Position numbers and translations under genes: made by a program
Virus record (IMG/VR): IMGVR_UViG_3300021959_006017
Location: 1 to 64,000 of that record
Length of the DNA: 64,000 nucleotides
Strand: one strand, 5' to 3'
Shown here: piece by piece, positions 1 to 64,000 of the stretch
How the letters are laid out: each line of letters starts with the position of its first letter
How positions within the stretch are numbered: the first letter of the stretch is position 1
The notes under the pieces: model-generated
What the model saw: the letters and a program-made list of their open reading frames with translations, nothing else
The model's database searches: none
Told to the model about the DNA's origin: nothing

Positions 1-1
1 T

Positions 2-1579
2 GATTTACCAGACGAATGTTTTAGTAAAGGTATATTCCTAGCAGTTGATGCTGACTACGGATATGTAGCTTGGAGTGCAGACGGCCACTACTGGAGAACT
101 ATTGACGGAACTAACATTACTCCAGCAGTTTCAAATCCAAGACTTGCTCCTGCATATGAAATGACAGATAATGCTTATGGTAATAATAGACTAGTGTTTA
201 TAGGAAGAGAAGCAGATGATAGTGCAGGCGGATATATTCCAACTCCATACACATTTGACGGAGAAGAATGGGGTACAGGATTTATTGAGTTTGGCGATTT
301 ACATAGAATAAGCTATGGCGCAGGTGTGTTTATTGCTACAGGTACAAGTACATTTGTTGGTAAATCTCAAAGCGGCGCAACATGGCGTACTTACGGTGAC
401 GACAGTTCAAACTATTCTACAACAGAACTAGGTTTCTGGGAAGGAAGCGCATACAGAGCAGGACAGTGGGTAGTTGTACAAAACGATTCAGATACTTGGA
501 ATAAGATTGAAACAGGTGCAAGACCTATAGGTAGAGCAAAAGTTGAAGCAAGTAGACTTACAGGTATAAATCTTTATGATTCTGGAAGCAACTACACAAG
601 TGCTCCTACAGTAAACATTTACGACAATGTTGCTACAATATCTACAATACCTCAAATAAATCTTAGAGATGGCGTTTTACCTCAACCAAAACTATTGTAT
701 AGAGGTCAAGGTTATGTACAGTTTGGTGCAACTATATCAGGAAACGGGTTTGCTGAAATTTATCAAATAGGTAAAAACTTTAAAGTAGAAGGGTTAACTA
801 CAATACCCGGACCGGGTGCTAACTTAGAAATAAACGGTATCGACGAAGTGAGATTTAGTATTTCAAAAGTAGTTTCTTTTAGTGGTACAGCACCAAACTT
901 TACTGCAACTTTTGAAATAACACCTACTATAGATGTTGAAGAATCACCTGATCATGGAACAGGAATGATTATTCGTGAACGCTATAGTCAGATACGTTTA
1001 ACAGGTCATGATTTCTTAGATATAGGTTCTGGTAACTTTGGAGATACACAATATCCTTTAAGATATGTAGAAGGTGTAACAGATATTAACGAGTTACAAC
1101 CATTTAATGAAACTGTAGCAAACGGCGGCGGGCGTGTATTCTATACAAGTTCTGACCAAGATGGTAACTTTAGAGTAGGTGAACTATTTGAAGTTGAACA
1201 GGCAACAGGTATTGTTACTATTAACGCATCACAGTTTGATTTATCAGGACTTACAGAACTTTCACTAGGCGGCATTCAAGTTGGTGGTAGTGCAGTTGTT
1301 ATTAGAGAGTTTTCGAAAGAGCCTAGCTTTATTGCAAACTCAAATAACATTGTTCCTACCCAACGTGCTATTAAAACCTATATTGAAAGTAGAATAAGTG
1401 GCGGTGGATCTAATGTACAAACTAACGCACTAGTAGCAGGACAAGTCAGGCTGCAACAAAATAATATAGATACAACAAGTGGTAACCCAATAATAGTACC
1501 ACCTGTAATGAACGTCAATGGCGGCGTAGATGGACATTATTTCGCCAGTATGTTCTACACTATGGGACAACATGAGTAA
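2..1579 (+). CDS. Virion structural / tail-fibre-associated protein, 5'-truncated by window edge
   Basis: Frame is open from base 2 (DLPDECFSKG...) into the tracked ORF 161..1579; C-terminal ~350 aa paralogous to the C-terminus of the next ORF (RYSQIRLTGHDFLDIGSGNF...GGGRVFYTSSDQDGNFRVG...NIVPTQRAIKTYI). Confidence 0.7.
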   Translation, partial: DLPDECFSKGIFLAVDADYGYVAWSADGHYWRTIDGTNITPAVSNPRLAPAYEMTDNAYGNNRLVFIGREADDSAGGYIPTPYTFDGEEWGTGFIEFGDLHRISYGAGVFIATGTSTFVGKSQSGATWRTYGDDSSNYSTTELGFWEGSAYRAGQWVVVQNDSDTWNKIETGARPIGRAKVEASRLTGINLYDSGSNYTSAPTVNIYDNVATISTIPQINLRDGVLPQPKLLYRGQGYVQFGATISGNGFAEIYQIGKNFKVEGLTTIPGPGANLEINGIDEVRFSISKVVSFSGTAPNFTATFEITPTIDVEESPDHGTGMIIRERYSQIRLTGHDFLDIGSGNFGDTQYPLRYVEGVTDINELQPFNETVANGGGRVFYTSSDQDGNFRVGELFEVEQATGIVTINASQFDLSGLTELSLGGIQVGGSAVVIREFSKEPSFIANSNNIVPTQRAIKTYIESRISGGGSNVQTNALVAGQVRLQQNNIDTTSGNPIIVPPVMNVNGGVDGHYFASMFYTMGQHE

Positions 1580-1586
1580 TGAATAC

Positions 1587-1594
1587 GATAAATA
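1587..1594 (+). promoter_or_regulatory. T4-type late promoter-like motif GATAAATA
   Basis: Resembles T4 late consensus TATAAATA; intergenic, upstream of GGAG + ATG 1622; motif recurs before most structural genes. Confidence 0.65.
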
Positions 1595-1621
1595 CTTACA
1601 ACAATGATTTCGGAGCAATAA

Positions 1622-4600
1622 ATGGCTGATTTTAAACTTGGTAGAATTAGATTTATATGGAAGGGGGACTGGAGTGCCTCAACTACATATTACAAAGATG
1701 ACATCGTAAGGAACGGTGGTAATACATATGTATGTATAACAGGACATACATCTAGTATTAGTTTTCCAGATGATCAGTCAAACTGGAATAAAATAACAGA
1801 TGGCCAAGAGTGGAAAGCAGATTGGGCAGTTAGCACATATTATAAAGAAAACGATATTGTAAAATATGGCGGTTATTTATATATTGCAAATACTGCACAC
1901 ACTTCAGCAGTAACAGCCACAGCAGGATTAGAAAACGATCAAGCTAAATGGGATTTGTATGCTGAAGGTTTTGATTATCAAGCAGATTGGCAGCCAAACT
2001 ATCGCTACAAAATTAACGACATTGTAAAGTATAACTCAACTATCTATCTATGTACAGAAGGCCATACTTCGGCAGCAGACTCACTAACAGGTCTTGAAGT
2101 AGATCAAGACAAGTGGGATGTGTTTTCTCAAGGTGTAAGTTGGCAGGGAGATTGGCAAACTAACACAAGATATCTTGTAAATGATATTATTCGTTACGGT
2201 GGTAGAACTTATCTTTGTAACACAGGTCATGTAAGTGCTTTAACAGCAGCACTAGGACTAGAAGCAAACCAAGCAAGTTGGGATATTTTCCATGACGGTA
2301 TTGAATACAAAGGAGAATGGGCCTCTGGTACAAGATATAAACTAAACGATTTAGTAAAATCAGGCGGAGGTATTTGGATTTGTACAACATACCACACAAG
2401 TCAAAACTACCTATCAGATGATGAAGCAAAATGGGCTCAGTTTACTGAAGGTTTAGAGTTTGAAGATAGCTGGAGCGGCACACGTAGATATCAAGCAGGC
2501 GATTTTGTAACATACGGTGGTTACTCATATGTTGCTATTACAAATAACGTAGGACAACGTCCATCGGATAATCCAACAGATTGGGATCTATTTACTACTG
2601 GTTTTAGACTAGTTGGAGATTGGGGCGAAGATTCAAGTAGTTATGAATATTTTGTAGGTGATGTTGTACGTCAAGGTGGATATACATATCTATGTATTCT
2701 TGATCATACAGGACAAGAGCCTCCGAACACAACATACTGGGAAAGACTTAACCAAGGTATTGAATGGAACGATGCCTGGACAGATGCAACCGAATATGAT
2801 TTGGGCGATGCAGTGCGCTACGGAAGCAGCAGTTATATTGCAGTGCAAAAACATACTTCAGACGAAGTTGGTACACAAAACAGACCAGATCAAGATGTAA
2901 CAGGAGACTACTGGAACCTGCTATCAGGAGGAGGCGAAACACTTCCGCTTACAACTGAAGGTGATATAGTTTACTACGGCGGCGCAGGTCCAACAAGATT
3001 ACCAATCGGTGATCCAGGGCAATCACTAAGAGTAAACGCAACAGGTGATGCACCCGAGTGGAGCTTCTTTGGAAAGATTAATCACGTATGGTATACATCA
3101 ACAGACAATGGGGTTGACAGTCCAGCACCAAACTACGGTACTACACTTGATCAACCTTGGAAAACTATACGCTATGCACTAGAGCAGATTGAAAAAGGTG
3201 CTCTATATCCAAACGCTGCATATATACTCGAAGCAAATAGAGCATTTATACAAGCAGAAACAGTTGAGTGGGTTGACTATCAGATTGCAAACGTTATTGC
3301 TCCATTTACTGGATCATTTACATACACAAAAGAAACATGCCGTAGAGACGTAGGTCAAATCATTGATGCACTTATTTGGGATTTAACACACGGCGGTAAT
3401 AAGCGTATGCGTGATGCTACACTTACTTACTTTGACAGCAGCGGCGACTTAATCGCAGAAATTGCTGACGAAGATGGTGAAACATCAGCAGCACTAAAGT
3501 ATACACTAGAACTTATTGATAGTGCTATACTACAAAGTATTGATCCTGCAACAAACTATCAAACTGAAAATGCTGTAGGTAGTCCGATAACACAAGTAAA
3601 AGATTTAGCTACATATCCTGAAGAGACTGGTGCACAAACTAGACTTGATACACTGATGGCTATTGTAACAGATGCACTAGATGCAGAAAGCTCGGCAGAT
3701 GTTCCTGCTCAAGTTATTCCAAACAATTCATTGTTTGTTAAAACTGGAATTTACTCAGAAACACTTCCGATGGTTGTTCCTGTACAAACAGCAGTTGTAG
3801 GCGATGAACTACGTTCAACACGTATTACGCCAGCAGGCAGCTTAGTAGATAGTGGTGATACAACTTATACACTAGCGGGTATTGCTAGACTACAATCACT
3901 TACAGAAGATATTGTTACAAATACAGCAGTTACAAAGACAGCAGGTAATGCTGAATCACAAGTTACAACCCGTCCAGCAGGCGGAGCTAATCCTGCTATT
4001 CATGCAGCTGATTTGTGGCAACAAATTTATGATTATATTAACTGGGGTGTAAACGGTGCATCAGGTGACTCAACAGAACCTGTATTTAATGGAACAAATA
4101 CTCCTCAAACTTCAACAGACTTCACATATGCTGTTGAAGTACTAGAAGCAAACAGAACATTCTTAGTAGAGGAAGTTATTGCATACATTGCTGCTACTTA
4201 TCCTGCATATACATACGACGAAGACAGGTGTCGTAGAGATACAAACAGATATATTGACGCTATCAAATATGATCTTATATATCAGCCAGATTCTTCAGCA
4301 ACACCAGTAGAAACTAAAGGTAACTATAAGTCACTTAGTGCAGCAAGACTATATGTAAATGCTGTAAACGGATCAACTACAGAAGATATGTTCTATATGC
4401 GTAATGCTACTGGGCTAAGAAATTGTACACTAGCTGATTTAACAGGTACATTAAGTGCTGCTAATCAGTACGGAACAAGTCGTCCTACAGCTGGAGCATA
4501 TGTATCATTAGATCCAGGTTGGGGACCAGATGATTCTAGAGTTTGGGTAACAAACAAATCCCCATATGTACAAAATGTTTCAACATTCGGTACAGGTTGT

Positions 4601-6463
4601 ATAGGTCTAAAAGTAGACGGTGATCTACACAACGGTGGTAACGACTCTATTGTTGCTAACGACTTTACACAAATCTTAAGTGACGGTATTGGTTATTGGG
4701 TTACAAACTTAGGACGTTCAGAACTTGTATCTGTGTTTACATATTATAACCATATTGGTTACCTAGCAGAGAACGGTGGTAAGATCCGTGCAACAAACGG
4801 TAACAACTCATACGGTGACTTTGGTTCAGTATCAGAAGGTATTGATGACACAGAAGTTCCTGTAACTGCTGATGTAGACAACAGGACACTTGATGCTATT
4901 GTTGATAGTGTTATGACAGATGGTGATGATGTACTTGTTCTCAACTACTTAAATGCAGGACAGAACTATACAGCAGGCGGCACAACTATTAGCATTAGCG
5001 GTGAAGGTTATGGCTTAGGTACTGTAACACCTACTACTGTAAATGGTGGCGTCTTTCAAGTTAGAATGTTAGATACTGATGTAGACGGAGACAGCACAGC
5101 AGACACTGGCGGAGCCGATTATAAAGGTTCAACAAATAGTGCGCAGGAAGGTGATGCAACTAGTATTACTATTTCAAACACTGATACTGCTTTAAGTGCG
5201 CAATACATTGGTATGGCAATATATATTACAGCAGGAACAGGTGCAGGACAGTATGGATACATTAACAGCTATAACCAAGGTACAAAGGTTGCTCAAGTAT
5301 ACAAAATGAGTGATGGTACAGCTGGTTGGGATCATGTGATCGGAAATGCTATTGTAAGTGCGCTTGATGCTACAACTGAATATTCAATCGAACCGAGATT
5401 AACACTTAGTGCTCCACCAAGTGGATTATACGCAGATACTGCAAAAGGTCGTGCTATTATAGCTGACGAACAAATTGCACGTATTGTTATTTGGGATCCA
5501 GGCACAGGATACACAAGTGCTCCTACACTAACTATTACAGATCCTAACAATACTATCGAAGCACCTACTCAAGTTAGAATAGGCGACGGTGTACTTGCAC
5601 AACCTACATTCTCAGACAGAGGTACAGCATTTACTACTGCTACAGCAGAAGTAAGCGGAGACGGTTATGCAGATCAGTATCAACCAGGAGATTTTGTAGA
5701 AGTATCAAATCTTACAGAAGAACCACAGCCTGGTTCAAATATTGTGTTTAACCATTTACCAGATAAAGTGTTTAAACTTGTTACAGTAAGAGATTTTTCA
5801 GGTGCAGGTCCTTATTCAGCACAGTTACAAGTGTCACCAGAACTTACTATTACAGAAGCACCTGAACACAACGAATCCTTAGAAATGAGAATACGTTACT
5901 CTCAAGTACGTCTAACAGGTCATGACTTCTTAGACATTGGTACTGGTAACTTTTCAGAAACAAACTATCCAAATCAACCTTTGTATGATTCGGATCCAGA
6001 AAAAGAAACTACAGAATCAGGAGGAGGACGAGTGTTCTTCACCTCAACGGACCAAGATGGTAACTTTAGAGTTGGCGACTTGTTCTCCGTTGAACAGAGT
6101 ACTGGTATTGCTACACTAAATGCTGATGCATTTAATATCAGTGGTCTACAAGAACTGTCACTAGGCGAACTTGGATTAGGAAGCACAGGTGCGGTGATTA
6201 GTGAGTTTAGTACAGATGGTACGTTTACTGCTAATAGTGATAATATTGTTCCAACGCAAAAAGCTATTAAAACATATATTACTTCACAAATTGGTGGCGG
6301 CGCAGCAACACTAAACGTAAATAGTGTAACTGCTGGTCAGATTACTATTAGTGGTCAAGAAATAACCACTAACCTTGAAACCAAAATTGATGTTCAAACA
6401 GTAATGAACTTTGAAAAAGGTGTTACGGGCGTACCAGTAGCAATGAATTATTTCTTATCATAA
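1622..6463 (+). CDS. Large virion structural/tail fibre protein (1613 aa) with N-terminal Trp/Tyr-rich carbohydrate-binding-like repeats
   Basis: Eight ~50-aa repeats W.GDW...T.Y..ND.V.YGG..Y.C...HTS...W (CBM5/12-like pattern); two 'Y...CRRD...IDA...DL' modules; beta-helix-like middle (SPYVQNVSTFG...DFTQILSDGIG); Thr/Gly/Asp-rich. Confidence 0.7.
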   Translation: MADFKLGRIRFIWKGDWSASTTYYKDDIVRNGGNTYVCITGHTSSISFPDDQSNWNKITDGQEWKADWAVSTYYKENDIVKYGGYLYIANTAHTSAVTATAGLENDQAKWDLYAEGFDYQADWQPNYRYKINDIVKYNSTIYLCTEGHTSAADSLTGLEVDQDKWDVFSQGVSWQGDWQTNTRYLVNDIIRYGGRTYLCNTGHVSALTAALGLEANQASWDIFHDGIEYKGEWASGTRYKLNDLVKSGGGIWICTTYHTSQNYLSDDEAKWAQFTEGLEFEDSWSGTRRYQAGDFVTYGGYSYVAITNNVGQRPSDNPTDWDLFTTGFRLVGDWGEDSSSYEYFVGDVVRQGGYTYLCILDHTGQEPPNTTYWERLNQGIEWNDAWTDATEYDLGDAVRYGSSSYIAVQKHTSDEVGTQNRPDQDVTGDYWNLLSGGGETLPLTTEGDIVYYGGAGPTRLPIGDPGQSLRVNATGDAPEWSFFGKINHVWYTSTDNGVDSPAPNYGTTLDQPWKTIRYALEQIEKGALYPNAAYILEANRAFIQAETVEWVDYQIANVIAPFTGSFTYTKETCRRDVGQIIDALIWDLTHGGNKRMRDATLTYFDSSGDLIAEIADEDGETSAALKYTLELIDSAILQSIDPATNYQTENAVGSPITQVKDLATYPEETGAQTRLDTLMAIVTDALDAESSADVPAQVIPNNSLFVKTGIYSETLPMVVPVQTAVVGDELRSTRITPAGSLVDSGDTTYTLAGIARLQSLTEDIVTNTAVTKTAGNAESQVTTRPAGGANPAIHAADLWQQIYDYINWGVNGASGDSTEPVFNGTNTPQTSTDFTYAVEVLEANRTFLVEEVIAYIAATYPAYTYDEDRCRRDTNRYIDAIKYDLIYQPDSSATPVETKGNYKSLSAARLYVNAVNGSTTEDMFYMRNATGLRNCTLADLTGTLSAANQYGTSRPTAGAYVSLDPGWGPDDSRVWVTNKSPYVQNVSTFGTGCIGLKVDGDLHNGGNDSIVANDFTQILSDGIGYWVTNLGRSELVSVFTYYNHIGYLAENGGKIRATNGNNSYGDFGSVSEGIDDTEVPVTADVDNRTLDAIVDSVMTDGDDVLVLNYLNAGQNYTAGGTTISISGEGYGLGTVTPTTVNGGVFQVRMLDTDVDGDSTADTGGADYKGSTNSAQEGDATSITISNTDTALSAQYIGMAIYITAGTGAGQYGYINSYNQGTKVAQVYKMSDGTAGWDHVIGNAIVSALDATTEYSIEPRLTLSAPPSGLYADTAKGRAIIADEQIARIVIWDPGTGYTSAPTLTITDPNNTIEAPTQVRIGDGVLAQPTFSDRGTAFTTATAEVSGDGYADQYQPGDFVEVSNLTEEPQPGSNIVFNHLPDKVFKLVTVRDFSGAGPYSAQLQVSPELTITEAPEHNESLEMRIRYSQVRLTGHDFLDIGTGNFSETNYPNQPLYDSDPEKETTESGGGRVFFTSTDQDGNFRVGDLFSVEQSTGIATLNADAFNISGLQELSLGELGLGSTGAVISEFSTDGTFTANSDNIVPTQKAIKTYITSQIGGGAATLNVNSVTAGQITISGQEITTNLETKIDVQTVMNFEKGVTGVPVAMNYFLS
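1655..2930 (+). repeat. Eight degenerate ~50-aa tandem protein repeats within the 1613-aa CDS
   Basis: Units begin WKGDW, WKADW, YQADW, WQGDW, YKGEW, FEDSW, LVGDW, WNDAW; boundaries approximate. Confidence 0.8.
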
Positions 6464-6478
6464 CGGAGACAAAACAAA

Positions 6479-6799
6479 ATGGCAACAGGAATATTAGGAA
6501 CAGCAGATATGGCAGCAGGTACAGAAACAGTTCTGTATACTGTTCCTGCAGATACATTTGCTGTAACAAGTGTTTCGTTCTGTAATAGAGGTAATGCTGC
6601 AATCACTGTACGACTTGCAGTGTGCGTAGCAGACACCGCAACAGCAGACGAATATATAGAATATGACACCACTATACAAGCTAAAGGTGTCTTGGAAAGA
6701 ACAGGTATTGTTCTAGATGCAACCAAAAGAATAGTAGCTTATTCAAGTGCTGAAAATGTTTCAGCAGTTGCATTTGGAATTGAGACCTCAACGGCATAA
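6479..6799 (+). CDS. Small virion structural protein (106 aa)
   Basis: GGAG RBS; beta-rich 'LYTVPA...V.FCNRG...VRLA...EYIEYD...LERTGIVL' pattern typical of small tail-region proteins. Confidence 0.6.
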   Translation: MATGILGTADMAAGTETVLYTVPADTFAVTSVSFCNRGNAAITVRLAVCVADTATADEYIEYDTTIQAKGVLERTGIVLDATKRIVAYSSAENVSAVAFGIETSTA

Positions 6800-6825
6800 A
6801 TACATTAACAAAGGAAACTACTACA

Positions 6826-7158
6826 ATGGGAAGATTTATTACAGAGACCGGAACAGCTTCTACAGTAATTCGTGAAGTAAGTGGAACCTATACAGCCGAA
6901 GTTAATGACCGTATTCTTGCAGATACAACAGTCAGTGCTTTTACAATCACTTTACCTGTTAACTCAAGTTTGTTAGTAAACGACACTATTCAAATAATTG
7001 ATGTTACTTCTAGTTTTGGAACTAATGCAGTAACATTATCAAGAAACGGTTCACTAATACAAGGCGCAAGTGATAATTTAGATTTAGACCTAAATGGTGC
7101 ATCTATTACACTTATGTATAGCGGATCAACATACGGTTGGATTATTATAGGAACATAA
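6826..7158 (+). CDS. Small tail-fibre-associated protein (110 aa)
   Basis: 'DTT..AFTITLP....ND.I.IID....FGTN.VT..RNG..IQG...L.L...GA...L.Y.....GW' is a domain commonly seen in phage tail-fibre proteins; CATAAATA at 6795 and AAGGA RBS upstream. Confidence 0.6.
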   Translation: MGRFITETGTASTVIREVSGTYTAEVNDRILADTTVSAFTITLPVNSSLLVNDTIQIIDVTSSFGTNAVTLSRNGSLIQGASDNLDLDLNGASITLMYSGSTYGWIIIGT

Positions 7159-7161
7159 GAT

Positions 7162-8046
7162 ATGGCATCACTACGATCACTACTAGACAAAGGAAGTGTT
7201 GACTCATTAAATGCAGGACCGCAGCCAGCCTATATGGAAGGTGACTACGAGTCAATGTACTTTCATACAAGATGTACACAGCAATATGAAACATCATATG
7301 GAAAAAACTGTATTGACTGGTGGCAACTACCTTCCGACGTAACAAGCACAGTTACTATGGAAGTCTGGGGCGGCGGCGGAGGCGGCGCTGGTAGTGGAAC
7401 GTGTGGTTGTAACTTTGGTTGGCCAGGCGGGTCTGGAGCATATGTAAAGAAAACATTTACACAAGCAGAAATTGCAACAGCAAAAGGAACTTGCTATTGT
7501 ATGTGTATTTCTCCAGCAAGTTGTTGCTCGCCAAACGAAACTTGTGGATACAAAGGCTGCAAAAGCTGGATTATAGGTTCAGGACTAAGCAACTTCTGTG
7601 CAGATGGCGGAGAGCCGGGTTGTACGTTGTTCTGTATGACAGGATGTGGCGGTAACTGGACAGGTATGTGTCCACACCCAAATGATGGAACATGTGCTTG
7701 TTATTATGATTGCACAGATCCAACAGTAACTGGTGTTCCAGGTAGACATGGATTTTTATACGCAAACTTCCATTGTGACAGTAACTGGTGTTATTATTCA
7801 CAAATATTTGCAGGACCACCGTTTGACGGTAACAACGATACTGTTTATCATTTAGTAAGATTCTGCGGTAACGTAGAAGCGTATCATGATAGATGTAAAG
7901 CAGGCGGCTTTATGGCAGCAGGCATGAGAGGCGATAGCGAAAATATTCCAATCGGAGTAGGTGGTAACAGTACTAGAGTATGCGGCGACGGTTGTTGCTG
8001 CGGCTGGGGTGGCGGTCCTGGTTTAGTAAGGATAAATTGGAAGTAA
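7162..8046 (+). CDS. Cys/Gly-rich tail-tip/adhesin-like protein, paralogue 1
   Basis: MASLRSLL N-terminus, EVWGGGGGG, PGGSGAY, C-terminal GGPGLVRINWK; 27 Cys in 294 aa (hand count). Confidence 0.6.
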   Translation: MASLRSLLDKGSVDSLNAGPQPAYMEGDYESMYFHTRCTQQYETSYGKNCIDWWQLPSDVTSTVTMEVWGGGGGGAGSGTCGCNFGWPGGSGAYVKKTFTQAEIATAKGTCYCMCISPASCCSPNETCGYKGCKSWIIGSGLSNFCADGGEPGCTLFCMTGCGGNWTGMCPHPNDGTCACYYDCTDPTVTGVPGRHGFLYANFHCDSNWCYYSQIFAGPPFDGNNDTVYHLVRFCGNVEAYHDRCKAGGFMAAGMRGDSENIPIGVGGNSTRVCGDGCCCGWGGGPGLVRINWK

Positions 8047-8047
8047 A

Positions 8048-8953
8048 ATGGCAGGATTAAGAGACTTATTTGGAAAATATGAACAAGTAACACAAAGCGA
8101 AATCGATGGCGGAACTATTGAAGTTACCGGCTATGACGGTAAAATGTTTACTGTTGACACATTCTGTCATCCATCGATGAATGGTCCTACTTGTTGTGAT
8201 GCTTACAACGCAAACTTAGTTTGTTACTGGTGTGTGCCAGCAGGCACAACTGGCATGAAGATTGAAATCTGGGGCGGTGGCGGCGCCGGCGCAGGTATGC
8301 GTGGCTGTCATGGAGGTATTCCAGGTGGATCTGGTTCTTGGGCTGTAAAAAGTATTACTAGCACAGATTTTTCAGACGGTGACTGCTACTTGTTGTGTTC
8401 AGGAAACGGCGGACGTTGGTGCTGTTGTCAATGTATTGGTTGCCGTGGATGTAAATCATATGTTACAGGTAACGGATTAACTAACTTTTGTGCAGATGGC
8501 GGATTTGGCGGATATGTTAACTGCTTCTGCTATATTAGACAGTGTTGTATTTCAGGACCAAACGGTGACGGACGTGGCGTAGACTATGGCTGGCACTATA
8601 TGGGTCGTAGCGGATGCTGTTCAGAATACTTTGGTGCAGACTGCGGCGAATATGGTGTTCCAGGTTGGTATACAAACTATTGTGGTTGCGGATCAGATTG
8701 TACACCGTGTTGGGTAAAACAATGGGTTCCAAACTCACCAGGTATAGTTTCAACCGGCGGAATGCATAACGGTGTTCGTGTACAAGGTTGGGCATGTAAT
8801 AATGAATACACACAATGTTCAGTAAACGGACCAGATCACGGACACTATAACTTCCCAAGAGCAATGGGCGGTGTAAGTATGACAACATGTGGTGATGGTA
8901 CTTGCTGTGGTAACCCAGGCGGTTCTGGACAAGTAAGAATCACATATAAATAA
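8048..8953 (+). CDS. Cys/Gly-rich tail-tip/adhesin-like protein, paralogue 2
   Basis: MAGLRDLF, EIWGGGGAG, PGGSGSW, GGSGQVRITYK; 31 Cys in 301 aa (hand count). Confidence 0.6.
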   Translation: MAGLRDLFGKYEQVTQSEIDGGTIEVTGYDGKMFTVDTFCHPSMNGPTCCDAYNANLVCYWCVPAGTTGMKIEIWGGGGAGAGMRGCHGGIPGGSGSWAVKSITSTDFSDGDCYLLCSGNGGRWCCCQCIGCRGCKSYVTGNGLTNFCADGGFGGYVNCFCYIRQCCISGPNGDGRGVDYGWHYMGRSGCCSEYFGADCGEYGVPGWYTNYCGCGSDCTPCWVKQWVPNSPGIVSTGGMHNGVRVQGWACNNEYTQCSVNGPDHGHYNFPRAMGGVSMTTCGDGTCCGNPGGSGQVRITYK

Positions 8954-8962
8954 GGACAGGAA

Positions 8963-9796
8963 ATGGCAAGTTTAAGAGATTTACTAAACATAGAAACAGC
9001 AGCAGATCTAGCAGGACAAGCCGGCGCTGTACCTGGAAAACAATGGGTAGCACAGGCTACATGTCAGCAGTGTCAGTTTGACTCTTACGGTGACTGGTGT
9101 TGTAACGTGTTTATTGTTCCATCAGGTACATCAGAGATTATTTTCGATGTATGGGGCGGCGGTGGCGGCGGTGGCCGTTCAGCATGCTGTGGCGCAGGTG
9201 GACCAGGTGGATCCGGTGCTTGGGCACGTAGATGTATTAATAGTGAAGAGTTTGGCATAGGCGATTGTTATAGAGTTACAGTCGGTCGTGCTACTTACTG
9301 CTCACAAGATCAGACAGGATGCGCAGGTAACTATAGCTGTGTATGTAGTATTGAAAACGACTTTGTAAGAGTTTGTTCAGAAGGCGGCGGACGTGGATGC
9401 TGGTATTGTTTTGCAGATTGCTGTACAACTAATGCATACTGCACATGTGAGCAAAAATGTGCTTACGGTGGAGACATTAACGTAAAAGGACACCCAGGTT
9501 GTTTCTGGCACAGATGTTTAGAAGATCACTGCTATGACAAGATAGGTTTTGCTTATCCAGGCGGACTTAACAACAAATGTGGCGGCGTTGTTTGGACACA
9601 AGTATGCTGTAAATATGCACACGGCTCAGCACTACAAAACTATGCAATAGGTATACTTGGTAGTACTGCAGGAAGCCAATATTGCTGTAACGGTTATATG
9701 CCAGGAGTAGGCGGCGGAACAATGCCAACAGAAGACGGTGTATGTCGCTGTGGACTACAAGGTACACCAGGATTAGTAAGAGTAACATATAGATAA
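8963..9796 (+). CDS. Cys/Gly-rich tail-tip/adhesin-like protein, paralogue 3
   Basis: MASLRDLL, DVWGGGGGGG, PGGSGAW, GTPGLVRVTYR; 30 Cys in 277 aa (hand count). Confidence 0.6.
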   Translation: MASLRDLLNIETAADLAGQAGAVPGKQWVAQATCQQCQFDSYGDWCCNVFIVPSGTSEIIFDVWGGGGGGGRSACCGAGGPGGSGAWARRCINSEEFGIGDCYRVTVGRATYCSQDQTGCAGNYSCVCSIENDFVRVCSEGGGRGCWYCFADCCTTNAYCTCEQKCAYGGDINVKGHPGCFWHRCLEDHCYDKIGFAYPGGLNNKCGGVVWTQVCCKYAHGSALQNYAIGILGSTAGSQYCCNGYMPGVGGGTMPTEDGVCRCGLQGTPGLVRVTYR

Positions 9797-9808
9797 GGTA
9801 AAAATAAA

Positions 9809-10684
9809 ATGGAAATTATAACAGAAGATTTTACATACAATGTTCCAGATAGTTACCTAAGTACTGCAACAACAGAAGGTAAAACTAACACTCTTACCTA
9901 TACAGGACCTAATGAAATATGGGTATTTGTTGATAAAGTTTCAGGAAAACTGGACTGGAGTATGCATGCACTTATTAACTTTGACGAAGGAATGCAAGAA
10001 ATAGCAATAACTCATGCAGGACAATATCATAAACCAATACTTGTTCATTTCGATCAAAATCCTTTGATTTGTTGGGCAATGTATGGCGATCTTGATTGGG
10101 ATTCTTTAGGAGAAAAAACGTTCACACTTGACGGAGAAACTGAGCCTTATTATAGACACCCTGATCCTTTACCACCACAACTGATTTATGATTATCCTTC
10201 TTTTGTATATTTGTTTGATAGCAGCACTTGGAAACAACCTTATCCTATGCAAACACCTAAACAAACACAGGACGATGTTGAAGGATATATAGCTGCATAC
10301 ATAGCAGATATTGAAAAACATATTGCTGACTCTAACAGTGGTTTAACAGCTGATCAAAAAACAACAATGACAGCAGCTAAAACTACAGCAGAAGGTATTG
10401 TAGCAAAATATGGTCCAGACGGAGCAAATGTTCCTTATTGGATGTGGCCACCTTGTCCTCCTACACCAGATTGGGATCCTAATATGGAAGAAGACACTGA
10501 TGTACCAGAAGCAGAACGTTGGGATTCAGCAGCTGATGGCTCAGAAGGTGCGGGTGCTGAAACTAACTATCAGCCAGAAAATAACGAACCTACTCCAGCA
10601 TCAGAAAGCGAAGCATTTCCTAACACAGATAGCCAGCAAACTGAAGCAGGTGAACTACCAGACGAAGACGCTCCAACAGAATAA
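9809..10684 (+). CDS. Hypothetical protein, possible tail-fibre assembly chaperone, with acidic disordered tail
   Basis: Last gene of the fibre transcription unit; helical segment followed by W.WPP.P motif as in Tfa-like chaperones; D/E/P-rich C-terminus. Confidence 0.4.
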   Translation: MEIITEDFTYNVPDSYLSTATTEGKTNTLTYTGPNEIWVFVDKVSGKLDWSMHALINFDEGMQEIAITHAGQYHKPILVHFDQNPLICWAMYGDLDWDSLGEKTFTLDGETEPYYRHPDPLPPQLIYDYPSFVYLFDSSTWKQPYPMQTPKQTQDDVEGYIAAYIADIEKHIADSNSGLTADQKTTMTAAKTTAEGIVAKYGPDGANVPYWMWPPCPPTPDWDPNMEEDTDVPEAERWDSAADGSEGAGAETNYQPENNEPTPASESEAFPNTDSQQTEAGELPDEDAPTE

Positions 10685-10691
10685 AATAGAT

Positions 10692-10723
10692 AAAAAAGGC
10701 TTCATTTCTAGAAGCCTTTTTTT
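10692..10723. terminator. Bidirectional rho-independent terminator
   Basis: AAAAAAGGCTTC-atttcta-GAAGCCTTTTTTT. Confidence 0.8.
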
Positions 10724-10744
10724 ATGGCTGGATTAAAGTGCGTA

Positions 10745-10752
10745 TATAAATA
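10745..10752 (+). promoter_or_regulatory. Late promoter TATAAATA, 5 nt before ATG 10758
   Basis: Exact T4 late consensus directly after the terminator. Confidence 0.7.
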
Positions 10753-10757
10753 TTTGC

Positions 10758-11345
10758 ATGGAAGATCCAAGAGATGAATATCGTATATTACCAAATCTTT
10801 TACCTAAATCCTATGCAGATCTTTTAGAAGCTGAACTTTCTAAAATACATTGGTATTGGTATCCAAGTGCTTCAGGAGATGTTGCTGTAGATCCCGATGA
10901 CAAAAATATTTTTGATTCTCCCCAAATGCAACATGTTTTTATTGAAGAAAATGAACCAATATCTCCGTATGCTTCTCTAATACAACCAGTAGTTTGGTTT
11001 TTAGAAAAAGAAATGCAAATGAGTATTAAAAATATTGTACGTGTAAAAGCAAATCTTTTAATGCCAGGTAGATCAAACTTAGATAACTATAATATTCCTC
11101 ATGTTGATTCTCCAAGCGACGATTATATTAGCATGGTTTATTATGTAAACAATGCAGACGGTGATACTAAAATATTTCACAAAACACTTGACGAAGGACA
11201 CAAAGACTTATATACTATAGCAGGCATTAGTCCTAAGAAAGGAAGAGCTGTAATGTTTAAATCAAATAGATTTCATGCAAGCACACCCCCGTTTAAAGCT
11301 GATAAAAGAATAGTATTAAACTTTGTATTACAACCAGGAACATAA
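10758..11345 (+). CDS. 2OG-Fe(II) oxygenase
   Basis: PHVD (HxD), SMVYYVNNADGDT, FHAS..P...KRIVLNF (distal His and Arg). Confidence 0.8.
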   Translation: MEDPRDEYRILPNLLPKSYADLLEAELSKIHWYWYPSASGDVAVDPDDKNIFDSPQMQHVFIEENEPISPYASLIQPVVWFLEKEMQMSIKNIVRVKANLLMPGRSNLDNYNIPHVDSPSDDYISMVYYVNNADGDTKIFHKTLDEGHKDLYTIAGISPKKGRAVMFKSNRFHASTPPFKADKRIVLNFVLQPGT

Positions 11346-11347
11346 AA

Positions 11348-12391
11348 ATGACAGATAGAGCAAAAGCCTTTTTTATTAATGGAGGTGCAGGCAGGGTGCT
11401 TGCTAGTATTCCAGCATTAGAAAAGTATTATGAAGAAACTAGCCAAGACTTTATTATTGTAGCAGAAGGCGGAATGGACCTCTATAAAGGTCATCCAATA
11501 CTACATGAACGTGCATATGATGTTTGGCATAAAGGAATATTCCAAGACAAAATTAAAAATATGGATGTAGTAACTCCAGAACCATACAGAGTGTGGGAGT
11601 ACTACAATCAAAAATGTAACCTACAACAAGGTTTTGATATAGAAATAAACGGTAAAGGTATAAGAGATCTTCCAAGACCTTTTATACATTTAACACAAGA
11701 AGAAAAAGTAAATGGTAAAGCATGCATTAAAGAGGTATTAGATAATGTAGGTTTTAATAAAACTATCGTATTCCAACCATTTGGAAGAGGCATAGGAGAA
11801 CACGCAGGGTTTTTAACAGATCCAAGTGGAAGAAGTTTTGAATATGCAAATATAATAAGCATTGTGAAGAAGTTACAAGAAAAAGAGTTTGCAGTTATTT
11901 TAATGAGTGAACTAAACTTAGACTTCCAAAAAGAAGGAACGCCGAAACCTGTTGCACAGCCAAGTGGAATAGGTTTAAAGCAGTGGGCAGCTATTATTGC
12001 CGAAGCAGACTATTTCTTAGGCTGCGATAGTGTGGGACAACATATTGCACACAGTTTAAATAAACCTGCTACAGTAGTAACTGGTAGCACTTTTGCTGAA
12101 AATGTTAGTTTTTTAGATGATGAAAAGTTTGATATTCAAGACATGGGAGAAAGTAAAAGAAAATATGATCCTATTAGAATAGTACCAGACGAAGTTGTTG
12201 CAAAAAACAACGATGGTATAATGGCTATGAATGGTCCCATTGAAGACGAGATTATTAAAAACTTAATAAAAAACTTTGAAAAATATGTAAAAAAAGAAAC
12301 TACAGTAAAAAAGAAAGTTTCTGAACTTACTAACAAAACAAACAATACAGCACCTAAGCTGGTGCCTGGTTTATCACCTATTAAGGAATAA
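11348..12391 (+). CDS. GT-B glycosyltransferase, GT9 (heptosyltransferase)-like
   Basis: N-terminal GGAGRVLASIPAL and C-terminal WAAIIAEADYFLGCDSVGQHIAHSLNKPATVVTGST, matching the GT9 'L..AA.I..A..F.G.DSG..H.A.A...P...L.G.T' pattern. Confidence 0.65.
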   Translation: MTDRAKAFFINGGAGRVLASIPALEKYYEETSQDFIIVAEGGMDLYKGHPILHERAYDVWHKGIFQDKIKNMDVVTPEPYRVWEYYNQKCNLQQGFDIEINGKGIRDLPRPFIHLTQEEKVNGKACIKEVLDNVGFNKTIVFQPFGRGIGEHAGFLTDPSGRSFEYANIISIVKKLQEKEFAVILMSELNLDFQKEGTPKPVAQPSGIGLKQWAAIIAEADYFLGCDSVGQHIAHSLNKPATVVTGSTFAENVSFLDDEKFDIQDMGESKRKYDPIRIVPDEVVAKNNDGIMAMNGPIEDEIIKNLIKNFEKYVKKETTVKKKVSELTNKTNNTAPKLVPGLSPIKE

Positions 12392-12393
12392 AA

Positions 12394-14187
12394 ATGAGCG
12401 AAGAAAATAAAGACATTTGGATTGCAGGTATTACAAGAGGACATAATGGAGGTGTCTGTTTATTAAAAAACGGCGAAGTTATATTTGCTACTGAAGAAGA
12501 ACGTTATTCTCGGTACAAGTATGATGGCGGACCACTAGCTAGTATGCTTAAAATTAAAGAATATACAGATAAACTTGATTATATAGTTGTTGCTCACACG
12601 CAAAGTTTAAAAGATACAGCAGGTATTATTGATTTCTCAGGCGATGACATGTATACTGGTTGGGCAAGAAAGTTAGGCCTTATAGAAAGAAAGAATGTAG
12701 ATTTAAGAAATCACCCACAAGTAATGGATCTAAGCCACATGCATCATAGACTACATGCTGCTTGTGCTTTTTATAGATCTGGATTTGACGAAGCAGTAGC
12801 CGTTATTGTTGATGGCGCCGGTACTTTTATTCCAATGCAAATAAATGAGAATGAACATGCATACGGATTTGAAGTTGAAAGTTTATTCGACTGTTCTTAT
12901 CCTGCAAACTTTGCTACTTTATTTAAAAGTATAGGACTTAAAAATGGCGGAGTTCGTACTCAAATAGATAATGTAGAAACTTTTGGAGAAGAATACGAAA
13001 GCGTTATACATGATAGAGCAGGTATTGTTAAAGTGTATGAAGCTGTTACTGAGTTTTGTGGATTTCCTGCTATTGAAGCAGGTAAAACTATGGGACTATT
13101 TCCGTACGGTGAACCTAACGAAAATATTCCACCGTTGTTTGAAAAAGGCGGTCGTGTTAGATTAAGTAATAGAAATGTTATTATACCAACGTATCCTAAC
13201 TCTGCACTAGTAAACTTTCAACAATATGATGAACTAAAAGACGGTTTAGCAAGTGACTTAACTAAGTTACAAAATCGCAGAGATCTAGCATATGCTGTCC
13301 AGACACAATCACAAGATCAGGTTGTAGAATATATTCGTCAGGCTGTTGCAATGAGTGGTAAAAAGAATGTTGTTATTTCAGGCGGCTATGGATTAAACTG
13401 TGTTGCTAACTATCATTACTTAGAAGCACTCAAAGACGAAGATATTAACATATATGTAGAACCTGTTAGTAATGATGCAGGCACAGCTATAGGTGGTGCA
13501 CTAATGACATATTACCATTTGTCTGAAAGCACTGAAAATAAAGGTATTAACCATAACTTATATTTAGGTATTCCTTATACTTATGAAATAGACGAGATTG
13601 AATCATTAGCACAAGAATACGGAGCAACAGTAACAGATGCTACAAATGAAGATGTAGTTGATTTAATCACTAGTAAAAACATTGTAAGTGTATTCCAAGG
13701 AGGATCAGAATCAGGACCTAGAGCACTTGGTAACAGAAGTATACTTTATGATCCAACAGATCCAGATGGAAAAGATTTTGTTAATACTGTAAAACGCAGA
13801 GAATACTTCCGTCCGTTTGCTGGTAGTATCCTTGAAGAAGATGTACACGAATGGTTTGATTTACGTGGTATGGAAAGCTCACCTACAATGATGTATGCTG
13901 TAAACTGTCAGCCAGGCATTGAAGAAAAGATTCCTGCTATTATTCATGTAGACGGTACTTGTCGTATACAAACTGTTAATAGAGAACAAAATGCAAACTA
14001 TTATGATTTGATTAAAGCCTTTAAAGAAAAGACAGGCTGTCCGATTATCTTTAATACTAGCTTTAACTTAGGCGGTGAACCATTAGTAGAAACACTAGAA
14101 GATGCATTTTGGACACTACAGCAAAGTGATATTGAATACTGTTATCTTCCAGAATATGGTAAGTTGTTGTCAATCAAAAACGCATAA
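12394..14187 (+). CDS. O-carbamoyltransferase (NodU/CmcH/TobZ family)
   Basis: GHNGGVCL..EEERYSRYK, HHRLHA..AF..SGF, VDGAG, EAGKTMGL.PYG, GG..LNCVAN, DAGTAIG, ESGPRALGNRSIL, KRRE.FRPFA, HVDGTCRIQTV, NTSFNL.GEPLVET. Confidence 0.93.
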   Translation: MSEENKDIWIAGITRGHNGGVCLLKNGEVIFATEEERYSRYKYDGGPLASMLKIKEYTDKLDYIVVAHTQSLKDTAGIIDFSGDDMYTGWARKLGLIERKNVDLRNHPQVMDLSHMHHRLHAACAFYRSGFDEAVAVIVDGAGTFIPMQINENEHAYGFEVESLFDCSYPANFATLFKSIGLKNGGVRTQIDNVETFGEEYESVIHDRAGIVKVYEAVTEFCGFPAIEAGKTMGLFPYGEPNENIPPLFEKGGRVRLSNRNVIIPTYPNSALVNFQQYDELKDGLASDLTKLQNRRDLAYAVQTQSQDQVVEYIRQAVAMSGKKNVVISGGYGLNCVANYHYLEALKDEDINIYVEPVSNDAGTAIGGALMTYYHLSESTENKGINHNLYLGIPYTYEIDEIESLAQEYGATVTDATNEDVVDLITSKNIVSVFQGGSESGPRALGNRSILYDPTDPDGKDFVNTVKRREYFRPFAGSILEEDVHEWFDLRGMESSPTMMYAVNCQPGIEEKIPAIIHVDGTCRIQTVNREQNANYYDLIKAFKEKTGCPIIFNTSFNLGGEPLVETLEDAFWTLQQSDIEYCYLPEYGKLLSIKNA

Positions 14188-14211
14188 ATACTCTGTAAGT
14201 TCGGAGTTGAG

Positions 14212-14607
14212 ATGAATATTGATGACTATTTAACTAATGGATTAAATGACACACTTCTTGTAAAAAACAACGGAGGGTTTAGTCATAACGGTCCTTGGAA
14301 AAATTTGCAGAGTGATACTCTAGTTGATAGATATTATATTGGAGATATAAGTTCTGCAGAATATACTATTAGTATTGATTTAAACTCTGATAACAAAGAA
14401 ATCTTTAAATGTTTAGTTACGAGCAGTTTAAACGAAGCAAAAGTAGTAGTGTTTGCTCGTAACTATACAAACAATAGCCTTGCTGAAGTTTATGCTTTAG
14501 TAAACAATCAATATGTAGAACTTTACATTAACCCTAAAAACGATGCATTTAAAGCATCGAGATTTATTCACACAGCACAATACTTTCACAATCTTCATCA
14601 ACTCTAA
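14212..14607 (+). CDS. Hypothetical protein (late region)
   Basis: 131-aa ORF with GGAG RBS, preceded by CATAAATA at 14183 overlapping the upstream stop. Confidence 0.55.
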   Translation: MNIDDYLTNGLNDTLLVKNNGGFSHNGPWKNLQSDTLVDRYYIGDISSAEYTISIDLNSDNKEIFKCLVTSSLNEAKVVVFARNYTNNSLAEVYALVNNQYVELYINPKNDAFKASRFIHTAQYFHNLHQL

Positions 14608-14649
14608 GTAAGTATTTGATTCTGATAAATACAATAGTTGGAGTATGAG

Positions 14650-15543
14650 ATGAAGAAAGCCGCCAATACAGCATTTGAGTCAGATTATGGATTTAAAAGT
14701 CCTAGTTTCAGTGTAGATGCGCTTGGTAATATTATTGCAAATAGCATTAGTACCACAGAACCCATTGGCAGTGGAGCTGATGGAAGTTCGGGTATTTCAA
14801 ACTTTATTGTAACAGAAAATTTAAGCAACACAGCGTTTTTGTTTACTGGTAATGATTCTCCAAATCCAACAATACAGTTACAAAGAGGAACAACTTATAC
14901 CTTTGATTTACAACTTGAAGATCTAGAACTATTTATATATGAATCGGATGGTTCTACACCTTATCAAAATATTTTAGATGATCAAGGAAACACAGGGTTA
15001 TTAGCACAAGGTAAAAAAACTGGTCTAATACAAATAACTATTACAAGTTCCACAACAAATCCGTTAATATATAAAGACGATTCGGGTGATGTTACAGGAC
15101 AGTTTGAGGTAGTTAATCCTACTGGCGTGTTTGGTGGTCTATCAGTTACAAATACAACGCAATCAACAGGTATTGGAACAGGTTCTCTACAAGTATCCGG
15201 CGGCGCAAGCATTGCCAAAGATTTATATCTAGGCGGAAGTTTAATTTTAGATAGCACTGGCGATGTAAAGTTTGATAGTGCTTCTAATCTTACACTTGGA
15301 GCAGTTAACAAGGTTATTATAGTTATTAATGGCAATAAGCTAGGAGAGATAACTAGCGAAGGTATAGAAACACCGATAGCAAATACAACAATAGATAATA
15401 CTGTGATAGGATCTGCAACACCAACAACAGCAACATTTACCAATGCTGATGTCACAGAAGTTCCAACTACGGTAAATAATGTAACAAACAAAGCATATGT
15501 AGATCAGCAAGATATTGCATTAACAATAGCACTTGGAAGTTAA
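14650..15543 (+). CDS. Virion structural protein
   Basis: ATG 14650 follows GGAG; NPTIQLQRGTTYTFD and TGSLQVSGGASIAKDLYLGG fibre-type motifs; NKAYVD...IALTIALG C-terminus; GATAAATA at 14624. Confidence 0.6.
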   Translation: MKKAANTAFESDYGFKSPSFSVDALGNIIANSISTTEPIGSGADGSSGISNFIVTENLSNTAFLFTGNDSPNPTIQLQRGTTYTFDLQLEDLELFIYESDGSTPYQNILDDQGNTGLLAQGKKTGLIQITITSSTTNPLIYKDDSGDVTGQFEVVNPTGVFGGLSVTNTTQSTGIGTGSLQVSGGASIAKDLYLGGSLILDSTGDVKFDSASNLTLGAVNKVIIVINGNKLGEITSEGIETPIANTTIDNTVIGSATPTTATFTNADVTEVPTTVNNVTNKAYVDQQDIALTIALGS

Positions 15544-15546
15544 TAA

Positions 15547-18500
15547 ATGGCAAAAAGAAAAATAGATAATTATGTTTTTAGTCCAGGAATGTCCTACAAA
15601 GACAATCTTGTTCCTAATGCGTATTCACTTATAGACAGTAATACAAACTATATTATTGCAGAAGCAATATCATGGATACAGCAAGAAATAGATGCAGATA
15701 ATGCACCGTTTATAGGGTACACTTACAACCAATCCAAGTGCGAAAGAGATATTGGTTTTATACTAAGTAGTTACAAGAATGATCTACGCTATGGCGGCAA
15801 CGAAAAAACAAGATTATATGCCCAAAAGTATTGGGAAGGTTCTGTATCTCAGTTAGACGGTGATAGACAGCCCGAGGTAGTAACTCATACTTACATTAAA
15901 AATCTTATCAATAACTATATTCTAACAAATACGGCATTTACAAGTTTAAGCGACGAAACCCAAGTTATTGATACAACAAAAACAGCAGAAGCAAGTGCAT
16001 CTACTACAATAACTACGCTTTCAACATTTTTAGTTGATGTTATAGAAAACGGATTAGGACAGCTTCCAACACTTGATCCTAATACATTTGGTTATGTTAA
16101 GATGCAAGGAAAGTATAATCTTTCTGATATACTTCTTATTACTAACAATACAACCAATGACGTTATATTCAACTTTACTAACAACGACACTGGTGCAGTT
16201 ATTGAAGTCAAAGACGCACAGACTGTAGATAACTCACAAGACGTTGACTTTCCAAAGTACCTACAAACAACAGACGGCGTTACAACTCTAAAGCTAAATG
16301 CAAGCACTGCTTCGCAATCTGCAGATGATGATTTACAAATATTTGTTGAATACACAGAAAACGGAAAAAGTTTAACTGTAACTAGACCGTACGACTTTGG
16401 TACAGATGCTATTGAACGTATGCGTGTTGCACCTGCACTATCAATGCTTGACGCTGACTTTGAGTACGGACTACAGCCTACCAAATGGTCTGCTATCGGT
16501 ATGATGCGCGGCTATCCTAGTATTTATGAAGTCCCAGGATCTGAACTAAATGTATCATCTGTAACTACTGATGCATCAGCAGGTACAGGCGGAGTAGGTC
16601 AAAGTTTAGTAACAGTGAACACTGTTTCACCACATGGATTTACTCCAGGCAAGCCTATAACAATCAAAGCACTAGAAAATAGTGTAGCGGGAGCATCAAG
16701 AGCAGAAGGTAGTTTTGTAATTGTTGAAACACCTAGTACACGATCCTTTAGATATTATGCAAAAGCAAAAGTAGGCACAACAAGCGGCGAAGTACTTAGT
16801 ACAACATATACTCAGCTTCGCGCAGCAGGATTTTATACTGGTTCAAATATAAGTTCAAACCCTGTGTTTACTGTTGAAAGTAATGGTTTTAGCGGAACGA
16901 TGGTTGCAGAACTAACTGTTCCAACAGGTGAAACAAGAATACCATATGATGGAAACACCCCAGAACTAGGTGCTCCACTAGTACATGCTGGCGGAAATAT
17001 CCCAACAGGTTCTCAGGTTACTCAATCTATTACACAATCGTCAGGCGGCGGTACATATTTAACAGCAGGTATTGCACAAGATATTTCTAATGGTTCGAAT
17101 ACATTTACAGTTACAGATGCAACAGGTATTATCACAGATTTAGCTATTGATAGAGGTGACGGTGTTGCAGCATTTATAACAAACATTATAGGTGAAGATA
17201 TTACAATAAGTGATAACTTCACAAGAGATATTTCAGGTACTACTGTTACCTATAGCGGTGTATCAGCAGCTCCAGAAACTGGCGTTGGTTTTAATGCAAA
17301 GTTTGATGTATCATGGACCGGAGGTACATATACTGTAGCAGTTGGCGCAGGCATAAATGACGCAGGTGAAGCATACGAGGTTGGGGATAAAATACGCATA
17401 TTAGGTAGCGATGTAGGCGGGTTTAGTCCCGATAATGATATTATTATTACAGTTGACGGAATATTTAGCTTAGGTTCTATTAATGCACTTACAGCAACAG
17501 GTACAGCATTTGATGGAACTGGTAATTTACCAGGAGAACAACCTCCTGTTGAAGGTGGATTAGGTTTTGGTTCAATATTTGATGTTACATATACTGATAA
17601 TACATATGGTAGTGTTACTATAGATACATCGGGCGAATCATATACTGCAAATGATGTTATTGTTATTGATGGTAATAACTTTCTTGGAGGCTCATCAGGA
17701 ACAAATGATGCAACAGTTAAAGTAACAACAGTTGACGGATCAGGAGGTATTACTGCTGCAACAGTAACAGGTACAGCACCGAATGCAAGTGTAAACTATG
17801 GTGTTGATAACGTTGATATTACATACGTATATAGCGGAACAACTGGTTCGGGTGCAGAGTTTACTGTAACTAGAAACGGTACTGTGTATAGTGCTTCTAT
17901 TGATGTTGCAGGTTCAAACTATTTGCCTACAGAAACATTTACTATTGACGGTGCAAACTTAGGTGGTGTAACAACAACTAACGATTGTATTATTACAGTT
18001 GATAATGTCGGCGGATCTGGCGAAATATCTGCAGTTAGTGTTTCAGGTACAGCAGCTAACACAGATACAAAGTTAGCTGTTTCAGGCACAAACTTGTCAG
18101 GTACAGGGGCTATATTTACAATAGATATTGCAGCTGGAGTATATTCTGTAACTATTGATGATGGTGGTTTTGATTACGCAACAAACCAAACTTTTGTTAT
18201 AGAAGGTACATCTTTAGGAGGCACTACACCTACAAACGATGCAACTATTACAGTTAGTACAGTAGATGCTAGTGGAACTATTACAGGAGCAACTATAGCT
18301 GGTACAGCTATAACAGATACAGGTAGTGTAACTTCAGTTGGAGGTACTAACGAGTTACCTGAAGGAGACGGTGCAACATTTGATGTTGTTAGATCAGCAA
18401 GTGCATATTCTGTAACTGTTATTGACCAAGGTACACTGTATACCAACGGCAATAGAATGATTATTACAGGAGACCTCCTTGGTGGACAATCTCCATTACA

Positions 18501-21360
18501 TGATTTAGAAATCGTAGTAGCAAGTGTTGACACAGGTGGTGAAATACTTACAGTAACAGAAAACTACGAAGCAGCAGTAACAGGAGAATCAGCAAACTTC
18601 ATTGCTACTGTAACAATGTCAGAGGCTACCACAGGTGATATACTTCCATTAGAAGAAATAACATTTAGTGCATTAGCTACATTAAATGTAACTTTTCCAA
18701 ATAATCACGGACTTGTACCTGGAGATACATTTATTACAACAGTTACATCAGATGATGGTGCTAACAATCATAACCTAGCAGCTGGTTCATTCATTGCAAC
18801 GGATATTCCAACAGATGATTCTCTTACATTCCAAGCAAGAGCAGCAGGAAATATAGATGCTGCTACAATAAAATTAGACGGAGTAGTATATCCAAGACCA
18901 GATGCATTCTTTACACATAGACCATATGATGGAGGTGTACAGCTTGGTACAGGCGGTCCACAACACGGTTCGCAAGCAATACGTCAAAGTAAAAACTATA
19001 TTCGTTACCAGTCTGGTAAAGGTATTATGTATACAACTGGTGCGCTATTTGCACCAAGTTATGATTTGCGTAGTGTAACATCAGACGGAGTAGAAGTAGG
19101 ATCAACTATTACTATAGTTACAGACGATAATGACCACGGTGTACAAGCTGGCGGCGTTATTAGATTGATTGGCGTTGAAACTGAAGGTTACAATAGCGGT
19201 ACAGAAAGCTATCACGAACCGAAGTTTGATTATACAGTTACTAGAGTAGTTGACGAAAGAACTTTTGAAGTTGAAGCACAGCGTAGACTAGGAGCAACAA
19301 GTGCAGTACTAGGATTTGCAGCACAAATGAGTGTCGTTAGTTGGCATGGTGCTACAGTACGTTCTGGTATTTTTGACGATCAAAACGGAATTTTTTGGGA
19401 ATACGACGGAACACAACTAAGCGTAGTACAGCGTACTGGTACAAAACAAGTAGCAGGTACTATTGCTATGACTGTAGACGATAGCCAAGTAAGAGGTACA
19501 AATACAAGATTTAGAGATCAGCTAAAAGCCGGCGATAGGATCATCATCAAAGGTATGACACATGTTATTTCTAACATTGTTGATCAAGATACAATGTATG
19601 TAACTCCGGATTTTAGAGGCGTAGTTGATATTAGTGGTGCAAAAGCGATGCTAATCACTGACAAAAAAGTAAAACAAAGTGAGTTTAACTTAGATAGCCT
19701 AGATGGTACAGGACCGAGCAACTACAACTTTGATCATGCTAAAATGCAAATGATCGGTATTCAATACTCATGGTATGGTGCTGGTTTCATTGACTTTATG
19801 GTACGTGGTTCAGATGGTAATTTTGTGTTTGCACATAGAATGCGTAACTCAAACGTAAACACTGAAGCATTTATGCGTTCAGGTAACTTACCTGTACGTT
19901 ATGAAGTTTCTAATGAAGGTCCTCCAGGTAAACTTGTGGCAGATATAGATGCAACCCAAACAAGTCTTGTTTTAGAAGATTCAAGTTTCTTCCCAACTAC
20001 AGGTACTTTATACATCGACAACGAAGTTATTAGATTTACAGGAAATAATAAGACAACAAACACACTTACTGGGCTTACAAGAGGAAGTACTCTTACAAAC
20101 TTCCAAGCAGGCGCAACAAGAGCTTATGCAGCAGGAAATGCAGCATCACATAGTAATAAAACTGGTGTTATACTAATATCACAAACTATTACTCCACTTA
20201 TATCACACTGGGGTAGTGCGTTTATTACAGACGGCGGATTTGACGAAGACCGCGGTTACATTTTCTCTTACACTGAATCTAGTGTTCCTGTTACTACAAC
20301 TAAACAGACAGCATTTTTGATTCGACTAGCACCTAGTGTTTCTAACGCTATTATTGGAGATTTAGGAGAACGAGAACTCCTAAACCGTGCCCAGTTACTA
20401 TTACAAGGTATTGAGTGTACTTCGGATACAGGAACCGGCGGTATTGTTATTGAAGGTGTGTTAAATCCAAAGAACTATCCAACAAACCCAGCAAATATTG
20501 GTTGGCAGACACTAAGTACAGAAGCCCAAGGTGGACAACCTAGCTTTGCTCAAGTTGCAGCAGGTGGTTCTGTAACTTGGTCAACAGGCGCAGCAGCAAC
20601 AACTGCATCGGCAACAGCTATTGCAACTCTATCAGTGACAATGCCAACAAACGAAAACAACGGCAAAAACGATGAAATTGATTTTGATGCTATTGACTAT
20701 GAAACTTCAGGGCCAGTTGTACGGGGTGCTATTGTTAGTTCAACTAACTCAAGTGGAGATACTGTTTATGATGCAGCCGACGGTGTTACTGTACAAAGTA
20801 TTCAGTATAGACAAAATGACAACGACTACAGAATAACAGTGTCGGCTGACCCTGATGATAGATATGATGATGACTTTACATTTACATTTGGTGGTAACTT
20901 ATCTAACAGAAACTTTGTTTATTTAACAAAAACTACTTTTGACAGTACTAACGCTACTATTGGTACAGGAGTTACACAAACAGGCGGAAGTGTTAACTTC
21001 CCAGCTGGAACATTGATATCTCAGATTATACCTTTAAACCACGGCGGCACAGAGTTCTACGAAGTTAGATTTAACAACAGTTTCTCAGGTACATTTGCAG
21101 CAGGTTCAGGAACAATCGAGTTTGAGTTTGTTGAACCACCTTATGCACAGCCAGGTGAAACTGTATTTTCGTTTATTGCTAACCCAGGAGAACGCTCAGT
21201 TCTTAGTTTAAATCAACTAAAAGAACTTACAAATACTACACTAGGTGGTAGAGGTACATTTCCGAATGGTCCGGATGTGCTTGCTATCAACGTGTATAAG
21301 GTTACTGGCACATCAATTGATGCAAATATTATTCTAAGATGGGGTGAAGCTCAGGCTTAA
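15547..21360 (+). CDS. Very large virion structural protein (1937 aa)
   Basis: Thr/Gly-rich; KCERDIG...DLRYGGN module shared with the 1613-aa protein; five internal ~90-aa repeats; blocks DADFEYGLQPTKW and IRQSKNYIRYQSGKG. Confidence 0.7.
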   Translation: MAKRKIDNYVFSPGMSYKDNLVPNAYSLIDSNTNYIIAEAISWIQQEIDADNAPFIGYTYNQSKCERDIGFILSSYKNDLRYGGNEKTRLYAQKYWEGSVSQLDGDRQPEVVTHTYIKNLINNYILTNTAFTSLSDETQVIDTTKTAEASASTTITTLSTFLVDVIENGLGQLPTLDPNTFGYVKMQGKYNLSDILLITNNTTNDVIFNFTNNDTGAVIEVKDAQTVDNSQDVDFPKYLQTTDGVTTLKLNASTASQSADDDLQIFVEYTENGKSLTVTRPYDFGTDAIERMRVAPALSMLDADFEYGLQPTKWSAIGMMRGYPSIYEVPGSELNVSSVTTDASAGTGGVGQSLVTVNTVSPHGFTPGKPITIKALENSVAGASRAEGSFVIVETPSTRSFRYYAKAKVGTTSGEVLSTTYTQLRAAGFYTGSNISSNPVFTVESNGFSGTMVAELTVPTGETRIPYDGNTPELGAPLVHAGGNIPTGSQVTQSITQSSGGGTYLTAGIAQDISNGSNTFTVTDATGIITDLAIDRGDGVAAFITNIIGEDITISDNFTRDISGTTVTYSGVSAAPETGVGFNAKFDVSWTGGTYTVAVGAGINDAGEAYEVGDKIRILGSDVGGFSPDNDIIITVDGIFSLGSINALTATGTAFDGTGNLPGEQPPVEGGLGFGSIFDVTYTDNTYGSVTIDTSGESYTANDVIVIDGNNFLGGSSGTNDATVKVTTVDGSGGITAATVTGTAPNASVNYGVDNVDITYVYSGTTGSGAEFTVTRNGTVYSASIDVAGSNYLPTETFTIDGANLGGVTTTNDCIITVDNVGGSGEISAVSVSGTAANTDTKLAVSGTNLSGTGAIFTIDIAAGVYSVTIDDGGFDYATNQTFVIEGTSLGGTTPTNDATITVSTVDASGTITGATIAGTAITDTGSVTSVGGTNELPEGDGATFDVVRSASAYSVTVIDQGTLYTNGNRMIITGDLLGGQSPLHDLEIVVASVDTGGEILTVTENYEAAVTGESANFIATVTMSEATTGDILPLEEITFSALATLNVTFPNNHGLVPGDTFITTVTSDDGANNHNLAAGSFIATDIPTDDSLTFQARAAGNIDAATIKLDGVVYPRPDAFFTHRPYDGGVQLGTGGPQHGSQAIRQSKNYIRYQSGKGIMYTTGALFAPSYDLRSVTSDGVEVGSTITIVTDDNDHGVQAGGVIRLIGVETEGYNSGTESYHEPKFDYTVTRVVDERTFEVEAQRRLGATSAVLGFAAQMSVVSWHGATVRSGIFDDQNGIFWEYDGTQLSVVQRTGTKQVAGTIAMTVDDSQVRGTNTRFRDQLKAGDRIIIKGMTHVISNIVDQDTMYVTPDFRGVVDISGAKAMLITDKKVKQSEFNLDSLDGTGPSNYNFDHAKMQMIGIQYSWYGAGFIDFMVRGSDGNFVFAHRMRNSNVNTEAFMRSGNLPVRYEVSNEGPPGKLVADIDATQTSLVLEDSSFFPTTGTLYIDNEVIRFTGNNKTTNTLTGLTRGSTLTNFQAGATRAYAAGNAASHSNKTGVILISQTITPLISHWGSAFITDGGFDEDRGYIFSYTESSVPVTTTKQTAFLIRLAPSVSNAIIGDLGERELLNRAQLLLQGIECTSDTGTGGIVIEGVLNPKNYPTNPANIGWQTLSTEAQGGQPSFAQVAAGGSVTWSTGAAATTASATAIATLSVTMPTNENNGKNDEIDFDAIDYETSGPVVRGAIVSSTNSSGDTVYDAADGVTVQSIQYRQNDNDYRITVSADPDDRYDDDFTFTFGGNLSNRNFVYLTKTTFDSTNATIGTGVTQTGGSVNFPAGTLISQIIPLNHGGTEFYEVRFNNSFSGTFAAGSGTIEFEFVEPPYAQPGETVFSFIANPGERSVLSLNQLKELTNTTLGGRGTFPNGPDVLAINVYKVTGTSIDANIILRWGEAQA
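17280..18560 (+). repeat. Five degenerate ~90-aa repeats in the 1937-aa CDS
   Basis: Consensus G.GA.F.V....Y.V.I...G..Y....I.I.G..LGG..P.ND..ITV..V...G.I....GTA; boundaries approximate. Confidence 0.75.
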
Positions 21361-21956
21361 AGTGCCTGTGCAAACTCTAATAGATTATCAAACACATAGG
21401 TTTGTTTTTTGAGCTTTTTGTAGGTAAACTTATTGAGTTCTTTTTCAGTTTCTGAACCATAACCTGTTCTTACAAGCACAGGTCTTGCTCTTGCTTTTAC
21501 AGCAGCCTTTAAATCGTTTAGTTTATCACCTACATAGAATCCTTGCTTGAACTTTATTTGAGGATTTTCTTTTTCACAGCGTTGAAACATTCCAATATTA
21601 GGCTTTGCATAGATATCATCTTTCATACTGCTTGTGCTGTAGTAGAGTGCGTCTATGCTAGGACATCCTGCTTCTCCTAGCAGTTGGAACATATAAGAAT
21701 GTACTTGTTCTACCTGTTCTACAGTTAAACTGCCCTTCATAATACCGCCTTGGTTAGTAATGATAGCAATTTTATGTCCTTTTGATCTTATAATAGCAAG
21801 AGCCTCAAGACTTCCTTCGATAGGTACAAAATCACCCGGCCTAGTAACATATGTTCCTAAGTCTTTGTTTATAGTACCGTCGCGATCTATACCAACTACA
21901 CACTTTGTATATTTGCTTAGATCATCTTGTCCTTGAGGACCCCACATATTATTCAT
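21357..21956 (-). CDS. gmhB: D-glycero-D-manno-heptose-1,7-bisphosphate phosphatase (HAD IIIA)
   Basis: DRDGTIN, ITNQGGI, KPNIGM, VGDKLNDL.AA, LVRTGYG; in operon with hldE/hldD; likely start ATG 21956 overlapping upstream stop. Confidence 0.85.
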   Translation of the reverse strand: MNNMWGPQGQDDLSKYTKCVVGIDRDGTINKDLGTYVTRPGDFVPIEGSLEALAIIRSKGHKIAIITNQGGIMKGSLTVEQVEQVHSYMFQLLGEAGCPSIDALYYSTSSMKDDIYAKPNIGMFQRCEKENPQIKFKQGFYVGDKLNDLKAAVKARARPVLVRTGYGSETEKELNKFTYKKLKKQTYVFDNLLEFAQAL

Positions 21957-22356
21957 CTTTTGGAGTTTCTTCTTCTTTGTTACTTTGACTATCGCCTGGA
22001 ATAATACGATAGTTGTCTTCAACTGAATCCGGTGTGCTTACTTCTGTAATACTAGCACCGTCAGTAAGTGCTTCTAGTTGATGCGGCAAACACGGAGGAT
22101 TATTCCATACATCACCTTCTTTTAGTTCCTGTTCCATAAGTGTAGCATTGTTTGGATTGATGTAACGTAGTTTAAACTTACCGCTGTTTACAAACCAAGT
22201 TTCATCTTTTTCTTTGTGAAAATGCATGCTAAACTTTGAACCTGCTTTTTCAAAGAAAAGAATCTTACCGCAATACTTGTCGTTAGTGGCAAAGATAAGT
22301 TCATATCCCCATCCTTTTTGTACTGCACCTTGTAGTCTAGTTGGCTTATCTGTCAT
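21949..22356 (-). CDS. Cupin-domain protein (sugar isomerase-like)
   Basis: KGWGYE...YCGKIL...FSMHFHKEKDETW.V.SG...PHQLEA...EVST: cupin metal motifs. Confidence 0.75.
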   Translation of the reverse strand: MTDKPTRLQGAVQKGWGYELIFATNDKYCGKILFFEKAGSKFSMHFHKEKDETWFVNSGKFKLRYINPNNATLMEQELKEGDVWNNPPCLPHQLEALTDGASITEVSTPDSVEDNYRIIPGDSQSNKEEETPKDE

Positions 22357-23164
22357 TTATATAATCCTTAATGTTAGTCCAATCAACGTCTATATTATTA
22401 GTTAACTTGTTTATGTTTGCACAGGTGTATTTTTGATATTGACCTTTAAGGTTTTCAGGCATAGGAATATATTCAATATCTGCATTGTATTTTTTTGCAA
22501 TAGTTCTTGCTACTGTTTCAAAACTTTCTGCTGTGCCTGTTCCTACATTGTAGATTCCTGATTGATCTACACCTAGCATTTTTTCGTGTACCCTACACAC
22601 ATCTTCTACACATACAAAGTCTCGCTTATAGTTTTCACTGTTTTCAAATACTTTGATTTTGCCTTGTTTGGCTTGCTTTGTAAACTTAGTATAAGGACTA
22701 GCCATATCGCCTTTTTGTTCTTCGCCATTTGCACCATATACATTGAAATAACGCATGCCTTGAACAATAACTTGAAAGTGTTCTAGATTTTGTGTAACAA
22801 ATCTATCAAACAAATATTTTGTCCAAGCATAAGGGCTTTGTGGCTGTAAAGGACCATTTTCTGTAAAGTGTTCAGTAGGTCCGTACACACTTGCACTTGA
22901 TGAATATTGGAAGTTAACACCTATCATATCACATGCTTGTAGCAAACGTAAACTATGTTCAAGATTCTGTTCCATAATAAAGTCTACATTAGTTTCTGTT
23001 GTGCTACTGTTTGCACCGATGTGCATAACCCAATCATATCCGCTAGGATCTGGAATAGTGTTAGGAATATAATCCCAACCTTCTACTTCGTGTCCTTGTG
23101 CCTGCAAATATAATGCAAGATTTGAACCGATAAATCCTTTATGACCCGTTACTAGTATTTTCAT
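22346..23164 (-). CDS. hldD: ADP-L-glycero-D-manno-heptose 6-epimerase
   Basis: TGHKGFIGSNL, H.GA.SSTTE, YSSSASVYG, PYAWTK (YxxxK), RYFNVYG..E..KG.MAS, LKGQYQKYT.A. Confidence 0.88.
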   Translation of the reverse strand: MKILVTGHKGFIGSNLALYLQAQGHEVEGWDYIPNTIPDPSGYDWVMHIGANSSTTETNVDFIMEQNLEHSLRLLQACDMIGVNFQYSSSASVYGPTEHFTENGPLQPQSPYAWTKYLFDRFVTQNLEHFQVIVQGMRYFNVYGANGEEQKGDMASPYTKFTKQAKQGKIKVFENSENYKRDFVCVEDVCRVHEKMLGVDQSGIYNVGTGTAESFETVARTIAKKYNADIEYIPMPENLKGQYQKYTCANINKLTNNIDVDWTNIKDYINDR

Positions 23165-23714
23165 TAATATCCTCTAATTCAAAAAAGAAAACTTGTGTTA
23201 ACCTAGAATCTTCTAGTTTTGTTCCAAATCCTGTAGTAGTACTTCTATGATATATTTCTCCGTTATAAAGAATCAATCTATTATAGATATTTCCTACTCT
23301 TGCCATTTCTTCCCACTCGTTTGGGTTTAAATGATCTTCGGTAGTGTTATCGCGCCCGTACATTATTTTTGTATTTTTATGCCTATAAAGACTTGTTCCG
23401 TATTCAATGGGTGCATCGGGTGTCAAGTATAGTACACCTGCCCACGGCTCTAAATCGTGGTGTATCCAGTTATCTTCAGGGCCTTCTGCAGACGTAACTA
23501 TCTGAAACTGTTTACTAGCCATTTTGTGTATAGGTTTTTTACCGAATATAGAAATAAACTGTTCTTCAAGAAATTGATTATAAGGTTCACTTTTCCATCT
23601 AGATCTAACACCTGGATGAGTTCCTGCTCCGGCAAACGTTTGTTTGAGAGCAAAGTTTCTAATCTTGTCAGGATCTGGTAAAAAGTTATCTATGACTATA
23701 AGATTAAGATCCAT
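23139..23714 (-). CDS. 2OG-Fe(II) oxygenase-like protein
   Basis: IVIDNF..DPD, WIHHD, WAGVLYLTP, GTSLY, YNRLILY.G..YHRS, RLTQVFF. Confidence 0.75.
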   Translation of the reverse strand: MDLNLIVIDNFLPDPDKIRNFALKQTFAGAGTHPGVRSRWKSEPYNQFLEEQFISIFGKKPIHKMASKQFQIVTSAEGPEDNWIHHDLEPWAGVLYLTPDAPIEYGTSLYRHKNTKIMYGRDNTTEDHLNPNEWEEMARVGNIYNRLILYNGEIYHRSTTTGFGTKLEDSRLTQVFFFELEDINENTSNGS

Positions 23715-24960
23715 TTATTTCTCCAATCAACTTTGTTGTAGAATAGCCGTCTACAGTAGGAACAATATGCACAGGCGCAATATCATGTCCTACAACTTGT
23801 TCTACCGTATAATCGCCACCTTTTACTATTAGGTCGGGTTGTATAGTTTTGATTAACTCATAAGGAGTATCGTCTGTAAATGTAACTACTTCGTCTACCC
23901 AAGGTAACATTTCAAGTTGTGCAACTCTTGTTTGCACATCATTTATAGGGCGATCGCTACCTTTTAATCTTTGTACACTAGCATCTGTATTAACACCAAC
24001 AACTAGTTTATTTCCTAAACTGCGAGCTTCTTTTAATAACTGTAAGTGTCCTTTGTGTAGTATATCAAAAACACCGTTTGTAAAAACCACACCTTTAGTA
24101 AGGTCTTCATGTGTTACAACATGTACACCTCTATATTCAACACTTCGTGCAGCAGCAAAACATGCTTTTGCAGCAGCGTCAAAAACATCTATATCTTGAT
24201 GAATATAATATGCAAGAACTGCAAGTACAGTATCACCTGCACCTGTTACATCTGCTACTTCTTTTACAGGTTCTTGATAGTGTTTGATTCTGCCATCTTC
24301 ATTCATTACAGTAAGCCCATTCTTGCCGTCTGTAACTACTAACCAAGTCCAGTTATACTTTTTCATTTTTAGCAGTGCAGTTTCTTTACGGAAATCGCCA
24401 AACCACTGTTTGTATTCTTTCATATTAGGTTTAACAAGAAACGCACCTTTATAGTATTCAGGATCTTGTTTAGGATCCACAAGTACTTTGCAGCCTCTTT
24501 TAACTAGTGTAGGCACAGTGTCTTTTTTTATAGTACCTTTGTTATAGTCACTTATACAAACAAGATCGTTTGTTACTTGATCATTAATAAGTCTATTAAA
24601 TGCTTCCGTGCCTGTATAATGTTCTTCACGATCCCAACGTACAATGTGTTGCCCGCCTTGTCCTACTAGTCTATTTTTAGTAGTTGTAACCTTGCTATCA
24701 AGTGTTGCTCTAAAATCTATTTTGTTATAAGGTTTAAAACAATCAATAACTCTATAACCTTCTCTGTCTGGCGCTATAGTTCCGTAGATAGCTATATTTC
24801 CATTAAGACTTGCAATATTAAGTGCAAGGTTAGCAGCACCGCCGGGACAAAACTTTTGTTCACTTTCTTTAAGCACAGGAACAGGTGCTTCAGGACTGAT
24901 TCTTTTGGCTTTGCCAATAATCCATCTGTCCAACATAATATCGCCATAAACTCTAATCAT
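23704..24960 (-). CDS. hldE: Bifunctional heptose-7-phosphate kinase / heptose-1-phosphate adenylyltransferase
   Basis: GDIMLD.W..G...RISPEAPVPV, GGAAN.A.N, SDYNKG, VDPK, DVTGAGDT (PfkB kinase) fused to FTNGVFDILHKGH, KG..RPIN, KGGDY, STT (nucleotidyltransferase). Confidence 0.93.
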   Translation of the reverse strand: MIRVYGDIMLDRWIIGKAKRISPEAPVPVLKESEQKFCPGGAANLALNIASLNGNIAIYGTIAPDREGYRVIDCFKPYNKIDFRATLDSKVTTTKNRLVGQGGQHIVRWDREEHYTGTEAFNRLINDQVTNDLVCISDYNKGTIKKDTVPTLVKRGCKVLVDPKQDPEYYKGAFLVKPNMKEYKQWFGDFRKETALLKMKKYNWTWLVVTDGKNGLTVMNEDGRIKHYQEPVKEVADVTGAGDTVLAVLAYYIHQDIDVFDAAAKACFAAARSVEYRGVHVVTHEDLTKGVVFTNGVFDILHKGHLQLLKEARSLGNKLVVGVNTDASVQRLKGSDRPINDVQTRVAQLEMLPWVDEVVTFTDDTPYELIKTIQPDLIVKGGDYTVEQVVGHDIAPVHIVPTVDGYSTTKLIGEINGS

Positions 24961-24965
24961 GCTTT

Positions 24966-24994
24966 ATTATACTATACCTTTATATTTTAGTCAA
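24966..24994 (-). promoter_or_regulatory. Sigma70-type promoter TTGACT-N17-TATAAT for the heptose operon
   Basis: Minus strand: -35 at 24994-24989, -10 at 24971-24966, 5 nt before the hldE ATG. Confidence 0.7.
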
Positions 24995-25421
24995 GAAGAT
25001 TAATAGTTTGGAATACAGTTTCTAGTTTAGTTAGATTGACTTTGCTTTGTAAAGTATTACGCAAACCGTGATGCAGTGGCTTAGGCCATTTTGTAAAACT
25101 ACACCATGCATATCCGTCATGTTCGTCGTTTAGTTTTGGTATAAACTCTTCGTCGACAATACATAGATAGGTATGAAAGTAAAACTTAGTATCTGCACTA
25201 ATAAAACTTTCAAGAGGAAGTGTTTTTTTGATTTCAGGAAGAAAGCCTATTTCTTCTTTTATTTCTCGTTGTAAGCCTTCCCAAGGTGTTTCACCTGCTT
25301 CGTTACCGCCGCCTACAAGGCCCCACATTTCACTTTTCTTTCCACCTACTCTGTGTAGAAATAAAAAACGATTAGTGTTACGTGTATAGAAGAGAGCACC
25401 GCTGCATATAATCTTGTCCAT
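24987..25421 (-). CDS. NUDIX hydrolase
   Basis: GGGNEAGETPWEGLQREIKEEIG Nudix box; LNDEHDGYAW. Confidence 0.88.
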   Translation of the reverse strand: MDKIICSGALFYTRNTNRFLFLHRVGGKKSEMWGLVGGGNEAGETPWEGLQREIKEEIGFLPEIKKTLPLESFISADTKFYFHTYLCIVDEEFIPKLNDEHDGYAWCSFTKWPKPLHHGLRNTLQSKVNLTKLETVFQTINLLD

Positions 25422-25429
25422 ACTAATAG

Positions 25430-26842
25430 TTAGCCGGCTAGTTCTATTCGCCAGGTGCCAACTGGATAATCGCCATCAACAGCTTTTAGCCAATCACCAT
25501 TATCATAGCGGTATTGTATTTGTGTGTTAAGATTTGTAGTATATGTAGTTTCAGAACTTGCATTAGAATCAAAAACAATATTCCATTTTGATCCGTCCCA
25601 TTCGATTATATCATTTGCTTTTGCAACAAGACCGGTCCCATCATTGTTTGTCCATGCTTGAGCATGAACAGTTTGGCCTTCTTTACCTATATCTTCGAGT
25701 ATAAGAAGTCTTAGCCCGTCAGTTAGTCGTGTAAGAGGATTAAATGTTGTAGGATCGATAATATAATCTATACTAGTTCTACCTTCAATAATAGTGTCTT
25801 GTGGAAATGTATCTTCATCAAAGTCTATTTGTATTTGTGTATCGTCTAATGGATTTTGAGCAAACGTGCCTGTCACAGTGACGTCAGTATCTAAGTTTGT
25901 AAGATAAATTCTACTTACGCCTGCTCCATACTGACCTGGTAGTGCTTCAAATATATCTTGCCAGTTTTTAGATCCCACTCTACCGTTCGCATAAAGTTGT
26001 GCAATACCATTTTCTAAATATACTCCATAAGTATTATAGTTTACATTAGCCATTTCATTTGCTAAAATAGTATTTGCTTTTTGTCCAAACTCGTTAGTTG
26101 TTGCACCAGGTACTGGGGCATCGTCAAACTGATTAAGTTGAGGAATACTAATACCATCTTCAATAGTTCCTCTATTTTCGTCAAACATGCTAGTAATAAT
26201 ATTTGTAACAACACCCATTTTCTTAACTTTTACAGGTGGACTAATATAGATAGGAACACTAAATGTAAGTGTTGCAATATCTATTTCACTATCAACGCCT
26301 ACAGGAATACTACGATTTGACCAGTTTACATTTTCAAGGTTTACAACAGTAATAGCAGTCCAGTCAACAAAGTTATCACTTTTTTGCATTTCCAAACTTG
26401 GATTAAAAAGAACTAATATTTGCTCTAGTATTTGTAACTTCTGATCAGTGTTGCTTGCCCATATGTCTGCATTAACACGTAAAATGTAAGGTGTAGGCAT
26501 TAGTCTTTCTACAGTATAGTTTTTACCTTGATAATTTTCGTATTCGCCTGTTTCTTCATTAAATGCACGTTCTCTTATATTAGATTTTTTAACAAACGTA
26601 GCGTCTAATAATCTTGCTTTGTCTAGTTCTAAGCCTGTTATATAAACACTAATACGTGGAGCACTAGGAAGTTTGTTTTCACTGTTCTCTCTAATAATGT
26701 TTGCAACTTGTCTAGTTAAATCACCATACATTACAGGAACATCTTTAACATTGCCCTTTCCATCTTTGACAGGAAAGTTACTCAAAATGCGCATCATTTG
26801 AGTAGTATATCTTCTTATTTGTCCATCATAAAAATGAAGCAT
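25430..26842 (-). CDS. gp15: Tail completion / sheath stabiliser, T4 gp15-like, with C-terminal extension
   Basis: HFYDGQIRRY...VPVMYG...PRISVYITGLELD...P.PY.L....IW..N.DQ.LQILEQIL..FNP; next to neck genes. Confidence 0.7.
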   Translation of the reverse strand: MLHFYDGQIRRYTTQMMRILSNFPVKDGKGNVKDVPVMYGDLTRQVANIIRENSENKLPSAPRISVYITGLELDKARLLDATFVKKSNIRERAFNEETGEYENYQGKNYTVERLMPTPYILRVNADIWASNTDQKLQILEQILVLFNPSLEMQKSDNFVDWTAITVVNLENVNWSNRSIPVGVDSEIDIATLTFSVPIYISPPVKVKKMGVVTNIITSMFDENRGTIEDGISIPQLNQFDDAPVPGATTNEFGQKANTILANEMANVNYNTYGVYLENGIAQLYANGRVGSKNWQDIFEALPGQYGAGVSRIYLTNLDTDVTVTGTFAQNPLDDTQIQIDFDEDTFPQDTIIEGRTSIDYIIDPTTFNPLTRLTDGLRLLILEDIGKEGQTVHAQAWTNNDGTGLVAKANDIIEWDGSKWNIVFDSNASSETTYTTNLNTQIQYRYDNGDWLKAVDGDYPVGTWRIELAG

Positions 26843-28002
26843 TAGTTATCTGCCCTTGGTTTAAGTGCTTTCGTAAGACTTTGTCTTTCTTCTACTTGTT
26901 CGCTACCTATGTCGGAAGTTTTAGTATTATTAATAAACTGTGTCTTATAAGTTTGACGCTCTAATGTATTACTTAGTTCCATACGTATGTCGTCTTGTAC
27001 TTTTACCCAGCGGGTTCCATCATATTTAAACATTCTGTTAGGTAAAAAATCTGTTCTTAAAAAATAATCACCTTCTTGTTTGTCTCTTGGAAACTGTATT
27101 CCAAAACCAAACGGTGCGCCGTTAGGTGTGTCGCTACCTGTTCCAACAAGATAACCTGTATAACCTTCTCTATCAGGTCTGTCTGTGACTTCGTCTGCAC
27201 CTATACTAATATTACTTGCATCTAAATCAGTTTCGTCTGCTGTTTTAAGTGCAACTGAGCCATCATCATTTGTAGCAACAGTATAATAGTGATCAATATC
27301 AAAACCGCTTTTTGGTGAATCTATTTCTGCTTGTGCAACAACAGCATTGTTTATTTGCATTTCTTTTTCGTATGTAGATAGCAAATCTCTTAGTGTAGTG
27401 TCTGAACCTTCTGCTGCTGGTAAGTCGAGTATTTCTGCATATTCTTGTCCGTCGTATATTTGTTTAAGTTTTAAACGATATAAGTGCGGATACCAAGTAT
27501 GTGAAAACCCCTCTGCTGCACGATTTACGTCTTCTATAACATAAAATCTTTTTAGTGCAATATCATAGTCGTTAAGTGCATATTCGTCTTTTAAATGAGG
27601 CAACTCGATAACATCACCTGCCATAGGCTTGCGTCCTATTGTTTTTACAATACTATTAATGTGTACTGTAAGAAAAAGTGTATCATTGCTTAAAAATAAA
27701 CCAAATGCACTAAGGTCAAAGTCTATATCTTGAACGTTGTATATACCACGTGTAGTATAAACATCCGGATCATACTTTCTATCTCTATTTTCTAAAAATA
27801 ACAAATCTTGAATATTTGTTTCTTTTACAACATCATACTCTGGCTGTGTAGAACTTCTATCTTCCTCTGAAGGAGCGTTTGGTCCTATATATTTGTGAAT
27901 ATTGATATCAGTACCGCCAATAGTAAACATTTCATAGACTTGTTTGTCTATAAAATGATAATCATTGCCGCGTTCTGGTTTATATAAAGATAGTCTTGGC
28001 AT
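26842..28002 (-). CDS. gp14: Neck/head-closure protein, T4 gp14-like
   Basis: Start MPRLSLY at 28002; DL..FGLF...D.LF.T.H, P.AGDVIELPH, Y.I.DV, Y.LKL pattern; position beside gp13/gp15. Confidence 0.6.
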   Translation of the reverse strand: MPRLSLYKPERGNDYHFIDKQVYEMFTIGGTDINIHKYIGPNAPSEEDRSSTQPEYDVVKETNIQDLLFLENRDRKYDPDVYTTRGIYNVQDIDFDLSAFGLFLSNDTLFLTVHINSIVKTIGRKPMAGDVIELPHLKDEYALNDYDIALKRFYVIEDVNRAAEGFSHTWYPHLYRLKLKQIYDGQEYAEILDLPAAEGSDTTLRDLLSTYEKEMQINNAVVAQAEIDSPKSGFDIDHYYTVATNDDGSVALKTADETDLDASNISIGADEVTDRPDREGYTGYLVGTGSDTPNGAPFGFGIQFPRDKQEGDYFLRTDFLPNRMFKYDGTRWVKVQDDIRMELSNTLERQTYKTQFINNTKTSDIGSEQVEERQSLTKALKPRADN

Positions 28003-28007
28003 ATACA

Positions 28008-28027
28008 TATTTATCGTTAGATAAATA
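28008..28027. promoter_or_regulatory. Back-to-back late promoter pair TATTTATC-gtta-GATAAATA
   Basis: Perfect 8-bp inverted repeat in the 44-nt gap between divergent neck genes. Confidence 0.7.
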
Positions 28028-28046
28028 CAATACGGAGAACTTCTAT

Positions 28047-28805
28047 ATGGCAGACTTAGCAACACAAAAACAAGAGATTTTTGATTATGTAAATGCAATG
28101 CTAGGTGGCGGAATGGTTGATGTTGAACTAGATCCAATCCACTACGAAACTGCACTTACAAAAGCACTGACACGTTTTAGACAACGTTCAGACAATAGTG
28201 TTGAAGAATCATACTTGTTTATGACAACAGTCATTGATCAGAATGACTACACACTTCCTAATGAAGTTATTGAAGTTCGTAAAATATTCCGTAGAAGTGT
28301 AGGTTCTAGAACCGGTGGTGGCGATGGCGGCACAATCTTTGAACCATTTAATCTTGCATATACAAACACATATTTGCTGTCTAGTTCACAACTAGGCGGA
28401 CTAGCAACATATGATTTATTTGCACAACACCAAGAACTTGTTGGACGTATGTTTGGATCATTTATTGAGTTTAAATGGAACACTACAAGCAAAAAACTTA
28501 CACTACTACAACGTCCTAGAGCAGAAGAAGACCTATTGTTATACTGCTATAACTATCGTCCAGATAGTCAACTACTTGACGACTATCTAGCAAAACAATG
28601 GATTAAAGATTATACACTTGCAAGTTGTAAGTATATGCTAGGCGAAGCACGTTCAAAGTTTGCTACTATTGCAGGTCCGCAAGGTGGATCAACACTTAAC
28701 GGTGATGCACTTAAAGCAGAAGCACAGCAAGAAATGGAAAAACTTGATGCTGAAGTATCTACACAAATAGGCGGCGGCGTAGGCTATAGCTTTTTAATCG
28801 GTTGA
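28047..28805 (+). CDS. gp13: Neck protein, T4 gp13-like
   Basis: LGG..VDVEL...Y..AL..AL; W.KDY..A..K..LGE.R.KF..I.GP.GG..LNG..L..EA..E..KL; GGAGA RBS before ATG 28047. Confidence 0.8.
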   Translation: MADLATQKQEIFDYVNAMLGGGMVDVELDPIHYETALTKALTRFRQRSDNSVEESYLFMTTVIDQNDYTLPNEVIEVRKIFRRSVGSRTGGGDGGTIFEPFNLAYTNTYLLSSSQLGGLATYDLFAQHQELVGRMFGSFIEFKWNTTSKKLTLLQRPRAEEDLLLYCYNYRPDSQLLDDYLAKQWIKDYTLASCKYMLGEARSKFATIAGPQGGSTLNGDALKAEAQQEMEKLDAEVSTQIGGGVGYSFLIG

Positions 28806-28830
28806 CAAACTGTCTAAATCCTCGTATAAT
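28802..28830 (+). promoter_or_regulatory. Sigma70 consensus promoter TTGACA-N17-TATAAT
   Basis: Perfect consensus; the -35 box contains the gp13 TGA stop. Confidence 0.8.
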
Positions 28831-28857
28831 ATAAAAATATTGTATAAAGGATTTTAA

Positions 28858-29418
28858 ATGTTACCTAAACTTTTAGTTGTTGGCCACGGCAGACATGGCA
28901 AAGATACTGTATGTGAAATGCTAGAGGCATACGGTTATACCTTTGAATCAAGTTCTAAGTTTTGTTCTGAACTGTTTATCTATAACGATCTAAAAGAAAA
29001 ATATAACTATTCAAGTGAAGAAGAGTGCTATGCAGATAGACACAATCACCGCACTGAATGGTATAATATGATTCACGACTATTGTAAAGATGATTTAGCA
29101 CGTCTTGGCCGTAACTTGTTTGCAAAGCATGATATTTACTGCGGCTTACGAAACAAGCGTGAGTTTTTTGCAATGCAAAATGAAAAAATATTTGATTATG
29201 CTATTTGGGTAGATCGTTGTGATCACCTGCCTACTGAAGATCCTAGCTCGATGAGTATTGAACAGTGGATGTGTGATTATACTATTGATAACAATGGCGA
29301 TTTAAAAAGACTACAAAAGAATGTCGATATTCTAATGCGTACTATTTTTAGAAGTCAGGGCGTAAGTCTCCCTGCTTCCACCGCACTCCAGTTTTCTGCA
29401 GAATACGCTGACAGTTAG
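28858..29418 (+). CDS. Deoxynucleoside monophosphate kinase-like protein
   Basis: N-terminal P-loop GHGRHGKDT; G.R..RE; D..IDNNGDL. Confidence 0.65.
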   Translation: MLPKLLVVGHGRHGKDTVCEMLEAYGYTFESSSKFCSELFIYNDLKEKYNYSSEEECYADRHNHRTEWYNMIHDYCKDDLARLGRNLFAKHDIYCGLRNKREFFAMQNEKIFDYAIWVDRCDHLPTEDPSSMSIEQWMCDYTIDNNGDLKRLQKNVDILMRTIFRSQGVSLPASTALQFSAEYADS

Positions 29419-29683
29419 CACAAATAGTTTTTAGATTTGTAGGACGGCAGTTGTTCAAATCTCCGTCAATATGAAATACATTAAACTGCTCAGGATGTTT
29501 GCTAGTGTGGCCGCATTTCTCGCATTCATCCTTTTTCTCGTAACCACGCTGTTTCCATTTAGGTATACCGTGTCCTACACCATTACGTAAACATTTTTCA
29601 CATAGACGTCTATAGTAGATCTTGCCATCTTTTTTATAGTTTATAGCAGCAGGCCTTTGCCCACATTTACATAAAGGTCTCAT
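29348..29683 (-). CDS. Zn-finger / HNH-like protein
   Basis: CKC...CEKC; CEKCG...HIDGDLNN....NLKTICANC. Confidence 0.7.
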   Translation of the reverse strand: MRPLCKCGQRPAAINYKKDGKIYYRRLCEKCLRNGVGHGIPKWKQRGYEKKDECEKCGHTSKHPEQFNVFHIDGDLNNCRPTNLKTICANCQRILQKTGVRWKQGDLRPDF

Positions 29684-29793
29684 ATACATATTTACCTCAC
29701 CTTTTCGGTCCCTTTTTCTATGCTATTATCCAGTATTTTTATCCTACAAGTGGTAAATACAGTAGCAGAACACTATCCTATAGGAGAAATAAA

Positions 29794-32700
29794 ATGGCAT
29801 TAGTATCACCCGGTGTAGAGGTTAACGTAATTGACGAAAGTTTTTACACCCCAGCAGCAGCAGGCACAGTTCCTGTAATATTTGTTGCTTCTGCCAGCAA
29901 TAAGACAAGTAGTTCAGGATCGGGTATTGCTCCTGGTACAACGAAAGCTAATGCTGGACGAGCATATTTAATCACTAGTCAAAGAGAGCTAGGAGAAACA
30001 TTTGGAGATCCGGTCTTCAAGTCTGATAACAATGGTAACATGATCCATGCAGGCGAGCAAAACGAATACGGACTTCAAGCAGCATACAGTTTATTAGGTG
30101 TAACAAACTCAGTATACGTTGTAAGAGCAGACTTAGATCTAGGAGAACTAGATCCTAGTGCAACTGCTCCAGAAGGCGAGCCAGCAGACGGCGCAAACTG
30201 GTTTGATACACAAATCACAAGTTTCGGCATTCTAGAATGGAATGCAGCACCGCTATCAACAACAGGCGGACAATCATTCACAGCACAGACAAGGATTGTT
30301 GTAACTGAAACATCAGACATTGATAGCATTACAGATGCTCCAAAGACTTCAATCGGTCAAATCGGAAATTACGCTGTAGATGCAACAACAACAATGAATC
30401 GTTTGTGGTACAAAACAGCTGGTACAAACACACTAGCAGGATCATCAGGTACATGGGTTGAAGTTGGTTCGGATGCATGGAAGGCAAGTCACTACACAGT
30501 ACGTGGCGCAAATACAAATCCAACTCTGCAAAATGGCGACACTATGTTAATCAACGAAACAACAGTACTATTAAGTGGTACAACTATTTCAGATATGGCT
30601 ACAGCTATTAACACTGCTGGCATTACAGGTGTTGCAGCAGCAGTTGTAGACAGTTCATTAGAAATATATGCAACAAGTGCAGCTATTAGTGACGAAGGTG
30701 GCGGCGGGACAACAGCCGACGGCAAACTAAAAATCGAAGGCGGTGTTGGAACATTAACTGGACCGTCAGACACTGCATCTGACGCTGGTGCATTAGGTAT
30801 TGTTGAAAAAACATACCAGTCACCGCAGCTAGCCATTCAATCACATACAAGTGTACCTGCATTTAAGTCAACTGACACAGATCCTGCACCAACAGGCAGC
30901 ATTTGGATTAAAACAACCAATCCAAATGGTGGAGCAGAGTTTAGTGTTAAACAATATAATGAAGATACTCAACTATGGAACTCCATAGATGCTCCTATGT
31001 ATACAACAGCTGAAGGTGCTATTTACGATCTTGATAAAACAGGCGGTACAGCACTAAGAGCTGGTGATTTGTTTGTAAAAGCAAACGTAGAAGAAGAAGA
31101 CCCATCCATTTCAAACTTTAAGATTTATGTTCGTAATGGAACAGGCGCTACTTCTGCAAAGAGTGCTAAGATTACTACTCAACTTACAGCAAGCACATAT
31201 ACATTTGATCTTGCAGAAACAGTTGCAAACGATAATGCACTAGGTACACCAAAAACTATTTCTGTAACAACAACAGCAGCAAGTGCAGACGCTGATGTTA
31301 TTGCAGGTGAGATCAACGCAGCAGGATTTACAAATATTGTATCTTATGTTGATAGCACAAATAAAGTAGTTATTGAACACAAACTAGGCGGTGAGATTCG
31401 TGTAGATGATACAGATGGATTGATCGCACTAGCAGGTTTTGCAGCATATAATTACACTACCGAAGAAGGAACAGCAAACTTTTATGATGCTCCAACAGGC
31501 GATGATGTGTATGACTATGTAATCAGCTTATGGAAAGAACTAAGCTACACAGCTAGTGAAGATGCTCCATCAAGTCTTACTGAAGATGGTAAGATCTGGT
31601 ATAGTTCTGTTGTAGACGAAGTTGACATGATGATTCATGATGGTAGCAACTGGGTTGGATACCAAAACTTTAGTTCAGATTATGCAGACTGTGATCCAGA
31701 AGGACCGATTGTAAGTGCAACTGAACCTACTGAACAGTCAGACGGAACAGCACTAGTAGATGGCGATGTTTGGATTGATACTTCAACTATTGAAGAATAT
31801 CCAGGTGTTTACATTTATAACGCTGTACTAGAAAGTTGGGTACAAAGAGATATCACAGATCAAACAACTGATAATGGTGTATTGTTTGCAGATGCACGTT
31901 GGAGTGATGCAGGTTCTAACTCAGCAGCAGGATATTGTAGATCTACTAACAAGTGACTACTTAGATCCAGATGCTCCAGATCCAGCACTATATCCAAAAG
32001 GTATGTTGCTATGGAACATGCGTAGAAGCGGATTTAATGTTAAAGAATTCCGTCGTAACTATATTGATACATCAGGTGACAACGGGCGTTATCAAGTTAT
32101 TGGTGCAAGTGGTTCTTTAGAAGATGAATCAATGAGCGGTTACTATGCAAACCGTTGGGTTACTGCTTCAGGTAACAACGAAGATGGATCAGGTACATTT
32201 GGACGTCATGCAGTACGCAAGACTGTTGTACAGGCTCTACAAGCAGAAGTTAACAGCAATGTTGATATTAGAGATGAAGAATCACGTCAGTTTAACTTGA
32301 TTGCTTGCCCAGGTTATTCAGAACTAATCGGCGAAATGATTAGTCTAAACTATGACAGACGTCTAACAGCGTTTGTTGTTGGTGATACACCAGCAAGACT
32401 AACACCAGATGCAACTTCACTAAATGAGTGGGCAACTAACGTTGCTGGCGCAGTTGAAGATAATGATGATGGTGCAGTTAGCCGTGATGAATACTTAGGT
32501 ATGTATTATCCATGGGGCTTCACAAGCGACAACTTAGGAAACAATGTTGTTGTTCCACCAAGTCATATGGCACTACGCACTATCATACTAAACGACCAAG
32601 TTGCTTATCCGTGGTTTGCACCAGCAGGTACAAGACGTGGCGGTGTTACAAACGCAACAAGTTCAGGATATGTTACAAGTGAAGGCGAGTTCCAAACTGT

Positions 32701-33145
32701 TTCACTTAACACTGGACAACGTGACACACTATACAGCAACAATATTAACCCGATTACATTTATTAATGGAGCAGGACTAGTTGTATTTGGTCAGAAAACT
32801 CGTGCTAGAAACGCAAGTGCGCTAGACAGAATCAACGTAGCAAGACTAACAGTTTACCTACGTGGACAACTAGAACTTCTTGCAAGACCTTACTTGTTTG
32901 AACCAAATGACAAGATCACACGTGATCAAGTTAAAGCAGCAGCAGATGCTCTGCTACTAGAACTAGTTGGTCTAAGAGCGATTTATGACTACTTATCAGT
33001 ATGTGATGAATCAAACAATACTCCAGCAAGGATTGATAGAAATGAACTATACTTAGACATTGCTATTGAGCCAGTAAAAGCTATCGAGTTTATCTACATA
33101 CCGTTGCGTATTAAGAACACAGGAGAGATTGCAGCACTAGGTTAA
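29794..33145 (+). CDS. gp18: Tail sheath protein (T4 gp18-like), split by a frameshift at ~31930 into ORFs 29794..31956 and 31874..33145
   Basis: N-terminal MALVSPGVEV.VIDES, ITSQREL..TFG.P; C-terminal YYPW, VPPS, WFAPAG..RG, RD.LY.NNINPI, G.VVFGQKT, ALDRINV.RL, FEPND..TR, CDESNNTP..ID.NEL..DI.I.P.KA.EFI.I. GGTAAATA at 29752 and AGGAG upstream. Confidence 0.9.
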
Positions 33146-33158
33146 GTGCGTATTTAAT

Positions 33159-33180
33159 GGACGGGGAATAAACCCCGTCC
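33159..33180 (+). terminator. Stem-loop after sheath gene (no U-tract; terminator, processing or stability element)
   Basis: GGACGGGG-aataaa-CCCCGTCC, followed by late motif CATAAATA at 33188. Confidence 0.5.
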
Positions 33181-33216
33181 AAATATGCATAAATACTACT
33201 GTAATAGGAGATTATA

Positions 33217-33876
33217 ATGGCAATTACAACTTTAGACAATATTAGTGTACCAACAGGAGGCGCAAATACAAATAGTTCGATATTGATGCCTAAGCTACAA
33301 TATCGTTTCCGTGTATTGTTCACAGGATTTGGTGGCGGTGTTAGCACCAATGGTACAAGAGACCTAACACAAAACGTAATTGATGTTACTAGACCAAATG
33401 TGTCATTTGAACAAATGACTATTGATGCTTATAACTCAAGAACATATCTTGCAGGTAAGCACACATGGGAGCCAGTTACAATCAACCTACGTGATGATGC
33501 AAACAACAATGTACAAAAGATTGTTGGCGGACAGCTTCAAAGACAGTTTGACTTCTTCGAACAGTCAAGTGCTGTATCATCAGGTACTTATAAGTTTACT
33601 ACAAAGATTGAAATCTTAGACGGTGGTAACGGCGGCTACAACGCAAACGTACTAGATGCGTTTGAGTTAGTAGGTTGTTATTTAGAAAGTGCAAACTATA
33701 ATGCACTAAACTATGCAACTAACGAGCCAGTTACTATTGCATTAGCTATTCGTTATGACAATGCTGTCCAGTATGGCGCAGGCGGCGCAGGATCACCAGA
33801 TGGTATTGGTATAGCAACAGCAAGAAATACACAAGGCAGCACAGGCGGCGAAATAGTATCAGGCCAAGGCACTTAA
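33217..33876 (+). CDS. gp19: Tail tube protein (gp19-like)
   Basis: Directly after sheath; PKLQYRFRV, V..RP...F, Y.AGK.TWEP.TI...DD, F.L.GC......Y..L.Y, I.YD.A. Confidence 0.85.
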   Translation: MAITTLDNISVPTGGANTNSSILMPKLQYRFRVLFTGFGGGVSTNGTRDLTQNVIDVTRPNVSFEQMTIDAYNSRTYLAGKHTWEPVTINLRDDANNNVQKIVGGQLQRQFDFFEQSSAVSSGTYKFTTKIEILDGGNGGYNANVLDAFELVGCYLESANYNALNYATNEPVTIALAIRYDNAVQYGAGGAGSPDGIGIATARNTQGSTGGEIVSGQGT

Positions 33877-33902
33877 TACTCTTTTTAGTATTGCCATTAT
33901 TT

Positions 33903-33936
33903 AACGGGAGTTTCTTTTTGAGACTCCCGTTTTTTA
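33903..33936 (+). terminator. Rho-independent terminator
   Basis: AACGGGAGTTTC-ttttt-GAGACTCCCGTT followed by T-run. Confidence 0.8.
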
Positions 33937-33952
33937 TTAGATAAATATTATT

Positions 33953-35206
33953 ATGGCAGTAGTACAATCACAATATACCAGAGCAAGTAATGATATTCAT
34001 TTAAGAGACTGGCGTCACGCCAGAAATCTTTACTACGAATACGGCTTAGCATTTGCACCTAAAACAAAGTTTCTTTACCATTGTTTGTTTGAACCTTCTC
34101 CAGAAATAGGTAATAGCGCAACTGTAAATTCATTTGCATTTCAAAAACAGTTAGGTGTATTGGTTAAATCAGCCGACTTACCAAGTTTTAGAATAAGTGT
34201 AGAAAACAAAAAACAATACAATCGTATTAAACAGTTTCAAACAAGAATAGATTATCAAGATGTAAACATTACTTTTCATGATGATAACTTAGGTCTTACT
34301 AGGGCATTGTTTGAAGAGTATTACAAGTATAACTTTTTAGACGGAAGACATAATCCTCAAAAAGGTGCAATAGTTGCTGGACCTTATGCATCTAGAGATA
34401 AGTATTCCCCAACAGTTCCGAAATACGGATTAAACACAGGAAACATAGGTCCTTTCTTTAATAGTATTACAATATATCAACTATCTAGACAGCAATATTT
34501 TGCATATACATTAGTAAACCCAATAGTTACACAATGGAATCACGGTGATGTAGCATACGAAGATGGCAGCGGCTTAAACGAAAATGCTATGAGTATAGCA
34601 TACGAATCTGTAATATTTTCAAACGGAGATATTGGCGAAAATAGCGAACCAGTTGCATTTACAGATCCAGAAACAGGATACGATCAGTCACCAAGTCCGC
34701 TTTCAGAACCTGACTTGCGTGGTAGAGGAAATCAGTACGTAAGCGGTGGGCCAAAACTATTAGAACCTGCACCTCCTACTGATCCAACTATAAACCGTAA
34801 AACTACTGTATCTTCAACCACTACAACTTTTACATCAACTACTGAAACTGAAAAAACATATTCTATTCCTAAAAAAGATACAAAAAACGAAATAACTCCT
34901 GTACCAGCACCTAAGGAAAATGATTATCCTCCAAAAGATGCTAATACTATACAGAAAAAACTTGATAACAGATTTAGTTCTAGAGGGCCAAATAAGAAAA
35001 GAAGAGAAAAAGCTAGAAAAACTTTTGCAATGAAAGCAATAAATGCAGGCGAACTTCCTTATGATTCATATGTTGACTTTACTAAACAAGTACCTAGTAA
35101 ACGAGAAAGAGATGCTATTATAAACGCTAAGTTAGCCGAAACTCAATCAAATAAAAAACTATCAAATCTAGCAAGTGAAGCGATAGATGACCACGGAGTA
35201 AAATAA
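33953..35206 (+). CDS. Tail-tube-like baseplate protein (gp48/gp54-type)
   Basis: PK.KFLYH, LVKSADLPSF, QYNR, I.Y..VNITFHDD, Y.LVNP.V..W.H, M.I.YE tube-fold pattern. Confidence 0.6.
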   Translation: MAVVQSQYTRASNDIHLRDWRHARNLYYEYGLAFAPKTKFLYHCLFEPSPEIGNSATVNSFAFQKQLGVLVKSADLPSFRISVENKKQYNRIKQFQTRIDYQDVNITFHDDNLGLTRALFEEYYKYNFLDGRHNPQKGAIVAGPYASRDKYSPTVPKYGLNTGNIGPFFNSITIYQLSRQQYFAYTLVNPIVTQWNHGDVAYEDGSGLNENAMSIAYESVIFSNGDIGENSEPVAFTDPETGYDQSPSPLSEPDLRGRGNQYVSGGPKLLEPAPPTDPTINRKTTVSSTTTTFTSTTETEKTYSIPKKDTKNEITPVPAPKENDYPPKDANTIQKKLDNRFSSRGPNKKRREKARKTFAMKAINAGELPYDSYVDFTKQVPSKRERDAIINAKLAETQSNKKLSNLASEAIDDHGVK

Positions 35207-35575
35207 ATGGCAAACTCAGGATTACCAGAAGATATAAAAACAGAAGATACATTAGTTTATTTTAATAGTTTCTACAATAATACAGGATCAGTAAGTTATA
35301 CACAAAATGAAGTAGATGCAGTAGTTGGCTATTTTCTTAAAAGAGGATTTGATAAAGTAGCAGCAATTAACACAGGCGGTGTATTATTAGAACAAGCTAA
35401 ACGTGATAGTGTACCAGTATTTAAACTGTTAGATACATTAAAAGGCGTTAATGAAGTACAACTAAGTAATATTGTTGCACAAATCATAAATGCAAATAGA
35501 CGTAAAACAAGTTCAATAGGTTATAGACAACAATCAGAAAATCAACTTTTCGATCAAAGGAATATAATAGTTTGA
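35207..35575 (+). CDS. Hypothetical protein
   Basis: 122-aa ORF abutting neighbours in the late operon. Confidence 0.6.
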   Translation: MANSGLPEDIKTEDTLVYFNSFYNNTGSVSYTQNEVDAVVGYFLKRGFDKVAAINTGGVLLEQAKRDSVPVFKLLDTLKGVNEVQLSNIVAQIINANRRKTSSIGYRQQSENQLFDQRNIIV

Positions 35576-35576
35576 T

Positions 35577-36014
35577 ATGGGTCGATTCGCAGCAGGTAAA
35601 TTTCAACTCAAAAATCCTGATAAGTATGTAGGAACAAAGACGCCAACATATAGAAGTGGCTGGGAGTTCCACTTTATGAAGTTTTGCGACGAACATCCGG
35701 CTATTGCACAGTGGGCCAGTGAAGCAGTGCGTATACCTTATAGACATCCTTTTACAGGTAAGCATACGGTTTATGTTCCAGACTTCTTTATTGTATATAA
35801 CGATCGTGTAGGTAAGCAGCGTGTAGAACTAATAGAAGTAAAACCTAAAAATCAAACTCTAAAAGAAAAAACAGGACGTTCAAAAGCAAATCAAGCACAT
35901 TGGGTTGTAAATCAAGCAAAGTGGGAAAGTGCCAGAGCCTGGTGTAAACAAAAAGGTATTATATTCCGTATTGTAACAGAAGATGATATATTTCATAACG
36001 GACGAAAACGATAA
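35577..36014 (+). CDS. gp4: Head completion nuclease, T4 gp4-like (TnsA-type fold)
   Basis: G.F...NP.KY.G...YRSGWE..FM..CD....I.QWASE...IPY...H.Y.PDF, LIEVKP..QT, NQAKW..A..WC...G..F...TE. Confidence 0.85.
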   Translation: MGRFAAGKFQLKNPDKYVGTKTPTYRSGWEFHFMKFCDEHPAIAQWASEAVRIPYRHPFTGKHTVYVPDFFIVYNDRVGKQRVELIEVKPKNQTLKEKTGRSKANQAHWVVNQAKWESARAWCKQKGIIFRIVTEDDIFHNGRKR

Positions 36015-36042
36015 ATAATACTAGCAGTTAATGGAAGCTATA

Positions 36043-36543
36043 ATGACTAAAAAACTAGAAGATTTGTTAAACTTGCCTGATTCTAAAGAAATAATAGAAC
36101 AAGCAGAAGAACAAGAAAAAGAACAAAAACAATATGAAGTTGAACAAGCTGAAACTTTTAGAGATATAGCAGAGTTTGATAAGATAGCAGCAGCACTTCC
36201 TGCTGTAAAAGGCCTTGGCGAAATGGCTGATAAAGAACTTAACGAAGTTGCTGATAAAGCAATGAGTGCATATGAAGACCTAATGGACTTAGGTATGAAT
36301 GTTGAAAGTCGTTATTCAGGGCGTGTGTTTGAAGTAGCAGGCGGCATGCTCAAAACTAGTCTAGATGCTAAAGTTGCAAAACTAGATAAAAAACTTAAAA
36401 TGGTTGAACTGCAACTTAAAAAAGAAAAGCAAGATGCTGACACAAAAGGCTCAGATGGTGATATTATTAATGGCGAAGGCTATGTAGTTACAGATAGGAA
36501 CAGTCTGTTAGAGCGTCTAAAAGGGCTAGATAAAGATAAATAA
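36043..36543 (+). CDS. Probable terminase small subunit (gp16-like)
   Basis: Helical protein with R.FEVA..MLK..LDAK...K..ELQ and VTDRNSLL; upstream of large terminase. Confidence 0.5.
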   Translation: MTKKLEDLLNLPDSKEIIEQAEEQEKEQKQYEVEQAETFRDIAEFDKIAAALPAVKGLGEMADKELNEVADKAMSAYEDLMDLGMNVESRYSGRVFEVAGGMLKTSLDAKVAKLDKKLKMVELQLKKEKQDADTKGSDGDIINGEGYVVTDRNSLLERLKGLDKDK

Positions 36544-36565
36544 TATATATGACAGGGAATAACCA

Positions 36566-37129
36566 ATGAAATCATTTGCGCAAATACTAACAGAATCTAA
36601 AAAAACTTACGAGTTTAAGATTGGTGTTGCAGGCGAACTACCAGAAGGTTTTCAAGACCATATGGAAACTGCACTGCAAAAGTTTAAACTGCTTAATAGT
36701 TCAGCAGGCAAGAAAACACCTATACAAGAACGTCCATTAGACTTTCCACAGTTACAAAATATGGAAGTTACATACTTTGAAGTAGAAACAGAGTATCCAA
36801 CTACTGTACAGATACTTCAAGAGTATTTAGGTCAATGCTGCGGTATTCCACAGAGTCATATTATTGTTCGTAATCCAAACGAACCACAAGAATTATACCA
36901 AGAAGCACAAGAAGACGAAGTATATGAGCCAATGTTAACTAAAGAAGATATGGGCGGCGAAAGCGGTCAAGAACATGTTGGCGGCGAGCGTATTATGGGA
37001 CTTCTAGCAGAACTTGAAAAAGCACGTAAGGAAGCAGCAGTTCCAGATGGAGCAGATGCTGCACCAGACGGCGAAACAGCAAAACAAATGGACGATTCAG
37101 AAAACACCAAAGCGGTGATAGGGAGTTAA
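36566..37129 (+). CDS. Hypothetical virion protein
   Basis: N-terminus MKSFAQILTE resembles the T4 internal-protein capsid-targeting sequence; GATAAATA at 36535. Confidence 0.5.
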   Translation: MKSFAQILTESKKTYEFKIGVAGELPEGFQDHMETALQKFKLLNSSAGKKTPIQERPLDFPQLQNMEVTYFEVETEYPTTVQILQEYLGQCCGIPQSHIIVRNPNEPQELYQEAQEDEVYEPMLTKEDMGGESGQEHVGGERIMGLLAELEKARKEAAVPDGADAAPDGETAKQMDDSENTKAVIGS

Positions 37130-37131
37130 AT

Positions 37132-38139
37132 ATGTCAAATATGAAAAAACTAATAGAGTCATTGGATGCATTAAATGAATGCCCTCCAGGAATGGACGAA
37201 GGCGGCATGCCAATGGGATCACTTCCTGCGCCAATAGACAAAGGTAATCCAGTAACAATGAACGTGAGCTTAAATGCAAGCGGCAAAGAGCATGTTGAAG
37301 ATCTAATCAACATGATGAAAAATGCAGGTATGAGCGATGCTAAAGAATTTGGGCAAGACGATATGCCAGCACTTCCAATGCGTATGGACATGGAAAGACT
37401 ACGTGATATTGTAGGCGAACCAGGCGATGAAGATACAGACGAAGCCTATTCACCAGGTGACGAAAATGCAGAAGGTGTTGTAAGTAACTGTTGTGGTGCG
37501 CCTGTTCAAGATGAGCGTGAAGGAACTGGTAGATGCAGTGCTTGCGGAGAAGGTTGCGAGGCTGTTGCAGAAGAATCAATCGAAGAAGGTGGAATGAAAG
37601 ATCAGCTTATCAAGGCAATGGAAAAGATTGCAGCTGATGACAGCGGAGATACACTTTATAAAGCAATGACCAAAGGTGCAATGGGCCCAGATGTACAAAA
37701 CTATCTACAAGATATGTACGATGACGTAGCACGTGATAATGGACTACACCCAGATGATGATCACGATCAAATAGAAGAAAAAATGCATGAACTGATCGCA
37801 GCAGATTATGGAATGCAAGAATGGGCCAACTCACCAGAAGGTTCAGAAGACGATGTAGACTATCGTGATCAAGACTACATGACAAACATGATGGGCGACG
37901 ATCTACACAAGAAAAAGAAAGCATATGCAGCCGCACAAGACGGCGATAATGCAATGGCTGTTGAAGCTATCAAAGCACAGCTAATGAAAGCACTTAGTGA
38001 AAAGAAAAAGCCAGACGCAAATAAAAACGGTATTCCTGATTATGCAGAAGATGGCAAAGGACCGAACGATCTTGCTAAAGGTAAAAAGGGCGGTAAGCCT
38101 AAAAAAGGTAAAGTACCTCCGCAATTTAAGAAAAAATAA
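37132..38139 (+). CDS. Acidic hypothetical protein, possible head core/internal protein
   Basis: D/E/M-rich; internal CC..C..C..C module; basic K-rich tail. Confidence 0.5.
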   Translation: MSNMKKLIESLDALNECPPGMDEGGMPMGSLPAPIDKGNPVTMNVSLNASGKEHVEDLINMMKNAGMSDAKEFGQDDMPALPMRMDMERLRDIVGEPGDEDTDEAYSPGDENAEGVVSNCCGAPVQDEREGTGRCSACGEGCEAVAEESIEEGGMKDQLIKAMEKIAADDSGDTLYKAMTKGAMGPDVQNYLQDMYDDVARDNGLHPDDDHDQIEEKMHELIAADYGMQEWANSPEGSEDDVDYRDQDYMTNMMGDDLHKKKKAYAAAQDGDNAMAVEAIKAQLMKALSEKKKPDANKNGIPDYAEDGKGPNDLAKGKKGGKPKKGKVPPQFKKK

Positions 38140-38159
38140 ACTACGATGGGAGCGGAATC

Positions 38160-38187
38160 AAATAGGCACTTCGGTGCCTATTTTTTT
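38160..38187 (+). terminator. Rho-independent terminator with C(UUCG)G tetraloop
   Basis: AAATAGGCAC-TTCG-GTGCCTATTT then T-run; UUCG loops are typical of T4-like phages. Confidence 0.88.
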
Positions 38188-38200
38188 GAGTAAATACTGT

Positions 38201-39781
38201 ATGAGTAAGAGTTTAGATGGCGTATTAACTAAAAAAGCCAACACTAAAGAAACATATACAGAAGAACAAATACAGGATCTAATGCAGTGTATGGATCCTG
38301 AAAAAGGCTATCTGTATTTTGCAAGTAAGTTTGCATATATCCAACATCCTGTAAAAGGAAAACTACTATTCGAACCTTACGAATATCAACTAGGGTTAAT
38401 GGATACATATCATAACTATCGCTTTAACATTAATATGATGCCTAGACAAACAGGTAAAACTACTTGTGCCGCAATTTATCTTGCTTGGTATGCAATGTTT
38501 AATCCAGATCAAACTATACTTATTGCCGCACACAAATACACAGGTGCGCAGGAGATTATGGCACGTATTCGTTATGTGTATGAAACGTGTCCAGATCATA
38601 TTAGAGCAGGTGTTACTTCATATAACAAAGGTAGCATAGAGTTTGAGAATGGATCACGTATTGTAAGTCAGACAACAACAGGCAACACAGGACGTGGTAT
38701 GTCAATCTCGCTACTATACTGTGACGAGTTTGCGTTCGTACAGCCTAACATTGCTGAAGAGTTTTGGACGTCAATATCACCTACACTAGCAACAGGTGGT
38801 CGTGCTATTATTACTAGTACACCAAACTCAGACGAAGATACATTTGCTACTATTTGGAAACAAGCAGAACAACGGTTTGACGATCACGGCAACGAAAGTG
38901 ATCTTGGCATCAATGGCTTCCGTTCATTTATAGCACACTGGAGTGAACATCCCGATCGTGACGAGAAATGGAAGGCAGATGAGATCGGACGTATCGGTGA
39001 AGAAAAGTTTAGACGTGAATATGGTTGCGAGTTCTTAGTATTTGACGAAACTCTCATTAATAGTATAAAACTAAGTGCTATGGAAGGCGGCAGTCCTATA
39101 CTTAACATGGGGCAAACACGTTGGTATAAGAAGCCGACAAGTCAATACACATATGCAGTAGCACTTGATCCTAGTATGGGTACAGGAGGCGACTATGCGG
39201 CAATTCAAGTTATAGAACTTCCAACATACGAGCAAGTAGGAGAATGGCAGCATAACCAAACAGCTATTCCCGGACAAATAAGAGTACTTGCAGACATCTG
39301 TACATACATTGCAAATGAAACTAAAAATCCAAATGGAGTTTATTGGAGTGTAGAAAATAACGGCATCGGCGAAGCAGCACTAATCGTTATAAACGATTTC
39401 GGGGAAGAGAATATACCGGGACTTTTTGTCTCTGAACCTATTCGCAAAGGACATGTGCGCAAGTTCCGCAAAGGGTTTAATACTACACACAGCACAAAGA
39501 TTACAGCATGTAGTCGTTTAAAAACTATGATTGAAAACGATAAAATGACTGTACACAGCAAACCATTAATATCTGAACTCAAAGGTTTTATAGCATCAGC
39601 AAGTAGCTATCAAGCAAAACCGGGAATGACAGACGATTTAGTAAGTGCAACACTACTTGCTATAAGAATGATGGACGTATTAAAAGATTGGGATCCGCGG
39701 GTATATAACTCATTCAATCAAGCAGAAGATCTTGAGGATTATGAGATGCCCATGCCAATCTTTATTAGCAGCAACTATTGA
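38201..39781 (+). CDS. gp17: Terminase large subunit
   Basis: YEYQ (Q motif), PRQTGKTT Walker A, LLYCDEFAF Walker B, ITSTPN, FRREYGCEF, LDPSMG.GGDY, VENN, DDLVSA; start ATG 38201 behind AGTAAATA. Confidence 0.95.
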   Translation: MSKSLDGVLTKKANTKETYTEEQIQDLMQCMDPEKGYLYFASKFAYIQHPVKGKLLFEPYEYQLGLMDTYHNYRFNINMMPRQTGKTTCAAIYLAWYAMFNPDQTILIAAHKYTGAQEIMARIRYVYETCPDHIRAGVTSYNKGSIEFENGSRIVSQTTTGNTGRGMSISLLYCDEFAFVQPNIAEEFWTSISPTLATGGRAIITSTPNSDEDTFATIWKQAEQRFDDHGNESDLGINGFRSFIAHWSEHPDRDEKWKADEIGRIGEEKFRREYGCEFLVFDETLINSIKLSAMEGGSPILNMGQTRWYKKPTSQYTYAVALDPSMGTGGDYAAIQVIELPTYEQVGEWQHNQTAIPGQIRVLADICTYIANETKNPNGVYWSVENNGIGEAALIVINDFGEENIPGLFVSEPIRKGHVRKFRKGFNTTHSTKITACSRLKTMIENDKMTVHSKPLISELKGFIASASSYQAKPGMTDDLVSATLLAIRMMDVLKDWDPRVYNSFNQAEDLEDYEMPMPIFISSNY

Positions 39782-39791
39782 TAAATACAGT

Positions 39792-41600
39792 ATGAGAGAA
39801 TTTAGTAAAATAGGCGAAGAGTTATTCAACAAGTTACGCGGAAGATTTCCAAGCGTAACTATTGGTGATGCTGAAGGTAACGTTACTAACGAACCTATTG
39901 CAGCAAGATACTTTGACTTTGATTACAAAGGCTTAGGTAAAGTAAGTGTTAACTTAGATGAAGATGAAGGATTAACTGTTATCTTTTCTAAAGACTTTGC
40001 AGAAGGTACTTCAGATGTAATCAAAAAAGGATGGCACGACTTTTTGAAAGAACTTCGTGTGTTTGGTAAAAAGCGTATGTTGGACTTTAGTGTACGTGAT
40101 ATTACTAAATCAAACTTAGATAAAAGAGATTATAAATTTTTAGCAACAAATCGCTCTGGGGACGATAAAATGACAGAATCAAAACTATATGGAACAAGCC
40201 GCGTTAGTTATCAAAACGTAGGCGAAGCACGTATTATGATTAAGCACACAGAGAGTGTAAATCAAGAAAGTGCAACAGGACGCATACAAAAGATTGGTAA
40301 GATCTACATTGAATCACCAGAAGGTGAACGTTTTAAATATCCATACAAGCATCTAAGTGGTGCAAGAGCAATGGCTATGCATGTAAGTGAAGGCGGCAAC
40401 GCATATGATGACTTTGGTAAGCACATTGTAGGACTTTCAGAAGAACTAGCAAAGCTACGCAAGTTTAAAACCTATATGGGCCGTTCAGCTGTAATGGCAG
40501 AAAGTCTAGCAGGATATGTAGACATTGTCAAAGAGCGTATTACAACAGTTAAGAAAACAATAGAAGGTTTGCAAAAGCCAGCATACTACAAAGAAGCATT
40601 TGAAAGTTTTAATCCCCCAGTACTAGAAGATGTTCCGAATGATGTTGCTGAAAACTGGATTGATGAGCTAACTATCAAACAGTTTAACGAAGAACTACAA
40701 GATATATTCCCTTACATTTACAACCTAGTAAAAGAAGGCACAAAAGCAAAAGAACTAGGACCAGAAGATTTAGAAGAAGTTGCAGGCCCAGAAAACTGCT
40801 GGCCCGGACATAGAAAAGTCGGCACCAAGCCGGGCACAGGTAAAAACAAAGGCAAGCGTGTAAACGACTGCGAAAAAATACCAGAAGAGATTGAACTAGA
40901 GCAAGGCTTTGAAGAAATGATGGGCCAATTTAGCGAAAGCGAACCAACTATTAGTCAAATGAGTGACGACGATTTAGCAGATTATTTAGGCGTTGATGTA
41001 GCAGAAGTAAAGGCTGATAGAGAGGCAGCAGAGGAAGCAGCAAACGAAAAATCAATGGATCAGTTTGCAGAAGGTATTGATCCCAAAAGTGCATTAGACG
41101 CTATTATGAAGAAAGATCCAGGTGACGAAGGTATCGGTTATGTGTTTGACAAATTTGCAAGCAGAATGTCTGATGAAGATGCAGATGAACTTGCAAAAGA
41201 ATTAGCAGAATTTTATCCAGAATGGTACGAACAACACTATCAAGACGAAGGCAATGCATATGCACACGCTGTAAAGCAAGCCAAAATGAACGGCAAGAAA
41301 AAAGGCGACAAAGTTGACGGTCCAGACGGCGACGAGATTACACTTGAAAAGGACAAAAAGGCACCATTAGGCGAGTTCATATTATCGTATTACGACAGAG
41401 AAACAGGCGAGTTCCCTAAAGGCGAAACCGCTGTACTTACCATGGTAGAGAAAGATTACGGCGAGCAGTTCATAGAACCTGCTAAGGCGTTTATCGAAAA
41501 GATTACCCAAACTTTTGAAGAGTATCAGATGCGTACACAACCACAGCAGTTGGATACACAAGAGTTTGACAGAATGAGAGAGTTAGCAGGTTTACGTTAA
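39792..41600 (+). CDS. Conserved hypothetical (probable head-associated) protein
   Basis: Start MREFSK at 39792 behind GATAAATA; block EGERFKYPYKHLSGARAMAMHV..GG..YD.FG; acidic modular C-half; ends RMRELAGLR. Confidence 0.55.
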   Translation: MREFSKIGEELFNKLRGRFPSVTIGDAEGNVTNEPIAARYFDFDYKGLGKVSVNLDEDEGLTVIFSKDFAEGTSDVIKKGWHDFLKELRVFGKKRMLDFSVRDITKSNLDKRDYKFLATNRSGDDKMTESKLYGTSRVSYQNVGEARIMIKHTESVNQESATGRIQKIGKIYIESPEGERFKYPYKHLSGARAMAMHVSEGGNAYDDFGKHIVGLSEELAKLRKFKTYMGRSAVMAESLAGYVDIVKERITTVKKTIEGLQKPAYYKEAFESFNPPVLEDVPNDVAENWIDELTIKQFNEELQDIFPYIYNLVKEGTKAKELGPEDLEEVAGPENCWPGHRKVGTKPGTGKNKGKRVNDCEKIPEEIELEQGFEEMMGQFSESEPTISQMSDDDLADYLGVDVAEVKADREAAEEAANEKSMDQFAEGIDPKSALDAIMKKDPGDEGIGYVFDKFASRMSDEDADELAKELAEFYPEWYEQHYQDEGNAYAHAVKQAKMNGKKKGDKVDGPDGDEITLEKDKKAPLGEFILSYYDRETGEFPKGETAVLTMVEKDYGEQFIEPAKAFIEKITQTFEEYQMRTQPQQLDTQEFDRMRELAGLR

Positions 41601-41645
41601 TCTGCTAACACTCATAAGTTTTATTTCTTTTTCTTTAAAAAAGAC

Positions 41646-41673
41646 TTGACAAATGTTATAGCGATGTTATACT
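41646..41673 (+). promoter_or_regulatory. Sigma70-type promoter TTGACA-N16-TATACT with extended -10 TG
   Basis: Upstream AT-rich tract; drives the ssb-uvsX-uvsY unit. Confidence 0.7.
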
Positions 41674-41754
41674 AATAACTGTGCTATAACACTTAAAGGC
41701 ACTAGTAGCAATGTAGCTACTGCACATAGGCATAACATTTAGGAGGCATATACT

Positions 41755-42756
41755 ATGGCATCATTAGCAGAAATCCGAGCAAAGCTCAAAGAACAAGAGA
41801 ACCGTCAATCAGGTGGTTCAAGCGGCCCAAGCGGTCCAAACCCAATTTACCCATTTTGGAATATGAAAGAAGGCGAGAGTGCAACTCTACGTTTCCTTCC
41901 TGATGGTAACGCAGACAACACTTTCTTTTGGAAAGAGCGTTTGGTTATTAAACTTCCATTTGCTGGTGTAAAAGGTGAAACAGATTCACGTCCAGTACAA
42001 GTACAGATTCCATGTATGGAAATGTATGGCGAGTCATGTAACATTCTTAATGAAGTACGTGGCTGGTTCAAAGACCCTGCATTAGAAGATATGGGTCGTA
42101 AGTATTGGAAAAAGCGTTCTTACATTTTCCAAGGCTTTGTAACAGATAATCCACTAGCAGACGATGAAGCACCTGAGAATCCAATCAGACGCTTTATTAT
42201 TGGTCCACAAATCTTCCAGATCATTAAGCAGGCGCTTATGGATCCAGACATGGAAGAATTGCCAACAGATTACACAGCAGGTGTAGACTTCCGTCTTAAC
42301 AAAACTTCAAAAGGCGGATATGCAGACTACTCAACATCAAATTGGGCACGTAGAGATCGTCCGCTTGGTGATGCAGAGATGGCAGCAGTCAACACACATG
42401 GGTTGTTTGATCTAAATGACTTCTTACCTAAAAAGCCAGACGAAACTGCACAAAAAGTAATGCAGGAAATGTTTGAAGCATCAGTAGACGGAGAAGCATA
42501 TGATGCAGATCGTTGGAGTAATTACTTCCGCCCTGCAGGTATGCAAGCACGTACAGGTGATCCAAACACAGCACCTAGCCCGCAAGCAACGGCTGTAAGT
42601 CAGAGCGCACCTGCTCCGACAGCGGCTCCTGCTCCGGTAGCAGAAACTGCTCCAGCACCAGAAGCAACTCCAGCACCAGCAGCTGAAGCGGCTCCTGCAG
42701 AAGGTGGCAACGCCCAAGACATTCTAGCAATGATTAGAAGCCGTCAAGGACAATAA
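41755..42756 (+). CDS. gp32: Single-stranded DNA-binding protein, T4 gp32-like
   Basis: FW......A.LRFLP, C.E..G..C.I, YW.K.SY, G..IF..I, G.DF.L.K..KGGYADY..S.W; AGGAGG RBS; next to uvsX. Confidence 0.85.
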   Translation: MASLAEIRAKLKEQENRQSGGSSGPSGPNPIYPFWNMKEGESATLRFLPDGNADNTFFWKERLVIKLPFAGVKGETDSRPVQVQIPCMEMYGESCNILNEVRGWFKDPALEDMGRKYWKKRSYIFQGFVTDNPLADDEAPENPIRRFIIGPQIFQIIKQALMDPDMEELPTDYTAGVDFRLNKTSKGGYADYSTSNWARRDRPLGDAEMAAVNTHGLFDLNDFLPKKPDETAQKVMQEMFEASVDGEAYDADRWSNYFRPAGMQARTGDPNTAPSPQATAVSQSAPAPTAAPAPVAETAPAPEATPAPAAEAAPAEGGNAQDILAMIRSRQGQ

Positions 42757-42765
42757 GAGCAAGCT

Positions 42766-42800
42766 AAAAGGGTTGCTTTCGCAAGATGCAACCCTTTATA
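42766..42800 (+). terminator. Stem-loop terminator after ssb
   Basis: AAAGGGTTGC-tttcgcaagat-GCAACCCTTT. Confidence 0.65.
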
Positions 42801-42831
42801 CTTGCCCAGCTTTTTAGATTAGGAGAATAAT

Positions 42832-43923
42832 ATGGCGAATAAAGCATTTGACCCTACGAAGTTTCGAACTTCATTAACTAAATCCATTACAGGCATGAGT
42901 GCAGGGTTTAACGATCCAACTGATTGGATTAGCACTGGTAACTACGCACTCAACTATCTTATCTCAGGAGACTTTAACAAAGGTGTTCCGCTTGGTAAGG
43001 TTACTGTGTTTGCAGGTGAATCAGGCGCAGGTAAATCATATATCTGTTCAGGTAACATTGTAAAGGCAGCACAGGATCAGGGTATCTTTGTAGTACTAAT
43101 TGACTCAGAGAACGCACTTGACGAATCGTGGCTACAGGCACTTGATGTAGACACATCAGAAGATAAACTACTAAAACTTAATATGTCAATGATTGATGAT
43201 GTAGCAAAGACCATTAGTACGTTTATGTCAGACTACAAAGCAATGAACGAAGAAGATCGTCCAAAAGTATTGTTTGTAGTTGACTCACTTGGTATGTTGC
43301 TAACACCTACTGACGTTGATCAGTTTAACAAGGGTGATATGAAAGGTGATATGGGTCGTAAGCCTAAGGCATTGACTTCACTTGTTCGTAACACAGTTAA
43401 TATGATTGGCTCACACAACATTGGACTAGTGTGTACTAATCACACTTACGCATCTCAAGATATGTTTGACCCAGATGACAAGATCTCAGGTGGTCAAGGC
43501 TTTATCTATGCATCATCTATTGTAGTTGCAATGAAGAAGTTGAAACTAAAAGAAGATGAAGATGGCAACAAGATCAGTGAAGTTCGTGGTATTCGTGCAG
43601 GCTGTAAGGTAATGAAGACACGCTATGCAAAACCTTTCGAAGGTGTGCAGGTTAAGATTCCTTATGAAACAGGCATGAATCCATATAGCGGTTTGCTTGA
43701 GCTATTTGAAAAGAAAGGCGTCATTGAAAAGCAAGGTAACAGATTGAAGTATGTTACTACTGACGGCGAAGAAATTCTCGAATACCGTAAAAAATGGGTA
43801 GGCGAGAACCTCGATAAGGTTATGTCAGATTACCTCAGAAAAGAAGCTTCTGTGGTAAATATCGACAACACTGACGAAGAAGCAGTGGTAGATCTTAACG
43901 AGGAAGAATTTGCTAATGAATGA
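42832..43923 (+). CDS. uvsX: RecA-like recombinase UvsX
   Basis: ISTGNYALN..ISG...GVP.G, AGESGAGKS Walker A, IDSENALD, VVDSLG, TNHTY, SGG.G..YASS. Confidence 0.92.
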   Translation: MANKAFDPTKFRTSLTKSITGMSAGFNDPTDWISTGNYALNYLISGDFNKGVPLGKVTVFAGESGAGKSYICSGNIVKAAQDQGIFVVLIDSENALDESWLQALDVDTSEDKLLKLNMSMIDDVAKTISTFMSDYKAMNEEDRPKVLFVVDSLGMLLTPTDVDQFNKGDMKGDMGRKPKALTSLVRNTVNMIGSHNIGLVCTNHTYASQDMFDPDDKISGGQGFIYASSIVVAMKKLKLKEDEDGNKISEVRGIRAGCKVMKTRYAKPFEGVQVKIPYETGMNPYSGLLELFEKKGVIEKQGNRLKYVTTDGEEILEYRKKWVGENLDKVMSDYLRKEASVVNIDNTDEEAVVDLNEEEFANE

Positions 43924-44143
43924 AGAAAATATCGCTGATATCTGGACACTATTTAAAGAATATGTTGACAAAAAACAAGTAGAAATAGTTGCAGAAAAGT
44001 TTATCGATCTTATGGCAGACTATGGTGTAAGTGACGAAACATTAAAAGAGTGCTTAGGAGTAGACAGTGCTCTTGATGAAGCAATACACTACTATTTAGA
44101 TGATGGTGAAGATGTTGACGAAGATGATGAATGGGATGAGTAA
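43916..44143 (+). CDS. Small acidic hypothetical protein
   Basis: Overlaps uvsX stop and uvsY start (translational coupling). Confidence 0.6.
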   Translation: MNEENIADIWTLFKEYVDKKQVEIVAEKFIDLMADYGVSDETLKECLGVDSALDEAIHYYLDDGEDVDEDDEWDE

Positions 44144-44598
44144 TGGGTTGGTATAGCGAGATATCTCGTGATGTTGGTAAAATACCAGATGCAATACAAT
44201 ATTTTGAAACTGAACTAGTACAAGCAAAAGCAGAGTGTAAACTTGTAGGTAATGTTGAAAAAAGTGCAGCCGCAATGCCAGGTATTGTTGAGCATCGATT
44301 TAATCAGCTTCAAGAGATTGAAGCAATCCTTAACTATCTAAATATCGAGCTACGTAGATTACGTAGTTCGTTTTTTAAGAAGTATCTCGAAAACTATCAA
44401 CGAGCTCTGTCTAGCCGTGACGTAGAAAAATACGTTGACGGTGAGGCAGACGTTGTTGATTACGAAAAGATTATCAACGAGTTTGCACTTATGCGTAACA
44501 AATGGTTAGGAGTCTTAAAGGCACTGGACCAGAAGCAATGGCAGATAACTAATGTTGTAAAGCTCAGAGTAGCTGGAATGGAAGATGCAACATTATGA
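44143..44598 (+). CDS. uvsY: Recombination mediator UvsY
   Basis: Helical ~150 aa with Y.E.Y.R.L..RDVEKYVDGE.D, L..LD.K.WQI.N...LR..G. Confidence 0.75.
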   Translation: MGWYSEISRDVGKIPDAIQYFETELVQAKAECKLVGNVEKSAAAMPGIVEHRFNQLQEIEAILNYLNIELRRLRSSFFKKYLENYQRALSSRDVEKYVDGEADVVDYEKIINEFALMRNKWLGVLKALDQKQWQITNVVKLRVAGMEDATL

Positions 44599-45227
44599 AC
44601 TTTTTAATAGCATGTGATCAAACCTATTATGATGACTGGGGTCATGAGCTTCTTAGAAGCATACAGTGGCACAACCCTTGGTTAAAGTTACACTGCCATA
44701 TTGTTAATCCTCAAAACAGAAAAAAAGGATTAACATATGTTGATTATACTACCGAAACAAAAGAATTTACTAGTGAGTCTAATAGGCTAGGATATTTACA
44801 AGCAGTTAGATTTTTAGCAGTTGCAGAAAAGTTTAATGATGAAGATTTTGTAATGACTACAGATGCTGATACTATCTGTACTAGACCTATTATAAAACAG
44901 CACTACCAAGAAGTATGTTCTCAAGTTAATATACTTACACATCAAAAACACGGCGGTTGGTTGTGTGGATTGGTTACATATGGTCGCGGATCTTTTAAAA
45001 AAGATTACGCAGATGCTCTCAAAAGTAAACCATTTGACAAATGGGAAGTAGGCCATGATCAACTAATATTACCAACGTTACAGGATAAGCATCGATTTAG
45101 AATATTAGATAAAAAGTGGATGAGTATTGGTAAACATCGTAACTCTAGTGCATTTTTTACACTAAAAGGTAACGATAGGAATAACAGAAACTTTAGAGCT
45201 GCATACGAATCATTTTTAATACAATGA
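44595..45227 (+). CDS. GT-A-like glycosyltransferase
   Basis: ACDQTYY, Y.QAVRF, TDADT (DxD), W..GHDQ.IL. Confidence 0.55.
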   Translation: MNFLIACDQTYYDDWGHELLRSIQWHNPWLKLHCHIVNPQNRKKGLTYVDYTTETKEFTSESNRLGYLQAVRFLAVAEKFNDEDFVMTTDADTICTRPIIKQHYQEVCSQVNILTHQKHGGWLCGLVTYGRGSFKKDYADALKSKPFDKWEVGHDQLILPTLQDKHRFRILDKKWMSIGKHRNSSAFFTLKGNDRNNRNFRAAYESFLIQ

Positions 45228-46165
45228 ATGTAATAGGTATAGAAAAAGTTTTTAGAACACATCCTTTACCCGGTTTAGACAACTTCAAAGTTGTTTCTTG
45301 GGATGATAAAGAGTCTATTAAAAACGCTGACATTTATATACAAGCAAACATAATGGAGTGCAAACATAGGAAACTACGTCCTATGTATCAATATATTAAA
45401 GATAGCGGAAAACCTTGGATAGTTGCTGAAAGTGCTGTATTCCGTAAAAATATGAAGCAACCTCCTAATCCTATGGCATATCATAGATATAGTTGGTATA
45501 GTTATTATAGAGATGAAGGCTTATACAATAACAAAAATAGGCCTAGTGACAGATGGGATCAAATACAAAGAGATCAAAATATTGAAATAAAAGATTGGCG
45601 GCTAAACTTAGACGGATTTGTAACAGTTATTATGCAACGTCCGGGCGATAGTAGTCTTAAAAATCTTTTGGCAAAACATGGTACTTACGAAAACTTTATT
45701 TCTAATACTATTAAAGAAATAAGAAAAAATACAAAAAGACCTATTAGAATACGTATGCACCCGTTGCGTCAAGATAGACAAAAAGCAATACTTGACAAAC
45801 TAAATCTCAAAGATGTTTATATAAGCGAAAACATACAAGGAGCAAAACTTCTTGAAGGCGGCGACGGACTACAACGAGATTTTGATAATGCATGGGCAGT
45901 AGTCGGATTTAACTCTAATGCATTAACTGAAAGTATTTGTGAAGGAATACCTACGTTTAGTTTGTGTCCTAGTTCAATGGCTTGGGAATGTTCAAATACA
46001 GACTTATCTCAAATAGAAAACCCTAAGTTTTTTGATAGACAACAATGGTTAAACAACCTAGGGTACTGCCAATGGAGAGAAGATGAGATTGCTCAAGGAG
46101 CACCTTATTATCATTTAATGGAAATATATAACGAAGCTAAAAGTTATAGGAAAAATGTTTTATAA
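45224..46165 (+). CDS. Capsule-synthesis (KpsC/KpsS-like) glycosyltransferase 1
   Basis: MQRPGDSSL (QxxxD), RPIRIRMHP, AVVGFNSNALTESICEGIPTF. Confidence 0.6.
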   Translation: MNVIGIEKVFRTHPLPGLDNFKVVSWDDKESIKNADIYIQANIMECKHRKLRPMYQYIKDSGKPWIVAESAVFRKNMKQPPNPMAYHRYSWYSYYRDEGLYNNKNRPSDRWDQIQRDQNIEIKDWRLNLDGFVTVIMQRPGDSSLKNLLAKHGTYENFISNTIKEIRKNTKRPIRIRMHPLRQDRQKAILDKLNLKDVYISENIQGAKLLEGGDGLQRDFDNAWAVVGFNSNALTESICEGIPTFSLCPSSMAWECSNTDLSQIENPKFFDRQQWLNNLGYCQWREDEIAQGAPYYHLMEIYNEAKSYRKNVL

Positions 46166-46721
46166 CATTTGAAAATCTTTCAGCTACTATATTTTTTGTT
46201 TCTTCATTATACATTTTTTTATAATCTTTTTCTCTAGATGTATCAGATTTAACAAATGTACGCAGTAGTTCATTATTGTAAGGTATAGGCATTTCTAAAA
46301 AAGACTCGTGTAAGTTTGTATAATCTATAAGATTATCTACTTTAATATTTCTTGCATGTGCATACATACCCCAGTCGTTTTGATCTTTTGCTCCTCTTAC
46401 AAATGCTTCAAAGCCCTTGGCAACTTTTTTAGGTTTACGTTTTTTATAATAAAAATAAGCACTAATAAGTTTATCCCAAGGATTTCTTTCTACTGCAAAC
46501 TTATAATAGGTTTCCCATTCTTTAGGATATGTATTGGCAATCCATTGCCAGCTTCTATGTCCATTTATTTCGTTTGTATTAATCCGAGGCGTACCGTCAG
46601 CTTTACTTCCTGTACAAATATCAGTTGGTCCGAGATAGTTTACAAGATATTTTTCAATACTGGATCCGGCTGTCTTTCTTGTCTTAACAAATATAAATTT
46701 ATGCTGGTGAGATATGATCAT
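46137..46721 (-). CDS. Sulfotransferase (carbohydrate sulfotransferase family 2-like)
   Basis: FIFVKTRKTAGSSI (5'-PSB) and KFAVERNPWDKLISAY (3'-PB) PAPS-binding motifs; start MIISHQHK at 46721. Confidence 0.8.
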   Translation of the reverse strand: MIISHQHKFIFVKTRKTAGSSIEKYLVNYLGPTDICTGSKADGTPRINTNEINGHRSWQWIANTYPKEWETYYKFAVERNPWDKLISAYFYYKKRKPKKVAKGFEAFVRGAKDQNDWGMYAHARNIKVDNLIDYTNLHESFLEMPIPYNNELLRTFVKSDTSREKDYKKMYNEETKNIVAERFSNVIKHFSYNF

Positions 46722-46747
46722 ATAAATATTTAACTGGAGCGAAGCAA

Positions 46748-47311
46748 ATGGTTCAAAACAAATGGTTGATGAGTTGGGAAACACCCCAACACCTTAAAAA
46801 GAAAAAAGAACTTTTTAATATTGTAGATAGTTATTTAGATTTCAAACCCAAAAGAATATTAGACATAGGGTGCGGACTTGCTAGAGAAAGTGAATACTTT
46901 CAGAAAAAGTATGGCTGTGAACTTTATTTACTAGACGGAGATTTTGGAGATACATCTAGTGTAAGAAGAGAAATAAAGTTTGGAACTGTTGATAACTTTG
47001 CCTTTTATAATAAGATAGATGATTTAAAAAAATCCTGTGATGAAAGAGGAATGAACTATGTATTTGTAAATGCAAACAATATAGATATTCCGTCAGATAT
47101 AAAGTTTGATCTTATTATAAGTAATCTTAGTTGCGGATTTCATTATCCAGCTAATACTTATAAATCACTAGTACAAAAGCATTCTTCTGAAGATACAAAA
47201 GTTATTTTTGATTTACGAAACGGTCAGGATCATCCTGACGTAGAGATATTAGAAATGGTACCTCGTGGAAGATGTAAAAAACATATAAAAGCATCTATTA
47301 GGTTTGTATAA
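46748..47311 (+). CDS. Class I SAM-dependent methyltransferase
   Basis: ILDIGCG motif I, LLDG, KFDLIIS..SCGFHYP; TATAAATA at 46721. Confidence 0.8.
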   Translation: MVQNKWLMSWETPQHLKKKKELFNIVDSYLDFKPKRILDIGCGLARESEYFQKKYGCELYLLDGDFGDTSSVRREIKFGTVDNFAFYNKIDDLKKSCDERGMNYVFVNANNIDIPSDIKFDLIISNLSCGFHYPANTYKSLVQKHSSEDTKVIFDLRNGQDHPDVEILEMVPRGRCKKHIKASIRFV

Positions 47312-47399
47312 TGGATTTAGAAACAACGTACAAAAAAACTGTGCTATTACCGTAACCATAAAAATATAATGCTAGTTAAGTACATACATAAATATCAGT

Positions 47400-48173
47400 A
47401 TGAAAGTAGTATTAGTCACAGGTGGATTTGATCCACTGCACTCAGGACATATTGAGTATTTCAAAGAAGCAAAGAAGTTAGGCGACAAACTAGTTGTTGG
47501 CGTGAATTCAGACGATTGGTTAACACGAAAAAAAGGCAGACCATTTATGACCTTTGAAGAACGTTGTGCTATTATAAAAGAACTAGAAGTAGTTGATCAG
47601 GTTATTGGATTTAACGATCTAGACAACACAGCAAACAAAGCAATCGGCCAAGTAGCAACTATGATTACAGGCGATGACATTATGATCTTTGCCAACGGCG
47701 GAGATCGAACTGATACAACAACTCCGGAATATGAAGTATACGGTAGCTATCGTTGGTGCGAGTTTGCATTTGGCGTAGGCGGCGAAAACAAAATGAACTC
47801 TAGTAGTTGGATACTAGATGAATGGAAAACACAAAAGACAGAACGTGACTGGGGATATTGGCGTGTACTAGATCATAAGCCTGAAAAAGGATATAAGGTA
47901 AAAGAACTTGTAATATATCCTGGAAAAAGTTTAAGCGATCAGAAACACTACAAAAGATCTGAACAATGGATTGTACTTGAAGGGGTAGTTAAGATGGACA
48001 CAGAATGGGACGGCAGATCCGACAGTATTCATTTACAACCTCATACATTACCATATGAAATAGGTAAAGAAGTTTGGCATAAAGCAAGCAACCCCAACGG
48101 TGAAAACGCACACATACTTGAAATACAATGGGGTGGTGTGTGTGTTGAAGAAGATATAGAAAGAAGGGATTAA
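47400..48173 (+). CDS. Cytidylyltransferase-like domain fused to mannose-6-phosphate-isomerase-type cupin
   Basis: TGGFDPLHSGH, GVNSD.WL.RKKG, FANGGDR, K.NSSSWIL; then R.WG.WRVL, KVKEL...PG.SLS.Q.H.KRSE.W, WH...N, EIQ.G...EEDI.R. Confidence 0.82.
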   Translation: MKVVLVTGGFDPLHSGHIEYFKEAKKLGDKLVVGVNSDDWLTRKKGRPFMTFEERCAIIKELEVVDQVIGFNDLDNTANKAIGQVATMITGDDIMIFANGGDRTDTTTPEYEVYGSYRWCEFAFGVGGENKMNSSSWILDEWKTQKTERDWGYWRVLDHKPEKGYKVKELVIYPGKSLSDQKHYKRSEQWIVLEGVVKMDTEWDGRSDSIHLQPHTLPYEIGKEVWHKASNPNGENAHILEIQWGGVCVEEDIERRD

Positions 48174-48847
48174 TGAAAGTATTTGTAGGATATGACACAA
48201 GAGAAGATATTGCTTATCAAGTATGTAAGCATAGTATTCTCAACAAACAACCTGACGCAGATGTGCGTCCGCTAAAACAAAAGGAACTGCGTGATGCAGG
48301 ATGGTACAAAAGACCAATAGACAAACTTGCATCAACAGAATTTACATTTACACGATTCCTTATCCCAGAACTTACTAACTTCGAAGGCTGGGCATTGTTT
48401 ATGGATTGTGATATGATCCTTACAACAGATATTAAAGAACTTTTTGATCAAGCAGACGACAAGTATGCTGTTATGTGTGTACACCATGATTACAAAGTTA
48501 GTGAAGGTACAAAGATGGATGGACAAAAGCAAACTATCTATCCACGTAAGAACTGGTCAAGTGTAATGTTGTTTAACTGTGCGCATCCTAGTAATGCTGC
48601 ACTTACAATGGACTTAGTTAATGAACCTGAAATCAATGGCGCATACTTACATCGTTTTAGTTGGTTAAAGGATGAAGAGATAGGTGAACTAGATCATACA
48701 TGGAACTATCTAGTAGGAGTATACAATGATATAGAAACTCCTAAACTTATTCATTATACAGAAGGCGGTCCTTGGTTTGAAAACTATAGGTACTGCGAGT
48801 TCCATGAACTTTGGAAAAAAGAACTACAGGAAATGATGAATGCCTAA
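48173..48847 (+). CDS. GT-A glycosyltransferase (GT8-like)
   Basis: VFVGYD.REDIAY.VC..SI, STEFTFTRF..P, FMDCDM, YPRKNWSS.MLFN, WNYLVG, HYT.GGPWF. Confidence 0.75.
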   Translation: MKVFVGYDTREDIAYQVCKHSILNKQPDADVRPLKQKELRDAGWYKRPIDKLASTEFTFTRFLIPELTNFEGWALFMDCDMILTTDIKELFDQADDKYAVMCVHHDYKVSEGTKMDGQKQTIYPRKNWSSVMLFNCAHPSNAALTMDLVNEPEINGAYLHRFSWLKDEEIGELDHTWNYLVGVYNDIETPKLIHYTEGGPWFENYRYCEFHELWKKELQEMMNA

Positions 48848-49646
48848 GTATCTCGCACTTGATAGTCTAGACACTATTGTAAAGCCTTTTGCAGAACATG
48901 TAAATGCTGAGTTTGTCGAAGGATGGAAAAATCTACACAAGTATCCATCCCACTTTCCAGTTATTTTTAGGAGTATGACACAGCGTAAAACTGTTACAGT
49001 TTGTAAAGAACAAAATAGGCCATACTTTTATATAGATACTGGATATATTGGAAATATGCAAAAACGAAAAGACTGGCATAGAATAGTACCTAGTGGAATG
49101 CAACATAACCAAGTAAACTGGGAAATGCCTTCCGATAGATTTAACAAAATTGCAGCAACAAAACCTTATCTAGCTTTTCCTGGTTGGAAGAAAAACGGAC
49201 GTAGCATATTAGTTGTAACACCGTCAGAAAAACCTTGCAAGTTTTATGGTATTAATAGAGACGAATGGCTAGCAGATACTCTTGCAAAAATAAAAGCAAA
49301 TACAGATAGACCTATTATTATTAGAGATAAAGTTAATAGAAGAGACAGAGTGGGTGCTGGAAGCATTTACAATCAAATAGATGAAGATGATATTTTTGCT
49401 GTAGTTACTTACAATAGTATTGCAGCAACAGAAGCTATAGGTTATGGTATTCCTTGTTTTACTCTTGCACCAAACGCTGCTGATCATTTTTGTGAAAAGG
49501 ATTTATCTAAAATAGAAACACCAAAATACGAAGAACCCGTTAAAGTGCATAAATGGCAGCATTGGATAGCATACTGTCAGTATCTTCCTAGAGAAATGCG
49601 AGACGGAACTGCACTAAAATATATAAAGGAGTACGGATTAAAATGA
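48840..49646 (+). CDS. Capsule-synthesis (KpsC/KpsS-like) glycosyltransferase 2
   Basis: YIDTGY, TDRPIIIRDK, AVVTYNSIAATEAIGYGIPCF; lacks the HP motif. Confidence 0.55.
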   Translation: MPKYLALDSLDTIVKPFAEHVNAEFVEGWKNLHKYPSHFPVIFRSMTQRKTVTVCKEQNRPYFYIDTGYIGNMQKRKDWHRIVPSGMQHNQVNWEMPSDRFNKIAATKPYLAFPGWKKNGRSILVVTPSEKPCKFYGINRDEWLADTLAKIKANTDRPIIIRDKVNRRDRVGAGSIYNQIDEDDIFAVVTYNSIAATEAIGYGIPCFTLAPNAADHFCEKDLSKIETPKYEEPVKVHKWQHWIAYCQYLPREMRDGTALKYIKEYGLK

Positions 49647-50578
49647 CAATAAAAGTTGCTTCTTATTTAATGGGTATACCCCCAGGTAATACAAACCCGG
49701 AAAAACCTGCTATTATTGTAAACTTTATCGAAGGTGTTTGGAAGTGCGGAGATGAAGGTACTATTGTAACTGATTATACTCCTGTAGATGCTGATGTAGC
49801 AGTAGTACAAGGATTTGTACACCCGGGTAGTAAAAACAGTCAACATTTAAATCTTAGAAAAAATGTATTCGAAAAACAGCAACGTGACGGAAAGCGTAGT
49901 GTTATTGTTGACAGTAATTTGTTTTTATTTGCTGATAAAAATAATAGTAAAAAATATTTAAGATATAGTTATGACGGTATATTTCCTAACACCGGTGAGT
50001 ATTGTAATAACAATCCTGATCCTGCACGTTGGGAAAAAATAAGAAGAGATCTTAAAATAACATTAAAGCCTTGGCGGCTTACTAAAGGAAAACACATACT
50101 AATAACTTGTCAGCGTGACGGCGGCTGGAGCATGGACGGGCAAGCTATTATGCCGTGGTTATTAAAGACAATAAAAGAAATACGCAAGCATACTGATAGG
50201 CCTGTGCGTATTAGATTCCATCCTGGTGATAAAAAGATTTTAGAACACAAAAGAGCATTAGCTCGATATCGCTTACCTGGAGTCACTGTAAGTCATTACG
50301 ATAATATTTTACAAGACTTTATTGGCTGTCATGCAGTTGTAAGTTACAACAGTAGCCCTGCAATAGCAGCAGCAATAGACGGAACACCAGTATTTGTTTT
50401 AGATCCAAATAGAAGTCAAGCAGGTGAAGTATCACACCACGACTTAGCAGATTTAGAAAACTTAAAAGAGCTTGACAGAGAGCGTTGGATACATTCAATG
50501 GCACAAATGCACTGGACATTAGACGAACTTAAAGACGGAACAGCATGGAGACATTTAAGAAAATGGGCAAAGAAATAA
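49643..50578 (+). CDS. Capsule-synthesis (KpsC/KpsS-like) glycosyltransferase 3
   Basis: LKPWR...HILITCQRDGG, TDRPVRIRFHP, AVVSYNSSPAIAAAIDGTPVF. Confidence 0.6.
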   Translation: MTIKVASYLMGIPPGNTNPEKPAIIVNFIEGVWKCGDEGTIVTDYTPVDADVAVVQGFVHPGSKNSQHLNLRKNVFEKQQRDGKRSVIVDSNLFLFADKNNSKKYLRYSYDGIFPNTGEYCNNNPDPARWEKIRRDLKITLKPWRLTKGKHILITCQRDGGWSMDGQAIMPWLLKTIKEIRKHTDRPVRIRFHPGDKKILEHKRALARYRLPGVTVSHYDNILQDFIGCHAVVSYNSSPAIAAAIDGTPVFVLDPNRSQAGEVSHHDLADLENLKELDRERWIHSMAQMHWTLDELKDGTAWRHLRKWAKK

Positions 50579-51417
50579 CAGTAGTAACTACGTTTCATCC
50601 TGAAGGCATGAAAGTATATGGACAAAGATTTATAGATAGTTTTGCTGAACGTGTAGACAAACGTATCAAACTATTAGTTTATGCTGAAGATTGCAAACCT
50701 ACTGTAGATCCATTAAATGAAAATATAACAATACTTGATGCTAAACAAGCACTGCCTAAACTAAATGCATTTAAGGAACGTTGGGGTAATGTTCCAAAAG
50801 CAAACGGTAAATGTCCTTGGCCCGAAAGACGTCCAAGAGATCATCACAAAGAGTTTAAATGGGACGCAGTAAGATTTGCTAACAAAGTATATGCAGTATT
50901 TGATGCGTGTGAACGTAGCACAGACTGGTGTGCATGGATGGATGCAGATACATTTATACACAGTGATTGGACGTATGAGCAGTTTTCTAACCTCTTGCCA
51001 AACGACTCATACCTCACAATGGTAGGTAGAGGTAAAGGATCACAAACTTGGCCAGAGTGTGGATTTTATGGTATGAATCTTAAAAACAAATCATGCCAAG
51101 AGTTTTTAGCAGAGTTTGAACGTGTGTATGAGGATGCAGAAAATGGCATCTTTACTTTAGAAGAATGGCACGACAGTTATGTCATGGGTGATATTATACA
51201 GAAGTTTAAACTGAATAAAAAAGATAATGTATACGATTATAGTTCAAGTATATATGTTAAAACTGCTAAGACAGGCGGTGGAGGACATCCACTTATTAAT
51301 AGTGAACTAGGACGTTGGATGGATCATATGAAGGGCGATCGTAAGTTCCAAGGTAAATCAAAAGCAAAAGATTTAATGGGTATAAGGCAGGAATCATATT
51401 GGCAAAATGCAGTTTAA
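50563..51417 (+). CDS. GT-A-like glycosyltransferase
   Basis: VVTTF...G...YG.RF..SF, WDAVRFANKVYA, WMDAD (DxD), ECGF, EWHDS, DH.KG.RK. Confidence 0.65.
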   Translation: MGKEITVVTTFHPEGMKVYGQRFIDSFAERVDKRIKLLVYAEDCKPTVDPLNENITILDAKQALPKLNAFKERWGNVPKANGKCPWPERRPRDHHKEFKWDAVRFANKVYAVFDACERSTDWCAWMDADTFIHSDWTYEQFSNLLPNDSYLTMVGRGKGSQTWPECGFYGMNLKNKSCQEFLAEFERVYEDAENGIFTLEEWHDSYVMGDIIQKFKLNKKDNVYDYSSSIYVKTAKTGGGGHPLINSELGRWMDHMKGDRKFQGKSKAKDLMGIRQESYWQNAV

Positions 51418-52258
51418 CTTACATACAAAGTTTGGTGCCCTCAATAGTGGCCCTGTTTTTGATGCCTTTCGTACTGGCGCTAATGCTCTCGGGCATAGTG
51501 TTGTTGTTGACGGTAATGACGGCATTGATGTTATTTGGAGCGTACTTTGGAACGGTCGCATGTCTGGAAACCGTGCTATTTGGGAAAGAAACATTTCACA
51601 ATCCAAACCGACCATCGTCCTCGAAGTCGGAGGAATATCTCGAGGATCCACTTGGAAGGTAGGATTAAATGGAATTAATAGAGATGCTTTTTTCGGTGAT
51701 GGCGGGAACGATAGTAGGCGTAGCGATCTACTTAATCTTAGATTGAAACCGTGGCGCACTGAAGGCAAATACATTCTTATATGTGGACAGCATGATAAGA
51801 GTTTACAATGGCAAGACATGCCTAGAATGAGTCAATGGGTAATGGATACTATTGATGAAATAAAAAAGCATACCGATCGTACAATAATATTTCGACCACA
51901 TCCTAGATGCACCCTACCTCATATCGAACACGAATATACTAATGTTAAAAGACAAAACCCTCGCTATATTAATGGCACTTATGACGATTTTGACATGGGC
52001 TTTGATAACATATGGGCTACTGTAAGTTATAGCTCAAACCCAGGTATACACAGTATACTCGAAGGCGTACCTGCTTTTGTAAGTCCGCACAGTCTTGCAT
52101 ACGATGCAGCAAATGATATAGACTTCCTTCACGATATAGAAAACCCAATAAGACCTGATAGACAGCAATGGCTAAACGACTATGCATGGACAGAGTTTAC
52201 TGTAGAAGAAATAGCCTCAGGATTACCACTTAAACACTTGACATCTAAGCTAGTTTAA
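51407..52258 (+). CDS. Capsule-synthesis (KpsC/KpsS-like) glycosyltransferase 4
   Basis: LKPWR...YILICGQHDKS, TDRTIIFRPHP, ATVSYSSNPGIHSILEGVPAF. Confidence 0.6.
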   Translation: MQFNLHTKFGALNSGPVFDAFRTGANALGHSVVVDGNDGIDVIWSVLWNGRMSGNRAIWERNISQSKPTIVLEVGGISRGSTWKVGLNGINRDAFFGDGGNDSRRSDLLNLRLKPWRTEGKYILICGQHDKSLQWQDMPRMSQWVMDTIDEIKKHTDRTIIFRPHPRCTLPHIEHEYTNVKRQNPRYINGTYDDFDMGFDNIWATVSYSSNPGIHSILEGVPAFVSPHSLAYDAANDIDFLHDIENPIRPDRQQWLNDYAWTEFTVEEIASGLPLKHLTSKLV

Positions 52259-52266
52259 GTTATAAT
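52238..52266 (+). promoter_or_regulatory. Sigma70 consensus promoter TTGACA-N17-TATAAT
   Basis: Perfect consensus, 6 nt before ATG 52273. Confidence 0.8.
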
Positions 52267-52272
52267 GTTTAC

Positions 52273-53460
52273 ATGATACAGACAATAGAAGACGCACTCG
52301 AAACCCTTGCCGGTCTTAAAGGCAACTACAATCTAAAGATAGAAAAGGAAGAGTTTACTATAGTGAATAGTATAGCTCGTCAAGTCTTTAGAGGTACAGC
52401 TTTAACTGATAGGCAGTATGCACTAATGAAGGACAAACTGCAAAAATATATTCCGCAGTTTGAACAAGCAGGTTTGGAAAACACACTAGTTGCTCTAGAG
52501 GAACTTAGACAGCCGCTAAGATCTATTGACAGAACTAGATATATTAAGATAGTTGATTATCCAGACGACATGCCGTATGATGCAGATGAATCTGAAAAGT
52601 ATATTGCTGTTAGGTTTCCATTTAAAAAGTCTGACATTATGCTTATAAATGATATCCCTAAACGAGATGGTTATCATCATAATAAAGGAAGTCATACACA
52701 TTATTTTGCATTAACTGAAAACTATTTGTTGGCTATTGGTGATAAGTTTTTTAATAAAGATTTTGAAATAAACAAAGTTCTTAAAGAAAGATATCAACAA
52801 ATAAAACAAATACAAAATAATGCAGAACAATATCTTCCATTTTTAGTAGATGATAAGATACAAAATATTAGCCCTAAACTTGAAAAGATAATACAAGAAG
52901 AAACGGGCTACGATCTATTAAAAATATATGATAGAAGATTTAGGTATTGTTTAGACGATATTAATATTAATGTTACTGGAAGTTCACTAGAAGAAGATAT
53001 TGCTAGTAGAAAAACTATTGAGTATCAAAGCAAACCTAGTGTACAATCTATTGATAATATTTTATATGCCTTGTATAACTTAGACAGATTTCCTATGCTA
53101 GTTGTACTAGATCACAAAGATTGTGAAACACAACTGCACGAAGTTGTAAACTTTTTTAGAGACTTGGTATCCTCTGAAGAACAAAGTGTGCTGTTTAGAG
53201 ATGAAGATACCGATAGCGGGTTTAACCAGTTGATAAAACACAGAAAACTTAATAATTGGGTTGACAAAACTACAAAAATAGTGTATATTAGTGATAATAA
53301 ACTTCCTAAAGTTTTATTAGAAACAGATTGGAGCCCAAACTGTGCATTTGCATACAACAGTAATAACAACAAAAGTGTACAGTTATATATTAAAAATAGT
53401 TGCGATTTAGTTGTGTTTAGAGAAGAGACAATAAGTCCGTTTGTGAGAATGTACAGATAA
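52273..53460 (+). CDS. Hypothetical protein upstream of uvsW
   Basis: 395-aa ORF; SIARQV..G.ALTDRQ N-terminal motif; no function recognised. Confidence 0.6.
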   Translation: MIQTIEDALETLAGLKGNYNLKIEKEEFTIVNSIARQVFRGTALTDRQYALMKDKLQKYIPQFEQAGLENTLVALEELRQPLRSIDRTRYIKIVDYPDDMPYDADESEKYIAVRFPFKKSDIMLINDIPKRDGYHHNKGSHTHYFALTENYLLAIGDKFFNKDFEINKVLKERYQQIKQIQNNAEQYLPFLVDDKIQNISPKLEKIIQEETGYDLLKIYDRRFRYCLDDININVTGSSLEEDIASRKTIEYQSKPSVQSIDNILYALYNLDRFPMLVVLDHKDCETQLHEVVNFFRDLVSSEEQSVLFRDEDTDSGFNQLIKHRKLNNWVDKTTKIVYISDNKLPKVLLETDWSPNCAFAYNSNNNKSVQLYIKNSCDLVVFREETISPFVRMYR

Positions 53461-53461
53461 T

Positions 53462-54925
53462 ATGAGTTCGTGTAAACTAATAATTGAAGACGAAGTAAAC
53501 ATTAAGCTAGAAGGACTAGAGATTGATGTGCGGCGTAAAGTTGCTAACGCATTAAAGTTTGAAGTGCCTTATGCTCGATACATGCCTCAGTATAAGCTAG
53601 GACGATGGGACGGTAAGGTTGCTTTTTTTGGTATTGGTGGCACAGGCTACGTTAATCATCTTGATACTATTGTTGCTGTTCTACAAAAAAATAACGTCCA
53701 AATAGTAGACATTGACGATCGTAGACATCCTGTAACATTAGACTTTCAACCTATTACAGAACGTTATTGGGCAGATCAAGGTGTTGTATGGCCTAAAGGA
53801 CATCCTGCAGAAGGTGAAGAAATCATTCTGCGTGACTACCAAGTAACAGCAATCAACAACTTTCTACAAAACCCACAGAGCTTGCAAGAGATTGCAACAG
53901 GAGCAGGTAAAACTATTACAACTGCTACTCTGTCACATATTAGTGAGCCGTATGGACGCAGTCTTGTTATTGTACCTAACAAATCACTTGTTACACAAAC
54001 AGAAGAAGACTATATCAATTGTGGGTTAGACGTAGGGGTGTACTTCGGCGACAGAAAAGAGTTAGGTAAGACTCACACTATCTGTACATGGCAGAGCTTG
54101 AACATTCTAGACAAGAAGTTCAAAGACGGCAGTGCAGTACTAAGCCTCGCAGAGTTCTTAGACGGTGTAAGCACTATTATTGTCGACGAAGTACACCAAG
54201 CCAAAGCAGAAGTACTAAAGAATCTGCTTACACGCAACCTACGCAATGCACCTATCCGTTGGGGACTTACTGGTACAGTACCTAAAGAGAAGTTTGAGTT
54301 CGAAAGTATTCATGCTTCGTTAGGTCCAGTAATAGGACAGATTAGTGCAAAAGAACTTCAAGATAAAGGTGTGCTATCTCAATGTCATGTTAACATTGTA
54401 CAACTTATAGACACACAAGCACATAGTGATTATCAATCAGAATTAAAATATCTAGTAACAAATAAAGATAGAATCGAATACATAGGCAAACTACTAAACA
54501 ATATAAAAAACTCAGGCAATACACTTATACTTGTAGATAGGATTTCTGCAGGAGAAATGTTACAAGAACTTATACCAGGTTCGACATTCGTAAAAGGAGA
54601 CGTTAAATTAAAAGATAGAAAGGAAGCGTATGATGAAATCAATGAAGGAACTAATCATGTGGTTGTTGCAACCTACGGTGTGGCCGCGGTGGGCATTAAC
54701 ATTCCTCGTATTTTTAATTTGGTTCTTATTGAACCCGGCAAAAGTTTTGTTAGGGTTATTCAAAGTATAGGTAGAGGCGTAAGAAAGGCAAAGGACAAAG
54801 ACTTCGTACAAATATGGGATCTTACAAGCACTTGTAAGTTTGCGAAGCGGCACCTTACTCAGCGTAAAAAGTTTTATAAGGAAGCCCAATACCCCTTCAC
54901 AATAGAAAAGGTAGATTGGCAATGA
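53462..54925 (+). CDS. uvsW: SF2 DNA helicase UvsW
   Basis: G.WDGK, LRDYQ, ATGAGKT, VDEVH, GLTGT, GINIP, QSIGRG.R. Confidence 0.9.
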   Translation: MSSCKLIIEDEVNIKLEGLEIDVRRKVANALKFEVPYARYMPQYKLGRWDGKVAFFGIGGTGYVNHLDTIVAVLQKNNVQIVDIDDRRHPVTLDFQPITERYWADQGVVWPKGHPAEGEEIILRDYQVTAINNFLQNPQSLQEIATGAGKTITTATLSHISEPYGRSLVIVPNKSLVTQTEEDYINCGLDVGVYFGDRKELGKTHTICTWQSLNILDKKFKDGSAVLSLAEFLDGVSTIIVDEVHQAKAEVLKNLLTRNLRNAPIRWGLTGTVPKEKFEFESIHASLGPVIGQISAKELQDKGVLSQCHVNIVQLIDTQAHSDYQSELKYLVTNKDRIEYIGKLLNNIKNSGNTLILVDRISAGEMLQELIPGSTFVKGDVKLKDRKEAYDEINEGTNHVVVATYGVAAVGINIPRIFNLVLIEPGKSFVRVIQSIGRGVRKAKDKDFVQIWDLTSTCKFAKRHLTQRKKFYKEAQYPFTIEKVDWQ

Positions 54926-55428
54926 GAATATTAACATTAGATAACGAGTGCTTTAAACTCGACGAGTTACCGGATCAGATCGAAGACGACATACGATTCA
55001 GTGTGTTAGATAACTCAGATCCACAAAATCCTGACTTCTTTTTTGTGCCTTTGATTTTTTTAGAATCGTTTAGTGCGCCTGCTATGGTAATAGAAATAGC
55101 AGGTAAAGAATTTACAATGCCTGTTGATTGGAGCATTGCAGTTGGCGATTCCGAAAGTGGCAACGACTTAGAAGTATTACCATTAACTAGTCTAAATGAC
55201 AGGGGCTTCGAAGCATTTCTTTTTAATCCCCTTACTAGTTATAAAACAGATTTTGCAGAGATAAACATAGTTAACTTTTATCAAGACATAAAATGGTATT
55301 TTCCGAAAATGAAAAACGGACAGTTACTTAGTGTACCGATTACAGAAGGTAAGAATCCTTTGTGTGCATACTTTGTTAAAGATATTAGCAGGCAATGCGA
55401 AATCATAGAATACGAGAAACTGTTATAA
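54922..55428 (+). CDS. Conserved hypothetical protein
   Basis: ATGA overlap with uvsW stop; no motif recognised. Confidence 0.6.
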   Translation: MRILTLDNECFKLDELPDQIEDDIRFSVLDNSDPQNPDFFFVPLIFLESFSAPAMVIEIAGKEFTMPVDWSIAVGDSESGNDLEVLPLTSLNDRGFEAFLFNPLTSYKTDFAEINIVNFYQDIKWYFPKMKNGQLLSVPITEGKNPLCAYFVKDISRQCEIIEYEKLL

Positions 55429-55438
55429 GGAAAGGCGG

Positions 55439-55807
55439 ATGACAATGAAAGCAGGAAAGATATGGGGACAAACTGAACTAATACACGCTAATGGTGTATT
55501 AGAGTTTCACCGTATAGAGTTTAAAAAAGGATATAAATGTAGCGAGCATGAGCATCGTTATAAATGGAATGGATTCTTTGTTGAATCGGGCAAGATGATT
55601 GTTCGCGTTTGGCAAGATGCAGATCAAGAAGGGTTAGTTGATGAAACTATTCTTGAAGCTGGAGACTTCACACAGGTGAAGCCAGGAAAAATTCACCAGT
55701 TTGAAGGTTTAGAAGATGGTGTCGCTTTTGAACTTTACTGGGCTGAATTTAATCACGATGACATTGTTCGTCGTACAATAGGCACAGAAGTAAAAGGAAA
55801 AAAATAA
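55439..55807 (+). CDS. Cupin-domain protein
   Basis: GKIWG.T, CSEH.H..KWNGF.VESG, V.PG..HQF. Confidence 0.75.
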   Translation: MTMKAGKIWGQTELIHANGVLEFHRIEFKKGYKCSEHEHRYKWNGFFVESGKMIVRVWQDADQEGLVDETILEAGDFTQVKPGKIHQFEGLEDGVAFELYWAEFNHDDIVRRTIGTEVKGKK

Positions 55808-56506
55808 ATGTTTACAAAACTACTAGAAGGTGTTGACAAAACACTTGTTAGAAATCTAGTTATTTTACACACGTTAGTTATTGCGGTGTCAAATTATCTA
55901 GTTACCATTCGATTTGATTTGTTCCCAGGAGCAGATCTACCGTTGTTTGGATCATTTCCATTAGCGGCGGCAGCGTTTACGTTTCCGATCGTAGTAGTGG
56001 CAACTGACCTTACTGTAAGGATGGTTGGTAAAGAAGCAGGTAGAGCCGTTGTAGCAATGGCTATTATTCCAGCTATTGTAGCATCAGTTCTTGTGCTGTT
56101 AGCACTAGGTGATGAACATGCTTACAGAGTAGGGTTTGCATCAGGTACAGCATATGCTATCGGTACAATGCTTGACGTATATGTATTCCAACATATTAGA
56201 GAGAAGTGGAGCGAAGCATGGTGGGCAGCCCCGGCGATTTCAACTATCGTGGCTAACATCATTGACACATATTCATTCTTTTATGTAGCATTTGCAGGTT
56301 CAACAGACGCAGAAGGCAACTTAACTTGGATTGGTGAAAACTGGCACATTGTTGCACAGAACAATACACTGACTAAGGTTGTAGTTGGCTTGATTGTATT
56401 CCTGCCAGCATATGGTGTACTCCTTGCATACTTGAAAAATCGAGTAGCGCCAACACCAGTAGAAGAAGCGCCTAAGAAGCGTGGACGTAAAAAGGCCACA
56501 AAATAA
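55808..56506 (+). CDS. yhhQ: Queuosine precursor (preQ0/preQ1) transporter, VUT family
   Basis: Multi-TM; IAVSNYLV, AFTFP....ATDLTVR..G...R, R...AS..AY..G..LDV.VF, WW.AP..ST...N..DT..FF..AF. Confidence 0.85.
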   Translation: MFTKLLEGVDKTLVRNLVILHTLVIAVSNYLVTIRFDLFPGADLPLFGSFPLAAAAFTFPIVVVATDLTVRMVGKEAGRAVVAMAIIPAIVASVLVLLALGDEHAYRVGFASGTAYAIGTMLDVYVFQHIREKWSEAWWAAPAISTIVANIIDTYSFFYVAFAGSTDAEGNLTWIGENWHIVAQNNTLTKVVVGLIVFLPAYGVLLAYLKNRVAPTPVEEAPKKRGRKKATK

Positions 56507-56763
56507 TGGGTGAGCTTCTACCAGGAGAAGCATTGATATACGAGCGTAGCAATGGAGTTGTCTACGCTCGTTATCGCGACAAGCCAGAAATAGAACGATG
56601 GGTAATAGGAGGAGATCCAGGTGCAGTGGCTAGAGCACAAGGTCGATTATGCGACTATAGTGAATGGCAAAAACTGTGTGATATGTGTGTAGAACATCCT
56701 ACGCTAATGAAACTTATGGACCAACTTGTAACAACATATTATATTATGAAGGACGACAAATGA
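56506..56763 (+). CDS. Hypothetical protein
   Basis: 85 aa, coupled to both neighbours. Confidence 0.55.
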   Translation: MGELLPGEALIYERSNGVVYARYRDKPEIERWVIGGDPGAVARAQGRLCDYSEWQKLCDMCVEHPTLMKLMDQLVTTYYIMKDDK

Positions 56764-57086
56764 AATATGAACAATGGGATATAGGAGGAGAAGTTGTAAA
56801 AGCAGACGATCGCTATGTTGTAAAAGACAATACACTTCTTAACAACTTAATAGTAAGTAGTACAAACTTAAAACCCGGGAAATCAACAACAGGCCACAAG
56901 CATGAAGGTCAAGAAGAAGTATACATTTTTGTAAAAGGCCATGGAGTAATGCAGATAGACGATGAACGATTTGATGTAAATGAAGGCGATACAGTCTTAA
57001 TACAAGACGGAGTCTTTCATCGTGTGTATGCAGGTACAACAGGTTGTTATTTTATTTGTGTATTTGACGGAAGGAGAACCCATTGA
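56760..57086 (+). CDS. Cupin-domain protein
   Basis: L.PG.ST.GH.H.GQEEVY.F..G.G.M.ID...V..GD.V.I..G.FH.V. Confidence 0.8.
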   Translation: MKYEQWDIGGEVVKADDRYVVKDNTLLNNLIVSSTNLKPGKSTTGHKHEGQEEVYIFVKGHGVMQIDDERFDVNEGDTVLIQDGVFHRVYAGTTGCYFICVFDGRRTH

Positions 57087-57856
57087 GAATTATTGCAGGA
57101 CCGTGCCAACATGAAAGTTTAGAAAAAAGTTTAGAAATCGCAAAAGAATGTAAACGAGTTTGTCACAAACTCGGCATTGAATATTATTTTAAAGCAAGCT
57201 ATGATAAAGCCAATCGCACAAACATAAAGGGCGAAAGAGGTAAAGGTATTGGTTGCTTAGAAGATTTTAAAACTTTAAAAGAAGAAATACCTGGTCTTAA
57301 AACATTAACAGATGTACATGACAGTATGCAAGTTAATGTTATTCAATATCATTATAACGACTGTGTTGATGTACTACAGATACCTGCCTTTCTTTGTCGT
57401 CAAACAGATTTGATTAAAACAGCAGTTGATACAGGCAAGATAGTTAATATTAAAAAAGGACAGTTCTTAGCACCTTGGGACGTAGCAGGTATCCTTTCAA
57501 AAACAGAAGGTGCTAAAGAAGTATGGATTACTGAAAGGGGAACTAGCTTTGGATATAATACTTTGGTCGTTGATTTCACTGGCATGCAGTATATGCTTGA
57601 TACCTATAATGTTCCTATTGTTTTTGATGTTACCCACTCGGTTCAACGCCCGGGAGGAAATGGCAGTAGTAGCGGCGGCAATAGGGGGTATGTCCCTGGC
57701 CTATCTCGCGCTGCATCTGCAATGGGTATAACAGACTTCTTCTTAGAAGTACACGCTGACCCGGATAATGCACCCAGTGACGGTGCTAATATGTTACGCT
57801 TAGAAGATTTTGAAAGGACAGTAGATGACATCCACCGCTATTCTTATACCGGCTAG
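57083..57856 (+). CDS. kdsA: KDO-8-phosphate synthase
   Basis: IAGPC..ES, FKASYDKANRT, TDVH, LQIPAFLCRQTDL, NIKKGQFLAP, TERGTSFGY..LVVD, FDVTHSVQ.PGG.G..SGG.R, F.EVH..P..APSDG; TTG start after AAGGAG. Confidence 0.95.
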   Translation: MRIIAGPCQHESLEKSLEIAKECKRVCHKLGIEYYFKASYDKANRTNIKGERGKGIGCLEDFKTLKEEIPGLKTLTDVHDSMQVNVIQYHYNDCVDVLQIPAFLCRQTDLIKTAVDTGKIVNIKKGQFLAPWDVAGILSKTEGAKEVWITERGTSFGYNTLVVDFTGMQYMLDTYNVPIVFDVTHSVQRPGGNGSSSGGNRGYVPGLSRAASAMGITDFFLEVHADPDNAPSDGANMLRLEDFERTVDDIHRYSYTG

Positions 57857-58517
57857 ATATGCAAGCACACGCCTGCATGGAAAGCCTATGCTTGAGTTAG
57901 ATGGCATACCTATGATAAAGCGTGTGTATGACGCTTGTATAGCGTCTAACCTGCCAACATTTGTGCTTACTGACCACCAAGACATATACAACTATATGGG
58001 TGCCGGCAAGTGCATTATGGACACAGCAGATTATGAAAACGGCACAGAAAGATGTGCAGGTGCAGTAGCAAGCCGTGTGTTTGATGACTTTGATCAGTTT
58101 ATAAATGTACAAGGTGATATGCCAGATGTAACAGTTAACATGATTCATAAGTGCATAGTTAGTCTTAATCAATACGAAGTAAGTACAGTGTACACCGAAA
58201 TGCCTGAAGAAGAACAAAACAAGCCAAGTAGTGTAAAGATGGTTAGAGCAGGAGATCAGGCTCTGTGGTTTGGTAGAGGTATGACAGGCTACGGTGATTG
58301 GCACTTAGGTGTTTACGGTTATCGCAAGACTGCACTACAAGCATATCCGCATCTACGTATAGAACAAGAAGAACGTGTAGAAAAACTTGAACAGTTGCGT
58401 TGGCTAAAAAGTGGTTGGCAAATAGGTTGTTTGAGTGTATACTTTAATGGTGTAGAGATTAATACTGAACACGATGTTAACTTATGGAAGTACAAGCATG
58501 CCAAACAAGCACATTGA
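57825..58517 (+). CDS. kdsB: CMP-KDO synthetase
   Basis: IPARYASTRL.GKP, GTERC, INVQGD.P, H.GVYGYR, E..EKLEQLR.L. Confidence 0.92.
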   Translation: MTSTAILIPARYASTRLHGKPMLELDGIPMIKRVYDACIASNLPTFVLTDHQDIYNYMGAGKCIMDTADYENGTERCAGAVASRVFDDFDQFINVQGDMPDVTVNMIHKCIVSLNQYEVSTVYTEMPEEEQNKPSSVKMVRAGDQALWFGRGMTGYGDWHLGVYGYRKTALQAYPHLRIEQEERVEKLEQLRWLKSGWQIGCLSVYFNGVEINTEHDVNLWKYKHAKQAH

Positions 58518-58962
58518 TTTATTCAAAGAAATGATTCCAGCACTAGATGGCGGAATGCGTGATTTGTGGGATGCCGCAGGCGAAGAAGGTCAAAAAGAGA
58601 TTAAGGGCGATTTGTGGAATCTAAATCGATACATGAGTAGTGTTACAGGATCGCGTGACAAACAAGAACTTGCTGTGTTTAAAACAAATGAATACTACAA
58701 CAAAAACTGGGCTGTGTTAGGAAACAAAGAGCCTAAGTTACAATGGCTACTACTTTGTCAGTGCGGCAACACAGGACGTAAAGAGTTTCATCCGTGGATA
58801 GGGTTTAAAAAGAAAACTAATAACAATGCCGGACTAAAACTTTTACAACAAATTTATCCTAATATGAAACAAGACGAGGTTGAGCTACTTGCTAGATTAT
58901 CTACAAAAAAAGAACTCAAAGAACTGGCTGAAGAGCATGGCATCGAAAACGTCAAACTCTGA
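58498..58962 (+). CDS. Clamp-loader small subunit-like (T4 gp62-like)
   Basis: LNRYMS, NE..N, KLQW.LL, FHPWI..KKK, L...YP....E.ELL..L....ELK. Confidence 0.55.
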   Translation: MPNKHIDLFKEMIPALDGGMRDLWDAAGEEGQKEIKGDLWNLNRYMSSVTGSRDKQELAVFKTNEYYNKNWAVLGNKEPKLQWLLLCQCGNTGRKEFHPWIGFKKKTNNNAGLKLLQQIYPNMKQDEVELLARLSTKKELKELAEEHGIENVKL

Positions 58963-59638
58963 TAAGCCATATGTATGTGAATACTGCGGTAGTGGTTATG
59001 TAAGAGAAAAAACTCTTGCTGCTCATATGTGTGAACCAAAGCGTAGAGCATTACAAAAAGATGAGAAACGTGTAAGGCACGGGTTTTATGCATTTCAGAG
59101 GTTCTACAAACTGAGTGCAGGCACAAAGAAGGAAAAAACATATGAAGACTTTTGTAAATCACAGTACTATAATGCTTTCGTCAAGTTTGGTTCGTTTATC
59201 AATAATGTGCGTCCTTTATATCCTGAGCGTTATATTGATCATGTCGTTACTAGTGGAGTAAAGCTCGATCACTGGTGCAAAGAAGAAATGTACGAAAAAT
59301 ATGCACTTGAACTTATTCTTAAAGAAGACGTAACAACTGCTTTAGAAAGAAGTGTAAAAAACATGATGGAATGGGCAGATGAAAATAATAGTGTATGGAA
59401 TCATTATTTCTTCTATGTAAGTTTGAACAGAGCTGTATGGCATATTAAAGACGGAAAAGTAAGTCCTTGGCTCATACTTAACTGCAAGAGCGGAAAAGAG
59501 ATGCTAAGTAAATTTAACGATGAACAACTAGAACTTGTGTATCATGTGATTAATCCAGAGCATTGGGCAATGCGATTTAATCGTAATCCAAGTGATGTTG
59601 CACTTGTTCGTGATATTGTAAAGGAAAGCAATCTATGA
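58937..59638 (+). CDS. Hypothetical protein with N-terminal zinc finger
   Basis: YVCEYCG..Y.RE.TL.AH.C. Confidence 0.6.
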   Translation: MASKTSNSDKPYVCEYCGSGYVREKTLAAHMCEPKRRALQKDEKRVRHGFYAFQRFYKLSAGTKKEKTYEDFCKSQYYNAFVKFGSFINNVRPLYPERYIDHVVTSGVKLDHWCKEEMYEKYALELILKEDVTTALERSVKNMMEWADENNSVWNHYFFYVSLNRAVWHIKDGKVSPWLILNCKSGKEMLSKFNDEQLELVYHVINPEHWAMRFNRNPSDVALVRDIVKESNL

Positions 59639-60087
59639 AAATATTGATTATGGGCCTGCCAGGCGCAGGTAAAACTTGGCTGGCTGAAAGACTACAAAAA
59701 CATTTGCCTGATTGTGCATGGTTTAATGCAGACGAAGTTCGCAAGATGGCAAATGACTGGGAGTTTAGTGAAGACGCAAGAATAAGACAGTCTCGTCGTA
59801 TGCGTAACTTAGCAGATTACGAAAAGGGGTGCGGGCGTAATGTTATTTGCGACTTTGTTTGTCCAACTGAACTTACACGCCATATCTTTGAAGCAGATAT
59901 TACTGTTTGGGTTGACACTATTAAAGAAGGAAGATTTGAAGATACTAATAAAATGTTTGAAGAACCTAAAACTGTTGATTTTAGAATAGATAAACATCTA
60001 AGCGAAGACGACGGCGAAGTAGAAAATCTAGCAAGTGCTATTCAAGCATTAAGAATATATGACGACGGAACTATTACAGGTTGTTAA
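59635..60087 (+). CDS. cysC: Adenylyl-sulfate (APS) kinase-like protein
   Basis: MGLPGAGKT P-loop, NADEVR, FS...R.RQ..R, VICDFVCP, FEEP...D. Confidence 0.7.
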   Translation: MKILIMGLPGAGKTWLAERLQKHLPDCAWFNADEVRKMANDWEFSEDARIRQSRRMRNLADYEKGCGRNVICDFVCPTELTRHIFEADITVWVDTIKEGRFEDTNKMFEEPKTVDFRIDKHLSEDDGEVENLASAIQALRIYDDGTITGC

Positions 60088-60302
60088 TGGAAGAAAAAGT
60101 ATCAGCAAAGCGCCATTTAGCAAAAGCAGTTACATGGCGTATTATAGCAAGTATTACCACAGCACTTATTGCTTGGACGTTCGGATTGCCTCCAAAGGCT
60201 GTCGGAGCAGTATTCATAGCAGACTTAATCATTAAGTTTGTTTTGTATTATGCTCACGAACGTATGTGGTACAAACATATTAAATATGGAGTTAAAGAAT
60301 GA
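60087..60302 (+). CDS. DUF2061-like small membrane protein
   Basis: R.LAKAVTWR..AS..T, K..LYY.HER.W....G. Confidence 0.75.
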   Translation: MEEKVSAKRHLAKAVTWRIIASITTALIAWTFGLPPKAVGAVFIADLIIKFVLYYAHERMWYKHIKYGVKE

Positions 60303-60712
60303 GTTTTGATTGGAAAAAGCCTACAACACAAATGTTAGGCAGATGGCAGCCGTGGCATGATGGTCATACTGCACTATTTAAAAAAGCATATGCAGAAACC
60401 GGCCAAGTTGCTATTATGATAAGAAATGTCGGAGGTATTATTGGAGAAGATGCTGGCGGCGGCCGTACAGTAAAACAAGACGACAATCCTTTTGATCTAA
60501 GCACAGTTACTAAAAATATTATTGCAGGATTAAAAGAACACGGCTTTAAACACGACGAAGATTATGTAATCATTGTTGTACCGAATATTGTAGATATTAG
60601 TTATGGACGAGGTGTTGGATATACCTTCACAGAACACGACTTAGGCAAAGACATACATGATATCAGTGCAACTAAGATTAGAGCAAAACTAAGGGAAGAA
60701 GGTAACCTATAA
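60299..60712 (+). CDS. HxGH nucleotidyltransferase (cytidylyltransferase-like)
   Basis: GRWQPWHDGH, NPF, I.YGR.VGY, ISATKIR. Confidence 0.75.
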   Translation: MSFDWKKPTTQMLGRWQPWHDGHTALFKKAYAETGQVAIMIRNVGGIIGEDAGGGRTVKQDDNPFDLSTVTKNIIAGLKEHGFKHDEDYVIIVVPNIVDISYGRGVGYTFTEHDLGKDIHDISATKIRAKLREEGNL

Positions 60713-60713
60713 A

Positions 60714-61211
60714 ATGGAACTAATATATCATCCAAATGATTTTCTTAACAAGGAAGTTAAAACTGTTGATTTAGAAAACCCAGGATTTGATCCTAAGGAA
60801 CTTAAAAAAGAAATGGTAGACTTTATGCTAGAAAAAAATGGCATAGGACTAAGTGCTAACCAAATCGGACTAGATGCAAAAGTTTTTGTAATGGGTGATA
60901 AAGTAGAAAACTCTACTATTTGTATTAATCCAACAGTCTTACAGTATACAAGCGATACACAAAATGATTATGAAGGCTGTTTAAGTTTTCCGAATATATA
61001 CATGCGTATTACAAGACCTAAAGAAATACTTGCAGAGTTTTATGACGAAAACTTAGAAAAACAAACTGTAAAGATTACAGACTATAGTGCTAAGTGTTAT
61101 TTGCACGAACTTGATCACCTGTTAGGTATTACATTTAAAGATCGTGCAAGTAAACTTAAATGGGATATGGCTGTGAAGAAAGCACGTAAACTAGAGAAGC
61201 AGTATGCCTGA
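60714..61211 (+). CDS. def: Peptide deformylase
   Basis: GIGLSANQIG, EGCLSFP, HELDHL.G. Confidence 0.93.
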   Translation: MELIYHPNDFLNKEVKTVDLENPGFDPKELKKEMVDFMLEKNGIGLSANQIGLDAKVFVMGDKVENSTICINPTVLQYTSDTQNDYEGCLSFPNIYMRITRPKEILAEFYDENLEKQTVKITDYSAKCYLHELDHLLGITFKDRASKLKWDMAVKKARKLEKQYA

Positions 61212-61773
61212 TATTGATATAGATTTTGCAGATAGAGATGTTGTATTAGAAAAGATACAACATCGTGTTGCAAAACTAGACTCAGGCAAGAAGCACAATA
61301 CAGGTGTTTATGCTACAGAGATACCTCATAATCCTGTAGACAATCTAGCCACAATCGATTATAAGACAGCAGAAGAACGTGGATATTTTAAACTAGACTT
61401 TCTCAATGTTAGCATCTATAAAGATGTTAAAGACGAAGCACACTTGCAACAACTTATGGAAAAAGAACCACAATGGGAACTTTTACAACACAACGATTTC
61501 ACAGATCTTATCTTTCATATCTCTGGTCACGGAGATATACTACAAAAAACAAAGCCTACAAACATCGAACAACTAGCAGCAGTACTAGCGATGATACGGC
61601 CTGCCAAACGCCATCTTGTCAACGAAACTTGGCCAACGATATTAGAAAGTGTGTGGGTCGCACCCACTGACGGAAGTTACTACTTTAAGAAAGCACATGC
61701 TATTGCATATGCTGTAAGTGTTGTAGTTCATATGAACTTACTATGTGAACAGCTGGCTAGCGAGGTTTCTTAA
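61204..61773 (+). CDS. Miniature DNA polymerase III alpha (DnaE)-like protein, 189 aa
   Basis: MPDIDIDF, KH.TGV, G.FKLDFL, KP..IE.LAA.LA.IRP, Y.F.KAHA.AYA: DnaE palm/finger motifs in order. Confidence 0.78.
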   Translation: MPDIDIDFADRDVVLEKIQHRVAKLDSGKKHNTGVYATEIPHNPVDNLATIDYKTAEERGYFKLDFLNVSIYKDVKDEAHLQQLMEKEPQWELLQHNDFTDLIFHISGHGDILQKTKPTNIEQLAAVLAMIRPAKRHLVNETWPTILESVWVAPTDGSYYFKKAHAIAYAVSVVVHMNLLCEQLASEVS

Positions 61774-62125
61774 CTAGTTGGATTGATTTTCTTTTTACTC
61801 TTTTTAAACTTAAATCATTTAAGTTGACACACGGACCAATAACTATTCTTACATCTTTTGAGTTCATTGTAACAATAGAATATTTAAACGGATCCATATC
61901 TCGTTTTAAAAAAATGTTTATTGGAATAAGTCGATTAGATTCCCACCACCATGCTTCTCCTAGCTCTAAGAACACTCGTTGTTCTTCAGGAGTTCTAAGA
62001 TTAGTATAAACGTACATGGACGTGACAGTCGAATCTTGGTTAATCACTATACCTACAAACTCTTGCCCTCCGTAGGTAATAACCGATAGAAACGGAAATT
62101 TTTCTTGTATTTCTTTTGTTAACAT
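61757..62125 (-). CDS. Conserved hypothetical protein
   Basis: FPFLS...YG..E.VGI..NQD, FLELGE.WWWESNR.IPINIFL. Confidence 0.6.
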   Translation of the reverse strand: MLTKEIQEKFPFLSVITYGGQEFVGIVINQDSTVTSMYVYTNLRTPEEQRVFLELGEAWWWESNRLIPINIFLKRDMDPFKYSIVTMNSKDVRIVIGPCVNLNDLSLKRVKRKSIQLVKKPR

Positions 62126-62146
62126 AGTTTCCCGATAAATAATATT

Positions 62147-62914
62147 ATGCAATTAATACCTAGATATTTAGTCACAAATAGAATCAACATTGTCGCAGAT
62201 GTGGCAGGATTCATTACGGAGTATAGACCAGTGTACAATAAACAAATACAACTTTATAAAGGCGTTGACAATGTTATAGAGTTTAAAGTTCTCAACGCAG
62301 ATCAAAAAGCAGTAGACATAAGTTCATACACACCGACTGTGTATGCATTTGGAGAAGATAAAACACTGCTTATAGAAAAACAAGGAGTAGTATCCGCAAC
62401 TAAAGGAGTGTTTACTGTAACTATTACAGAAAGCGACTTGCTTAATATTAAACAACAGTATCTAGGTTATAATGTATTGCTAAACACAGACTCCGGAAAA
62501 ACATTAACATACGCTCACAGTAACTTTGATAATGATGCTACAATGTTTATTAATGCTAGAACAATGCCTGGTCCATTAGCAACATACGAAGTTACACAGT
62601 TTGCCGAAACAGCAGTAAACAGTGATGTATGGGTTAGCGAAAGTATAACAGCACAGCCTGCTATCAATGGCAACGAAGCACTACATACAGCAGCCGTATA
62701 TACAGACGGTTATGCTGGAGATGTTACTGTACAAGCAACACTTGACAATCAAGTAACAGGTAACACTGTATGGGCAAACGTAAGCACACTAACATTTACA
62801 GGGTCAGAAACACAACCTACACCTGTTAACTTTAATGGTGTATACAGTTATTTAAGATTCAAAACAGACGCAGATCCTGCTAGTACTATAACAAAGGTTT
62901 TGGTCAGAAATTAG
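62147..62914 (+). CDS. Probable virion structural protein
   Basis: Late motif GATAAATA at 62134; LYKGVDN.IEF.V.N.DQK; beta-rich. Confidence 0.5.
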   Translation: MQLIPRYLVTNRINIVADVAGFITEYRPVYNKQIQLYKGVDNVIEFKVLNADQKAVDISSYTPTVYAFGEDKTLLIEKQGVVSATKGVFTVTITESDLLNIKQQYLGYNVLLNTDSGKTLTYAHSNFDNDATMFINARTMPGPLATYEVTQFAETAVNSDVWVSESITAQPAINGNEALHTAAVYTDGYAGDVTVQATLDNQVTGNTVWANVSTLTFTGSETQPTPVNFNGVYSYLRFKTDADPASTITKVLVRN

Positions 62915-62915
62915 G

Positions 62916-62943
62916 TTGACATATATTAAAAATAATATATAAT
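62916..62943 (+). promoter_or_regulatory. Sigma70 promoter TTGACA-N16-TATAAT
   Basis: Consensus boxes 6 nt before ATG 62950. Confidence 0.72.
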
Positions 62944-62949
62944 ATAGTA

Positions 62950-63312
62950 ATGTATAAAATAATAATAACATTAGTGGCAACATTGTTTGCCACTTTTTCT
63001 TATGCTAACGAAGAAACTAAAAAGTCATTTACAGATGATATGACATTTAGTGTTACATTAGAAAGAGGCATGGAAACAGAACTACAATATGGTTACTTCT
63101 ATGCTACTAAGCCAATAACTAACAAACTCAGCACAACATACGGTGCAACATGGGATATAGACGCTGTAGGTAAATCTTTAGTAGATTTATCAAGTCAAAC
63201 TATAAATGTTAGTTATCAAGTAAACGATAATCTAAGTGTATATGCACTTACTGATTTAAATGATAATTTTGAGAGATCGGAAACATGGGTAGGTACAACT
63301 TACATTTGGTAG
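62950..63312 (+). CDS. Secreted protein, possible small outer-membrane beta-barrel
   Basis: Signal peptide MYKIIITLVATLFATFSYA; alternating beta strands; C-terminal TWVGTTYIW with terminal aromatic residue. Confidence 0.55.
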   Translation: MYKIIITLVATLFATFSYANEETKKSFTDDMTFSVTLERGMETELQYGYFYATKPITNKLSTTYGATWDIDAVGKSLVDLSSQTINVSYQVNDNLSVYALTDLNDNFERSETWVGTTYIW

Positions 63313-63770
63313 GATGGATAGCTGGACTAACTCTGCTACTAGGACTTAGCAGAGTTATTCCTCACCCACCTAACTTTACACCAATACTAGCAGTTGGAAT
63401 ATTTGTTCCTTTGCTAACAGGTAAATGGCAACATGCACTTCCACTAACACTAGGTGCTATGTTTATAGGAGATTTGTTTTGGGGATTACATCCTTATATG
63501 GCATGGACCTATGCAAGCGTAGCTTTAGTATCATTAGTAGCATTAAATATGAGTTTGTTGGTTAACTGCATTGTTGCTCCTATTATCTTTTTTATAATAA
63601 CAAACTTTGGTGTATGGACTAGCGGTTACTATGGATTAACCCTAGAAGGATTAATAGCATGTTATATTGCTGCTATTCCTTTCTTCCATATGACACTATT
63701 AGGAACTATTGTATATACAGGTCTGTTTTACGGATTATACAAAACTTATAGCCAAAAAGTCTTGACATAA
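63285..63770 (+). CDS. DUF6580-like inner-membrane putative transporter (start may be TTG 63306)
   Basis: SR.IPHPPNFTP..A, MFIGD.F.G.H, FFIITNFGVW...Y.....GL..CY..AIPFF...L.GT..Y. Confidence 0.7.
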   Translation: MGRYNLHLVGWIAGLTLLLGLSRVIPHPPNFTPILAVGIFVPLLTGKWQHALPLTLGAMFIGDLFWGLHPYMAWTYASVALVSLVALNMSLLVNCIVAPIIFFIITNFGVWTSGYYGLTLEGLIACYIAAIPFFHMTLLGTIVYTGLFYGLYKTYSQKVLT

Positions 63771-63790
63771 TCTAACACTGGTACTATAAT
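63762..63790 (+). promoter_or_regulatory. Sigma70 consensus promoter TTGACA-N17-TATAAT
   Basis: Perfect consensus, 6 nt before ATG 63797. Confidence 0.8.
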
Positions 63791-63796
63791 AATAGT

Positions 63797-64000
63797 ATGA
63801 GTGTAGTAAACGATACAGTTCTGACATACCTTCCTGCAAAGCGTAAGCAATCGCCGAGCGGATGGATCTCCTTCAATGCGCCGTGCTGTCATCATAACGG
63901 ACACTCTGTGGATACTCGCGGTAGAGGCGGTTTGATATCTAATGCCGATGGTAGTGTTAGCTATCACTGCTTCAACTGCGGTTTCAAAGCAAGCTGGCAA
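63797..64000 (+). CDS. DNA primase N-terminal zinc-binding domain (gp61-like), 3'-truncated; absent from the ORF track
   Basis: MSVVNDTVLTYLPAKRKQSPSGWISFNAPCCHHNG...RGRGG....SYHCFNCGFKASW. Confidence 0.75.
   Translation, partial: MSVVNDTVLTYLPAKRKQSPSGWISFNAPCCHHNGHSVDTRGRGGLISNADGSVSYHCFNCGFKASWQ

What the first reader, a model, noticed from the sequence alone, without database searches (positions are those of the whole stretch)
10758..60712. Distributed phage toolkit for LPS-core-type glycans: ADP-heptose + CMP-Kdo donors, matching transferases and tailoring enzymes
Seen: hldE/gmhB/hldD (21.4-25.0 kb), kdsA/kdsB (57.1-58.5 kb), a GT9-like transferase (11.3 kb), four KpsC/KpsS-like and three GT-A-like transferases (44.6-52.3 kb), plus carbamoyl-, sulfo- and methyl-transferases and two 2OG-Fe(II) oxygenases. 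Established: HldE/GmhB/HldD make ADP-L,D-heptose, which GT9 enzymes use; KdsA/KdsB lead to CMP-Kdo, which KpsC/KpsS (GT107) enzymes use. Inference: donors and transferases pair up although they sit in separate loci, so this looks like one system in which the phage builds its own heptose/Kdo glycan, either decorating the virion (host-surface mimicry or shielding) or remodelling the infected cell's LPS/capsule (superinfection exclusion). Several transferases lie behind late-type TAAATA motifs and inside the tail region, favouring a virion acceptor. I cannot confirm novelty without a literature and database search.
Basis: partly seen in the sequence, partly recalled or inferred. Interest (0 to 1): 0.85.

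Follow-up and report, generated by a model that had tools for sequence, protein, structure and literature searches.

The report
Phage-encoded heptose and Kdo glycan modules
An uncultured marine jumbo phage carries genes to make two bacterial-type activated sugars (ADP-heptose and CMP-Kdo) and enzymes whose folds fit transferases for those sugars, but these form two separable modules rather than one system, and the heptose module has sat unexplained in cyanophage genomes since 2005.

Summary
The gene calls hold. HldE, GmhB-like, HldD-like, KdsA, KdsB, a NodU-type carbamoyltransferase, a sulfotransferase (minus strand) and a GT8 protein are all found by profile searches. The "GT9-like" protein and the four "KpsC-like" paralogs have no significant Pfam match. 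High-confidence structure models nevertheless match solved GT9 heptosyltransferases (WaaC, WaaF, TibC) and retaining beta-Kdo transferases (KpsC, WbbB, KrkA) as top hits. The Kdo-transferase motifs QXXXD and (K/R)XHP are canonical in one paralog, variant in two and lost in one. The GT9-like family keeps the donor motif but has an invariant Arg where WaaC has its catalytic Asp.

"One system" is not supported. Module A (heptose genes, GT9-like, carbamoyltransferase) is one locus in the tail-fibre region. It is orthologous to PSSM2_307-313 of cyanophage P-SSM2 and occurs widely without any Kdo genes. Module B (Kdo-transferase-like and GT-A genes, sulfotransferase, kdsAB) lies between uvsX and uvsW.

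Donor operons follow sigma-70-type promoters. Transferase operons follow the late motif ATAAATA that also precedes tail genes. The acceptor is unknown; virion (tail-fibre) glycosylation is slightly favoured over host-envelope remodelling.

The parts
10745..10752 (+). Late-type promoter motif TATAAATA, 5 nt before the start of the 2OG oxygenase / GT9-like / carbamoyltransferase operon
   Evidence: ATAAATA lies within 50 nt upstream of a same-strand start in 13 of 19 occurrences, against 0.49 expected (P 5e-17). The other sites precede tail fibre, tube and baseplate genes.
10758..11345 (+). 2OG-Fe(II) oxygenase (prolyl/lysyl-hydroxylase-type family PF13640)
   Evidence: 31.9 bits, above the cutoff of 27. 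A homolog sits next to the GT9-like gene in only 7/42 related loci.
11348..12391 (+). GT9-fold glycosyltransferase, a putative heptosyltransferase. The DSxxxH donor motif is kept (D227...H232). Arg16 is invariant where WaaC has its catalytic Asp13.
   Evidence: PF01075 E 2e-3. (TIGR02201 E 6e-5). (phrog_8954 E 1e-143, annotated as unknown function). (hhalign against WaaC/F/Q/U, probability 85%, C-terminal part only). (pLDDT 83). (3tov E 1.7e-10, TM 0.62; also WaaF, WaaC, TibC). (motifs).
12394..14187 (+). NodU/CmcH-type O-carbamoyltransferase, the constant partner of the GT9-like gene
   Evidence: Carbam_trans_C E 8e-58 and Carbam_trans_N E 2e-28. It is adjacent to the GT9-like gene in 42/42 loci and in P-SSM2 (PSSM2_308).
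21357..22022 (-). GmhB-like HAD-IIIA phosphatase. The true start is probably about 40 codons downstream of the TTG.
   Evidence: NF006506 E 2e-36, 125 bits against a cutoff of 178, match from residue 42. Also.
21949..22356 (-). Cupin, the constant partner of the HldD-like epimerase. It is the ortholog of PSSM2_312. Its role is unknown; a further epimerisation of the heptose is possible.
   Evidence: 44% identity to PSSM2_312; cupin and epimerase co-occur in 26/26 loci, and the cupin co-occurs with a GmhA-like gene in 24, so it does not replace GmhA there; only generic metal-cupin matches.
22346..23164 (-). HldD-like ADP-heptose 6-epimerase (SDR)
   Evidence: TIGR02197 E 1e-67, 228 bits against a cutoff of 275; 39% identity to E. 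coli HldD, with Y..xK and RYFNVYG kept.
23139..23714 (-). DUF6445 protein lying between hldD and hldE.
   Evidence: PF20043 E 8e-14.
23704..24960 (-). HldE, the bifunctional heptose-7-P kinase / heptose-1-P adenylyltransferase
   Evidence: NF008454 E 7e-104. Domain I scores 231 bits and domain II 161 bits, both covered end to end but below the equivalog cutoffs.
24966..24994 (-). Sigma-70-type promoter TTGACT-17-TATAAT, directly upstream of hldE
   Evidence: 11 of 12 consensus positions.
44595..45227 (+). GT-A-like (GT8-like) candidate with a DAD motif
   Evidence: nearest viral clusters are GT8 or nucleotide-diphospho-sugar transferases, and viral fusions of this domain with Capsule_synth exist; sequence. 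There is no Pfam hit, so this is a lead only.
45224..46165 (+). Retaining beta-Kdo-transferase-like GT with canonical motifs Q138-R-P-G-D142 and R177-M-H-P180
   Evidence: pLDDT 94. (KpsC 6mgb E 5.7e-8; the top 22 hits are all KpsC, WbbB or KrkA). (motifs aligned to KpsC and WbbB).. Motif definitions are from PMC12887879.
46137..46721 (-). Carbohydrate sulfotransferase (Sulfotransfer_2)
   Evidence: PF03567 E 3.7e-9, 37.5 bits, above the cutoff of 22.
46748..47311 (+). Methyltransferase-like protein (weak match), behind TATAAATA at 46721-46728
   Evidence: Methyltransf_23 at 23 bits, below the cutoff of 27..
47400..48173 (+). Fusion of a cytidylyl/adenylyl-transferase-like domain with a PMI-type cupin, behind ATAAATA at 47388. 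It is a conserved neighbour of the Kdo-transferase-like genes. Its substrate is unknown.
   Evidence: rfaE_dom_II E 1e-20; TagD E 3e-15. (ethanolamine-P cytidylyltransferase E 6e-17). (same fusion next to family members in L165, L167 and L169).
48173..48847 (+). GT8-family glycosyltransferase
   Evidence: PF01501 at 27.6 bits, above the cutoff of 24.3; phrog_28018.
48840..49646 (+). Degenerate paralog of the Kdo-transferase-like family. It lacks the Gln of QXXXD and lacks HP (K-V instead), so it is probably not catalytic.
49643..50578 (+). Kdo-transferase-like paralog. It has (K/R)XHP, but the acidic residue is at Q+2 (Q-R-D).
50545..51417 (+). GT-A-like candidate
   Evidence: nearest viral clusters are named nucleotide-diphospho-sugar transferase or GT8. 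GT2 at E 0.086 only. This is a lead only.
51407..52258 (+). Kdo-transferase-like paralog. It has (K/R)XHP, with Q-H-D.
52238..52266 (+). Perfect sigma-70-type promoter TTGACA-17-TATAAT at the head of the + strand run 52273...uvsW...cupins...kdsA-kdsB
   Evidence: 12 of 12 consensus positions.
55439..55807 (+). Cupin, a paralog (35%) of the heptose-module cupin. It is conserved upstream of kdsA in relatives at a median 88% identity.
   Evidence: present in 45/61 loci.
56685..57086 (+). PMI-like cupin immediately upstream of kdsA
   Evidence: The cupin-kdsA-kdsB triad recurs in an unrelated context in L048 and L056; generic cupin matches only.
57083..57856 (+). KdsA, Kdo-8-phosphate synthase
   Evidence: DAHP_synth_1 E 1e-50. 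(NF003543 at 319 bits, above the cutoff of 242).
57825..58517 (+). KdsB, CMP-Kdo synthetase
   Evidence: CTP_transf_3 E 6e-25. (NF003952 E 1e-47, 162 bits against a cutoff of 193; all top hits are KdsB models).
59635..60087 (+). APS-kinase-like P-loop kinase, a possible PAPS supply for the sulfotransferase (weak match)
   Evidence: PF01583 at 31 bits, above the cutoff of 21. (well below the equivalog cutoffs).

Best explanation
The window is the first 64 kb of a marine T4-like jumbo phage contig. It holds two separable glycan-building modules that work in the infected cell's cytoplasm.

Module A (heptose):
- An operon behind a sigma-70-type promoter encodes HldE, DUF6445, an HldD-like epimerase, a cupin and a GmhB-like phosphatase. 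It makes ADP-heptose, possibly tailored further by the cupin/SDR pair.
- A late-promoter operon in the tail-fibre gene block encodes a 2OG oxygenase, a GT9-fold transferase and an O-carbamoyltransferase. It transfers the heptose and carbamoylates it.

Module B (Kdo):
- KdsA and KdsB, with adjacent cupins, lie in a run headed by a sigma-70-type promoter. They raise the CMP-Kdo supply. The steps not encoded here (A5P isomerase, Kdo8P phosphatase) are left to the host or to genes outside the window.
- An island lies between uvsX and uvsW. It has three apparently competent and one degenerate retaining-beta-Kdo-transferase-like enzymes, interleaved with three GT-A (GT8-like) enzymes. It also has a sulfotransferase, a methyltransferase-like protein and a nucleotidyltransferase-cupin fusion. 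Part of it follows late motifs. It would assemble an acidic, decorated glycan containing Kdo and hexose.

Shown: the family and fold assignments, the motif states, the gene order, and synteny and co-occurrence in relatives.

Inferred: the donors actually used, expression timing from promoter motifs, and the acceptor. My preferred acceptor for module A is virion protein (tail fibres or neighbouring structural proteins). For module B it is open, either virion or host envelope.
For: Donor enzymes.

GT9 fold:
- The top 28 PDB hits are all GT9. They include TibC, which heptosylates a protein.
- The donor motif DSxxxH and (R)-S-F align to WaaC D261...H266 and K192-x-W.

Kdo-transferase fold and motifs:
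- The top 22 PDB hits are all KpsC, WbbB or KrkA.
- QXXXD and (K/R)XHP align. PMC12887879 names these as the conserved elements of GT99/107/140.
- Family member P0226 passes the Capsule_synth gathering score, and P0258 is fused to GT25.
- Viral fusions of GT8-like domains with Capsule_synth exist.
- Tetraselmis virus 1 and Caulobacter phage proteins share the fold.

Module A is one unit:
- GT9-like and carbamoyltransferase are adjacent in 42/42 loci, always among tail-fibre genes.
- The nucleotidyltransferase, cupin and epimerase lie within 10 kb in 19/42. This is a lower bound, because the window's own distance is 11 kb.
- The genes are contiguous in P-SSM2 as PSSM2_307-313.

Module B synteny holds in 27/39 kdsA loci with enough flank.

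Timing:
- ATAAATA occurs 13 of 19 times within 50 nt upstream of a start, P 5e-17. It precedes tail genes and also the genes at 10758, 46748 and 47400.
- Near-perfect sigma-70 promoters precede hldE and the gene at 52273.

Acceptor:
- Cyanobacterial LPS lacks heptose and Kdo (PMC4515613 abstract). Yet cyanophages carry module A, so at least there it is not topping up a host LPS-core pathway.
- No flippase, ligase or export gene was found in the window.
Against: - No biochemical data exist for any of these proteins.
- The GT9-like family has Arg in place of the WaaC catalytic Asp, so it may use a different acceptor chemistry or may not be a heptosyltransferase.
- Two Kdo-transferase-like paralogs have QxD rather than QXXXD.
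- Relatives of that family sit near a CTP_transf_3 gene together with a GT29 sialyltransferase (L164), or with no kdsAB in view (L167). The donor could therefore be another CMP-ulosonic acid, or CMP-Kdo supplied by the host.
- The nucleotidyltransferase-cupin fusion is a more constant neighbour than kdsAB and could make the real donor.
- Synteny within one phage lineage is shared descent, not independent evidence.
- Promoter motifs are not expression data.
- The virion acceptor rests on gene position and on the TibC precedent only.
- The host is unknown. The closest cultured relatives of UvsW are jumbo phages of Alpha- and Gammaproteobacteria at 50-55% identity.
Confidence: 0.55

Rival explanations
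1. Host-envelope remodelling. The same enzymes build or modify LPS, capsule or another envelope glycolipid of the infected cell. This would block superinfection, or stop progeny from adsorbing to debris and to cells that are already infected. This is the classic reading of cyanophage "LPS genes".
For: - KpsC, KpsS and WbbB act on lipid-linked acceptors at the membrane, and WaaC and WaaF act on Kdo2-lipid A. These are the closest solved relatives.
- The idea was proposed for P-SSM2 in 2005 (PMC1079782) and for S-SCSM2R in 2025 (PMC12801897).
- The donor operons have early-type promoters, which gives time for export.
- Module B is not in the structural gene block.
Against: - No flippase, ABC exporter, ligase or polymerase-export gene is in the window or in the related loci examined.
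- Module A is fixed inside the tail-fibre block in 42/42 loci, and the transferase operons follow late motifs.
- Cyanophage hosts have LPS without heptose or Kdo.
- The GT9-like family lacks the base used by LPS heptosyltransferases.
Confidence: 0.3
2. Unlinked auxiliary metabolic genes. hldE/gmhB/hldD and kdsAB merely sustain host LPS precursor pools during a long infection. The transferases use other donors (UDP-, CDP- or other CMP-sugars). On this view there is no dedicated heptose/Kdo glycan.
For: - kdsA occurs in other phage contexts without the transferase family. In L048 it sits among ClpP, PTPS, PMM and SOD, and the family is also absent from L007, L009, L014 and L062.
- A relative's GT island shows no kdsAB nearby.
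- The pathways are incomplete in the window: no GmhA, KdsD or KdsC.
Against: - The heptose genes are physically contiguous with the GT9-like gene in P-SSM2 and in at least 19/42 loci.
- The (K/R)XHP and QXXXD motifs point to a CMP-ulosonic acid donor, and kdsAB is the only such pathway seen in the window.
- Hosts lacking heptose in their LPS would not need the pool.
Confidence: 0.1
3. DNA hypermodification. Some of the glycosyltransferases between uvsX and uvsW glycosylate modified bases in phage DNA, as T4 glucosyltransferases and other viral GTs do.
For: - The island lies among replication and recombination genes: gp32, UvsX and UvsW.
- Viral GTs that hypermodify DNA are known. This is cited within PMC12619734.
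Against: - No base hydroxymethylase was identified in the window.
- The folds found (beta-Kdo transferase-like, GT8) have no known DNA-modifying members.
- A sulfotransferase and a carbamoyltransferase fit glycan tailoring better.
- Part of the island follows late motifs.
Confidence: 0.03

Closest known systems
"LPS gene clusters" of large T4-like cyanomyoviruses (P-SSM2 PSSM2_307-313; also S-SSM7, S-SM2, S-CAM1)
   Same: Module A is orthologous gene for gene. The matches are tail fibre, GT9-like (47% identity), carbamoyltransferase (47%), nucleotidyltransferase plus kinase (HldE as two genes), cupin (44%) and epimerase (41%). They lie in the same tail-fibre neighbourhood. The co-occurrence of these genes was noted in 2010 (PMC3037559).
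   Different: - HldE is fused here.
- A GmhB-like gene is present, and the GmhA-like gene (PSSM2_311) is absent.
- The module is split here by a 1937-aa virion gene.
- PSSM2_307 and phrog_8954 are annotated as hypothetical or of unknown function, and PSSM2_312 is annotated as a nucleotidyltransferase although it is a cupin.
- Those cyanophages show no match to the Kdo-transferase-like family, and no kdsA except in S-SCSM2R.
Retaining beta-Kdo glycosyltransferases KpsC/KpsS (GT107), WbbB (GT99) and KrkA (GT140)
   Same: They share the modified GT-B fold. QXXXD and (K/R)XHP align with KpsC and WbbB. They occur next to GT-A modules, as in dual-module capsule enzymes.
   Different: - None of the four window proteins matches Pfam Capsule_synth even at E 10.
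- They are single-module proteins of about 270-310 aa encoded by a phage.
- Two copies have QxD and one has lost both motifs.
- Acceptor and linkage are unknown.
GT9 heptosyltransferases WaaC/WaaF, and the protein O-heptosyltransferase TibC
   Same: They share the fold, the N-terminal G-x-V-x-x-[ST]-x-P-A-L segment and the C-terminal DSxxxH donor motif. The gene is linked to ADP-heptose synthesis genes.
   Different: - The catalytic Asp13 of WaaC is an invariant Arg here.
- The score is below the Pfam GT9 threshold (17.8 against 22).
- Profile-profile similarity is limited to the C-terminal domain.
- The family is always paired with an O-carbamoyltransferase and placed among tail-fibre genes.
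Synechococcus phage S-SCSM2R kdsA/kdsB, described as the first report in a cyanophage (PMC12801897)
   Same: An adjacent kdsA-kdsB pair in a large marine myovirus, lying beside glycosyltransferase-like genes. KdsA is 40% identical.
   Different: No member of the Kdo-transferase-like family lies within 10 kb there. The paper offers only a general host-surface reading and names no Kdo transferase.
Giant-virus glycan machineries: the predicted Kdo pathway of CroV and Fadolivirus, the four KpsC-like proteins of Tetraselmis virus 1, and glycosylated mycobacteriophage virions
   Same: In these cases a virus encodes both sugar activation and transferases. Virion glycans built by viral enzymes in the cytoplasm are established for chloroviruses and mimiviruses. 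Kdo pathways are predicted in CroV (PMC9614988). The TetV-1 proteins share the fold.
   Different: Those are eukaryotic viruses, or phages using other sugars. In those cases no heptose module and no pairing of Kdo synthesis with identified Kdo transferases has been shown.

Membership tests
GT9 (CAZy; Pfam PF01075 Glyco_transf_9) | Score at or above the Pfam gathering threshold | tested here: not met
   17.8 bits against 22, E 2e-3, residues 208-248 only. NCBIfam TIGR02201 gives E 6e-5, far below its cutoff.
GT9 (CAZy; Pfam PF01075 Glyco_transf_9) | GT-B fold closest to solved GT9 enzymes | tested here: met
   the top 28 PDB hits are all GT9 (3tov E 1.7e-10, TM 0.62; 1psw; 2gt1; 2h1h; 4rap). 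The model has pLDDT 83.
GT9 (CAZy; Pfam PF01075 Glyco_transf_9) | C-terminal ADP-heptose-binding motif D-[ST]-x-x-x-H | tested here: met
   D227-S-V-G-Q-H232 is invariant in the family and aligns to WaaC D261...H266.
GT9 (CAZy; Pfam PF01075 Glyco_transf_9) | N-terminal catalytic Asp (WaaC Asp13 in the G-D motif) | tested here: not met
   GRVLASIPAL here against GDVLHTLPAL in WaaC. Arg16 is invariant in 45 sequences. The role of Asp13 is from my recollection of the WaaC literature.
GT9 (CAZy; Pfam PF01075 Glyco_transf_9) | Uses ADP-heptose as donor | not testable with these tools
   Only genomic linkage to hldE- and hldD-like genes is available.
Retaining beta-Kdo transferases (GT99/GT107/GT140; Pfam PF05159 Capsule_synth for GT107) | Modified GT-B fold of KpsC, WbbB and KrkA | tested here: met
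   the top 22 PDB hits are all of this group (6mgb E 5.7e-8, TM 0.53). The model has pLDDT 94.
Retaining beta-Kdo transferases (GT99/GT107/GT140; Pfam PF05159 Capsule_synth for GT107) | QXXXD motif (Gln binds the Kdo carboxylate; Asp is the nucleophile) | tested here: inconclusive
   It is met in 45224-46165 (Q138RPGD142). The copies at 49643 and 51407 have Q-x-D. The copy at 48840 has neither Q nor D. The definition is from PMC12887879.
Retaining beta-Kdo transferases (GT99/GT107/GT140; Pfam PF05159 Capsule_synth for GT107) | (K/R)XHP CMP-binding motif | tested here: met
   R-M-H-P, R-F-H-P and R-P-H-P in three paralogs. It is lost (D-K-V) in 48840-49646. H and P are conserved at over 92% in 140 family members.
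Retaining beta-Kdo transferases (GT99/GT107/GT140; Pfam PF05159 Capsule_synth for GT107) | Sequence membership of PF05159 | tested here: not met
   None of the four paralogs matches even at E 10. The only link is transitive: family member P0226 scores 24 bits against a cutoff of 20. A profile of 140 members hits KpsC and WbbB at E 0.05-0.1.
Retaining beta-Kdo transferases (GT99/GT107/GT140; Pfam PF05159 Capsule_synth for GT107) | CMP-beta-Kdo donor with retention of configuration | not testable with these tools
   It is inferred from the motifs and from kdsAB in the same genome.
HldE (NF008454) | Equivalog cutoff and both domains present | tested here: inconclusive
   It is the top hit at E 7e-104 and both domains are covered end to end. 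The score is 348 bits against a cutoff of 521.
HldD (TIGR02197) | Equivalog cutoff and SDR catalytic Tyr/Lys | tested here: inconclusive
   228 bits against 274.6. Identity to E. coli HldD is 39% with YxxxK kept. About 24 residues are deleted in the N-terminal domain.
GmhB (NF006506) | Equivalog cutoff | tested here: inconclusive
   It is the top hit at E 2e-36, with 125 bits against a cutoff of 178.
KdsA (NF003543) | Equivalog cutoff | tested here: met
   319 bits, above the cutoff of 242.
KdsB (NF003952 / TIGR00466) | Curated cutoff | tested here: inconclusive
   162 bits against 193, E 1e-47. The five best models are all KdsB.
NodU/CmcH O-carbamoyltransferases (PF02543 + PF16861) | Both domains above the gathering score | tested here: met
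   100.7 and 195.3 bits.
Sulfotransfer_2 (PF03567) | Gathering score | tested here: met
   37.5 bits, above the cutoff of 22, for 46137-46721(-).
GT8 (PF01501) | Gathering score | tested here: met
   48173-48847 scores 27.6 bits, above the cutoff of 24.3. It is not met for 44595-45227 or 50545-51417.

The most novel reading that the evidence does not exclude
Abundant marine T4-like phages, cyanomyoviruses included, glycosylate their own tail fibres with carbamoyl-heptose. They do so with a GT9-derived protein heptosyltransferase that carries Arg in place of the catalytic Asp. This jumbo-phage lineage also coats virion proteins with a sulfated and methylated Kdo/hexose glycan. That glycan would be made by a previously unrecognised, phage-specific family of retaining beta-Kdo transferases, in effect a phage-built "capsule" or glycan shield. 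A side possibility concerns the paralogous cupins in the two modules, which may be new sugar-phosphate or nucleotide-sugar isomerases/epimerases. One example would be a non-SIS arabinose-5-phosphate isomerase next to kdsA.
Probability: 0.3. Interest if true: 0.85.

Novelty: new variant of a known kind. Interest (0 to 1): 0.6.

Why it matters
Phage "LPS genes" have been catalogued for twenty years without a mechanism. The 2010 comparison of cyanomyoviruses even asked whether they are stuffer DNA.

This work assigns folds to two hypothetical-protein families: a GT9-like protein with an altered active site, and a very large viral family of beta-Kdo-transferase-like enzymes (4,595 cluster representatives). 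It also shows which donor genes travel with them.

That turns the question into direct experiments: Kdo-adduct trapping, heptose transfer assays, and virion glycoproteomics on cultured cyanophages.

If virions are the acceptor, tail-fibre glycosylation would bear on host range, adsorption and particle stability for some of the most abundant viruses in the sea. If the host envelope is the acceptor, it would be a lytic-phage route to receptor masking using sugars that some hosts do not make.

Tried and rejected
- Pfam at E 10, PHROGs, and a four-sequence profile against PDB gave nothing usable for the four paralogs. The best hit was a CapG epimerase at E 0.15.
- A profile of GT9-like homologs against PDB sequences found nothing. 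hhalign against E. coli WaaC/F/Q/U aligned only the C-terminal domain.
I rebuilt the alignment without that row and did not send the sequence elsewhere.
- The search for related loci with the 140-sequence family alignment failed because it had no conserved stretch. Independent contexts were therefore sampled with five look-ups only, one of which was a 1.8-kb contig.
- I considered the heptose-module cupin as a substitute for GmhA and largely rejected it. In cyanophage-type loci the cupin co-occurs with a GmhA-like gene in 24 of 28 loci and always with the epimerase. PDB matches of the cupins are generic metal cupins.
- The exact T4 late promoter TATAAATA is not enriched overall, with 5 found against 8.5 expected. 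Only the shorter ATAAATA, judged by position, is informative.
- No sulfotransferase was found on the + strand or by a PSB-motif scan. It lies on the minus strand, and it overlaps the + strand ORF 46356-46733, which is spurious.
- Rfam found no RNA family in the window.
- A megablast of the structural region against cultured phages gave one weak hit. The host could not be assigned.
- The rest of the contig (236-343 kb) could not be read, so the absence of GmhA, KdsD and KdsC applies to the window only.

Full report
**What the window is**

Its genes are those of a T4-like myovirus:
- Tail fibres at 161-6463.
- A 1937-aa virion protein at 15547-21360.
- gp15, sheath and tube at 25430-35206.
- Terminase, gp32 and UvsX at 37997-43923.
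- UvsW at 53462-54925.

No cultured phage is close at the DNA level. The kdsA gene lies at the same coordinate in IMG/VR contig UViG_3300021959_006017, which is 236,751 bp long. Identical proteins also occur on a contig of 343,488 bp. This is therefore an uncultured marine jumbo phage. The closest cultured relatives of its UvsW are jumbo phages of Sinorhizobium, Agrobacterium, Pseudomonas and Vibrio, at 50-55% identity. Its tail-fibre and glycan genes are closest to cyanomyoviruses. The host is unknown.

**Checking the observation**

The donor-pathway calls are sound.
- HldE (23704-24960, minus strand) matches the bifunctional model at E 7e-104, with both domains covered.
- The SDR at 22346-23164 matches ADP-heptose 6-epimerase at E 1e-67. 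It is 39% identical to E. coli HldD.
- The HAD protein at 21357-22022 is best matched by GmhB.
- KdsA passes its equivalog cutoff.
- The five best models for KdsB are all KdsB models.

The tailoring and GT-A calls vary in strength.
- The carbamoyltransferase, one 2OG oxygenase, DUF6445 and a GT8 protein are clear.
- The sulfotransferase is real but lies on the minus strand at 46137-46721.
- The methyltransferase call is weak.
- Two of the three GT-A-like proteins rest only on language-model and structure leads.
- No GmhA, KdsD or KdsC equivalent was seen in the window.

**The four "KpsC/KpsS-like" proteins**

They are true paralogs of a very large family. The family has 4,595 representatives at 50% clustering, and the nearest atlas clusters are almost all viral. 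None of the four matches any Pfam or PHROG model, even at E 10.

The structural and motif evidence is as follows.
- An AlphaFold model of 45224-46165 built on 140 family members has pLDDT 94.
- Its 22 best PDB matches are all retaining beta-Kdo transferases: KpsC (GT107), WbbB (GT99) and KrkA (GT140). Epimerases and TagF come only after these.
- A family profile aligns its Q-x-x-x-D, R-x-H-P and N-S...E segments onto the same segments of KpsC and WbbB.
- The KrkA paper names QXXXD (Asp nucleophile; Gln binds the Kdo carboxylate) and (K/R)XHP (CMP binding) as the conserved core of these enzymes.

The state of the four copies:
- 45224-46165 is canonical (QRPGD, RMHP).
- 49643-50578 and 51407-52258 keep R-x-H-P but have the acidic residue two positions after the Gln.
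- 48840-49646 has lost the Gln and the HP, so it is probably not catalytic.

Further links to glycan synthesis:
- One family member passes the Capsule_synth threshold, and another is fused to GT25.
- Viral fusions of GT8-like domains with Capsule_synth exist.
- Tetraselmis virus 1 carries four proteins of this fold.

**The GT9-like protein**

Sequence support is thin. Pfam gives E 2e-3, and hhalign against E. coli WaaC/F/Q/U gives 85% probability over the C-terminal domain only.

The structural support is stronger. The model (pLDDT 83) has GT9 structures as its 28 best PDB matches. These include WaaC, WaaF and TibC, the enzyme that O-heptosylates an autotransporter protein.

The donor motif D-S-x-x-x-H is invariant. 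The N-terminal segment GRVLASIPAL parallels WaaC's GDVLHTLPAL, but with an invariant Arg where WaaC has Asp13. I recall Asp13 as WaaC's catalytic base, which is recollection and was not tested here. It is thus a GT9-derived enzyme with an altered acceptor side.

**One system or two**

The heptose genes form one conserved module.
- In P-SSM2 the orthologs are contiguous between tail-fibre genes. The order is PSSM2_307 (GT9-like), 308 (carbamoyltransferase), 309 and 310 (HldE as two genes), 311 (annotated phosphoheptose isomerase), 312 (the cupin, annotated as a nucleotidyltransferase) and 313 (epimerase).
- Across IMG/VR, the GT9-like gene and the carbamoyltransferase are adjacent in 42 of 42 loci with at least 9 kb on both sides. 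They always lie among tail-fibre genes.
- The nucleotidyltransferase, cupin and epimerase lie within 10 kb in 19 of the 42. This is a lower bound, because in the window itself a 5.8-kb virion gene pushes hldE 11 kb away.
- None of the 42 has kdsA, kdsB or a Kdo-transferase-like gene nearby.

Module B sits elsewhere, between uvsX and uvsW and downstream of uvsW.
- Its order is kept in 27 of 39 kdsA loci with enough flank. These belong to the same lineage, so this is shared descent.
- In other contexts kdsA (with kdsB, and sometimes with the upstream cupin) occurs without the transferase family.
- One relative's GT island shows no kdsAB nearby.
- Another family member sits in an island with three sulfotransferases, methyltransferases, a CTP_transf_3 gene and a GT29 sialyltransferase.

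The pairing of a CMP-ulosonic acid donor with these transferases is chemically well founded. Still, CMP-Kdo may often come from the host, and some family members may use other CMP-sugars. A nucleotidyltransferase-cupin fusion (47400-48173) is a more constant neighbour than kdsAB, and its product is unknown.

**Expression signals**

ATAAATA occurs 19 times in the window. Thirteen of these lie within 50 nt upstream of a same-strand start, against 0.49 expected (P 5e-17).
- Ten of the thirteen precede tail-fibre, tube and other genes in the structural gene blocks.
- The other three precede the 2OG/GT9-like/carbamoyltransferase operon, the methyltransferase, and the fusion gene that heads the GT8/Kdo-transferase run.

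By contrast, hldE follows TTGACT-17-TATAAT. The run that contains uvsW and kdsAB follows a perfect TTGACA-17-TATAAT. The inference is that donors are made early and transferases are made with the virion parts. These are motif matches only.

**Mechanism and acceptor**

I commit to two cytoplasmic glycan-building modules. Module A transfers heptose and carbamoylates it. The heptose may be further epimerised by the SDR/cupin pair. From memory, such pairs tailor heptoses in Campylobacter capsule synthesis. Module B builds a Kdo/hexose glycan that is sulfated and methylated. The interleaved order GT-A, Kdo-T, ..., GT8, Kdo-T*, Kdo-T, GT-A, Kdo-T (* marks the degenerate copy) suggests alternating additions.

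For module A I favour virion proteins as acceptor, for these reasons:
- Its position in the tail-fibre block is fixed.
- It follows the late motif.
- TibC is a precedent for a GT9 enzyme acting on a protein.
- No export genes were found.
- Cyanophage hosts have LPS without heptose or Kdo (PMC4515613).

Host-envelope remodelling is the explanation proposed in 2005 and again in 2025. It remains a strong rival, especially for module B, whose closest solved relatives act on lipid-linked acceptors.

**Novelty**

Already known:
- "LPS" clusters in large cyanomyoviruses and the co-occurrence of the heptose genes.
- Heptose genes annotated in other cyanophages.
- kdsAB in S-SCSM2R.
- Predicted Kdo pathways in giant viruses.

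My searches of the held library found no report of the following:
- Phage beta-Kdo-transferase-like enzymes.
- The GT9 nature and Asp-to-Arg change of the PSSM2_307 family.
- That family's fixed pairing with a carbamoyltransferase among tail-fibre genes.

The library lacks most subscription-journal papers, so this absence is provisional. I rate the finding as a new variant of a known kind.

Noticed in passing
window 29794-31956 and 31874-33145 (+): The tail sheath gene is split into two overlapping ORFs in different frames. They match phrog_10581 positions 2-557 and 547-913. A relative (L088:1284-4643) has a single 1119-aa ORF. The cause is a frameshift, which could be an assembly error, a pseudogene or a programmed shift.
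   Followed up: partly
window 21949-22356(-) and 55439-55807(+); also 56685-57086(+): Paralogous cupins (35% identity) sit in the heptose module next to the HldD-like gene and upstream of kdsA. The one near kdsA has a median 88% identity in relatives, higher than KdsA itself (73%). A third, PMI-like cupin abuts kdsA. The cupin-kdsA-kdsB triad recurs in an unrelated phage context (L048, L056). Their function is unknown. A sugar-phosphate isomerase or epimerase role is possible. Replacement of GmhA looks unlikely in the cyanophage-type loci.
   Followed up: partly
window 47400-48173 (+); L165:8179-8952, L167:7487-8254, L169:3828-4598: A fusion of a cytidylyltransferase-like domain (closest solved structure: ethanolamine-phosphate cytidylyltransferase) with a PMI-type cupin lies next to Kdo-transferase-like genes wherever I looked, usually followed by a GT8-like gene. 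It may make an unrecognised activated donor.
   Followed up: partly
L001:13364-13720 (P-SSM2 PSSM2_312): This gene is deposited as "putative nucleotidyltransferase". However, it is 44% identical to the window's cupin 21949-22356 and shows no nucleotidyltransferase match here, so the annotation is probably wrong.
   Followed up: partly
window 28802-28830, 52238-52266 and 62916-62943 (+); 24994-24966 (-): Three perfect (12/12) and one 11/12 sigma-70-type promoters each lie directly upstream of a gene start. This suggests host-RNA-polymerase early transcription units in this jumbo phage.
   Followed up: no
window 35577-36014 (+): A TnsA-like endonuclease domain protein (E 1e-22) sits between the tail-tube region and the terminase gene. 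It may be a homing-endonuclease-type insertion.
   Followed up: no
window 7162-8046, 8048-8953, 8963-9796 (+): Three tandem paralogs with a glycine-rich domain (PF21722) lie between the tail fibre genes and the GT9-like operon. They are conserved in the cyanophage-type loci (PSSM2_304 and 306) and are candidate glycosylation targets.
   Followed up: no
window 46356-46733 (+): This listed ORF translates to low-complexity hydrophobic sequence. It is overlapped by the real sulfotransferase gene on the opposite strand, so it is probably not a gene.
   Followed up: yes
L015, L045, L060, L067 and others, downstream of the homolog of window 62147-62914: Relatives carry a second, distant carbamoyltransferase homolog (27-32% identity to 12394-14187) a few kb past kdsAB. 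In this phage it would lie just beyond the end of the window.
   Followed up: no
window 55808-56506, 60714-61211, 63285-63770, 24987-25421: Other auxiliary genes are present: a Vut_1-family transporter-like protein, a peptide deformylase, a DUF6580 protein, and a NUDIX hydrolase next to gp15. The NUDIX gene is kept beside gp15 in relatives that lack hldE nearby, so it is probably unrelated to the heptose genes.
   Followed up: no
L164 (JGI 3300028840, 170-kb contig): This locus is a 20-kb glycan-tailoring island. It has three sulfotransferases, at least five methyltransferases, two asparagine-synthase-like genes, a pyruvyl transferase, a CTP_transf_3 gene, a GT29 sialyltransferase and a Kdo-transferase-family member. 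It is a much larger version of the window's module B.
   Followed up: no

What the first reader, a model, noticed from the sequence alone, without database searches (positions are those of the whole stretch)
44595..52258. Glycosylation island between uvsY and uvsW with four KpsC/KpsS-like paralogues
Seen: four ORFs share W....(I/V)...Q, T.R.(I/V).(I/F)R.HP and (A/T)V..(N/S)S.....I.G.P.F, then R..W...L...Q(W/F)...E...G; the first has the full QxxxD + HP pair, the second lacks HP. Established: QxxxD and HP motifs characterise beta-Kdo transferases of the KpsC/KpsS type. With kdsAB 5 kb downstream, the inference is phage-made oligo-Kdo or related ulosonic-acid glycans, extended by three GT-A enzymes, then sulfated and methylated.
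Basis: partly seen in the sequence, partly recalled or inferred. Interest (0 to 1): 0.72.

Follow-up and report, generated by a model that had tools for sequence, protein, structure and literature searches.

The report
Phage island of KpsC-like glycosyltransferases
An uncultured marine jumbo T4-like phage carries, between its uvsY and uvsW genes, a conserved sugar-building gene island. Its four related enzymes have the rare fold of bacterial capsule Kdo-transferases, but only one keeps the full catalytic motif set, so the phage probably makes its own unusual Kdo-containing glycan.

Summary
Four ORFs are true paralogues: 45224-46165, 48840-49646, 49643-50578 and 51407-52258 (BLASTP E 4e-12 to 3.5e-35).

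No Pfam model detects these proteins. They belong to a mostly viral, unnamed family of at least 4,595 clusters at 50% identity.

The four copies are four different active-site types, each conserved in its own clade:
- p1: QxxxD + HP (canonical).
- p4: QxxxS + HP.
- p3: QxxxG-W-S + HP.
- p2: TPSxKPC + RDK, invariant in 121 orthologues, so not decayed.

kdsA and kdsB lie about 5 kb downstream and are the only CMP-sugar pathway found in the 237-kb record. In a distant phage, kdsB sits inside the island, overlapping a family copy.

The island also holds a GT8, two probable GT-A proteins, a minus-strand sulfotransferase, a weak methyltransferase and a nucleotidyltransferase-cupin fusion.

Donor (CMP-Kdo) is inferred. 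The acceptor is unknown.

The parts
44143..44598 (+). uvsY, the left flank. Its stop overlaps the start of the first island gene.
   Evidence: PHROG 231 UvsY-like recombination mediator, E 1.6e-16. It is 87-96% identical in related contigs.
44595..45227 (+). g210, a probable GT-A (GT8-like) glycosyltransferase with an invariant D-A-D motif.
   Evidence: No Pfam, PHROG or NCBIfam hit. Atlas feature search scores 0.96 to viral GT8/Nucleotid_trans clusters. The model of its nearest cluster has TM 0.77-0.81 to GT8 clusters. D90 and D92 are invariant in 8 orthologues. hhalign to the island's GT8 is weak (probability 4%).
45224..46165 (+). p1, a KpsC-like transferase with the full motif set: E69, Q138xxxD142, R177-x-H179-P180, S231.
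46137..46784 (-). Sulfotransferase on the opposite strand. The real start is probably Met22, at 46721.
   Evidence: PF03567 Sulfotransfer_2, 37.4 bits against a 22-bit cut-off, with the match starting at residue 22. PHROG 3347, E 1.7e-9. It is on the minus strand in relatives L006, L007, L008 and L018 and absent from many others.
46748..47311 (+). Probable SAM-dependent methyltransferase (below curated cut-offs).
   Evidence: Methyltransf_23 and Methyltransf_25 at 23-24 bits against a 27-bit cut-off. PHROG 22502, E 2.8e-6. Weak TIGR04371 sugar O-methyltransferase hit. Its presence varies among relatives.
47400..48173 (+). Fusion of a HIGH-motif nucleotidyltransferase with a PMI-type cupin. It probably activates a second sugar or polyol phosphate.
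   Evidence: PF01467, 61 bits, and PF01050, 58 bits. RfaE domain II, 73 bits, and TagD-type, 56 bits, both under their cut-offs. Conserved in all relatives that reach this point.
48173..48847 (+). GT8-family (GT-A) glycosyltransferase.
   Evidence: PF01501, 27.6 bits against a 24.3-bit cut-off. PHROG 28018, E 2.8e-54.
48840..49646 (+). p2, a family member with an alternative and strictly conserved motif set: D66, T127-P-S-x-K-P-C133, R162-D-K164. It has no Q, no Asp and no HP.
   Evidence: Paralogy shown. The motif columns are invariant in 121 orthologues of 55-87% identity. The same class is found next to kdsB in L050, as both copies in Pelagibacter phage Mosig, and as CcrSC gp171. dN/dS is 0.07-0.24, with dS saturated.
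49643..50578 (+). p3, KpsC-like with R-F-H-P but Q-R-D-G-G-W-S (Gly at the nucleophile position). The N-domain acid is Asp.
50545..51417 (+). g290, a probable GT-A nucleotide-diphospho-sugar transferase with an invariant D-A-D motif.
   Evidence: Pfam GT2 only at E 0.086. Atlas scores 0.99 to viral clusters named nucleotide-diphospho-sugar transferase and 0.96 to GT8/Nucleotid_trans clusters, with 171-174 shared features. D133 and D135 are invariant.
51407..52258 (+). p4, KpsC-like with R-P-H-P but Q-H-D-K-S (Ser at the nucleophile position). The N-domain acid is Glu.
   Evidence: Paralogy shown. Its clade has Ser at Q+4 in 16 of 18 members, SH-aLRT 100. The motif class EQS-RHP-S occurs 24 times among 267 family members.
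57083..57856 (+). kdsA (Kdo-8-phosphate synthase), outside the island and 4.8 kb downstream.
   Evidence: NF003543, 319 bits against a 242-bit cut-off. PF00793, E 1.4e-50. Conserved downstream in L015, L016, L023 and L027.
57825..58517 (+). kdsB-like CMP-Kdo synthetase.
   Evidence: PF02348, 88.7 bits. All best NCBIfam hits are KdsB models, at 162 bits against a 193-bit cut-off. It is the only CTP_transf_3 gene in the record.

Best explanation
The island is a phage-encoded assembly line, built from soluble proteins, for an acidic and probably sulfated glycan. It is conserved, yet fast-evolving, in a clade of uncultured marine jumbo T4-like phages.

Shown:
- The four paralogues belong to a large, mostly viral, unnamed family. 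Its fold is the modified GT-B fold known so far only from retaining ulosonic-acid transferases: KpsC/KpsS (GT107), WbbB (GT99) and KrkA (GT140).
- p1 keeps the three catalytic elements of those enzymes, in register.

Inferred:
- The phage's KdsA and KdsB raise the CMP-beta-Kdo pool.
- p1 takes Kdo from CMP-Kdo onto Asp142, with His179 helping CMP leave and Gln138 holding the Kdo carboxylate. It then passes Kdo to an acceptor hydroxyl activated by Glu69, giving a beta-Kdo linkage.
- p3 and p4 keep the CMP-binding R-x-H-P motif, the Gln and an N-domain acid, but carry Gly or Ser where the nucleophile should be. They most likely still use a CMP-ulosonate donor but cannot form the covalent intermediate. 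A direct, inverting attack by the acceptor is the simplest alternative.
- p2 has a third, strictly conserved active-site make-up (TPSxKPC and RDK). It is a working protein of unknown chemistry, possibly using another nucleotide-activated donor such as the product of the neighbouring nucleotidyltransferase-cupin fusion.
- The GT8 and the two GT-A-like proteins add neutral sugars. The sulfotransferase and methyltransferase decorate the product in those phages that carry them.

The acceptor is not known. My split is about half host envelope glycolipid or LPS-type carrier, about 40% phage virion protein, and about 10% DNA.
For: Fold:
- p1 model pLDDT 94.8 and p3 model pLDDT 96.2.
- The Foldseek PDB top 25 are exclusively KpsC, WbbB and KrkA, all with probability 1.00.
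- The Swiss-Prot AlphaFold top hits are FixF, LipA, KpsC, LpsZ, LipB and KpsS.

Sequence:
- The family profile's best PDB hit is KpsC 6mgd (E 0.077), and WbbB also appears.
- hhalign to E. coli KpsC-C gives probability 85% and E 5.9e-6. To KpsC-N it gives 79% and E 1.6e-5. It aligns E69 with Glu66, Q138 with Gln156, D142 with Asp160, and R177/H179/P180 with Lys192/His194/Pro195.
- 9 of 90 family members touch PF05159 and 18 touch DUF6716.
- The roles of these residues are taken from PMC10148158 and PMC12887879.

Subtypes:
- The motif classes are clade-coherent on a KpsC-rooted tree. Asp lies at the base, and there are derived Ser and Gly clades with SH-aLRT 98-100.
- The p2 motifs are invariant in 121 orthologues.

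Donor:
- kdsA passes its curated cut-off and kdsB is KdsB-like.
- No NeuB and no second cytidylyltransferase were found in the 237 kb.
- In the independent phage contig L050, a kdsB that passes its cut-off (196.7 bits against 193; PseF only 24 bits) overlaps the last of four family copies inside the same uvsX-uvsW island.

Island:
- It is conserved between uvsY and uvsW in about 30 IMG/VR contigs. Core genes are 85-96% identical while island genes are 30-86% identical.
- A similar set (glycosyltransferases, two family copies, a sulfotransferase, methyltransferases) occurs in Pelagibacter phage Mosig.
Against: - No activity, donor or product has been measured.
- None of the four proteins reaches any curated family model, and PF05159 finds nothing in the genome. 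The hhalign probabilities are 79-85%, not above 95%.
- Three of the four paralogues lack the defining nucleophile.
- The family and kdsB do not co-occur in general. CcrSC, Mosig and podovirus MW202713 have family members but no CTP_transf_3 gene. Synechococcus phage S-SCSM2R and the uncultured phage record LR756500 have kdsA but no family member.
- In this phage, kdsAB is separated from the island by uvsW and five other genes.
- KdsD and KdsC homologues were not found.
- A homologue in this superfamily (KpsS1, GT118) transfers pseudaminic acid rather than Kdo (PMC12887879).
- No exporter, flippase or lipid-carrier-priming enzyme was seen among the record's multi-pass membrane proteins. The record is only about 67% complete.
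Confidence: 0.6

Rival explanations
1. The paralogues are CMP-ulosonate transferases, but the sugar is not Kdo. They would use a nonulosonic acid (pseudaminic, legionaminic or sialic-type) or another donor supplied by the host. The phage kdsA/kdsB would be a separate auxiliary pathway that simply sustains host LPS synthesis during infection.
For: - The superfamily includes a pseudaminic-acid transferase (GT118 KpsS1; PMC12887879).
- The (K/R)xHP motif is shared with sialyltransferases.
- Phages with family members often lack kdsB, and phages with kdsA can lack the family.
- kdsAB lies outside the island, behind uvsW.
- p3 weakly hits TIGR04396, a surface-carbohydrate family.
Against: - No NeuB-type synthase and no second cytidylyltransferase were found in the record.
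- The only CMP-sugar enzyme is KdsB-like, and the L050 copy scores only 24 bits to PseF.
- In L050, kdsB overlaps a family copy inside the island.
- The top structural matches are all Kdo enzymes.
- Gram-negative hosts supply CMP-Kdo themselves, which explains phages without kdsB.
Confidence: 0.15
2. The island hypermodifies phage DNA. By analogy with the T-even glucosyltransferases, the transferases would put sugars on a modified base to escape host restriction.
For: - The island sits in the recombination/replication module between uvsY and uvsW and appears to be co-transcribed with uvsY, since the genes overlap.
- From my own knowledge, T4 alpha- and beta-glucosyltransferases have GT-B folds.
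- A queuosine-precursor transporter gene lies nearby.
Against: - The only thymidylate-synthase-family gene scores like a true ThyA (332 bits). No hydroxymethylase was sought beyond that.
- The gene set (several GT-A proteins, a sulfotransferase, a Kdo pathway) is that of a polysaccharide or glycoconjugate.
- In CcrSC and the podovirus MW202713 the family sits by tail-fibre, terminase or capsid genes.
- Bacterial homologues lie beside a polysaccharide pyruvyl transferase or a GT8.
- I know of no ulosonic acid on DNA.
Confidence: 0.08
3. Only p1 is an enzyme. p2, p3 and p4 are non-catalytic relatives, acting as scaffolds, chaperones or carbohydrate-binding partners that organise the GT-A enzymes.
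For: - They lack the nucleophile that is absolutely conserved in all characterised retaining Kdo transferases.
- p2 also lacks Q and HP.
- The genes are tightly packed with overlapping stops and starts, which suits a complex.
Against: - The substituted positions are not drifting. Gly-Trp-Ser, Ser-x-Gln-Trp and Thr-Pro-Ser-x-Lys-Pro-Cys are conserved within old, well-supported clades.
- p3 and p4 keep the CMP-binding R-x-H-P motif and the Gln.
- Mosig carries only p2-class copies.
- A p2-p3 complex prediction gave no answer either way.
Confidence: 0.12

Closest known systems
KpsC / KpsS (CAZy GT107; Pfam PF05159 Capsule_synth), the retaining beta-Kdo transferases that build the poly-Kdo linker of group 2/3 capsules
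   Same: - p1 shares the Glu base, QxxxD and (K/R)xHP motifs in register.
- Both occur as several modules or copies per locus with different specificities (KpsC-N, KpsC-C and KpsS there; p1-p4 here).
- A CMP-Kdo synthetase gene lies nearby, as kpsU does in kps loci.
   Different: - Sequence identity is 12-13%, and PF05159 does not detect the four proteins.
- There is no C-terminal membrane anchor region, and the proteins are single-module (268-313 aa).
- No KpsMTED exporter genes were found.
- Three of the four copies lack the nucleophile Asp.
- The setting is a lytic phage's replication module, not a capsule locus.
WbbB N-terminal domain (GT99) and KrkA (GT140), retaining Kdo transferases of O-antigen capping and the K13 capsule
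   Different: No significant sequence match (WbbB E 0.96 to the family profile). WbbB and KrkA are domains of larger multi-module proteins.
HP-motif inverting sialyltransferases (GT38, GT52, GT80 and others)
   Same: They share the (K/R)xHP CMP-binding motif. They use single displacement with an acidic base, which is the mechanism I propose for the nucleophile-less p3 and p4.
Cell-surface and LPS gene sets of large marine phages, e.g. Synechococcus phage S-SCSM2R (KdsA, KdsB, 13 glycosyltransferases) and an environmental T4-like genome with KdsA, NeuA and WaaG
   Same: These are phage-borne Kdo-pathway genes together with many glycosyltransferases and a sulfotransferase. They have been proposed to remodel the host surface (PMC12801897; PMC5332604).
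   Different: S-SCSM2R has no member of this family. Those reports did not identify KpsC-type transferases. Here the island is a fixed feature between uvsY and uvsW in a different, jumbo-phage lineage.
Protein O-glycosylation with Kdo or nonulosonic acids by Maf enzymes, and virion glycosylation by phage-encoded transferases
   Same: Kdo on Ser/Thr of a protein has a precedent (bioRxiv 10.1101/2020.06.03.131540, title and abstract only). Viral clusters fuse g290-like GT-A domains with MptE/Maf-like domains. From my own knowledge, mycobacteriophages glycosylate capsid and tail proteins with their own transferases.
   Different: The catalytic fold is different (Maf/MptE-like, not KpsC-like). There is no evidence here that virion proteins are the acceptor.

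Membership tests
Retaining beta-Kdo transferases of KpsC/KpsS type (GT107, PF05159) | Modified GT-B fold with global similarity, over both domains, to KpsC | tested here: met
   [not shown]
Retaining beta-Kdo transferases of KpsC/KpsS type (GT107, PF05159) | QxxxD motif: Gln binds the Kdo carboxylate and Asp is the covalent nucleophile (absolutely conserved in KpsC, WbbB and KrkA) | tested here: not met
   Met only by p1 (Q138, D142, aligned to Gln156/Asp160 of KpsC-N). p3 has Gly at Q+4, p4 has Ser, and p2 has neither Q nor D. As a statement about all four paralogues, the feature fails.
Retaining beta-Kdo transferases of KpsC/KpsS type (GT107, PF05159) | (K/R)xHP CMP-binding and general-acid motif | tested here: met
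   p1 R-M-H-P, p3 R-F-H-P and p4 R-P-H-P, aligned to K-V-H-P and K-P-H-P of KpsC. p2 is the exception, with R-D-K-V (K invariant in its orthologues).
Retaining beta-Kdo transferases of KpsC/KpsS type (GT107, PF05159) | General-base Glu of the N-terminal domain (EDGF motif, Glu66 in KpsC-N) | tested here: inconclusive
   hhalign places p1 E69 on Glu66 and on its KpsC-C equivalent. p4 has Glu; p3 and p2 have Asp. The neighbouring Asp67 and Trp42 of KpsC are not reproduced. No structural superposition of side chains was possible with the tools.
Retaining beta-Kdo transferases of KpsC/KpsS type (GT107, PF05159) | Match to the curated family model at or above its threshold | tested here: not met
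   None of the four proteins hits Pfam at E<=0.1. PF05159 finds nothing in the genome at E<=1. Only 9 of 90 family representatives touch PF05159, with best E 9.4e-5.
Retaining beta-Kdo transferases of KpsC/KpsS type (GT107, PF05159) | Uses CMP-beta-Kdo and gives a beta-Kdo product through an Asp-Kdo adduct | not testable with these tools
   Only context is available. kdsA and kdsB lie nearby, and kdsB overlaps a family copy in L050.
Group 2/3 capsule (kps) system | Works with the KpsMT ABC transporter, KpsE/KpsD and a lipid (phosphatidylglycerol) acceptor | tested here: not met
   The few multi-pass membrane proteins in the 237-kb record are a Vut_1 transporter, DUF6580, a CHASE2-cyclase, Bax1-I and unknowns. 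None is an ABC-2 or export protein. The record is about 67% complete, so absence is not proven.
WbbB-type (GT99) and KrkA-type (GT140) Kdo transferases | Sequence membership in the family | tested here: not met
   The family profile against WbbB chains gives E 0.96-2.2, and KrkA is not detected. Only the fold is shared.
GT8 glycosyltransferases (for 48173-48847) | Match to PF01501 above the gathering score | tested here: met
   27.6 bits against 24.3.
GT-A fold glycosyltransferases (for g210 and g290) | GT-A fold with a DxD motif | tested here: inconclusive
   The D-A-D motif is invariant in orthologues. Atlas feature and neighbour-structure matches point to GT8/Nucleotid_trans clusters. Against this, the Pfam hit is only E 0.086, a PDB profile search was empty, and hhalign probabilities are 4-20%. 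No structure model was made of either protein.

The most novel reading that the evidence does not exclude
The Gly- and Ser-substituted subfamilies (p3 and p4 types) may be natural counterparts of laboratory 'glycosynthases'. In this reading they descend from a double-displacement, retaining Kdo transferase that lost its nucleophile, and they now let the acceptor attack CMP-beta-Kdo directly, giving alpha-linked Kdo. That would be a new kind of inverting ulosonic-acid transferase. Together with p1 and the Lys-type p2, they would build a mixed-linkage, sulfated Kdo glycan that the phage puts on its own virion or on the infected cell. Such a glycan class has not been described for any virus of bacteria.
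Probability: 0.2. Interest if true: 0.85.

Novelty: new variant of a known kind. Interest (0 to 1): 0.62.

Why it matters
Retaining Kdo transferases are a small, recently understood group: GT99, GT107, GT118 and GT140. They have an unusual covalent mechanism, and their origin is described as unclear. This work shows they have a very large, unnamed sister family that lives mostly in phages. That family has clade-wide natural replacements of the catalytic nucleophile, which makes it a ready-made experiment on how the stereochemical mechanism evolves in glycosyltransferases.

For phage biology, the work identifies a fixed but fast-evolving glycan-synthesis island, with its own CMP-Kdo supply, in an abundant uncultured marine jumbo-phage lineage. 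It also shows that cultured phages (Pelagibacter phage Mosig, Caulobacter phage CcrSC) carry members of the same family. The question 'what do phages glycosylate, and why?' therefore becomes testable at the bench.

Tried and rejected
- **Direct family assignment.** Pfam, NCBIfam and PHROGs gave nothing for the four proteins, apart from a weak TIGR04396 hit for p3. PF05159 against the genome found nothing.
- **Four-sequence profile against PDB sequences.** It gave only a chance-level CapG hit. The 90-sequence profile was needed to bring up KpsC.
- **p2 as a decayed pseudo-enzyme.** This was my first reading, and I rejected it. Its substitute motifs are invariant in 121 orthologues and recur in Mosig, CcrSC and L050.
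- **Phylogenetic profiling against kdsB.** Co-occurrence holds within this clade and in L050, but not in isolated phages. It supports the link only locally.
- **p2-p3 heterodimer prediction.** It returned no answer either way.
- **T4 late-promoter motif (TATAAATA) as a clue to timing.** There are 5 in the window against 8.5 expected by chance, so it is uninformative. The sigma-70 scan overall was at chance level.
- **DNA-modification reading.** I found no support beyond gene position.
- **GT-A status of g210 and g290 by profile methods.** The PDB profile search was empty and hhalign was weak. Only the Atlas leads remain.
- **Bacterial context of homologues.** It shows a generic glycan neighbourhood (GT8, TPR protein, pyruvyl transferase) and no kps or LPS locus. 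Several 'bacterial' hits are phage contigs binned into MAGs.
- **g395 (52273-53460).** It has no glycan-related signal and has its own consensus promoter, so I left it out of the island.
- **'Acinetobacter phage MD-2021a' kdsA hits.** These come from bacterial chromosome sequence (pyrG-kdsA-eno), so I discounted them.

Full report
**Where the window lies.** The window is the first 64 kb of a 236,751-bp IMG/VR virus record, estimated to be 67% complete. It carries gp32, UvsX, UvsY and UvsW. Its UvsW is closest (50-55% identity) to jumbo phages such as Sinorhizobium phage Phosso, Agrobacterium phage Atu_ph07, Pseudomonas phage PA5oct and Vibrio phage 2.275.O. Identical or near-identical proteins occur on marine metagenome contigs of up to 343-357 kb. 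The host is unknown.

**The observation.** The four ORFs are p1 45224-46165, p2 48840-49646, p3 49643-50578 and p4 51407-52258. They align over their whole length, with 27-31% identity to p1 and 22 invariant columns. Pairwise BLASTP E-values run from 4e-12 to 3.5e-35. The record holds exactly four copies.

The rest of the island, in order:
- A 210-aa protein (g210).
- A minus-strand sulfotransferase (PF03567 above its cut-off).
- A weak SAM-methyltransferase.
- A fusion of a HIGH-motif nucleotidyltransferase with a PMI-type cupin.
- A GT8 protein.
- A 290-aa protein (g290).

The genes overlap or abut from uvsY to p1 and from the nucleotidyltransferase to p4, which suggests two co-transcribed runs. 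A perfect TTGACA-17-TATAAT promoter sits at the end of p4, ahead of the next gene. That fits the island ending at 52258.

**What the paralogues are.** No curated model recognises them. A profile of the four finds 845 metagenome proteins in the indexed collection, none of them named. An exhaustive search finds 4,595 clusters at 50% identity with E<=0.001, of which 3,136 have E<=1e-10. The nearest Atlas clusters are 94-100% viral.

Using 86 representatives as an alignment, AlphaFold2 gives confident models of p1 (pLDDT 94.8) and p3 (96.2).
- Foldseek against the PDB returns only KpsC, WbbB and KrkA chains in the first 25 ranks, each with probability 1.00.
- Among Swiss-Prot models, the top hits are FixF, LipA, KpsC, LpsZ, LipB and KpsS, all capsule or K-antigen proteins of the Capsule_synth family.

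[quoted passage not shown] The match is therefore specific.

**Sequence-level link and catalytic residues.** The 90-sequence profile's best PDB hit is KpsC of Thermosulfurimonas (E 0.077), and WbbB also appears. hhalign of the profile against E. coli CFT073 KpsC (fetched) gives E 5.9e-6 (probability 85%) to the C-terminal module and E 1.6e-5 (79%) to the N-terminal module. All three alignments agree on the register:

| p1 residue | KpsC-N residue | Role |
|---|---|---|
| E69 | Glu66 | general base |
| Q138 | Gln156 | QxxxD motif |
| D142 | Asp160 | QxxxD motif, nucleophile |
| R177-x-H179-P180 | Lys192-x-His194-Pro195 | CMP binding |
| S231...G241.P243 | second nucleotide-binding loop | nucleotide binding |

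The papers establish these roles. Asp is the covalent nucleophile, Gln binds the Kdo carboxylate, the His of (K/R)xHP acts on the CMP phosphate, and Glu activates the acceptor (PMC10148158 and PMC12887879). The first paper prints 'His94'. By my count on the CFT073 sequence, the HP histidine is residue 194.

**Four copies, four active sites.** At Q+4, p1 and its clade have Asp (QxxGD-S/T-S), the p3 clade has Gly followed by Trp-Ser (QRxGGWS), and the p4 clade has Ser (QxxxSxQW).

Among 267 family members, the signature over the columns E69, Q138, D142, R177, H179, P180 and S231 is distributed as follows:

| Signature | Count | Type |
|---|---|---|
| EQD-RHP-S | 164 | p1 (many are p1 orthologues) |
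| EQS-RHP-S | 24 | p4 |
| DQG-RHP-S | 23 | p3 |
| DP-/RK(T/V/P)/S | 9 | p2 |

On a tree rooted with the two KpsC modules, Asp-bearing lineages lie at the base.
- The p1 clade is 27 of 27 Asp (SH-aLRT 95).
- The p4 clade is 16 of 18 Ser (SH-aLRT 100).
- The p3 clade is 17 of 21 Gly (SH-aLRT 98).
- A second Gly clade also exists (SH-aLRT 99).

The root is on a long branch. 'Asp ancestral' is therefore likely but not proven.

I first took p2 for a dead copy, and that reading is wrong. In 121 orthologues of 55-87% identity, the loops that replace the motifs are invariant: Y-I-D-T-G-Y, V-T-P-S-x-K-P-C and R-(D/N)-K. The same class (P-S/P-S/T in place of Q...D, and R-x-K in place of R-x-H) makes up both copies in Pelagibacter phage Mosig, one copy in Caulobacter phage CcrSC, and the two copies next to kdsB in contig L050. 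dN/dS for p2 is as low as for its neighbours (0.07-0.24). dS is saturated, so this is only rough.

**The donor.**
- kdsA passes its curated cut-off (319 bits against 242). kdsB's best hits are all KdsB models (162 bits against 193).
- The record has no NeuB, no second CTP_transf_3 gene, no SIS-type KdsD and no KdsC. The phage therefore encodes the committed step and the activating step only.
- kdsA or kdsAB is conserved downstream in every related contig that reaches that far: L015, L016, L023, L027 and G001.
- The strongest context evidence comes from L050. It is labelled a Rickettsiales MAG contig, but it carries UvsX- and UvsW-like genes flanking an island with four family copies, a GT61 and a KdsB. 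That KdsB passes its cut-off (196.7 bits against 193; PseF only 24 bits), and its start overlaps the stop of the last family copy.
- Against a general rule: CcrSC, Mosig and the podovirus MW202713 have family members but no cytidylyltransferase. S-SCSM2R and the uncultured phage record LR756500 have kdsA but no family member.
- Gram-negative hosts supply CMP-Kdo, so phages without kdsB are not a contradiction. Even so, the donor remains an inference.

**The island in relatives.** About 30 IMG/VR contigs show the order uvsY, GT-A-like gene(s), p1, nucleotidyltransferase-cupin, GT8, p2, p3, g290, p4, g395, uvsW. The sulfotransferase and methyltransferase are present in only some, and some have extra copies or an inverted g290. 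UvsX, UvsY and UvsW are 85-96% identical, while island proteins are 30-86% identical. That pattern is typical of genes at a host or environment interface.

Pelagibacter phage Mosig has an analogous set: two methyltransferases, two glycosyltransferases, two family copies and a sulfotransferase. In CcrSC the copies follow tail-fibre genes and precede an FkbM methyltransferase and a lysozyme. In podovirus MW202713 the copy lies by a TibC-like glycosyltransferase, a methyltransferase and the terminase. Bacterial homologues, in Bremerella cremea and a marine alphaproteobacterial single-cell genome, lie beside a polysaccharide pyruvyl transferase or beside a GT8 and a TPR protein.

**The acceptor.** It is unknown. 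None of the four proteins has a membrane anchor like that of KpsC. The record's few multi-pass membrane proteins include no exporter, flippase or priming transferase. That leaves two main options. The phage may hand over to host machinery on a lipid carrier. Alternatively the target may be cytoplasmic, such as virion proteins; the structural-module position in CcrSC and the podovirus hints at this. DNA is the least likely target.

**The other enzymes.** GT8 is secure. g210 and g290 have invariant D-A-D motifs and Atlas matches to viral GT8/Nucleotid_trans clusters. These include viral fusions of such domains with Capsule_synth, GT29 sialyltransferase and MptE/Maf-like domains. Profile methods do not confirm a GT-A fold for either. 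The nucleotidyltransferase-cupin fusion points to a second activated donor.

**Mechanism proposed.**
- p1 is a retaining beta-Kdo transferase working through an Asp142-Kdo adduct.
- p3 and p4 bind a CMP-ulosonate but, lacking a nucleophile, would transfer by direct displacement.
- From my own knowledge, glycosidase nucleophile mutants to Gly or Ser are the best 'glycosynthases'. That makes this switch chemically plausible. It is speculation here.
- p2 is a conserved enzyme or binding protein of unknown chemistry.

**Verdict.** The family is best described as a new, phage-dominated branch of the retaining Kdo-transferase superfamily with nucleophile-variant subfamilies. It is not a member of GT107 by sequence criteria.

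Noticed in passing
window 52238-52266 (+): A perfect sigma-70 consensus promoter (TTGACA, 17 nt, TATAAT; 12 of 12) overlaps the end of p4, just upstream of the 395-aa unknown gene that precedes uvsW. It marks the right edge of the island as a transcription boundary.
   Followed up: partly
window 46721-46748: The sulfotransferase probably starts at Met22 (46721), because the Pfam match begins there. That leaves a 26-bp gap before the divergent methyltransferase start. The gap holds the only TATAAATA (T4 late-promoter-like) site in the 40-64 kb region. Window-wide, the motif is not enriched.
   Followed up: partly
window 55808-56506 (+): A Vut_1/YhhQ-type transporter of queuosine precursors (preQ0/preQ1) lies between uvsW and kdsA (NF008406 E 5e-44; TIGR00697, 96 bits, above its cut-off). 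It may point to 7-deazaguanine use by the phage.
   Followed up: no
window 59635-60712 (+): This is a three-gene cluster. It holds an APS-kinase-like P-loop kinase (59635-60087), a 73-aa hydrophobic ORF (60081-60302), and a small HIGH-motif nucleotidyltransferase (60299-60712). The two outer genes match the two halves of one PHROG (10255, 'kinase'). The cluster could be a minimal sulfate-activation set feeding the sulfotransferase.
   Followed up: partly
window 55439-55807 and 56685-57086 (+): Two small cupin proteins flank the transporter, and the second abuts kdsA. No SIS-type arabinose-5-phosphate isomerase was found in the record. A cupin-type sugar-phosphate isomerase standing in for KdsD is therefore conceivable but untested.
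   Followed up: no
G000:C1:133242-135299 and 184867-185550: Elsewhere in the phage record there is a membrane CHASE2-adenylate/guanylate cyclase (685 aa) and a Bax1-I/YccA-type membrane protein.
   Followed up: no
L043, L044, L050 (genome contigs); L063 (phages): There are mislabelled records. Contigs of 335 kb and 153 kb in a 'Neomarinimicrobiota' MAG, and a 60-kb 'Rickettsiales' MAG contig, are T4-like phage sequence carrying this island. Conversely, the 'Acinetobacter phage MD-2021a' contigs with kdsA are bacterial chromosome (pyrG-kdsA-eno).
   Followed up: partly
L010:9731-10603: The g290 orthologue in this related contig reads with two stop codons inside the tblastn match. It may be a broken copy.
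   Followed up: no
window 60714-61211 (+): A peptide deformylase gene (PF01327, E 4.6e-38) lies downstream of the Kdo and kinase cluster.
   Followed up: no
Protein-representative hits P0141, P0142, P0149, P0249, P0258, P0268: Some family members are 550-770 aa long. They have either two family modules or an extra domain, which recalls the dual-module KpsC. Atlas also shows viral fusions of the fold with GT8 domains.
   Followed up: no

What the first reader, a model, noticed from the sequence alone, without database searches (positions are those of the whole stretch)
61204..61773. 189-aa miniature DnaE-like polymerase
Starts exactly at the catalytic PDIDIDF motif and keeps KH..GV, KLDFL (third Asp), IRP and F.KAHA.AY motifs in order, but with the large intervening segments removed and no PHP, clamp-binding or OB domains (cellular DnaE exceeds 1000 aa). 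Internal compaction with intact motifs argues against a decayed fragment. Inference: a minimal C-family nucleotidyltransferase used for primer extension, repair or another transfer reaction alongside the main replicase; clamp-loader and primase genes are nearby.
Basis: partly seen in the sequence, partly recalled or inferred. Interest (0 to 1): 0.62.

Follow-up and report, generated by a model that had tools for sequence, protein, structure and literature searches.

The report
Half of split mini DNA polymerase
This 189-residue gene is not a stand-alone miniature polymerase: it is the C-terminal half of a two-gene, stripped-down Pol III-alpha-like enzyme already described (by computation only) in T4-like jumbo phages, and its other half lies 121 kb away in the same phage genome.

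Summary
The ORF and all its DnaE-like motifs are real. The window is the first 64 kb of a 236.7-kb uncultivated marine/estuarine jumbo myovirus. The protein starts at MPDIDIDF because the gene is split there. A 185-aa partner, 'piece A' (G000:C1:183127-183684), carries the N-terminal half of the palm with the GRGS nucleotide-binding motif. It ends at the DnaE position just before the point where the focal 'piece B' begins. A and B co-occur in the same ~95 isolated jumbo phages, always tens to hundreds of kb apart. Each has about 500 or more relatives in IMG/VR and is under purifying selection (omega 0.14 for B, 0.18 for A). A complex model scores 0.92 against 0.01 for the best control. Rare natural 375-376-aa A+B fusions exist. 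No PHP, beta-binding or OB domain was detected in the 67%-complete record, and the thumb is reduced to a loop. A family B replicase is encoded at about 211 kb. Iyer et al. 2021 (Viruses 13:63) already described this 'split minimal Pol III alpha' of group 2.2 jumbo phages, so this is a new member of a known but biochemically untested kind.

The parts
61204..61773 (+). Piece B: C-terminal subunit (189 aa) of the split minimal Pol III alpha-like polymerase. It holds the metal-binding half of the palm plus a reduced fingers domain.
   Evidence: ORF; phrog_11778 E 7.9e-62; VIA-align Z 8.3-8.8 to E. coli 400-784 and Mtb DnaE1 419-811; omega 0.14.
61207..61227 (+). PDIDIDF strand. D5 and D7 correspond to catalytic D401/D403 of E. 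coli Pol III alpha.
   Evidence: Aligned to MPDIDIDF of Mtb DnaE1. D3, D5 and D7 are invariant in 26 diverse homologues. Predicted to touch the W150-G151 (WGVGRGS) loop of piece A.
61291..61308 (+). KHNTGV strand, the palm strand that follows the thumb in DnaE. The preceding residues 21-33 are a low-confidence loop where the roughly 80-residue thumb would be.
   Evidence: H31 and G34 invariant; pLDDT below 50 at 26-31; model 1-187 spans E. coli 400-784.
61390..61404 (+). KLDFL. D65 is the third catalytic Asp (E. coli D555) and K63 is conserved.
   Evidence: K63 and D65 invariant; aligned to K-MDFL of Mtb DnaE1.
61594..61611 (+). IRPAKR finger motif, equivalent to the RPG motif of DnaE.
   Evidence: R132, P133 and K135 invariant; aligned to ALYRPGP of Mtb DnaE1.
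61678..61713 (+). YYFKKAHAIAYA finger motif, equivalent to Y.FNKSHA..Y of DnaE.
   Evidence: F161, H165 and Y169 invariant; aligned to YAFNKSHAAGY of Mtb DnaE1.
61757..62152 (-). Conserved small antisense ORF (131 aa, phrog_11637, function unknown) overlapping the 3' end of piece B. It is a syntenic marker of the 'B locus'.
   Evidence: phrog_11637 E 3.9e-31. The same arrangement occurs in PA5oct, 121Q and the fused-gene contigs.
62147..62914 (+). Virion structural protein (BppU_N-like), a conserved neighbour in the B locus.
   Evidence: PF10651 E 2.6e-5; phrog_14467; homologue downstream of the fused gene in L317.
63797..64000 (+). 5' end of a gp61/DnaG-type primase gene (333 aa, running past the window end). 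It is syntenic with piece B in PA5oct and 121Q.
   Evidence: phrog_47 DNA primase E 2.5e-7; annotated synteny; ORF length.

Best explanation
The ORF is the C-terminal subunit ('piece B') of a two-subunit, minimal Pol III alpha-like nucleotidyltransferase of a T4-like ('group 2.2') jumbo phage. The ancestral palm is cut inside the core Pol-beta-fold signature, between the G[GS] nucleotide-binding helix-turn and the DxD metal-binding strand. Piece A (185 aa, G000:C1:183127-183684, 121 kb downstream, outside the window) supplies the first palm strand and helices and the invariant GRGSS motif. Piece B supplies the three catalytic Asp (D5, D7, D65) and the finger residues that in DnaE hold the incoming dNTP and template. 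The two proteins are inferred to associate non-covalently by beta-sheet complementation into one composite active site of about 374 aa. It would have no PHP, thumb, clamp-binding or OB domain. Shown: homology, fold, conserved split point, co-occurrence, purifying selection, natural fusions. Supported in silico only: the heterodimer. Inferred: it is an active, poorly processive DNA polymerase that assists the phage's family B replicase. The job would be short-patch synthesis such as extending primers at the primosome, gap filling or repair. Piece B is syntenic with primase and helicase genes; piece A is syntenic with a DEDD exonuclease and the clamp loader. My confidence that it is half of the split enzyme is about 0.9. 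My confidence in templated DNA synthesis as the activity is about 0.55.
For: Piece A: PF07733 positions 20-94 at E 1.7e-9 and phrog_11127 at E 6e-37. Its profile aligns to E. coli Pol III alpha 269-392 and its model to 278-393 (Z 10.5-11.6; Mtb DnaE1 Z 12.9, rmsd 2.6). Piece B aligns from E. coli 400 onward, so the two abut. Co-occurrence: A is in 93 and B in 96 phage records, the same jumbo phages, 30-224 kb apart. IMG/VR holds at least 492 relatives of A and at least 563 of B. Split point: nearly all A proteins end at EF[LIM][KR] plus 0-2 residues, and B proteins carry DxDxD at residue 2-18. Selection: omega 0.14 for B and 0.18 for A. Invariant residues: G151, G153, R154, G155, S156, S157 in A; D3, D5, D7, K63, D65, R132, P133, K135, F161, H165, Y169 in B. 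Complex model: ipSAE 0.92 in three runs against a best control of 0.01. That mark was reached by 58 of 80 solved complexes and 2 of 110 mismatched pairs. Runs agree in at least 97% of contacts and partner pLDDT is at least 92. A150-151 touches B6-8 and A73-78 touches B37-40. Natural fusions: P0097, P0151 and P0152 (375-376 aa) on 4 contigs from 4 samples, sitting in the B-locus synteny. Other DnaE domains: no PHP hit reached the cut-off, HHH_6 gave no hit, and the finger domain was found only in the focal ORF. A family B polymerase frame of 892 aa is present. Prior description: Iyer et al. 2021, PMC7824862.
Against: There is no biochemical or genetic evidence for activity or for the heterodimer, here or in the literature I could search. 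The complex score may partly reflect the model's memory of intact DnaE palms and was obtained with my own alignments. The thumb is missing and the fingers are halved, which could abolish stable primer-template binding. The record is only about 67% complete (CheckV), so the absence of other DnaE domains in this phage is not proven; Iyer et al. report the same absence in complete genomes. No RNA data were available to show expression. The neighbouring genes are interspersed with structural genes, so synteny is weak evidence for function.
Confidence: 0.85

Rival explanations
1. One reading: the 189-aa protein is by itself a minimal C-family nucleotidyltransferase.
For: All three catalytic Asp and the finger motifs are present and conserved. 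The isolated chain is predicted to fold with pLDDT 83.6.
Against: It lacks the G[GS] motif and the first strand and helices of the Pol-beta-type palm. These are supplied by piece A. A co-occurs with B in essentially every genome. The complex model buries B residues 2-9 and 37-45 against A. Natural A+B fusions exist.
Confidence: 0.03
2. A and B form the heterodimer, but the enzyme is not a templated DNA polymerase. It could be a template-independent terminal transferase, another nucleotidyl transfer enzyme, or a non-catalytic replisome scaffold.
For: The thumb is lost and the fingers are about halved. There is no clamp-binding or OB domain. Pol-beta-fold enzymes are functionally versatile (general knowledge). 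A full family B replicase is already present.
Against: The finger residues that in DnaE contact the incoming dNTP and template (RP.K, F.K.H..Y) are invariant across 26 diverse homologues. That is not expected for a scaffold, or for an enzyme that ignores a template. Both genes lie in replication gene neighbourhoods.
Confidence: 0.12
3. The two pieces are joined after translation or transcription into one chain, by a split intein as in cyanobacterial DnaE, or by trans-splicing.
For: A known precedent exists for a dnaE gene split into two distant loci (cyanobacterial split-intein DnaE; general knowledge).
Against: A ends at ...EFL[KR] and B begins M-PDIDIDF, with 0-2 and 1-17 extra residues respectively. 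That leaves no room for a roughly 100-aa N-intein or a roughly 35-aa C-intein. There is no C/S/T nucleophile at the start of B. The whole lengths of A (73-185) and B (1-187) align to DnaE itself.
Confidence: 0.02
4. These are decaying fragments of a once-acquired bacterial dnaE, that is, pseudogene remnants.
For: CBB_328 (piece A) was earlier called a 'truncated' Pol III alpha (PMC5259590).
Against: Omega is 0.14 and 0.18. Length is tightly conserved. Relatives number more than 500 across phages of Pseudomonas, enterobacteria, Agrobacterium, Xanthomonas and Vibrio and in marine metagenomes. Catalytic residues are invariant.
Confidence: 0.01

Closest known systems
Split minimal DNA Pol III alpha of group 2.2 jumbo phages (Iyer, Anantharaman, Krishnan, Burroughs & Aravind 2021, Viruses 13:63, PMC7824862). 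Examples: PA5oct EST35_0220 + EST35_0288; 121Q gp16 + gp56; CBB_328.
   Same: Same two PHROG families (phrog_11778 / phrog_11127). Same split point. The genes are distant from each other. Same synteny (B next to primase/helicase; A next to a GroES-like gene and the clamp loader). Same genomic background: family B polymerase, gp32-like SSB, UvsX and UvsW. Identity to isolates is 32-51% for B and 30-57% for A.
   Different: Only the host genome differs: an uncultivated marine/estuarine phage with no close isolate (no megablast hit). The gap between the pieces is 121 kb. This study also found rare natural A+B fusions, which the passages I retrieved from that paper do not mention.
Bacterial replicative Pol III alpha / DnaE (E. 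coli 2HNH, T. aquaticus 2HPI/3E0D, M. tuberculosis DnaE1 5LEW) and PolC (3F2B).
   Same: Pol-beta-type palm with GRGS, DxD and a third Asp. Finger motifs RP(G) and F.K.H..Y. Structural alignment gives Z 8-13.
   Different: About 374 aa in two chains instead of 1,000-1,400 aa in one. No PHP, thumb, beta-binding HhH or OB/tau-binding domain. The fingers (E. coli 561-784) are compressed to about 119 residues.
Cyanobacterial split-intein DnaE (dnaE-n / dnaE-c). General knowledge, not tested here beyond sequence inspection.
   Same: A C-family polymerase gene in two distant loci of one genome.
   Different: There, full-size halves are ligated by a split intein at a different position. Here there are no intein sequences, the cut is inside the palm active site, and the halves presumably stay separate.
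Bacillus subtilis DnaE working beside PolC (general knowledge). This is a functional analogy only.
   Same: A second, less processive C-family polymerase that extends primase products before hand-off to the main replicase. Piece B is syntenic with the primase gene.
   Different: B. subtilis DnaE is a full-length enzyme, and the main replicase here is family B. The analogy is an inference and has not been tested.

Membership tests
C-family DNA polymerase catalytic core (Pol III alpha / DnaE / PolC) | Three catalytic aspartates (E. coli D401, D403, D555) | tested here: met
   D5, D7 and D65 are aligned to the DnaE motifs and invariant in 26 homologues.
C-family DNA polymerase catalytic core (Pol III alpha / DnaE / PolC) | G[GS] nucleotide-binding motif (GRGS) in the same polypeptide, upstream of DxD | tested here: not met
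   The motif is absent from the focal ORF, which starts at M-PDIDIDF. It is present and invariant in the separate piece A at G000:C1:183127-183684.
C-family DNA polymerase catalytic core (Pol III alpha / DnaE / PolC) | Palm and fingers fold | tested here: met
   VIA-align gives B 1-187 against E. coli 400-784 at Z 8.3 and against Mtb 419-811 at Z 8.8. A 73-185 against E. coli 278-393 gives Z 10.5-11.6 and against Mtb Z 12.9. The next unrelated hit is at Z 3.1 or below. Foldseek E-values were only 1.5e-3.
C-family DNA polymerase catalytic core (Pol III alpha / DnaE / PolC) | N-terminal PHP domain | tested here: not met
   PF02811 gave only a sub-threshold 14.7-bit hit, inside the KdsB-like ORF. 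The record is 67% complete.
C-family DNA polymerase catalytic core (Pol III alpha / DnaE / PolC) | Thumb domain (E. coli 433-510) | tested here: not met
   Only about 13 residues (21-33), with pLDDT below 50 at 26-31, lie between the DxD strand/helix and the KHNTGV strand.
C-family DNA polymerase catalytic core (Pol III alpha / DnaE / PolC) | Beta-clamp-binding/HhH and OB domains | tested here: not met
   PF14579 gave no hit in the genome. The protein ends right after the finger helix.
C-family DNA polymerase catalytic core (Pol III alpha / DnaE / PolC) | Template-directed DNA synthesis | not testable with these tools
   Needs biochemistry.
Split minimal Pol III alpha of group 2.2 jumbo phages (Iyer et al. 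2021) | [quoted passage not shown] | tested here: met
   A is at 183127-183684 and B at 61204-61773 of the same 236.7-kb record. The description is in PMC7824862.
Split minimal Pol III alpha of group 2.2 jumbo phages (Iyer et al. 2021) | Sequence membership in the phage-specific families | tested here: met
   phrog_11778 at E 7.9e-62 and phrog_11127 at E 6.1e-37. tblastn to PA5oct, Atu_ph07, 121Q, RaK2, XacN1 and SCTP-2.
Split minimal Pol III alpha of group 2.2 jumbo phages (Iyer et al. 2021) | T4-like replication background: family B polymerase, gp32-type SSB, UvsW-type helicase, clamp loader; no other Pol III alpha domains | tested here: met
   Family B polymerase frame of 892 aa. SSB, UvsX and helicase. 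gp44-like clamp loader. No PHP or HHH_6.
Split minimal Pol III alpha of group 2.2 jumbo phages (Iyer et al. 2021) | The two proteins reconstitute one enzyme | tested here: inconclusive
   In silico only. ipSAE is 0.92 against a best control of 0.01; that mark was reached by 58 of 80 solved complexes and 2 of 110 mismatched pairs. Natural fusions also exist. There is no experiment.
Split-intein DnaE | N- and C-intein halves flanking the split | tested here: not met
   No extra sequence at the C-terminus of A or the N-terminus of B.

The most novel reading that the evidence does not exclude
The A+B pair, and its rare natural 375-aa single-chain fusion, is a catalytically active DNA polymerase. 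It would be by far the smallest C-family polymerase, with an active site assembled from two polypeptides. It would act at the phage primosome to extend primase products before hand-off to the family B replicase. That would make it a viral analogue of the DnaE/PolC or Pol alpha/delta division of labour, and a candidate model for the ancestral Pol III core.
Probability: 0.3. Interest if true: 0.65.

Novelty: new member of a known kind. Interest (0 to 1): 0.3.

Why it matters
The family shows how far a C-family polymerase can be stripped down. About 374 residues remain, with no PHP, thumb or clamp-binding domain, and the active site is divided between two genes, yet the pair stays under strong selection in hundreds of jumbo phages. 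If active, it would define the minimal catalytic core of the bacterial replicase family and point to a two-polymerase replisome in T4-like jumbo phages. For this window, the main value is corrective. The 'miniature polymerase' is half an enzyme, the kind was published in 2021, and what is still missing is biochemistry. The naturally fused variant found here gives a convenient single-chain construct for that test.

Tried and rejected
- Pfam on piece B alone gave only sub-threshold hits.
- Foldseek against PDB gave no hit at E <= 1e-3, although the top 15 were all Pol III alpha/PolC. VIA-align was needed.
- Megablast of 9 kb around the gene against isolated phages found nothing.
- None of the 80 IMG/VR piece-B loci has piece A within 3 kb.
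- Literature searches for experimental work gave nothing beyond Iyer et al. 2021 and a 'truncated' remark in the CBB paper. I checked the jumbo/DnaE/split searches, the PA5oct omics paper and the 2026 jumbo-phage review.
- No RNA run holds the stretch, so expression could not be tested. Read laying (1,439 letters, contigs only) confirms the DNA but says nothing about transcripts.
- The tree of 97 B parts is unrooted, because DnaE outgroups align too poorly. The direction 'split first, fusion later' is therefore likely but not proven.
- L300, an unsplit DnaE-like ORF in another viral contig (27% identity, ADVDNDI motif), is an ordinary larger DnaE and not a member of this family.
- The split-intein, pseudogene and stand-alone readings were rejected (see rival explanations).
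- Genetic code 11 was used throughout. The large representative search was used once, because the claim 'always split' rests on the absence of fused relatives.

Full report
**1. Observation**

Window 61204-61773 (+) is a 189-aa ORF. Its ATG is the first possible start after an in-frame stop. It overlaps the stop codon of an upstream peptide deformylase gene (ATGCCTGA; phrog_2890).

- PDIDIDF (res 2-8)
- KHNTGV (30-35)
- KLDFL (63-67)
- IRPAKR (131-136)
- YYFKKAHAIAYA (159-170)

phmmer against PDB sequences aligns them collinearly to M. tuberculosis DnaE1 at 413-423, 567-664 and 759-787. A profile of 26 homologues does the same. Pfam on this protein alone stays below threshold. PHROGs places it in phrog_11778 'DNA polymerase' at E 7.9e-62, full length.

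An AlphaFold2 model (pLDDT 83.6, pTM 0.73) matches only C-family polymerases:
- Foldseek puts Pol III alpha/PolC in its top 15, but with E-values around 1.5e-3.
- VIA-align gives Z 8.8 to Mtb DnaE1 419-811 (183 aligned, rmsd 4.1) and Z 8.3 to E. coli Pol III alpha 400-784. The top 14 rows are all C-family, and the next row is Z 3.1.

So 187 residues stand for about 385 residues of E. coli alpha. Unitigs from independent estuary/marine metagenome runs tile the stretch, including the gene start, with no differences.

**2.

The window is bases 1-64000 of a 236,751-bp IMG/VR virus record that CheckV estimates as 67% complete. Searching that record with Pfam PF07733 gave two hits:
- the focal ORF, at profile positions 96-196;
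- a second frame at 183454-183681, at profile positions 20-95.

The second hit lies in a 185-aa ORF, 'piece A', at G000:C1:183127-183684. It matches PF07733 at E 1.7e-9 and phrog_11127 at E 6.1e-37. It ends ...WGVGRGSSVASYVLYLIGVHKINSIQYGLDWREFLR.

A profile of 33 homologues aligns A to E. coli alpha 269-392. Its AF2 model (pLDDT 86.6) aligns residues 73-185 to E. coli 278-393 (Z 10.5-11.6) and to Mtb DnaE1 305-413 (Z 12.9, rmsd 2.6). The next unrelated hit is Z 2.5.

Piece A therefore stops, and piece B starts, at adjacent positions of the DnaE palm. The cut falls between the GRGS nucleotide-binding motif and the DxD metal-binding strand, inside the core signature of Pol-beta-fold nucleotidyltransferases. 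That is why the focal ORF 'starts exactly at the catalytic motif'.

**3. The split is old, conserved and selected**

*Co-occurrence.* tblastn finds B in 96 and A in 93 isolated phage records. They are the same jumbo phages: PA5oct-like, Atu_ph07, Phosso, 121Q/PBECO4, RaK2, GAP32, CBB, XacN1, SCTP-2 and a Vibrio phage. The two genes are always separated, by about 31 kb in 121Q, 44 kb in PA5oct, 182 kb in Atu_ph07 and 224 kb in Phosso. IMG/VR holds at least 563 relatives of B and 492 of A. None of the 80 B loci has A within 3 kb.

*Size.*
- B is 185-192 aa in the 80 closest orthologues and 164-222 aa in all 147 sampled.
- A is 147-216 aa.

*Split point.* Nearly all A proteins end at EF[LIM][KR] plus 0-2 residues. 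Every split B of at least 180 aa carries DxDxD at residue 2-18.

*Selection (Nei-Gojobori).*
- B: median omega 0.14 (424 pairs).
- A: median omega 0.18 (2,223 pairs).

*Invariant residues.*
- B: D3, D5, D7, D10, H31, G34, K63, D65, R132, P133, K135, F161, H165, Y169.
- A: G151, G153, R154, G155, S156, S157.

This is not a decaying fragment.

**4. Do A and B work together?**

Three lines of evidence say yes.

1. They co-occur, as above.
2. A complex prediction scored ipSAE 0.92 in all three runs, against 0.01 for the best of three controls. That mark was reached by 58 of 80 solved complexes and 2 of 110 mismatched pairs. The runs agree in at least 97% of contacts, and partner pLDDT is at least 92. 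The contacts put A's W150-G151 (the GRGS loop) against B's I6-F8 (the DxD strand), and A 73-78 against B 37-40, which is sheet complementation. This supports binding but does not show it. It may partly reflect the model's memory of intact DnaE, and it used my own alignments.
3. The exhaustive representative search with B found 436 cluster representatives at E <= 1e-3. Nearly all of the top 150 are no longer than about 222 aa. One, P0097, is 375 aa. Its residues 15-180 match piece A (31% identity, E 9e-23) and residues 190-370 match B (37%, E 8e-26).

A word search seeded with P0097 found three such fused clusters of 375-376 aa. They lie on four contigs from four samples. Each fused gene is followed by a small antisense ORF overlapping its 3' end; on the longest contig (L317) that ORF and the next gene are homologous to the window's 131-aa antisense ORF and its structural protein. 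So the fusion sits in the 'B locus'.

In a quick IQ-TREE of 97 B parts, the fusions form one clade (SH-aLRT 100). That clade is nested in a supported 13-row set of otherwise split forms (SH-aLRT 96). The fusion is therefore probably secondary, but the tree is unrooted. Either way it is Rosetta-stone evidence that A and B are one functional unit.

**5. What is missing and what surrounds it**

In the record held, other DnaE domains are not found:
- PHP (PF02811): only a spurious sub-threshold hit.
- HHH_6 / beta-binding (PF14579): no hit.
- Finger domain (PF17657): the focal ORF only.

The thumb (E. coli 433-510) is replaced by a loop of about 13 residues with low confidence, B residues 21-33. 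A's first 72 residues have no structural match.

The main replicase is a family B polymerase, an 892-aa frame at about 210.8-212.1 kb.

The window itself is a T4-like jumbo myovirus. It carries:
- tail fibre, sheath and tube genes, and the terminase;
- a gp32-like SSB, UvsX, and a UvsW-like helicase;
- a sugar-metabolism and auxiliary gene block;
- then piece B, the antisense phrog_11637 ORF, a structural protein and the primase.

The order B, antisense ORF, structural protein, primase (followed by a gp41-like helicase in 121Q and an unannotated gene in PA5oct) is annotated in both PA5oct and 121Q.

Piece A is followed by a GroES-like gene, a MazG-like gene, a Bax1-I membrane protein, an Rv2179c-like DEDD 3'-5' exonuclease (185745-186308) and the gp44-like clamp loader (186305-187219). 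Similar A, chaperonin, clamp-loader synteny is seen in 121Q. 'Primase nearby' is correct.

**6. Mechanism**

*Shown:* homology and fold; a composite distribution of active-site motifs over two genes; conservation; selection.

*Supported in silico:* a non-covalent heterodimer.

*Inferred:* an active polymerase of low processivity, having no thumb and no clamp or OB domains, that assists the family B replicase. The invariant finger residues, which in DnaE contact the dNTP and template, argue for templated synthesis rather than a scaffold or an untemplated transferase. Synteny of B with primase/helicase and of A with exonuclease/clamp loader suggests a replisome-associated role such as primer extension, gap filling or repair. 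This is the same proposal as in the literature and remains untested.

**7. Comparison with what is known**

Iyer, Anantharaman, Krishnan, Burroughs and Aravind (Viruses 2021, 13:63; PMC7824862, sections 3.4.1 and 3.5, Fig. [quoted passage not shown] These phages have no other Pol III domains, and the authors suggest the enzyme cooperates with the family B polymerase in strand synthesis or repair.

The CBB genome paper had called piece A a 'truncated' Pol III alpha. I found no experimental follow-up.

The focal gene meets every testable criterion of that family (see the membership table). It fails 'complete C-family catalytic core in one polypeptide'. It is not a split-intein DnaE.

**8. Verdict**

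It is wrong in treating the 189-aa ORF as the whole enzyme and in placing a clamp loader nearby.
- Novelty: a new member of a known, computationally described kind.
- The only additions here are the quantitative conservation and selection data, the structure and complex models, and the rare natural A+B fusions.
- Interest is modest (0.3). The open question is biochemical: is this about 374-aa two-piece core an active polymerase, and what does it do?

Noticed in passing
L316:1066-2193, L317:519-1649, L318:1827-2957, L319:1292-2422 (metagenome contigs, not the window): Natural single-chain fusions of piece A + piece B (375-376 aa; P0097, P0151, P0152) on four contigs from four samples. They sit in the 'B locus' synteny and form one clade nested among split forms. 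The passages I retrieved from the 2021 paper mention only split forms.
   Followed up: partly
G000:C1:183127-187219 (outside the window; loci L001, L315): Piece A is followed by a 127-aa ORF of unknown function, a GroES-like gene, a MazG-like gene and a Bax1-I membrane protein. Next come an Rv2179c-like DEDD 3'-5' exonuclease (185745-186308) and the gp44-like clamp loader (186305-187219). The exonuclease could be a proofreading partner; this was not tested.
   Followed up: partly
window 29794-33145: The tail sheath (phrog_10581) is spread over two overlapping ORFs: 29794-31956 (profile positions 2-557) and 31874-33145 (profile positions 547-913). This could be a frameshift, an assembly error or a real two-gene arrangement. 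The terminase large subunit ORF 37997-39781 likewise overlaps an unscanned upstream ORF at 37132-38139.
   Followed up: no
window 59635-60712: The two halves of phrog_10255 ('kinase', 230 positions) are in separate ORFs: 59635-60087 (P-loop, positions 2-102) and 60299-60712 (cytidylyltransferase-like, positions 123-228). A 73-aa ORF that looks membrane-spanning by eye (not scanned) lies between them at 60081-60302. This is another apparently divided gene in the same phage.
   Followed up: no
window 55439-61211 and 12394-14187: A block of auxiliary metabolic genes separates the UvsW-like helicase from piece B. By my reading of the translations it includes two cupin-like ORFs, a KdsA-like ORF (57083-57856) and a KdsB-like ORF (57825-58517); these four were not scanned. 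Scanned members are the kinase/cytidylyltransferase pair and a peptide deformylase (60714-61211) whose stop overlaps the start of piece B. A Nol-like carbamoyltransferase lies at 12394-14187.
   Followed up: partly
window 61194-61241: In four metagenome runs the summed unitig depth jumps about 10-15-fold (for example 683 against about 40) over the roughly 40 nt that encode MPDIDIDF. Many contigs diverge just before 61204 and after 61238. Many related phages in the same samples share this motif-coding stretch, and their similarity begins at the gene start.
   Followed up: partly
P0122 (metagenome protein) and L300:501-1415: P0122 (233 aa) joins the first ~110 residues of a piece-B homologue to an unrelated C-terminus that looks like a pseudouridine synthase; it may be chimeric or frameshifted. 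L300 carries an unsplit, larger DnaE-like ORF (ADVDNDI motif, 27% identity to A) in a different 59.8-kb viral contig.
   Followed up: no
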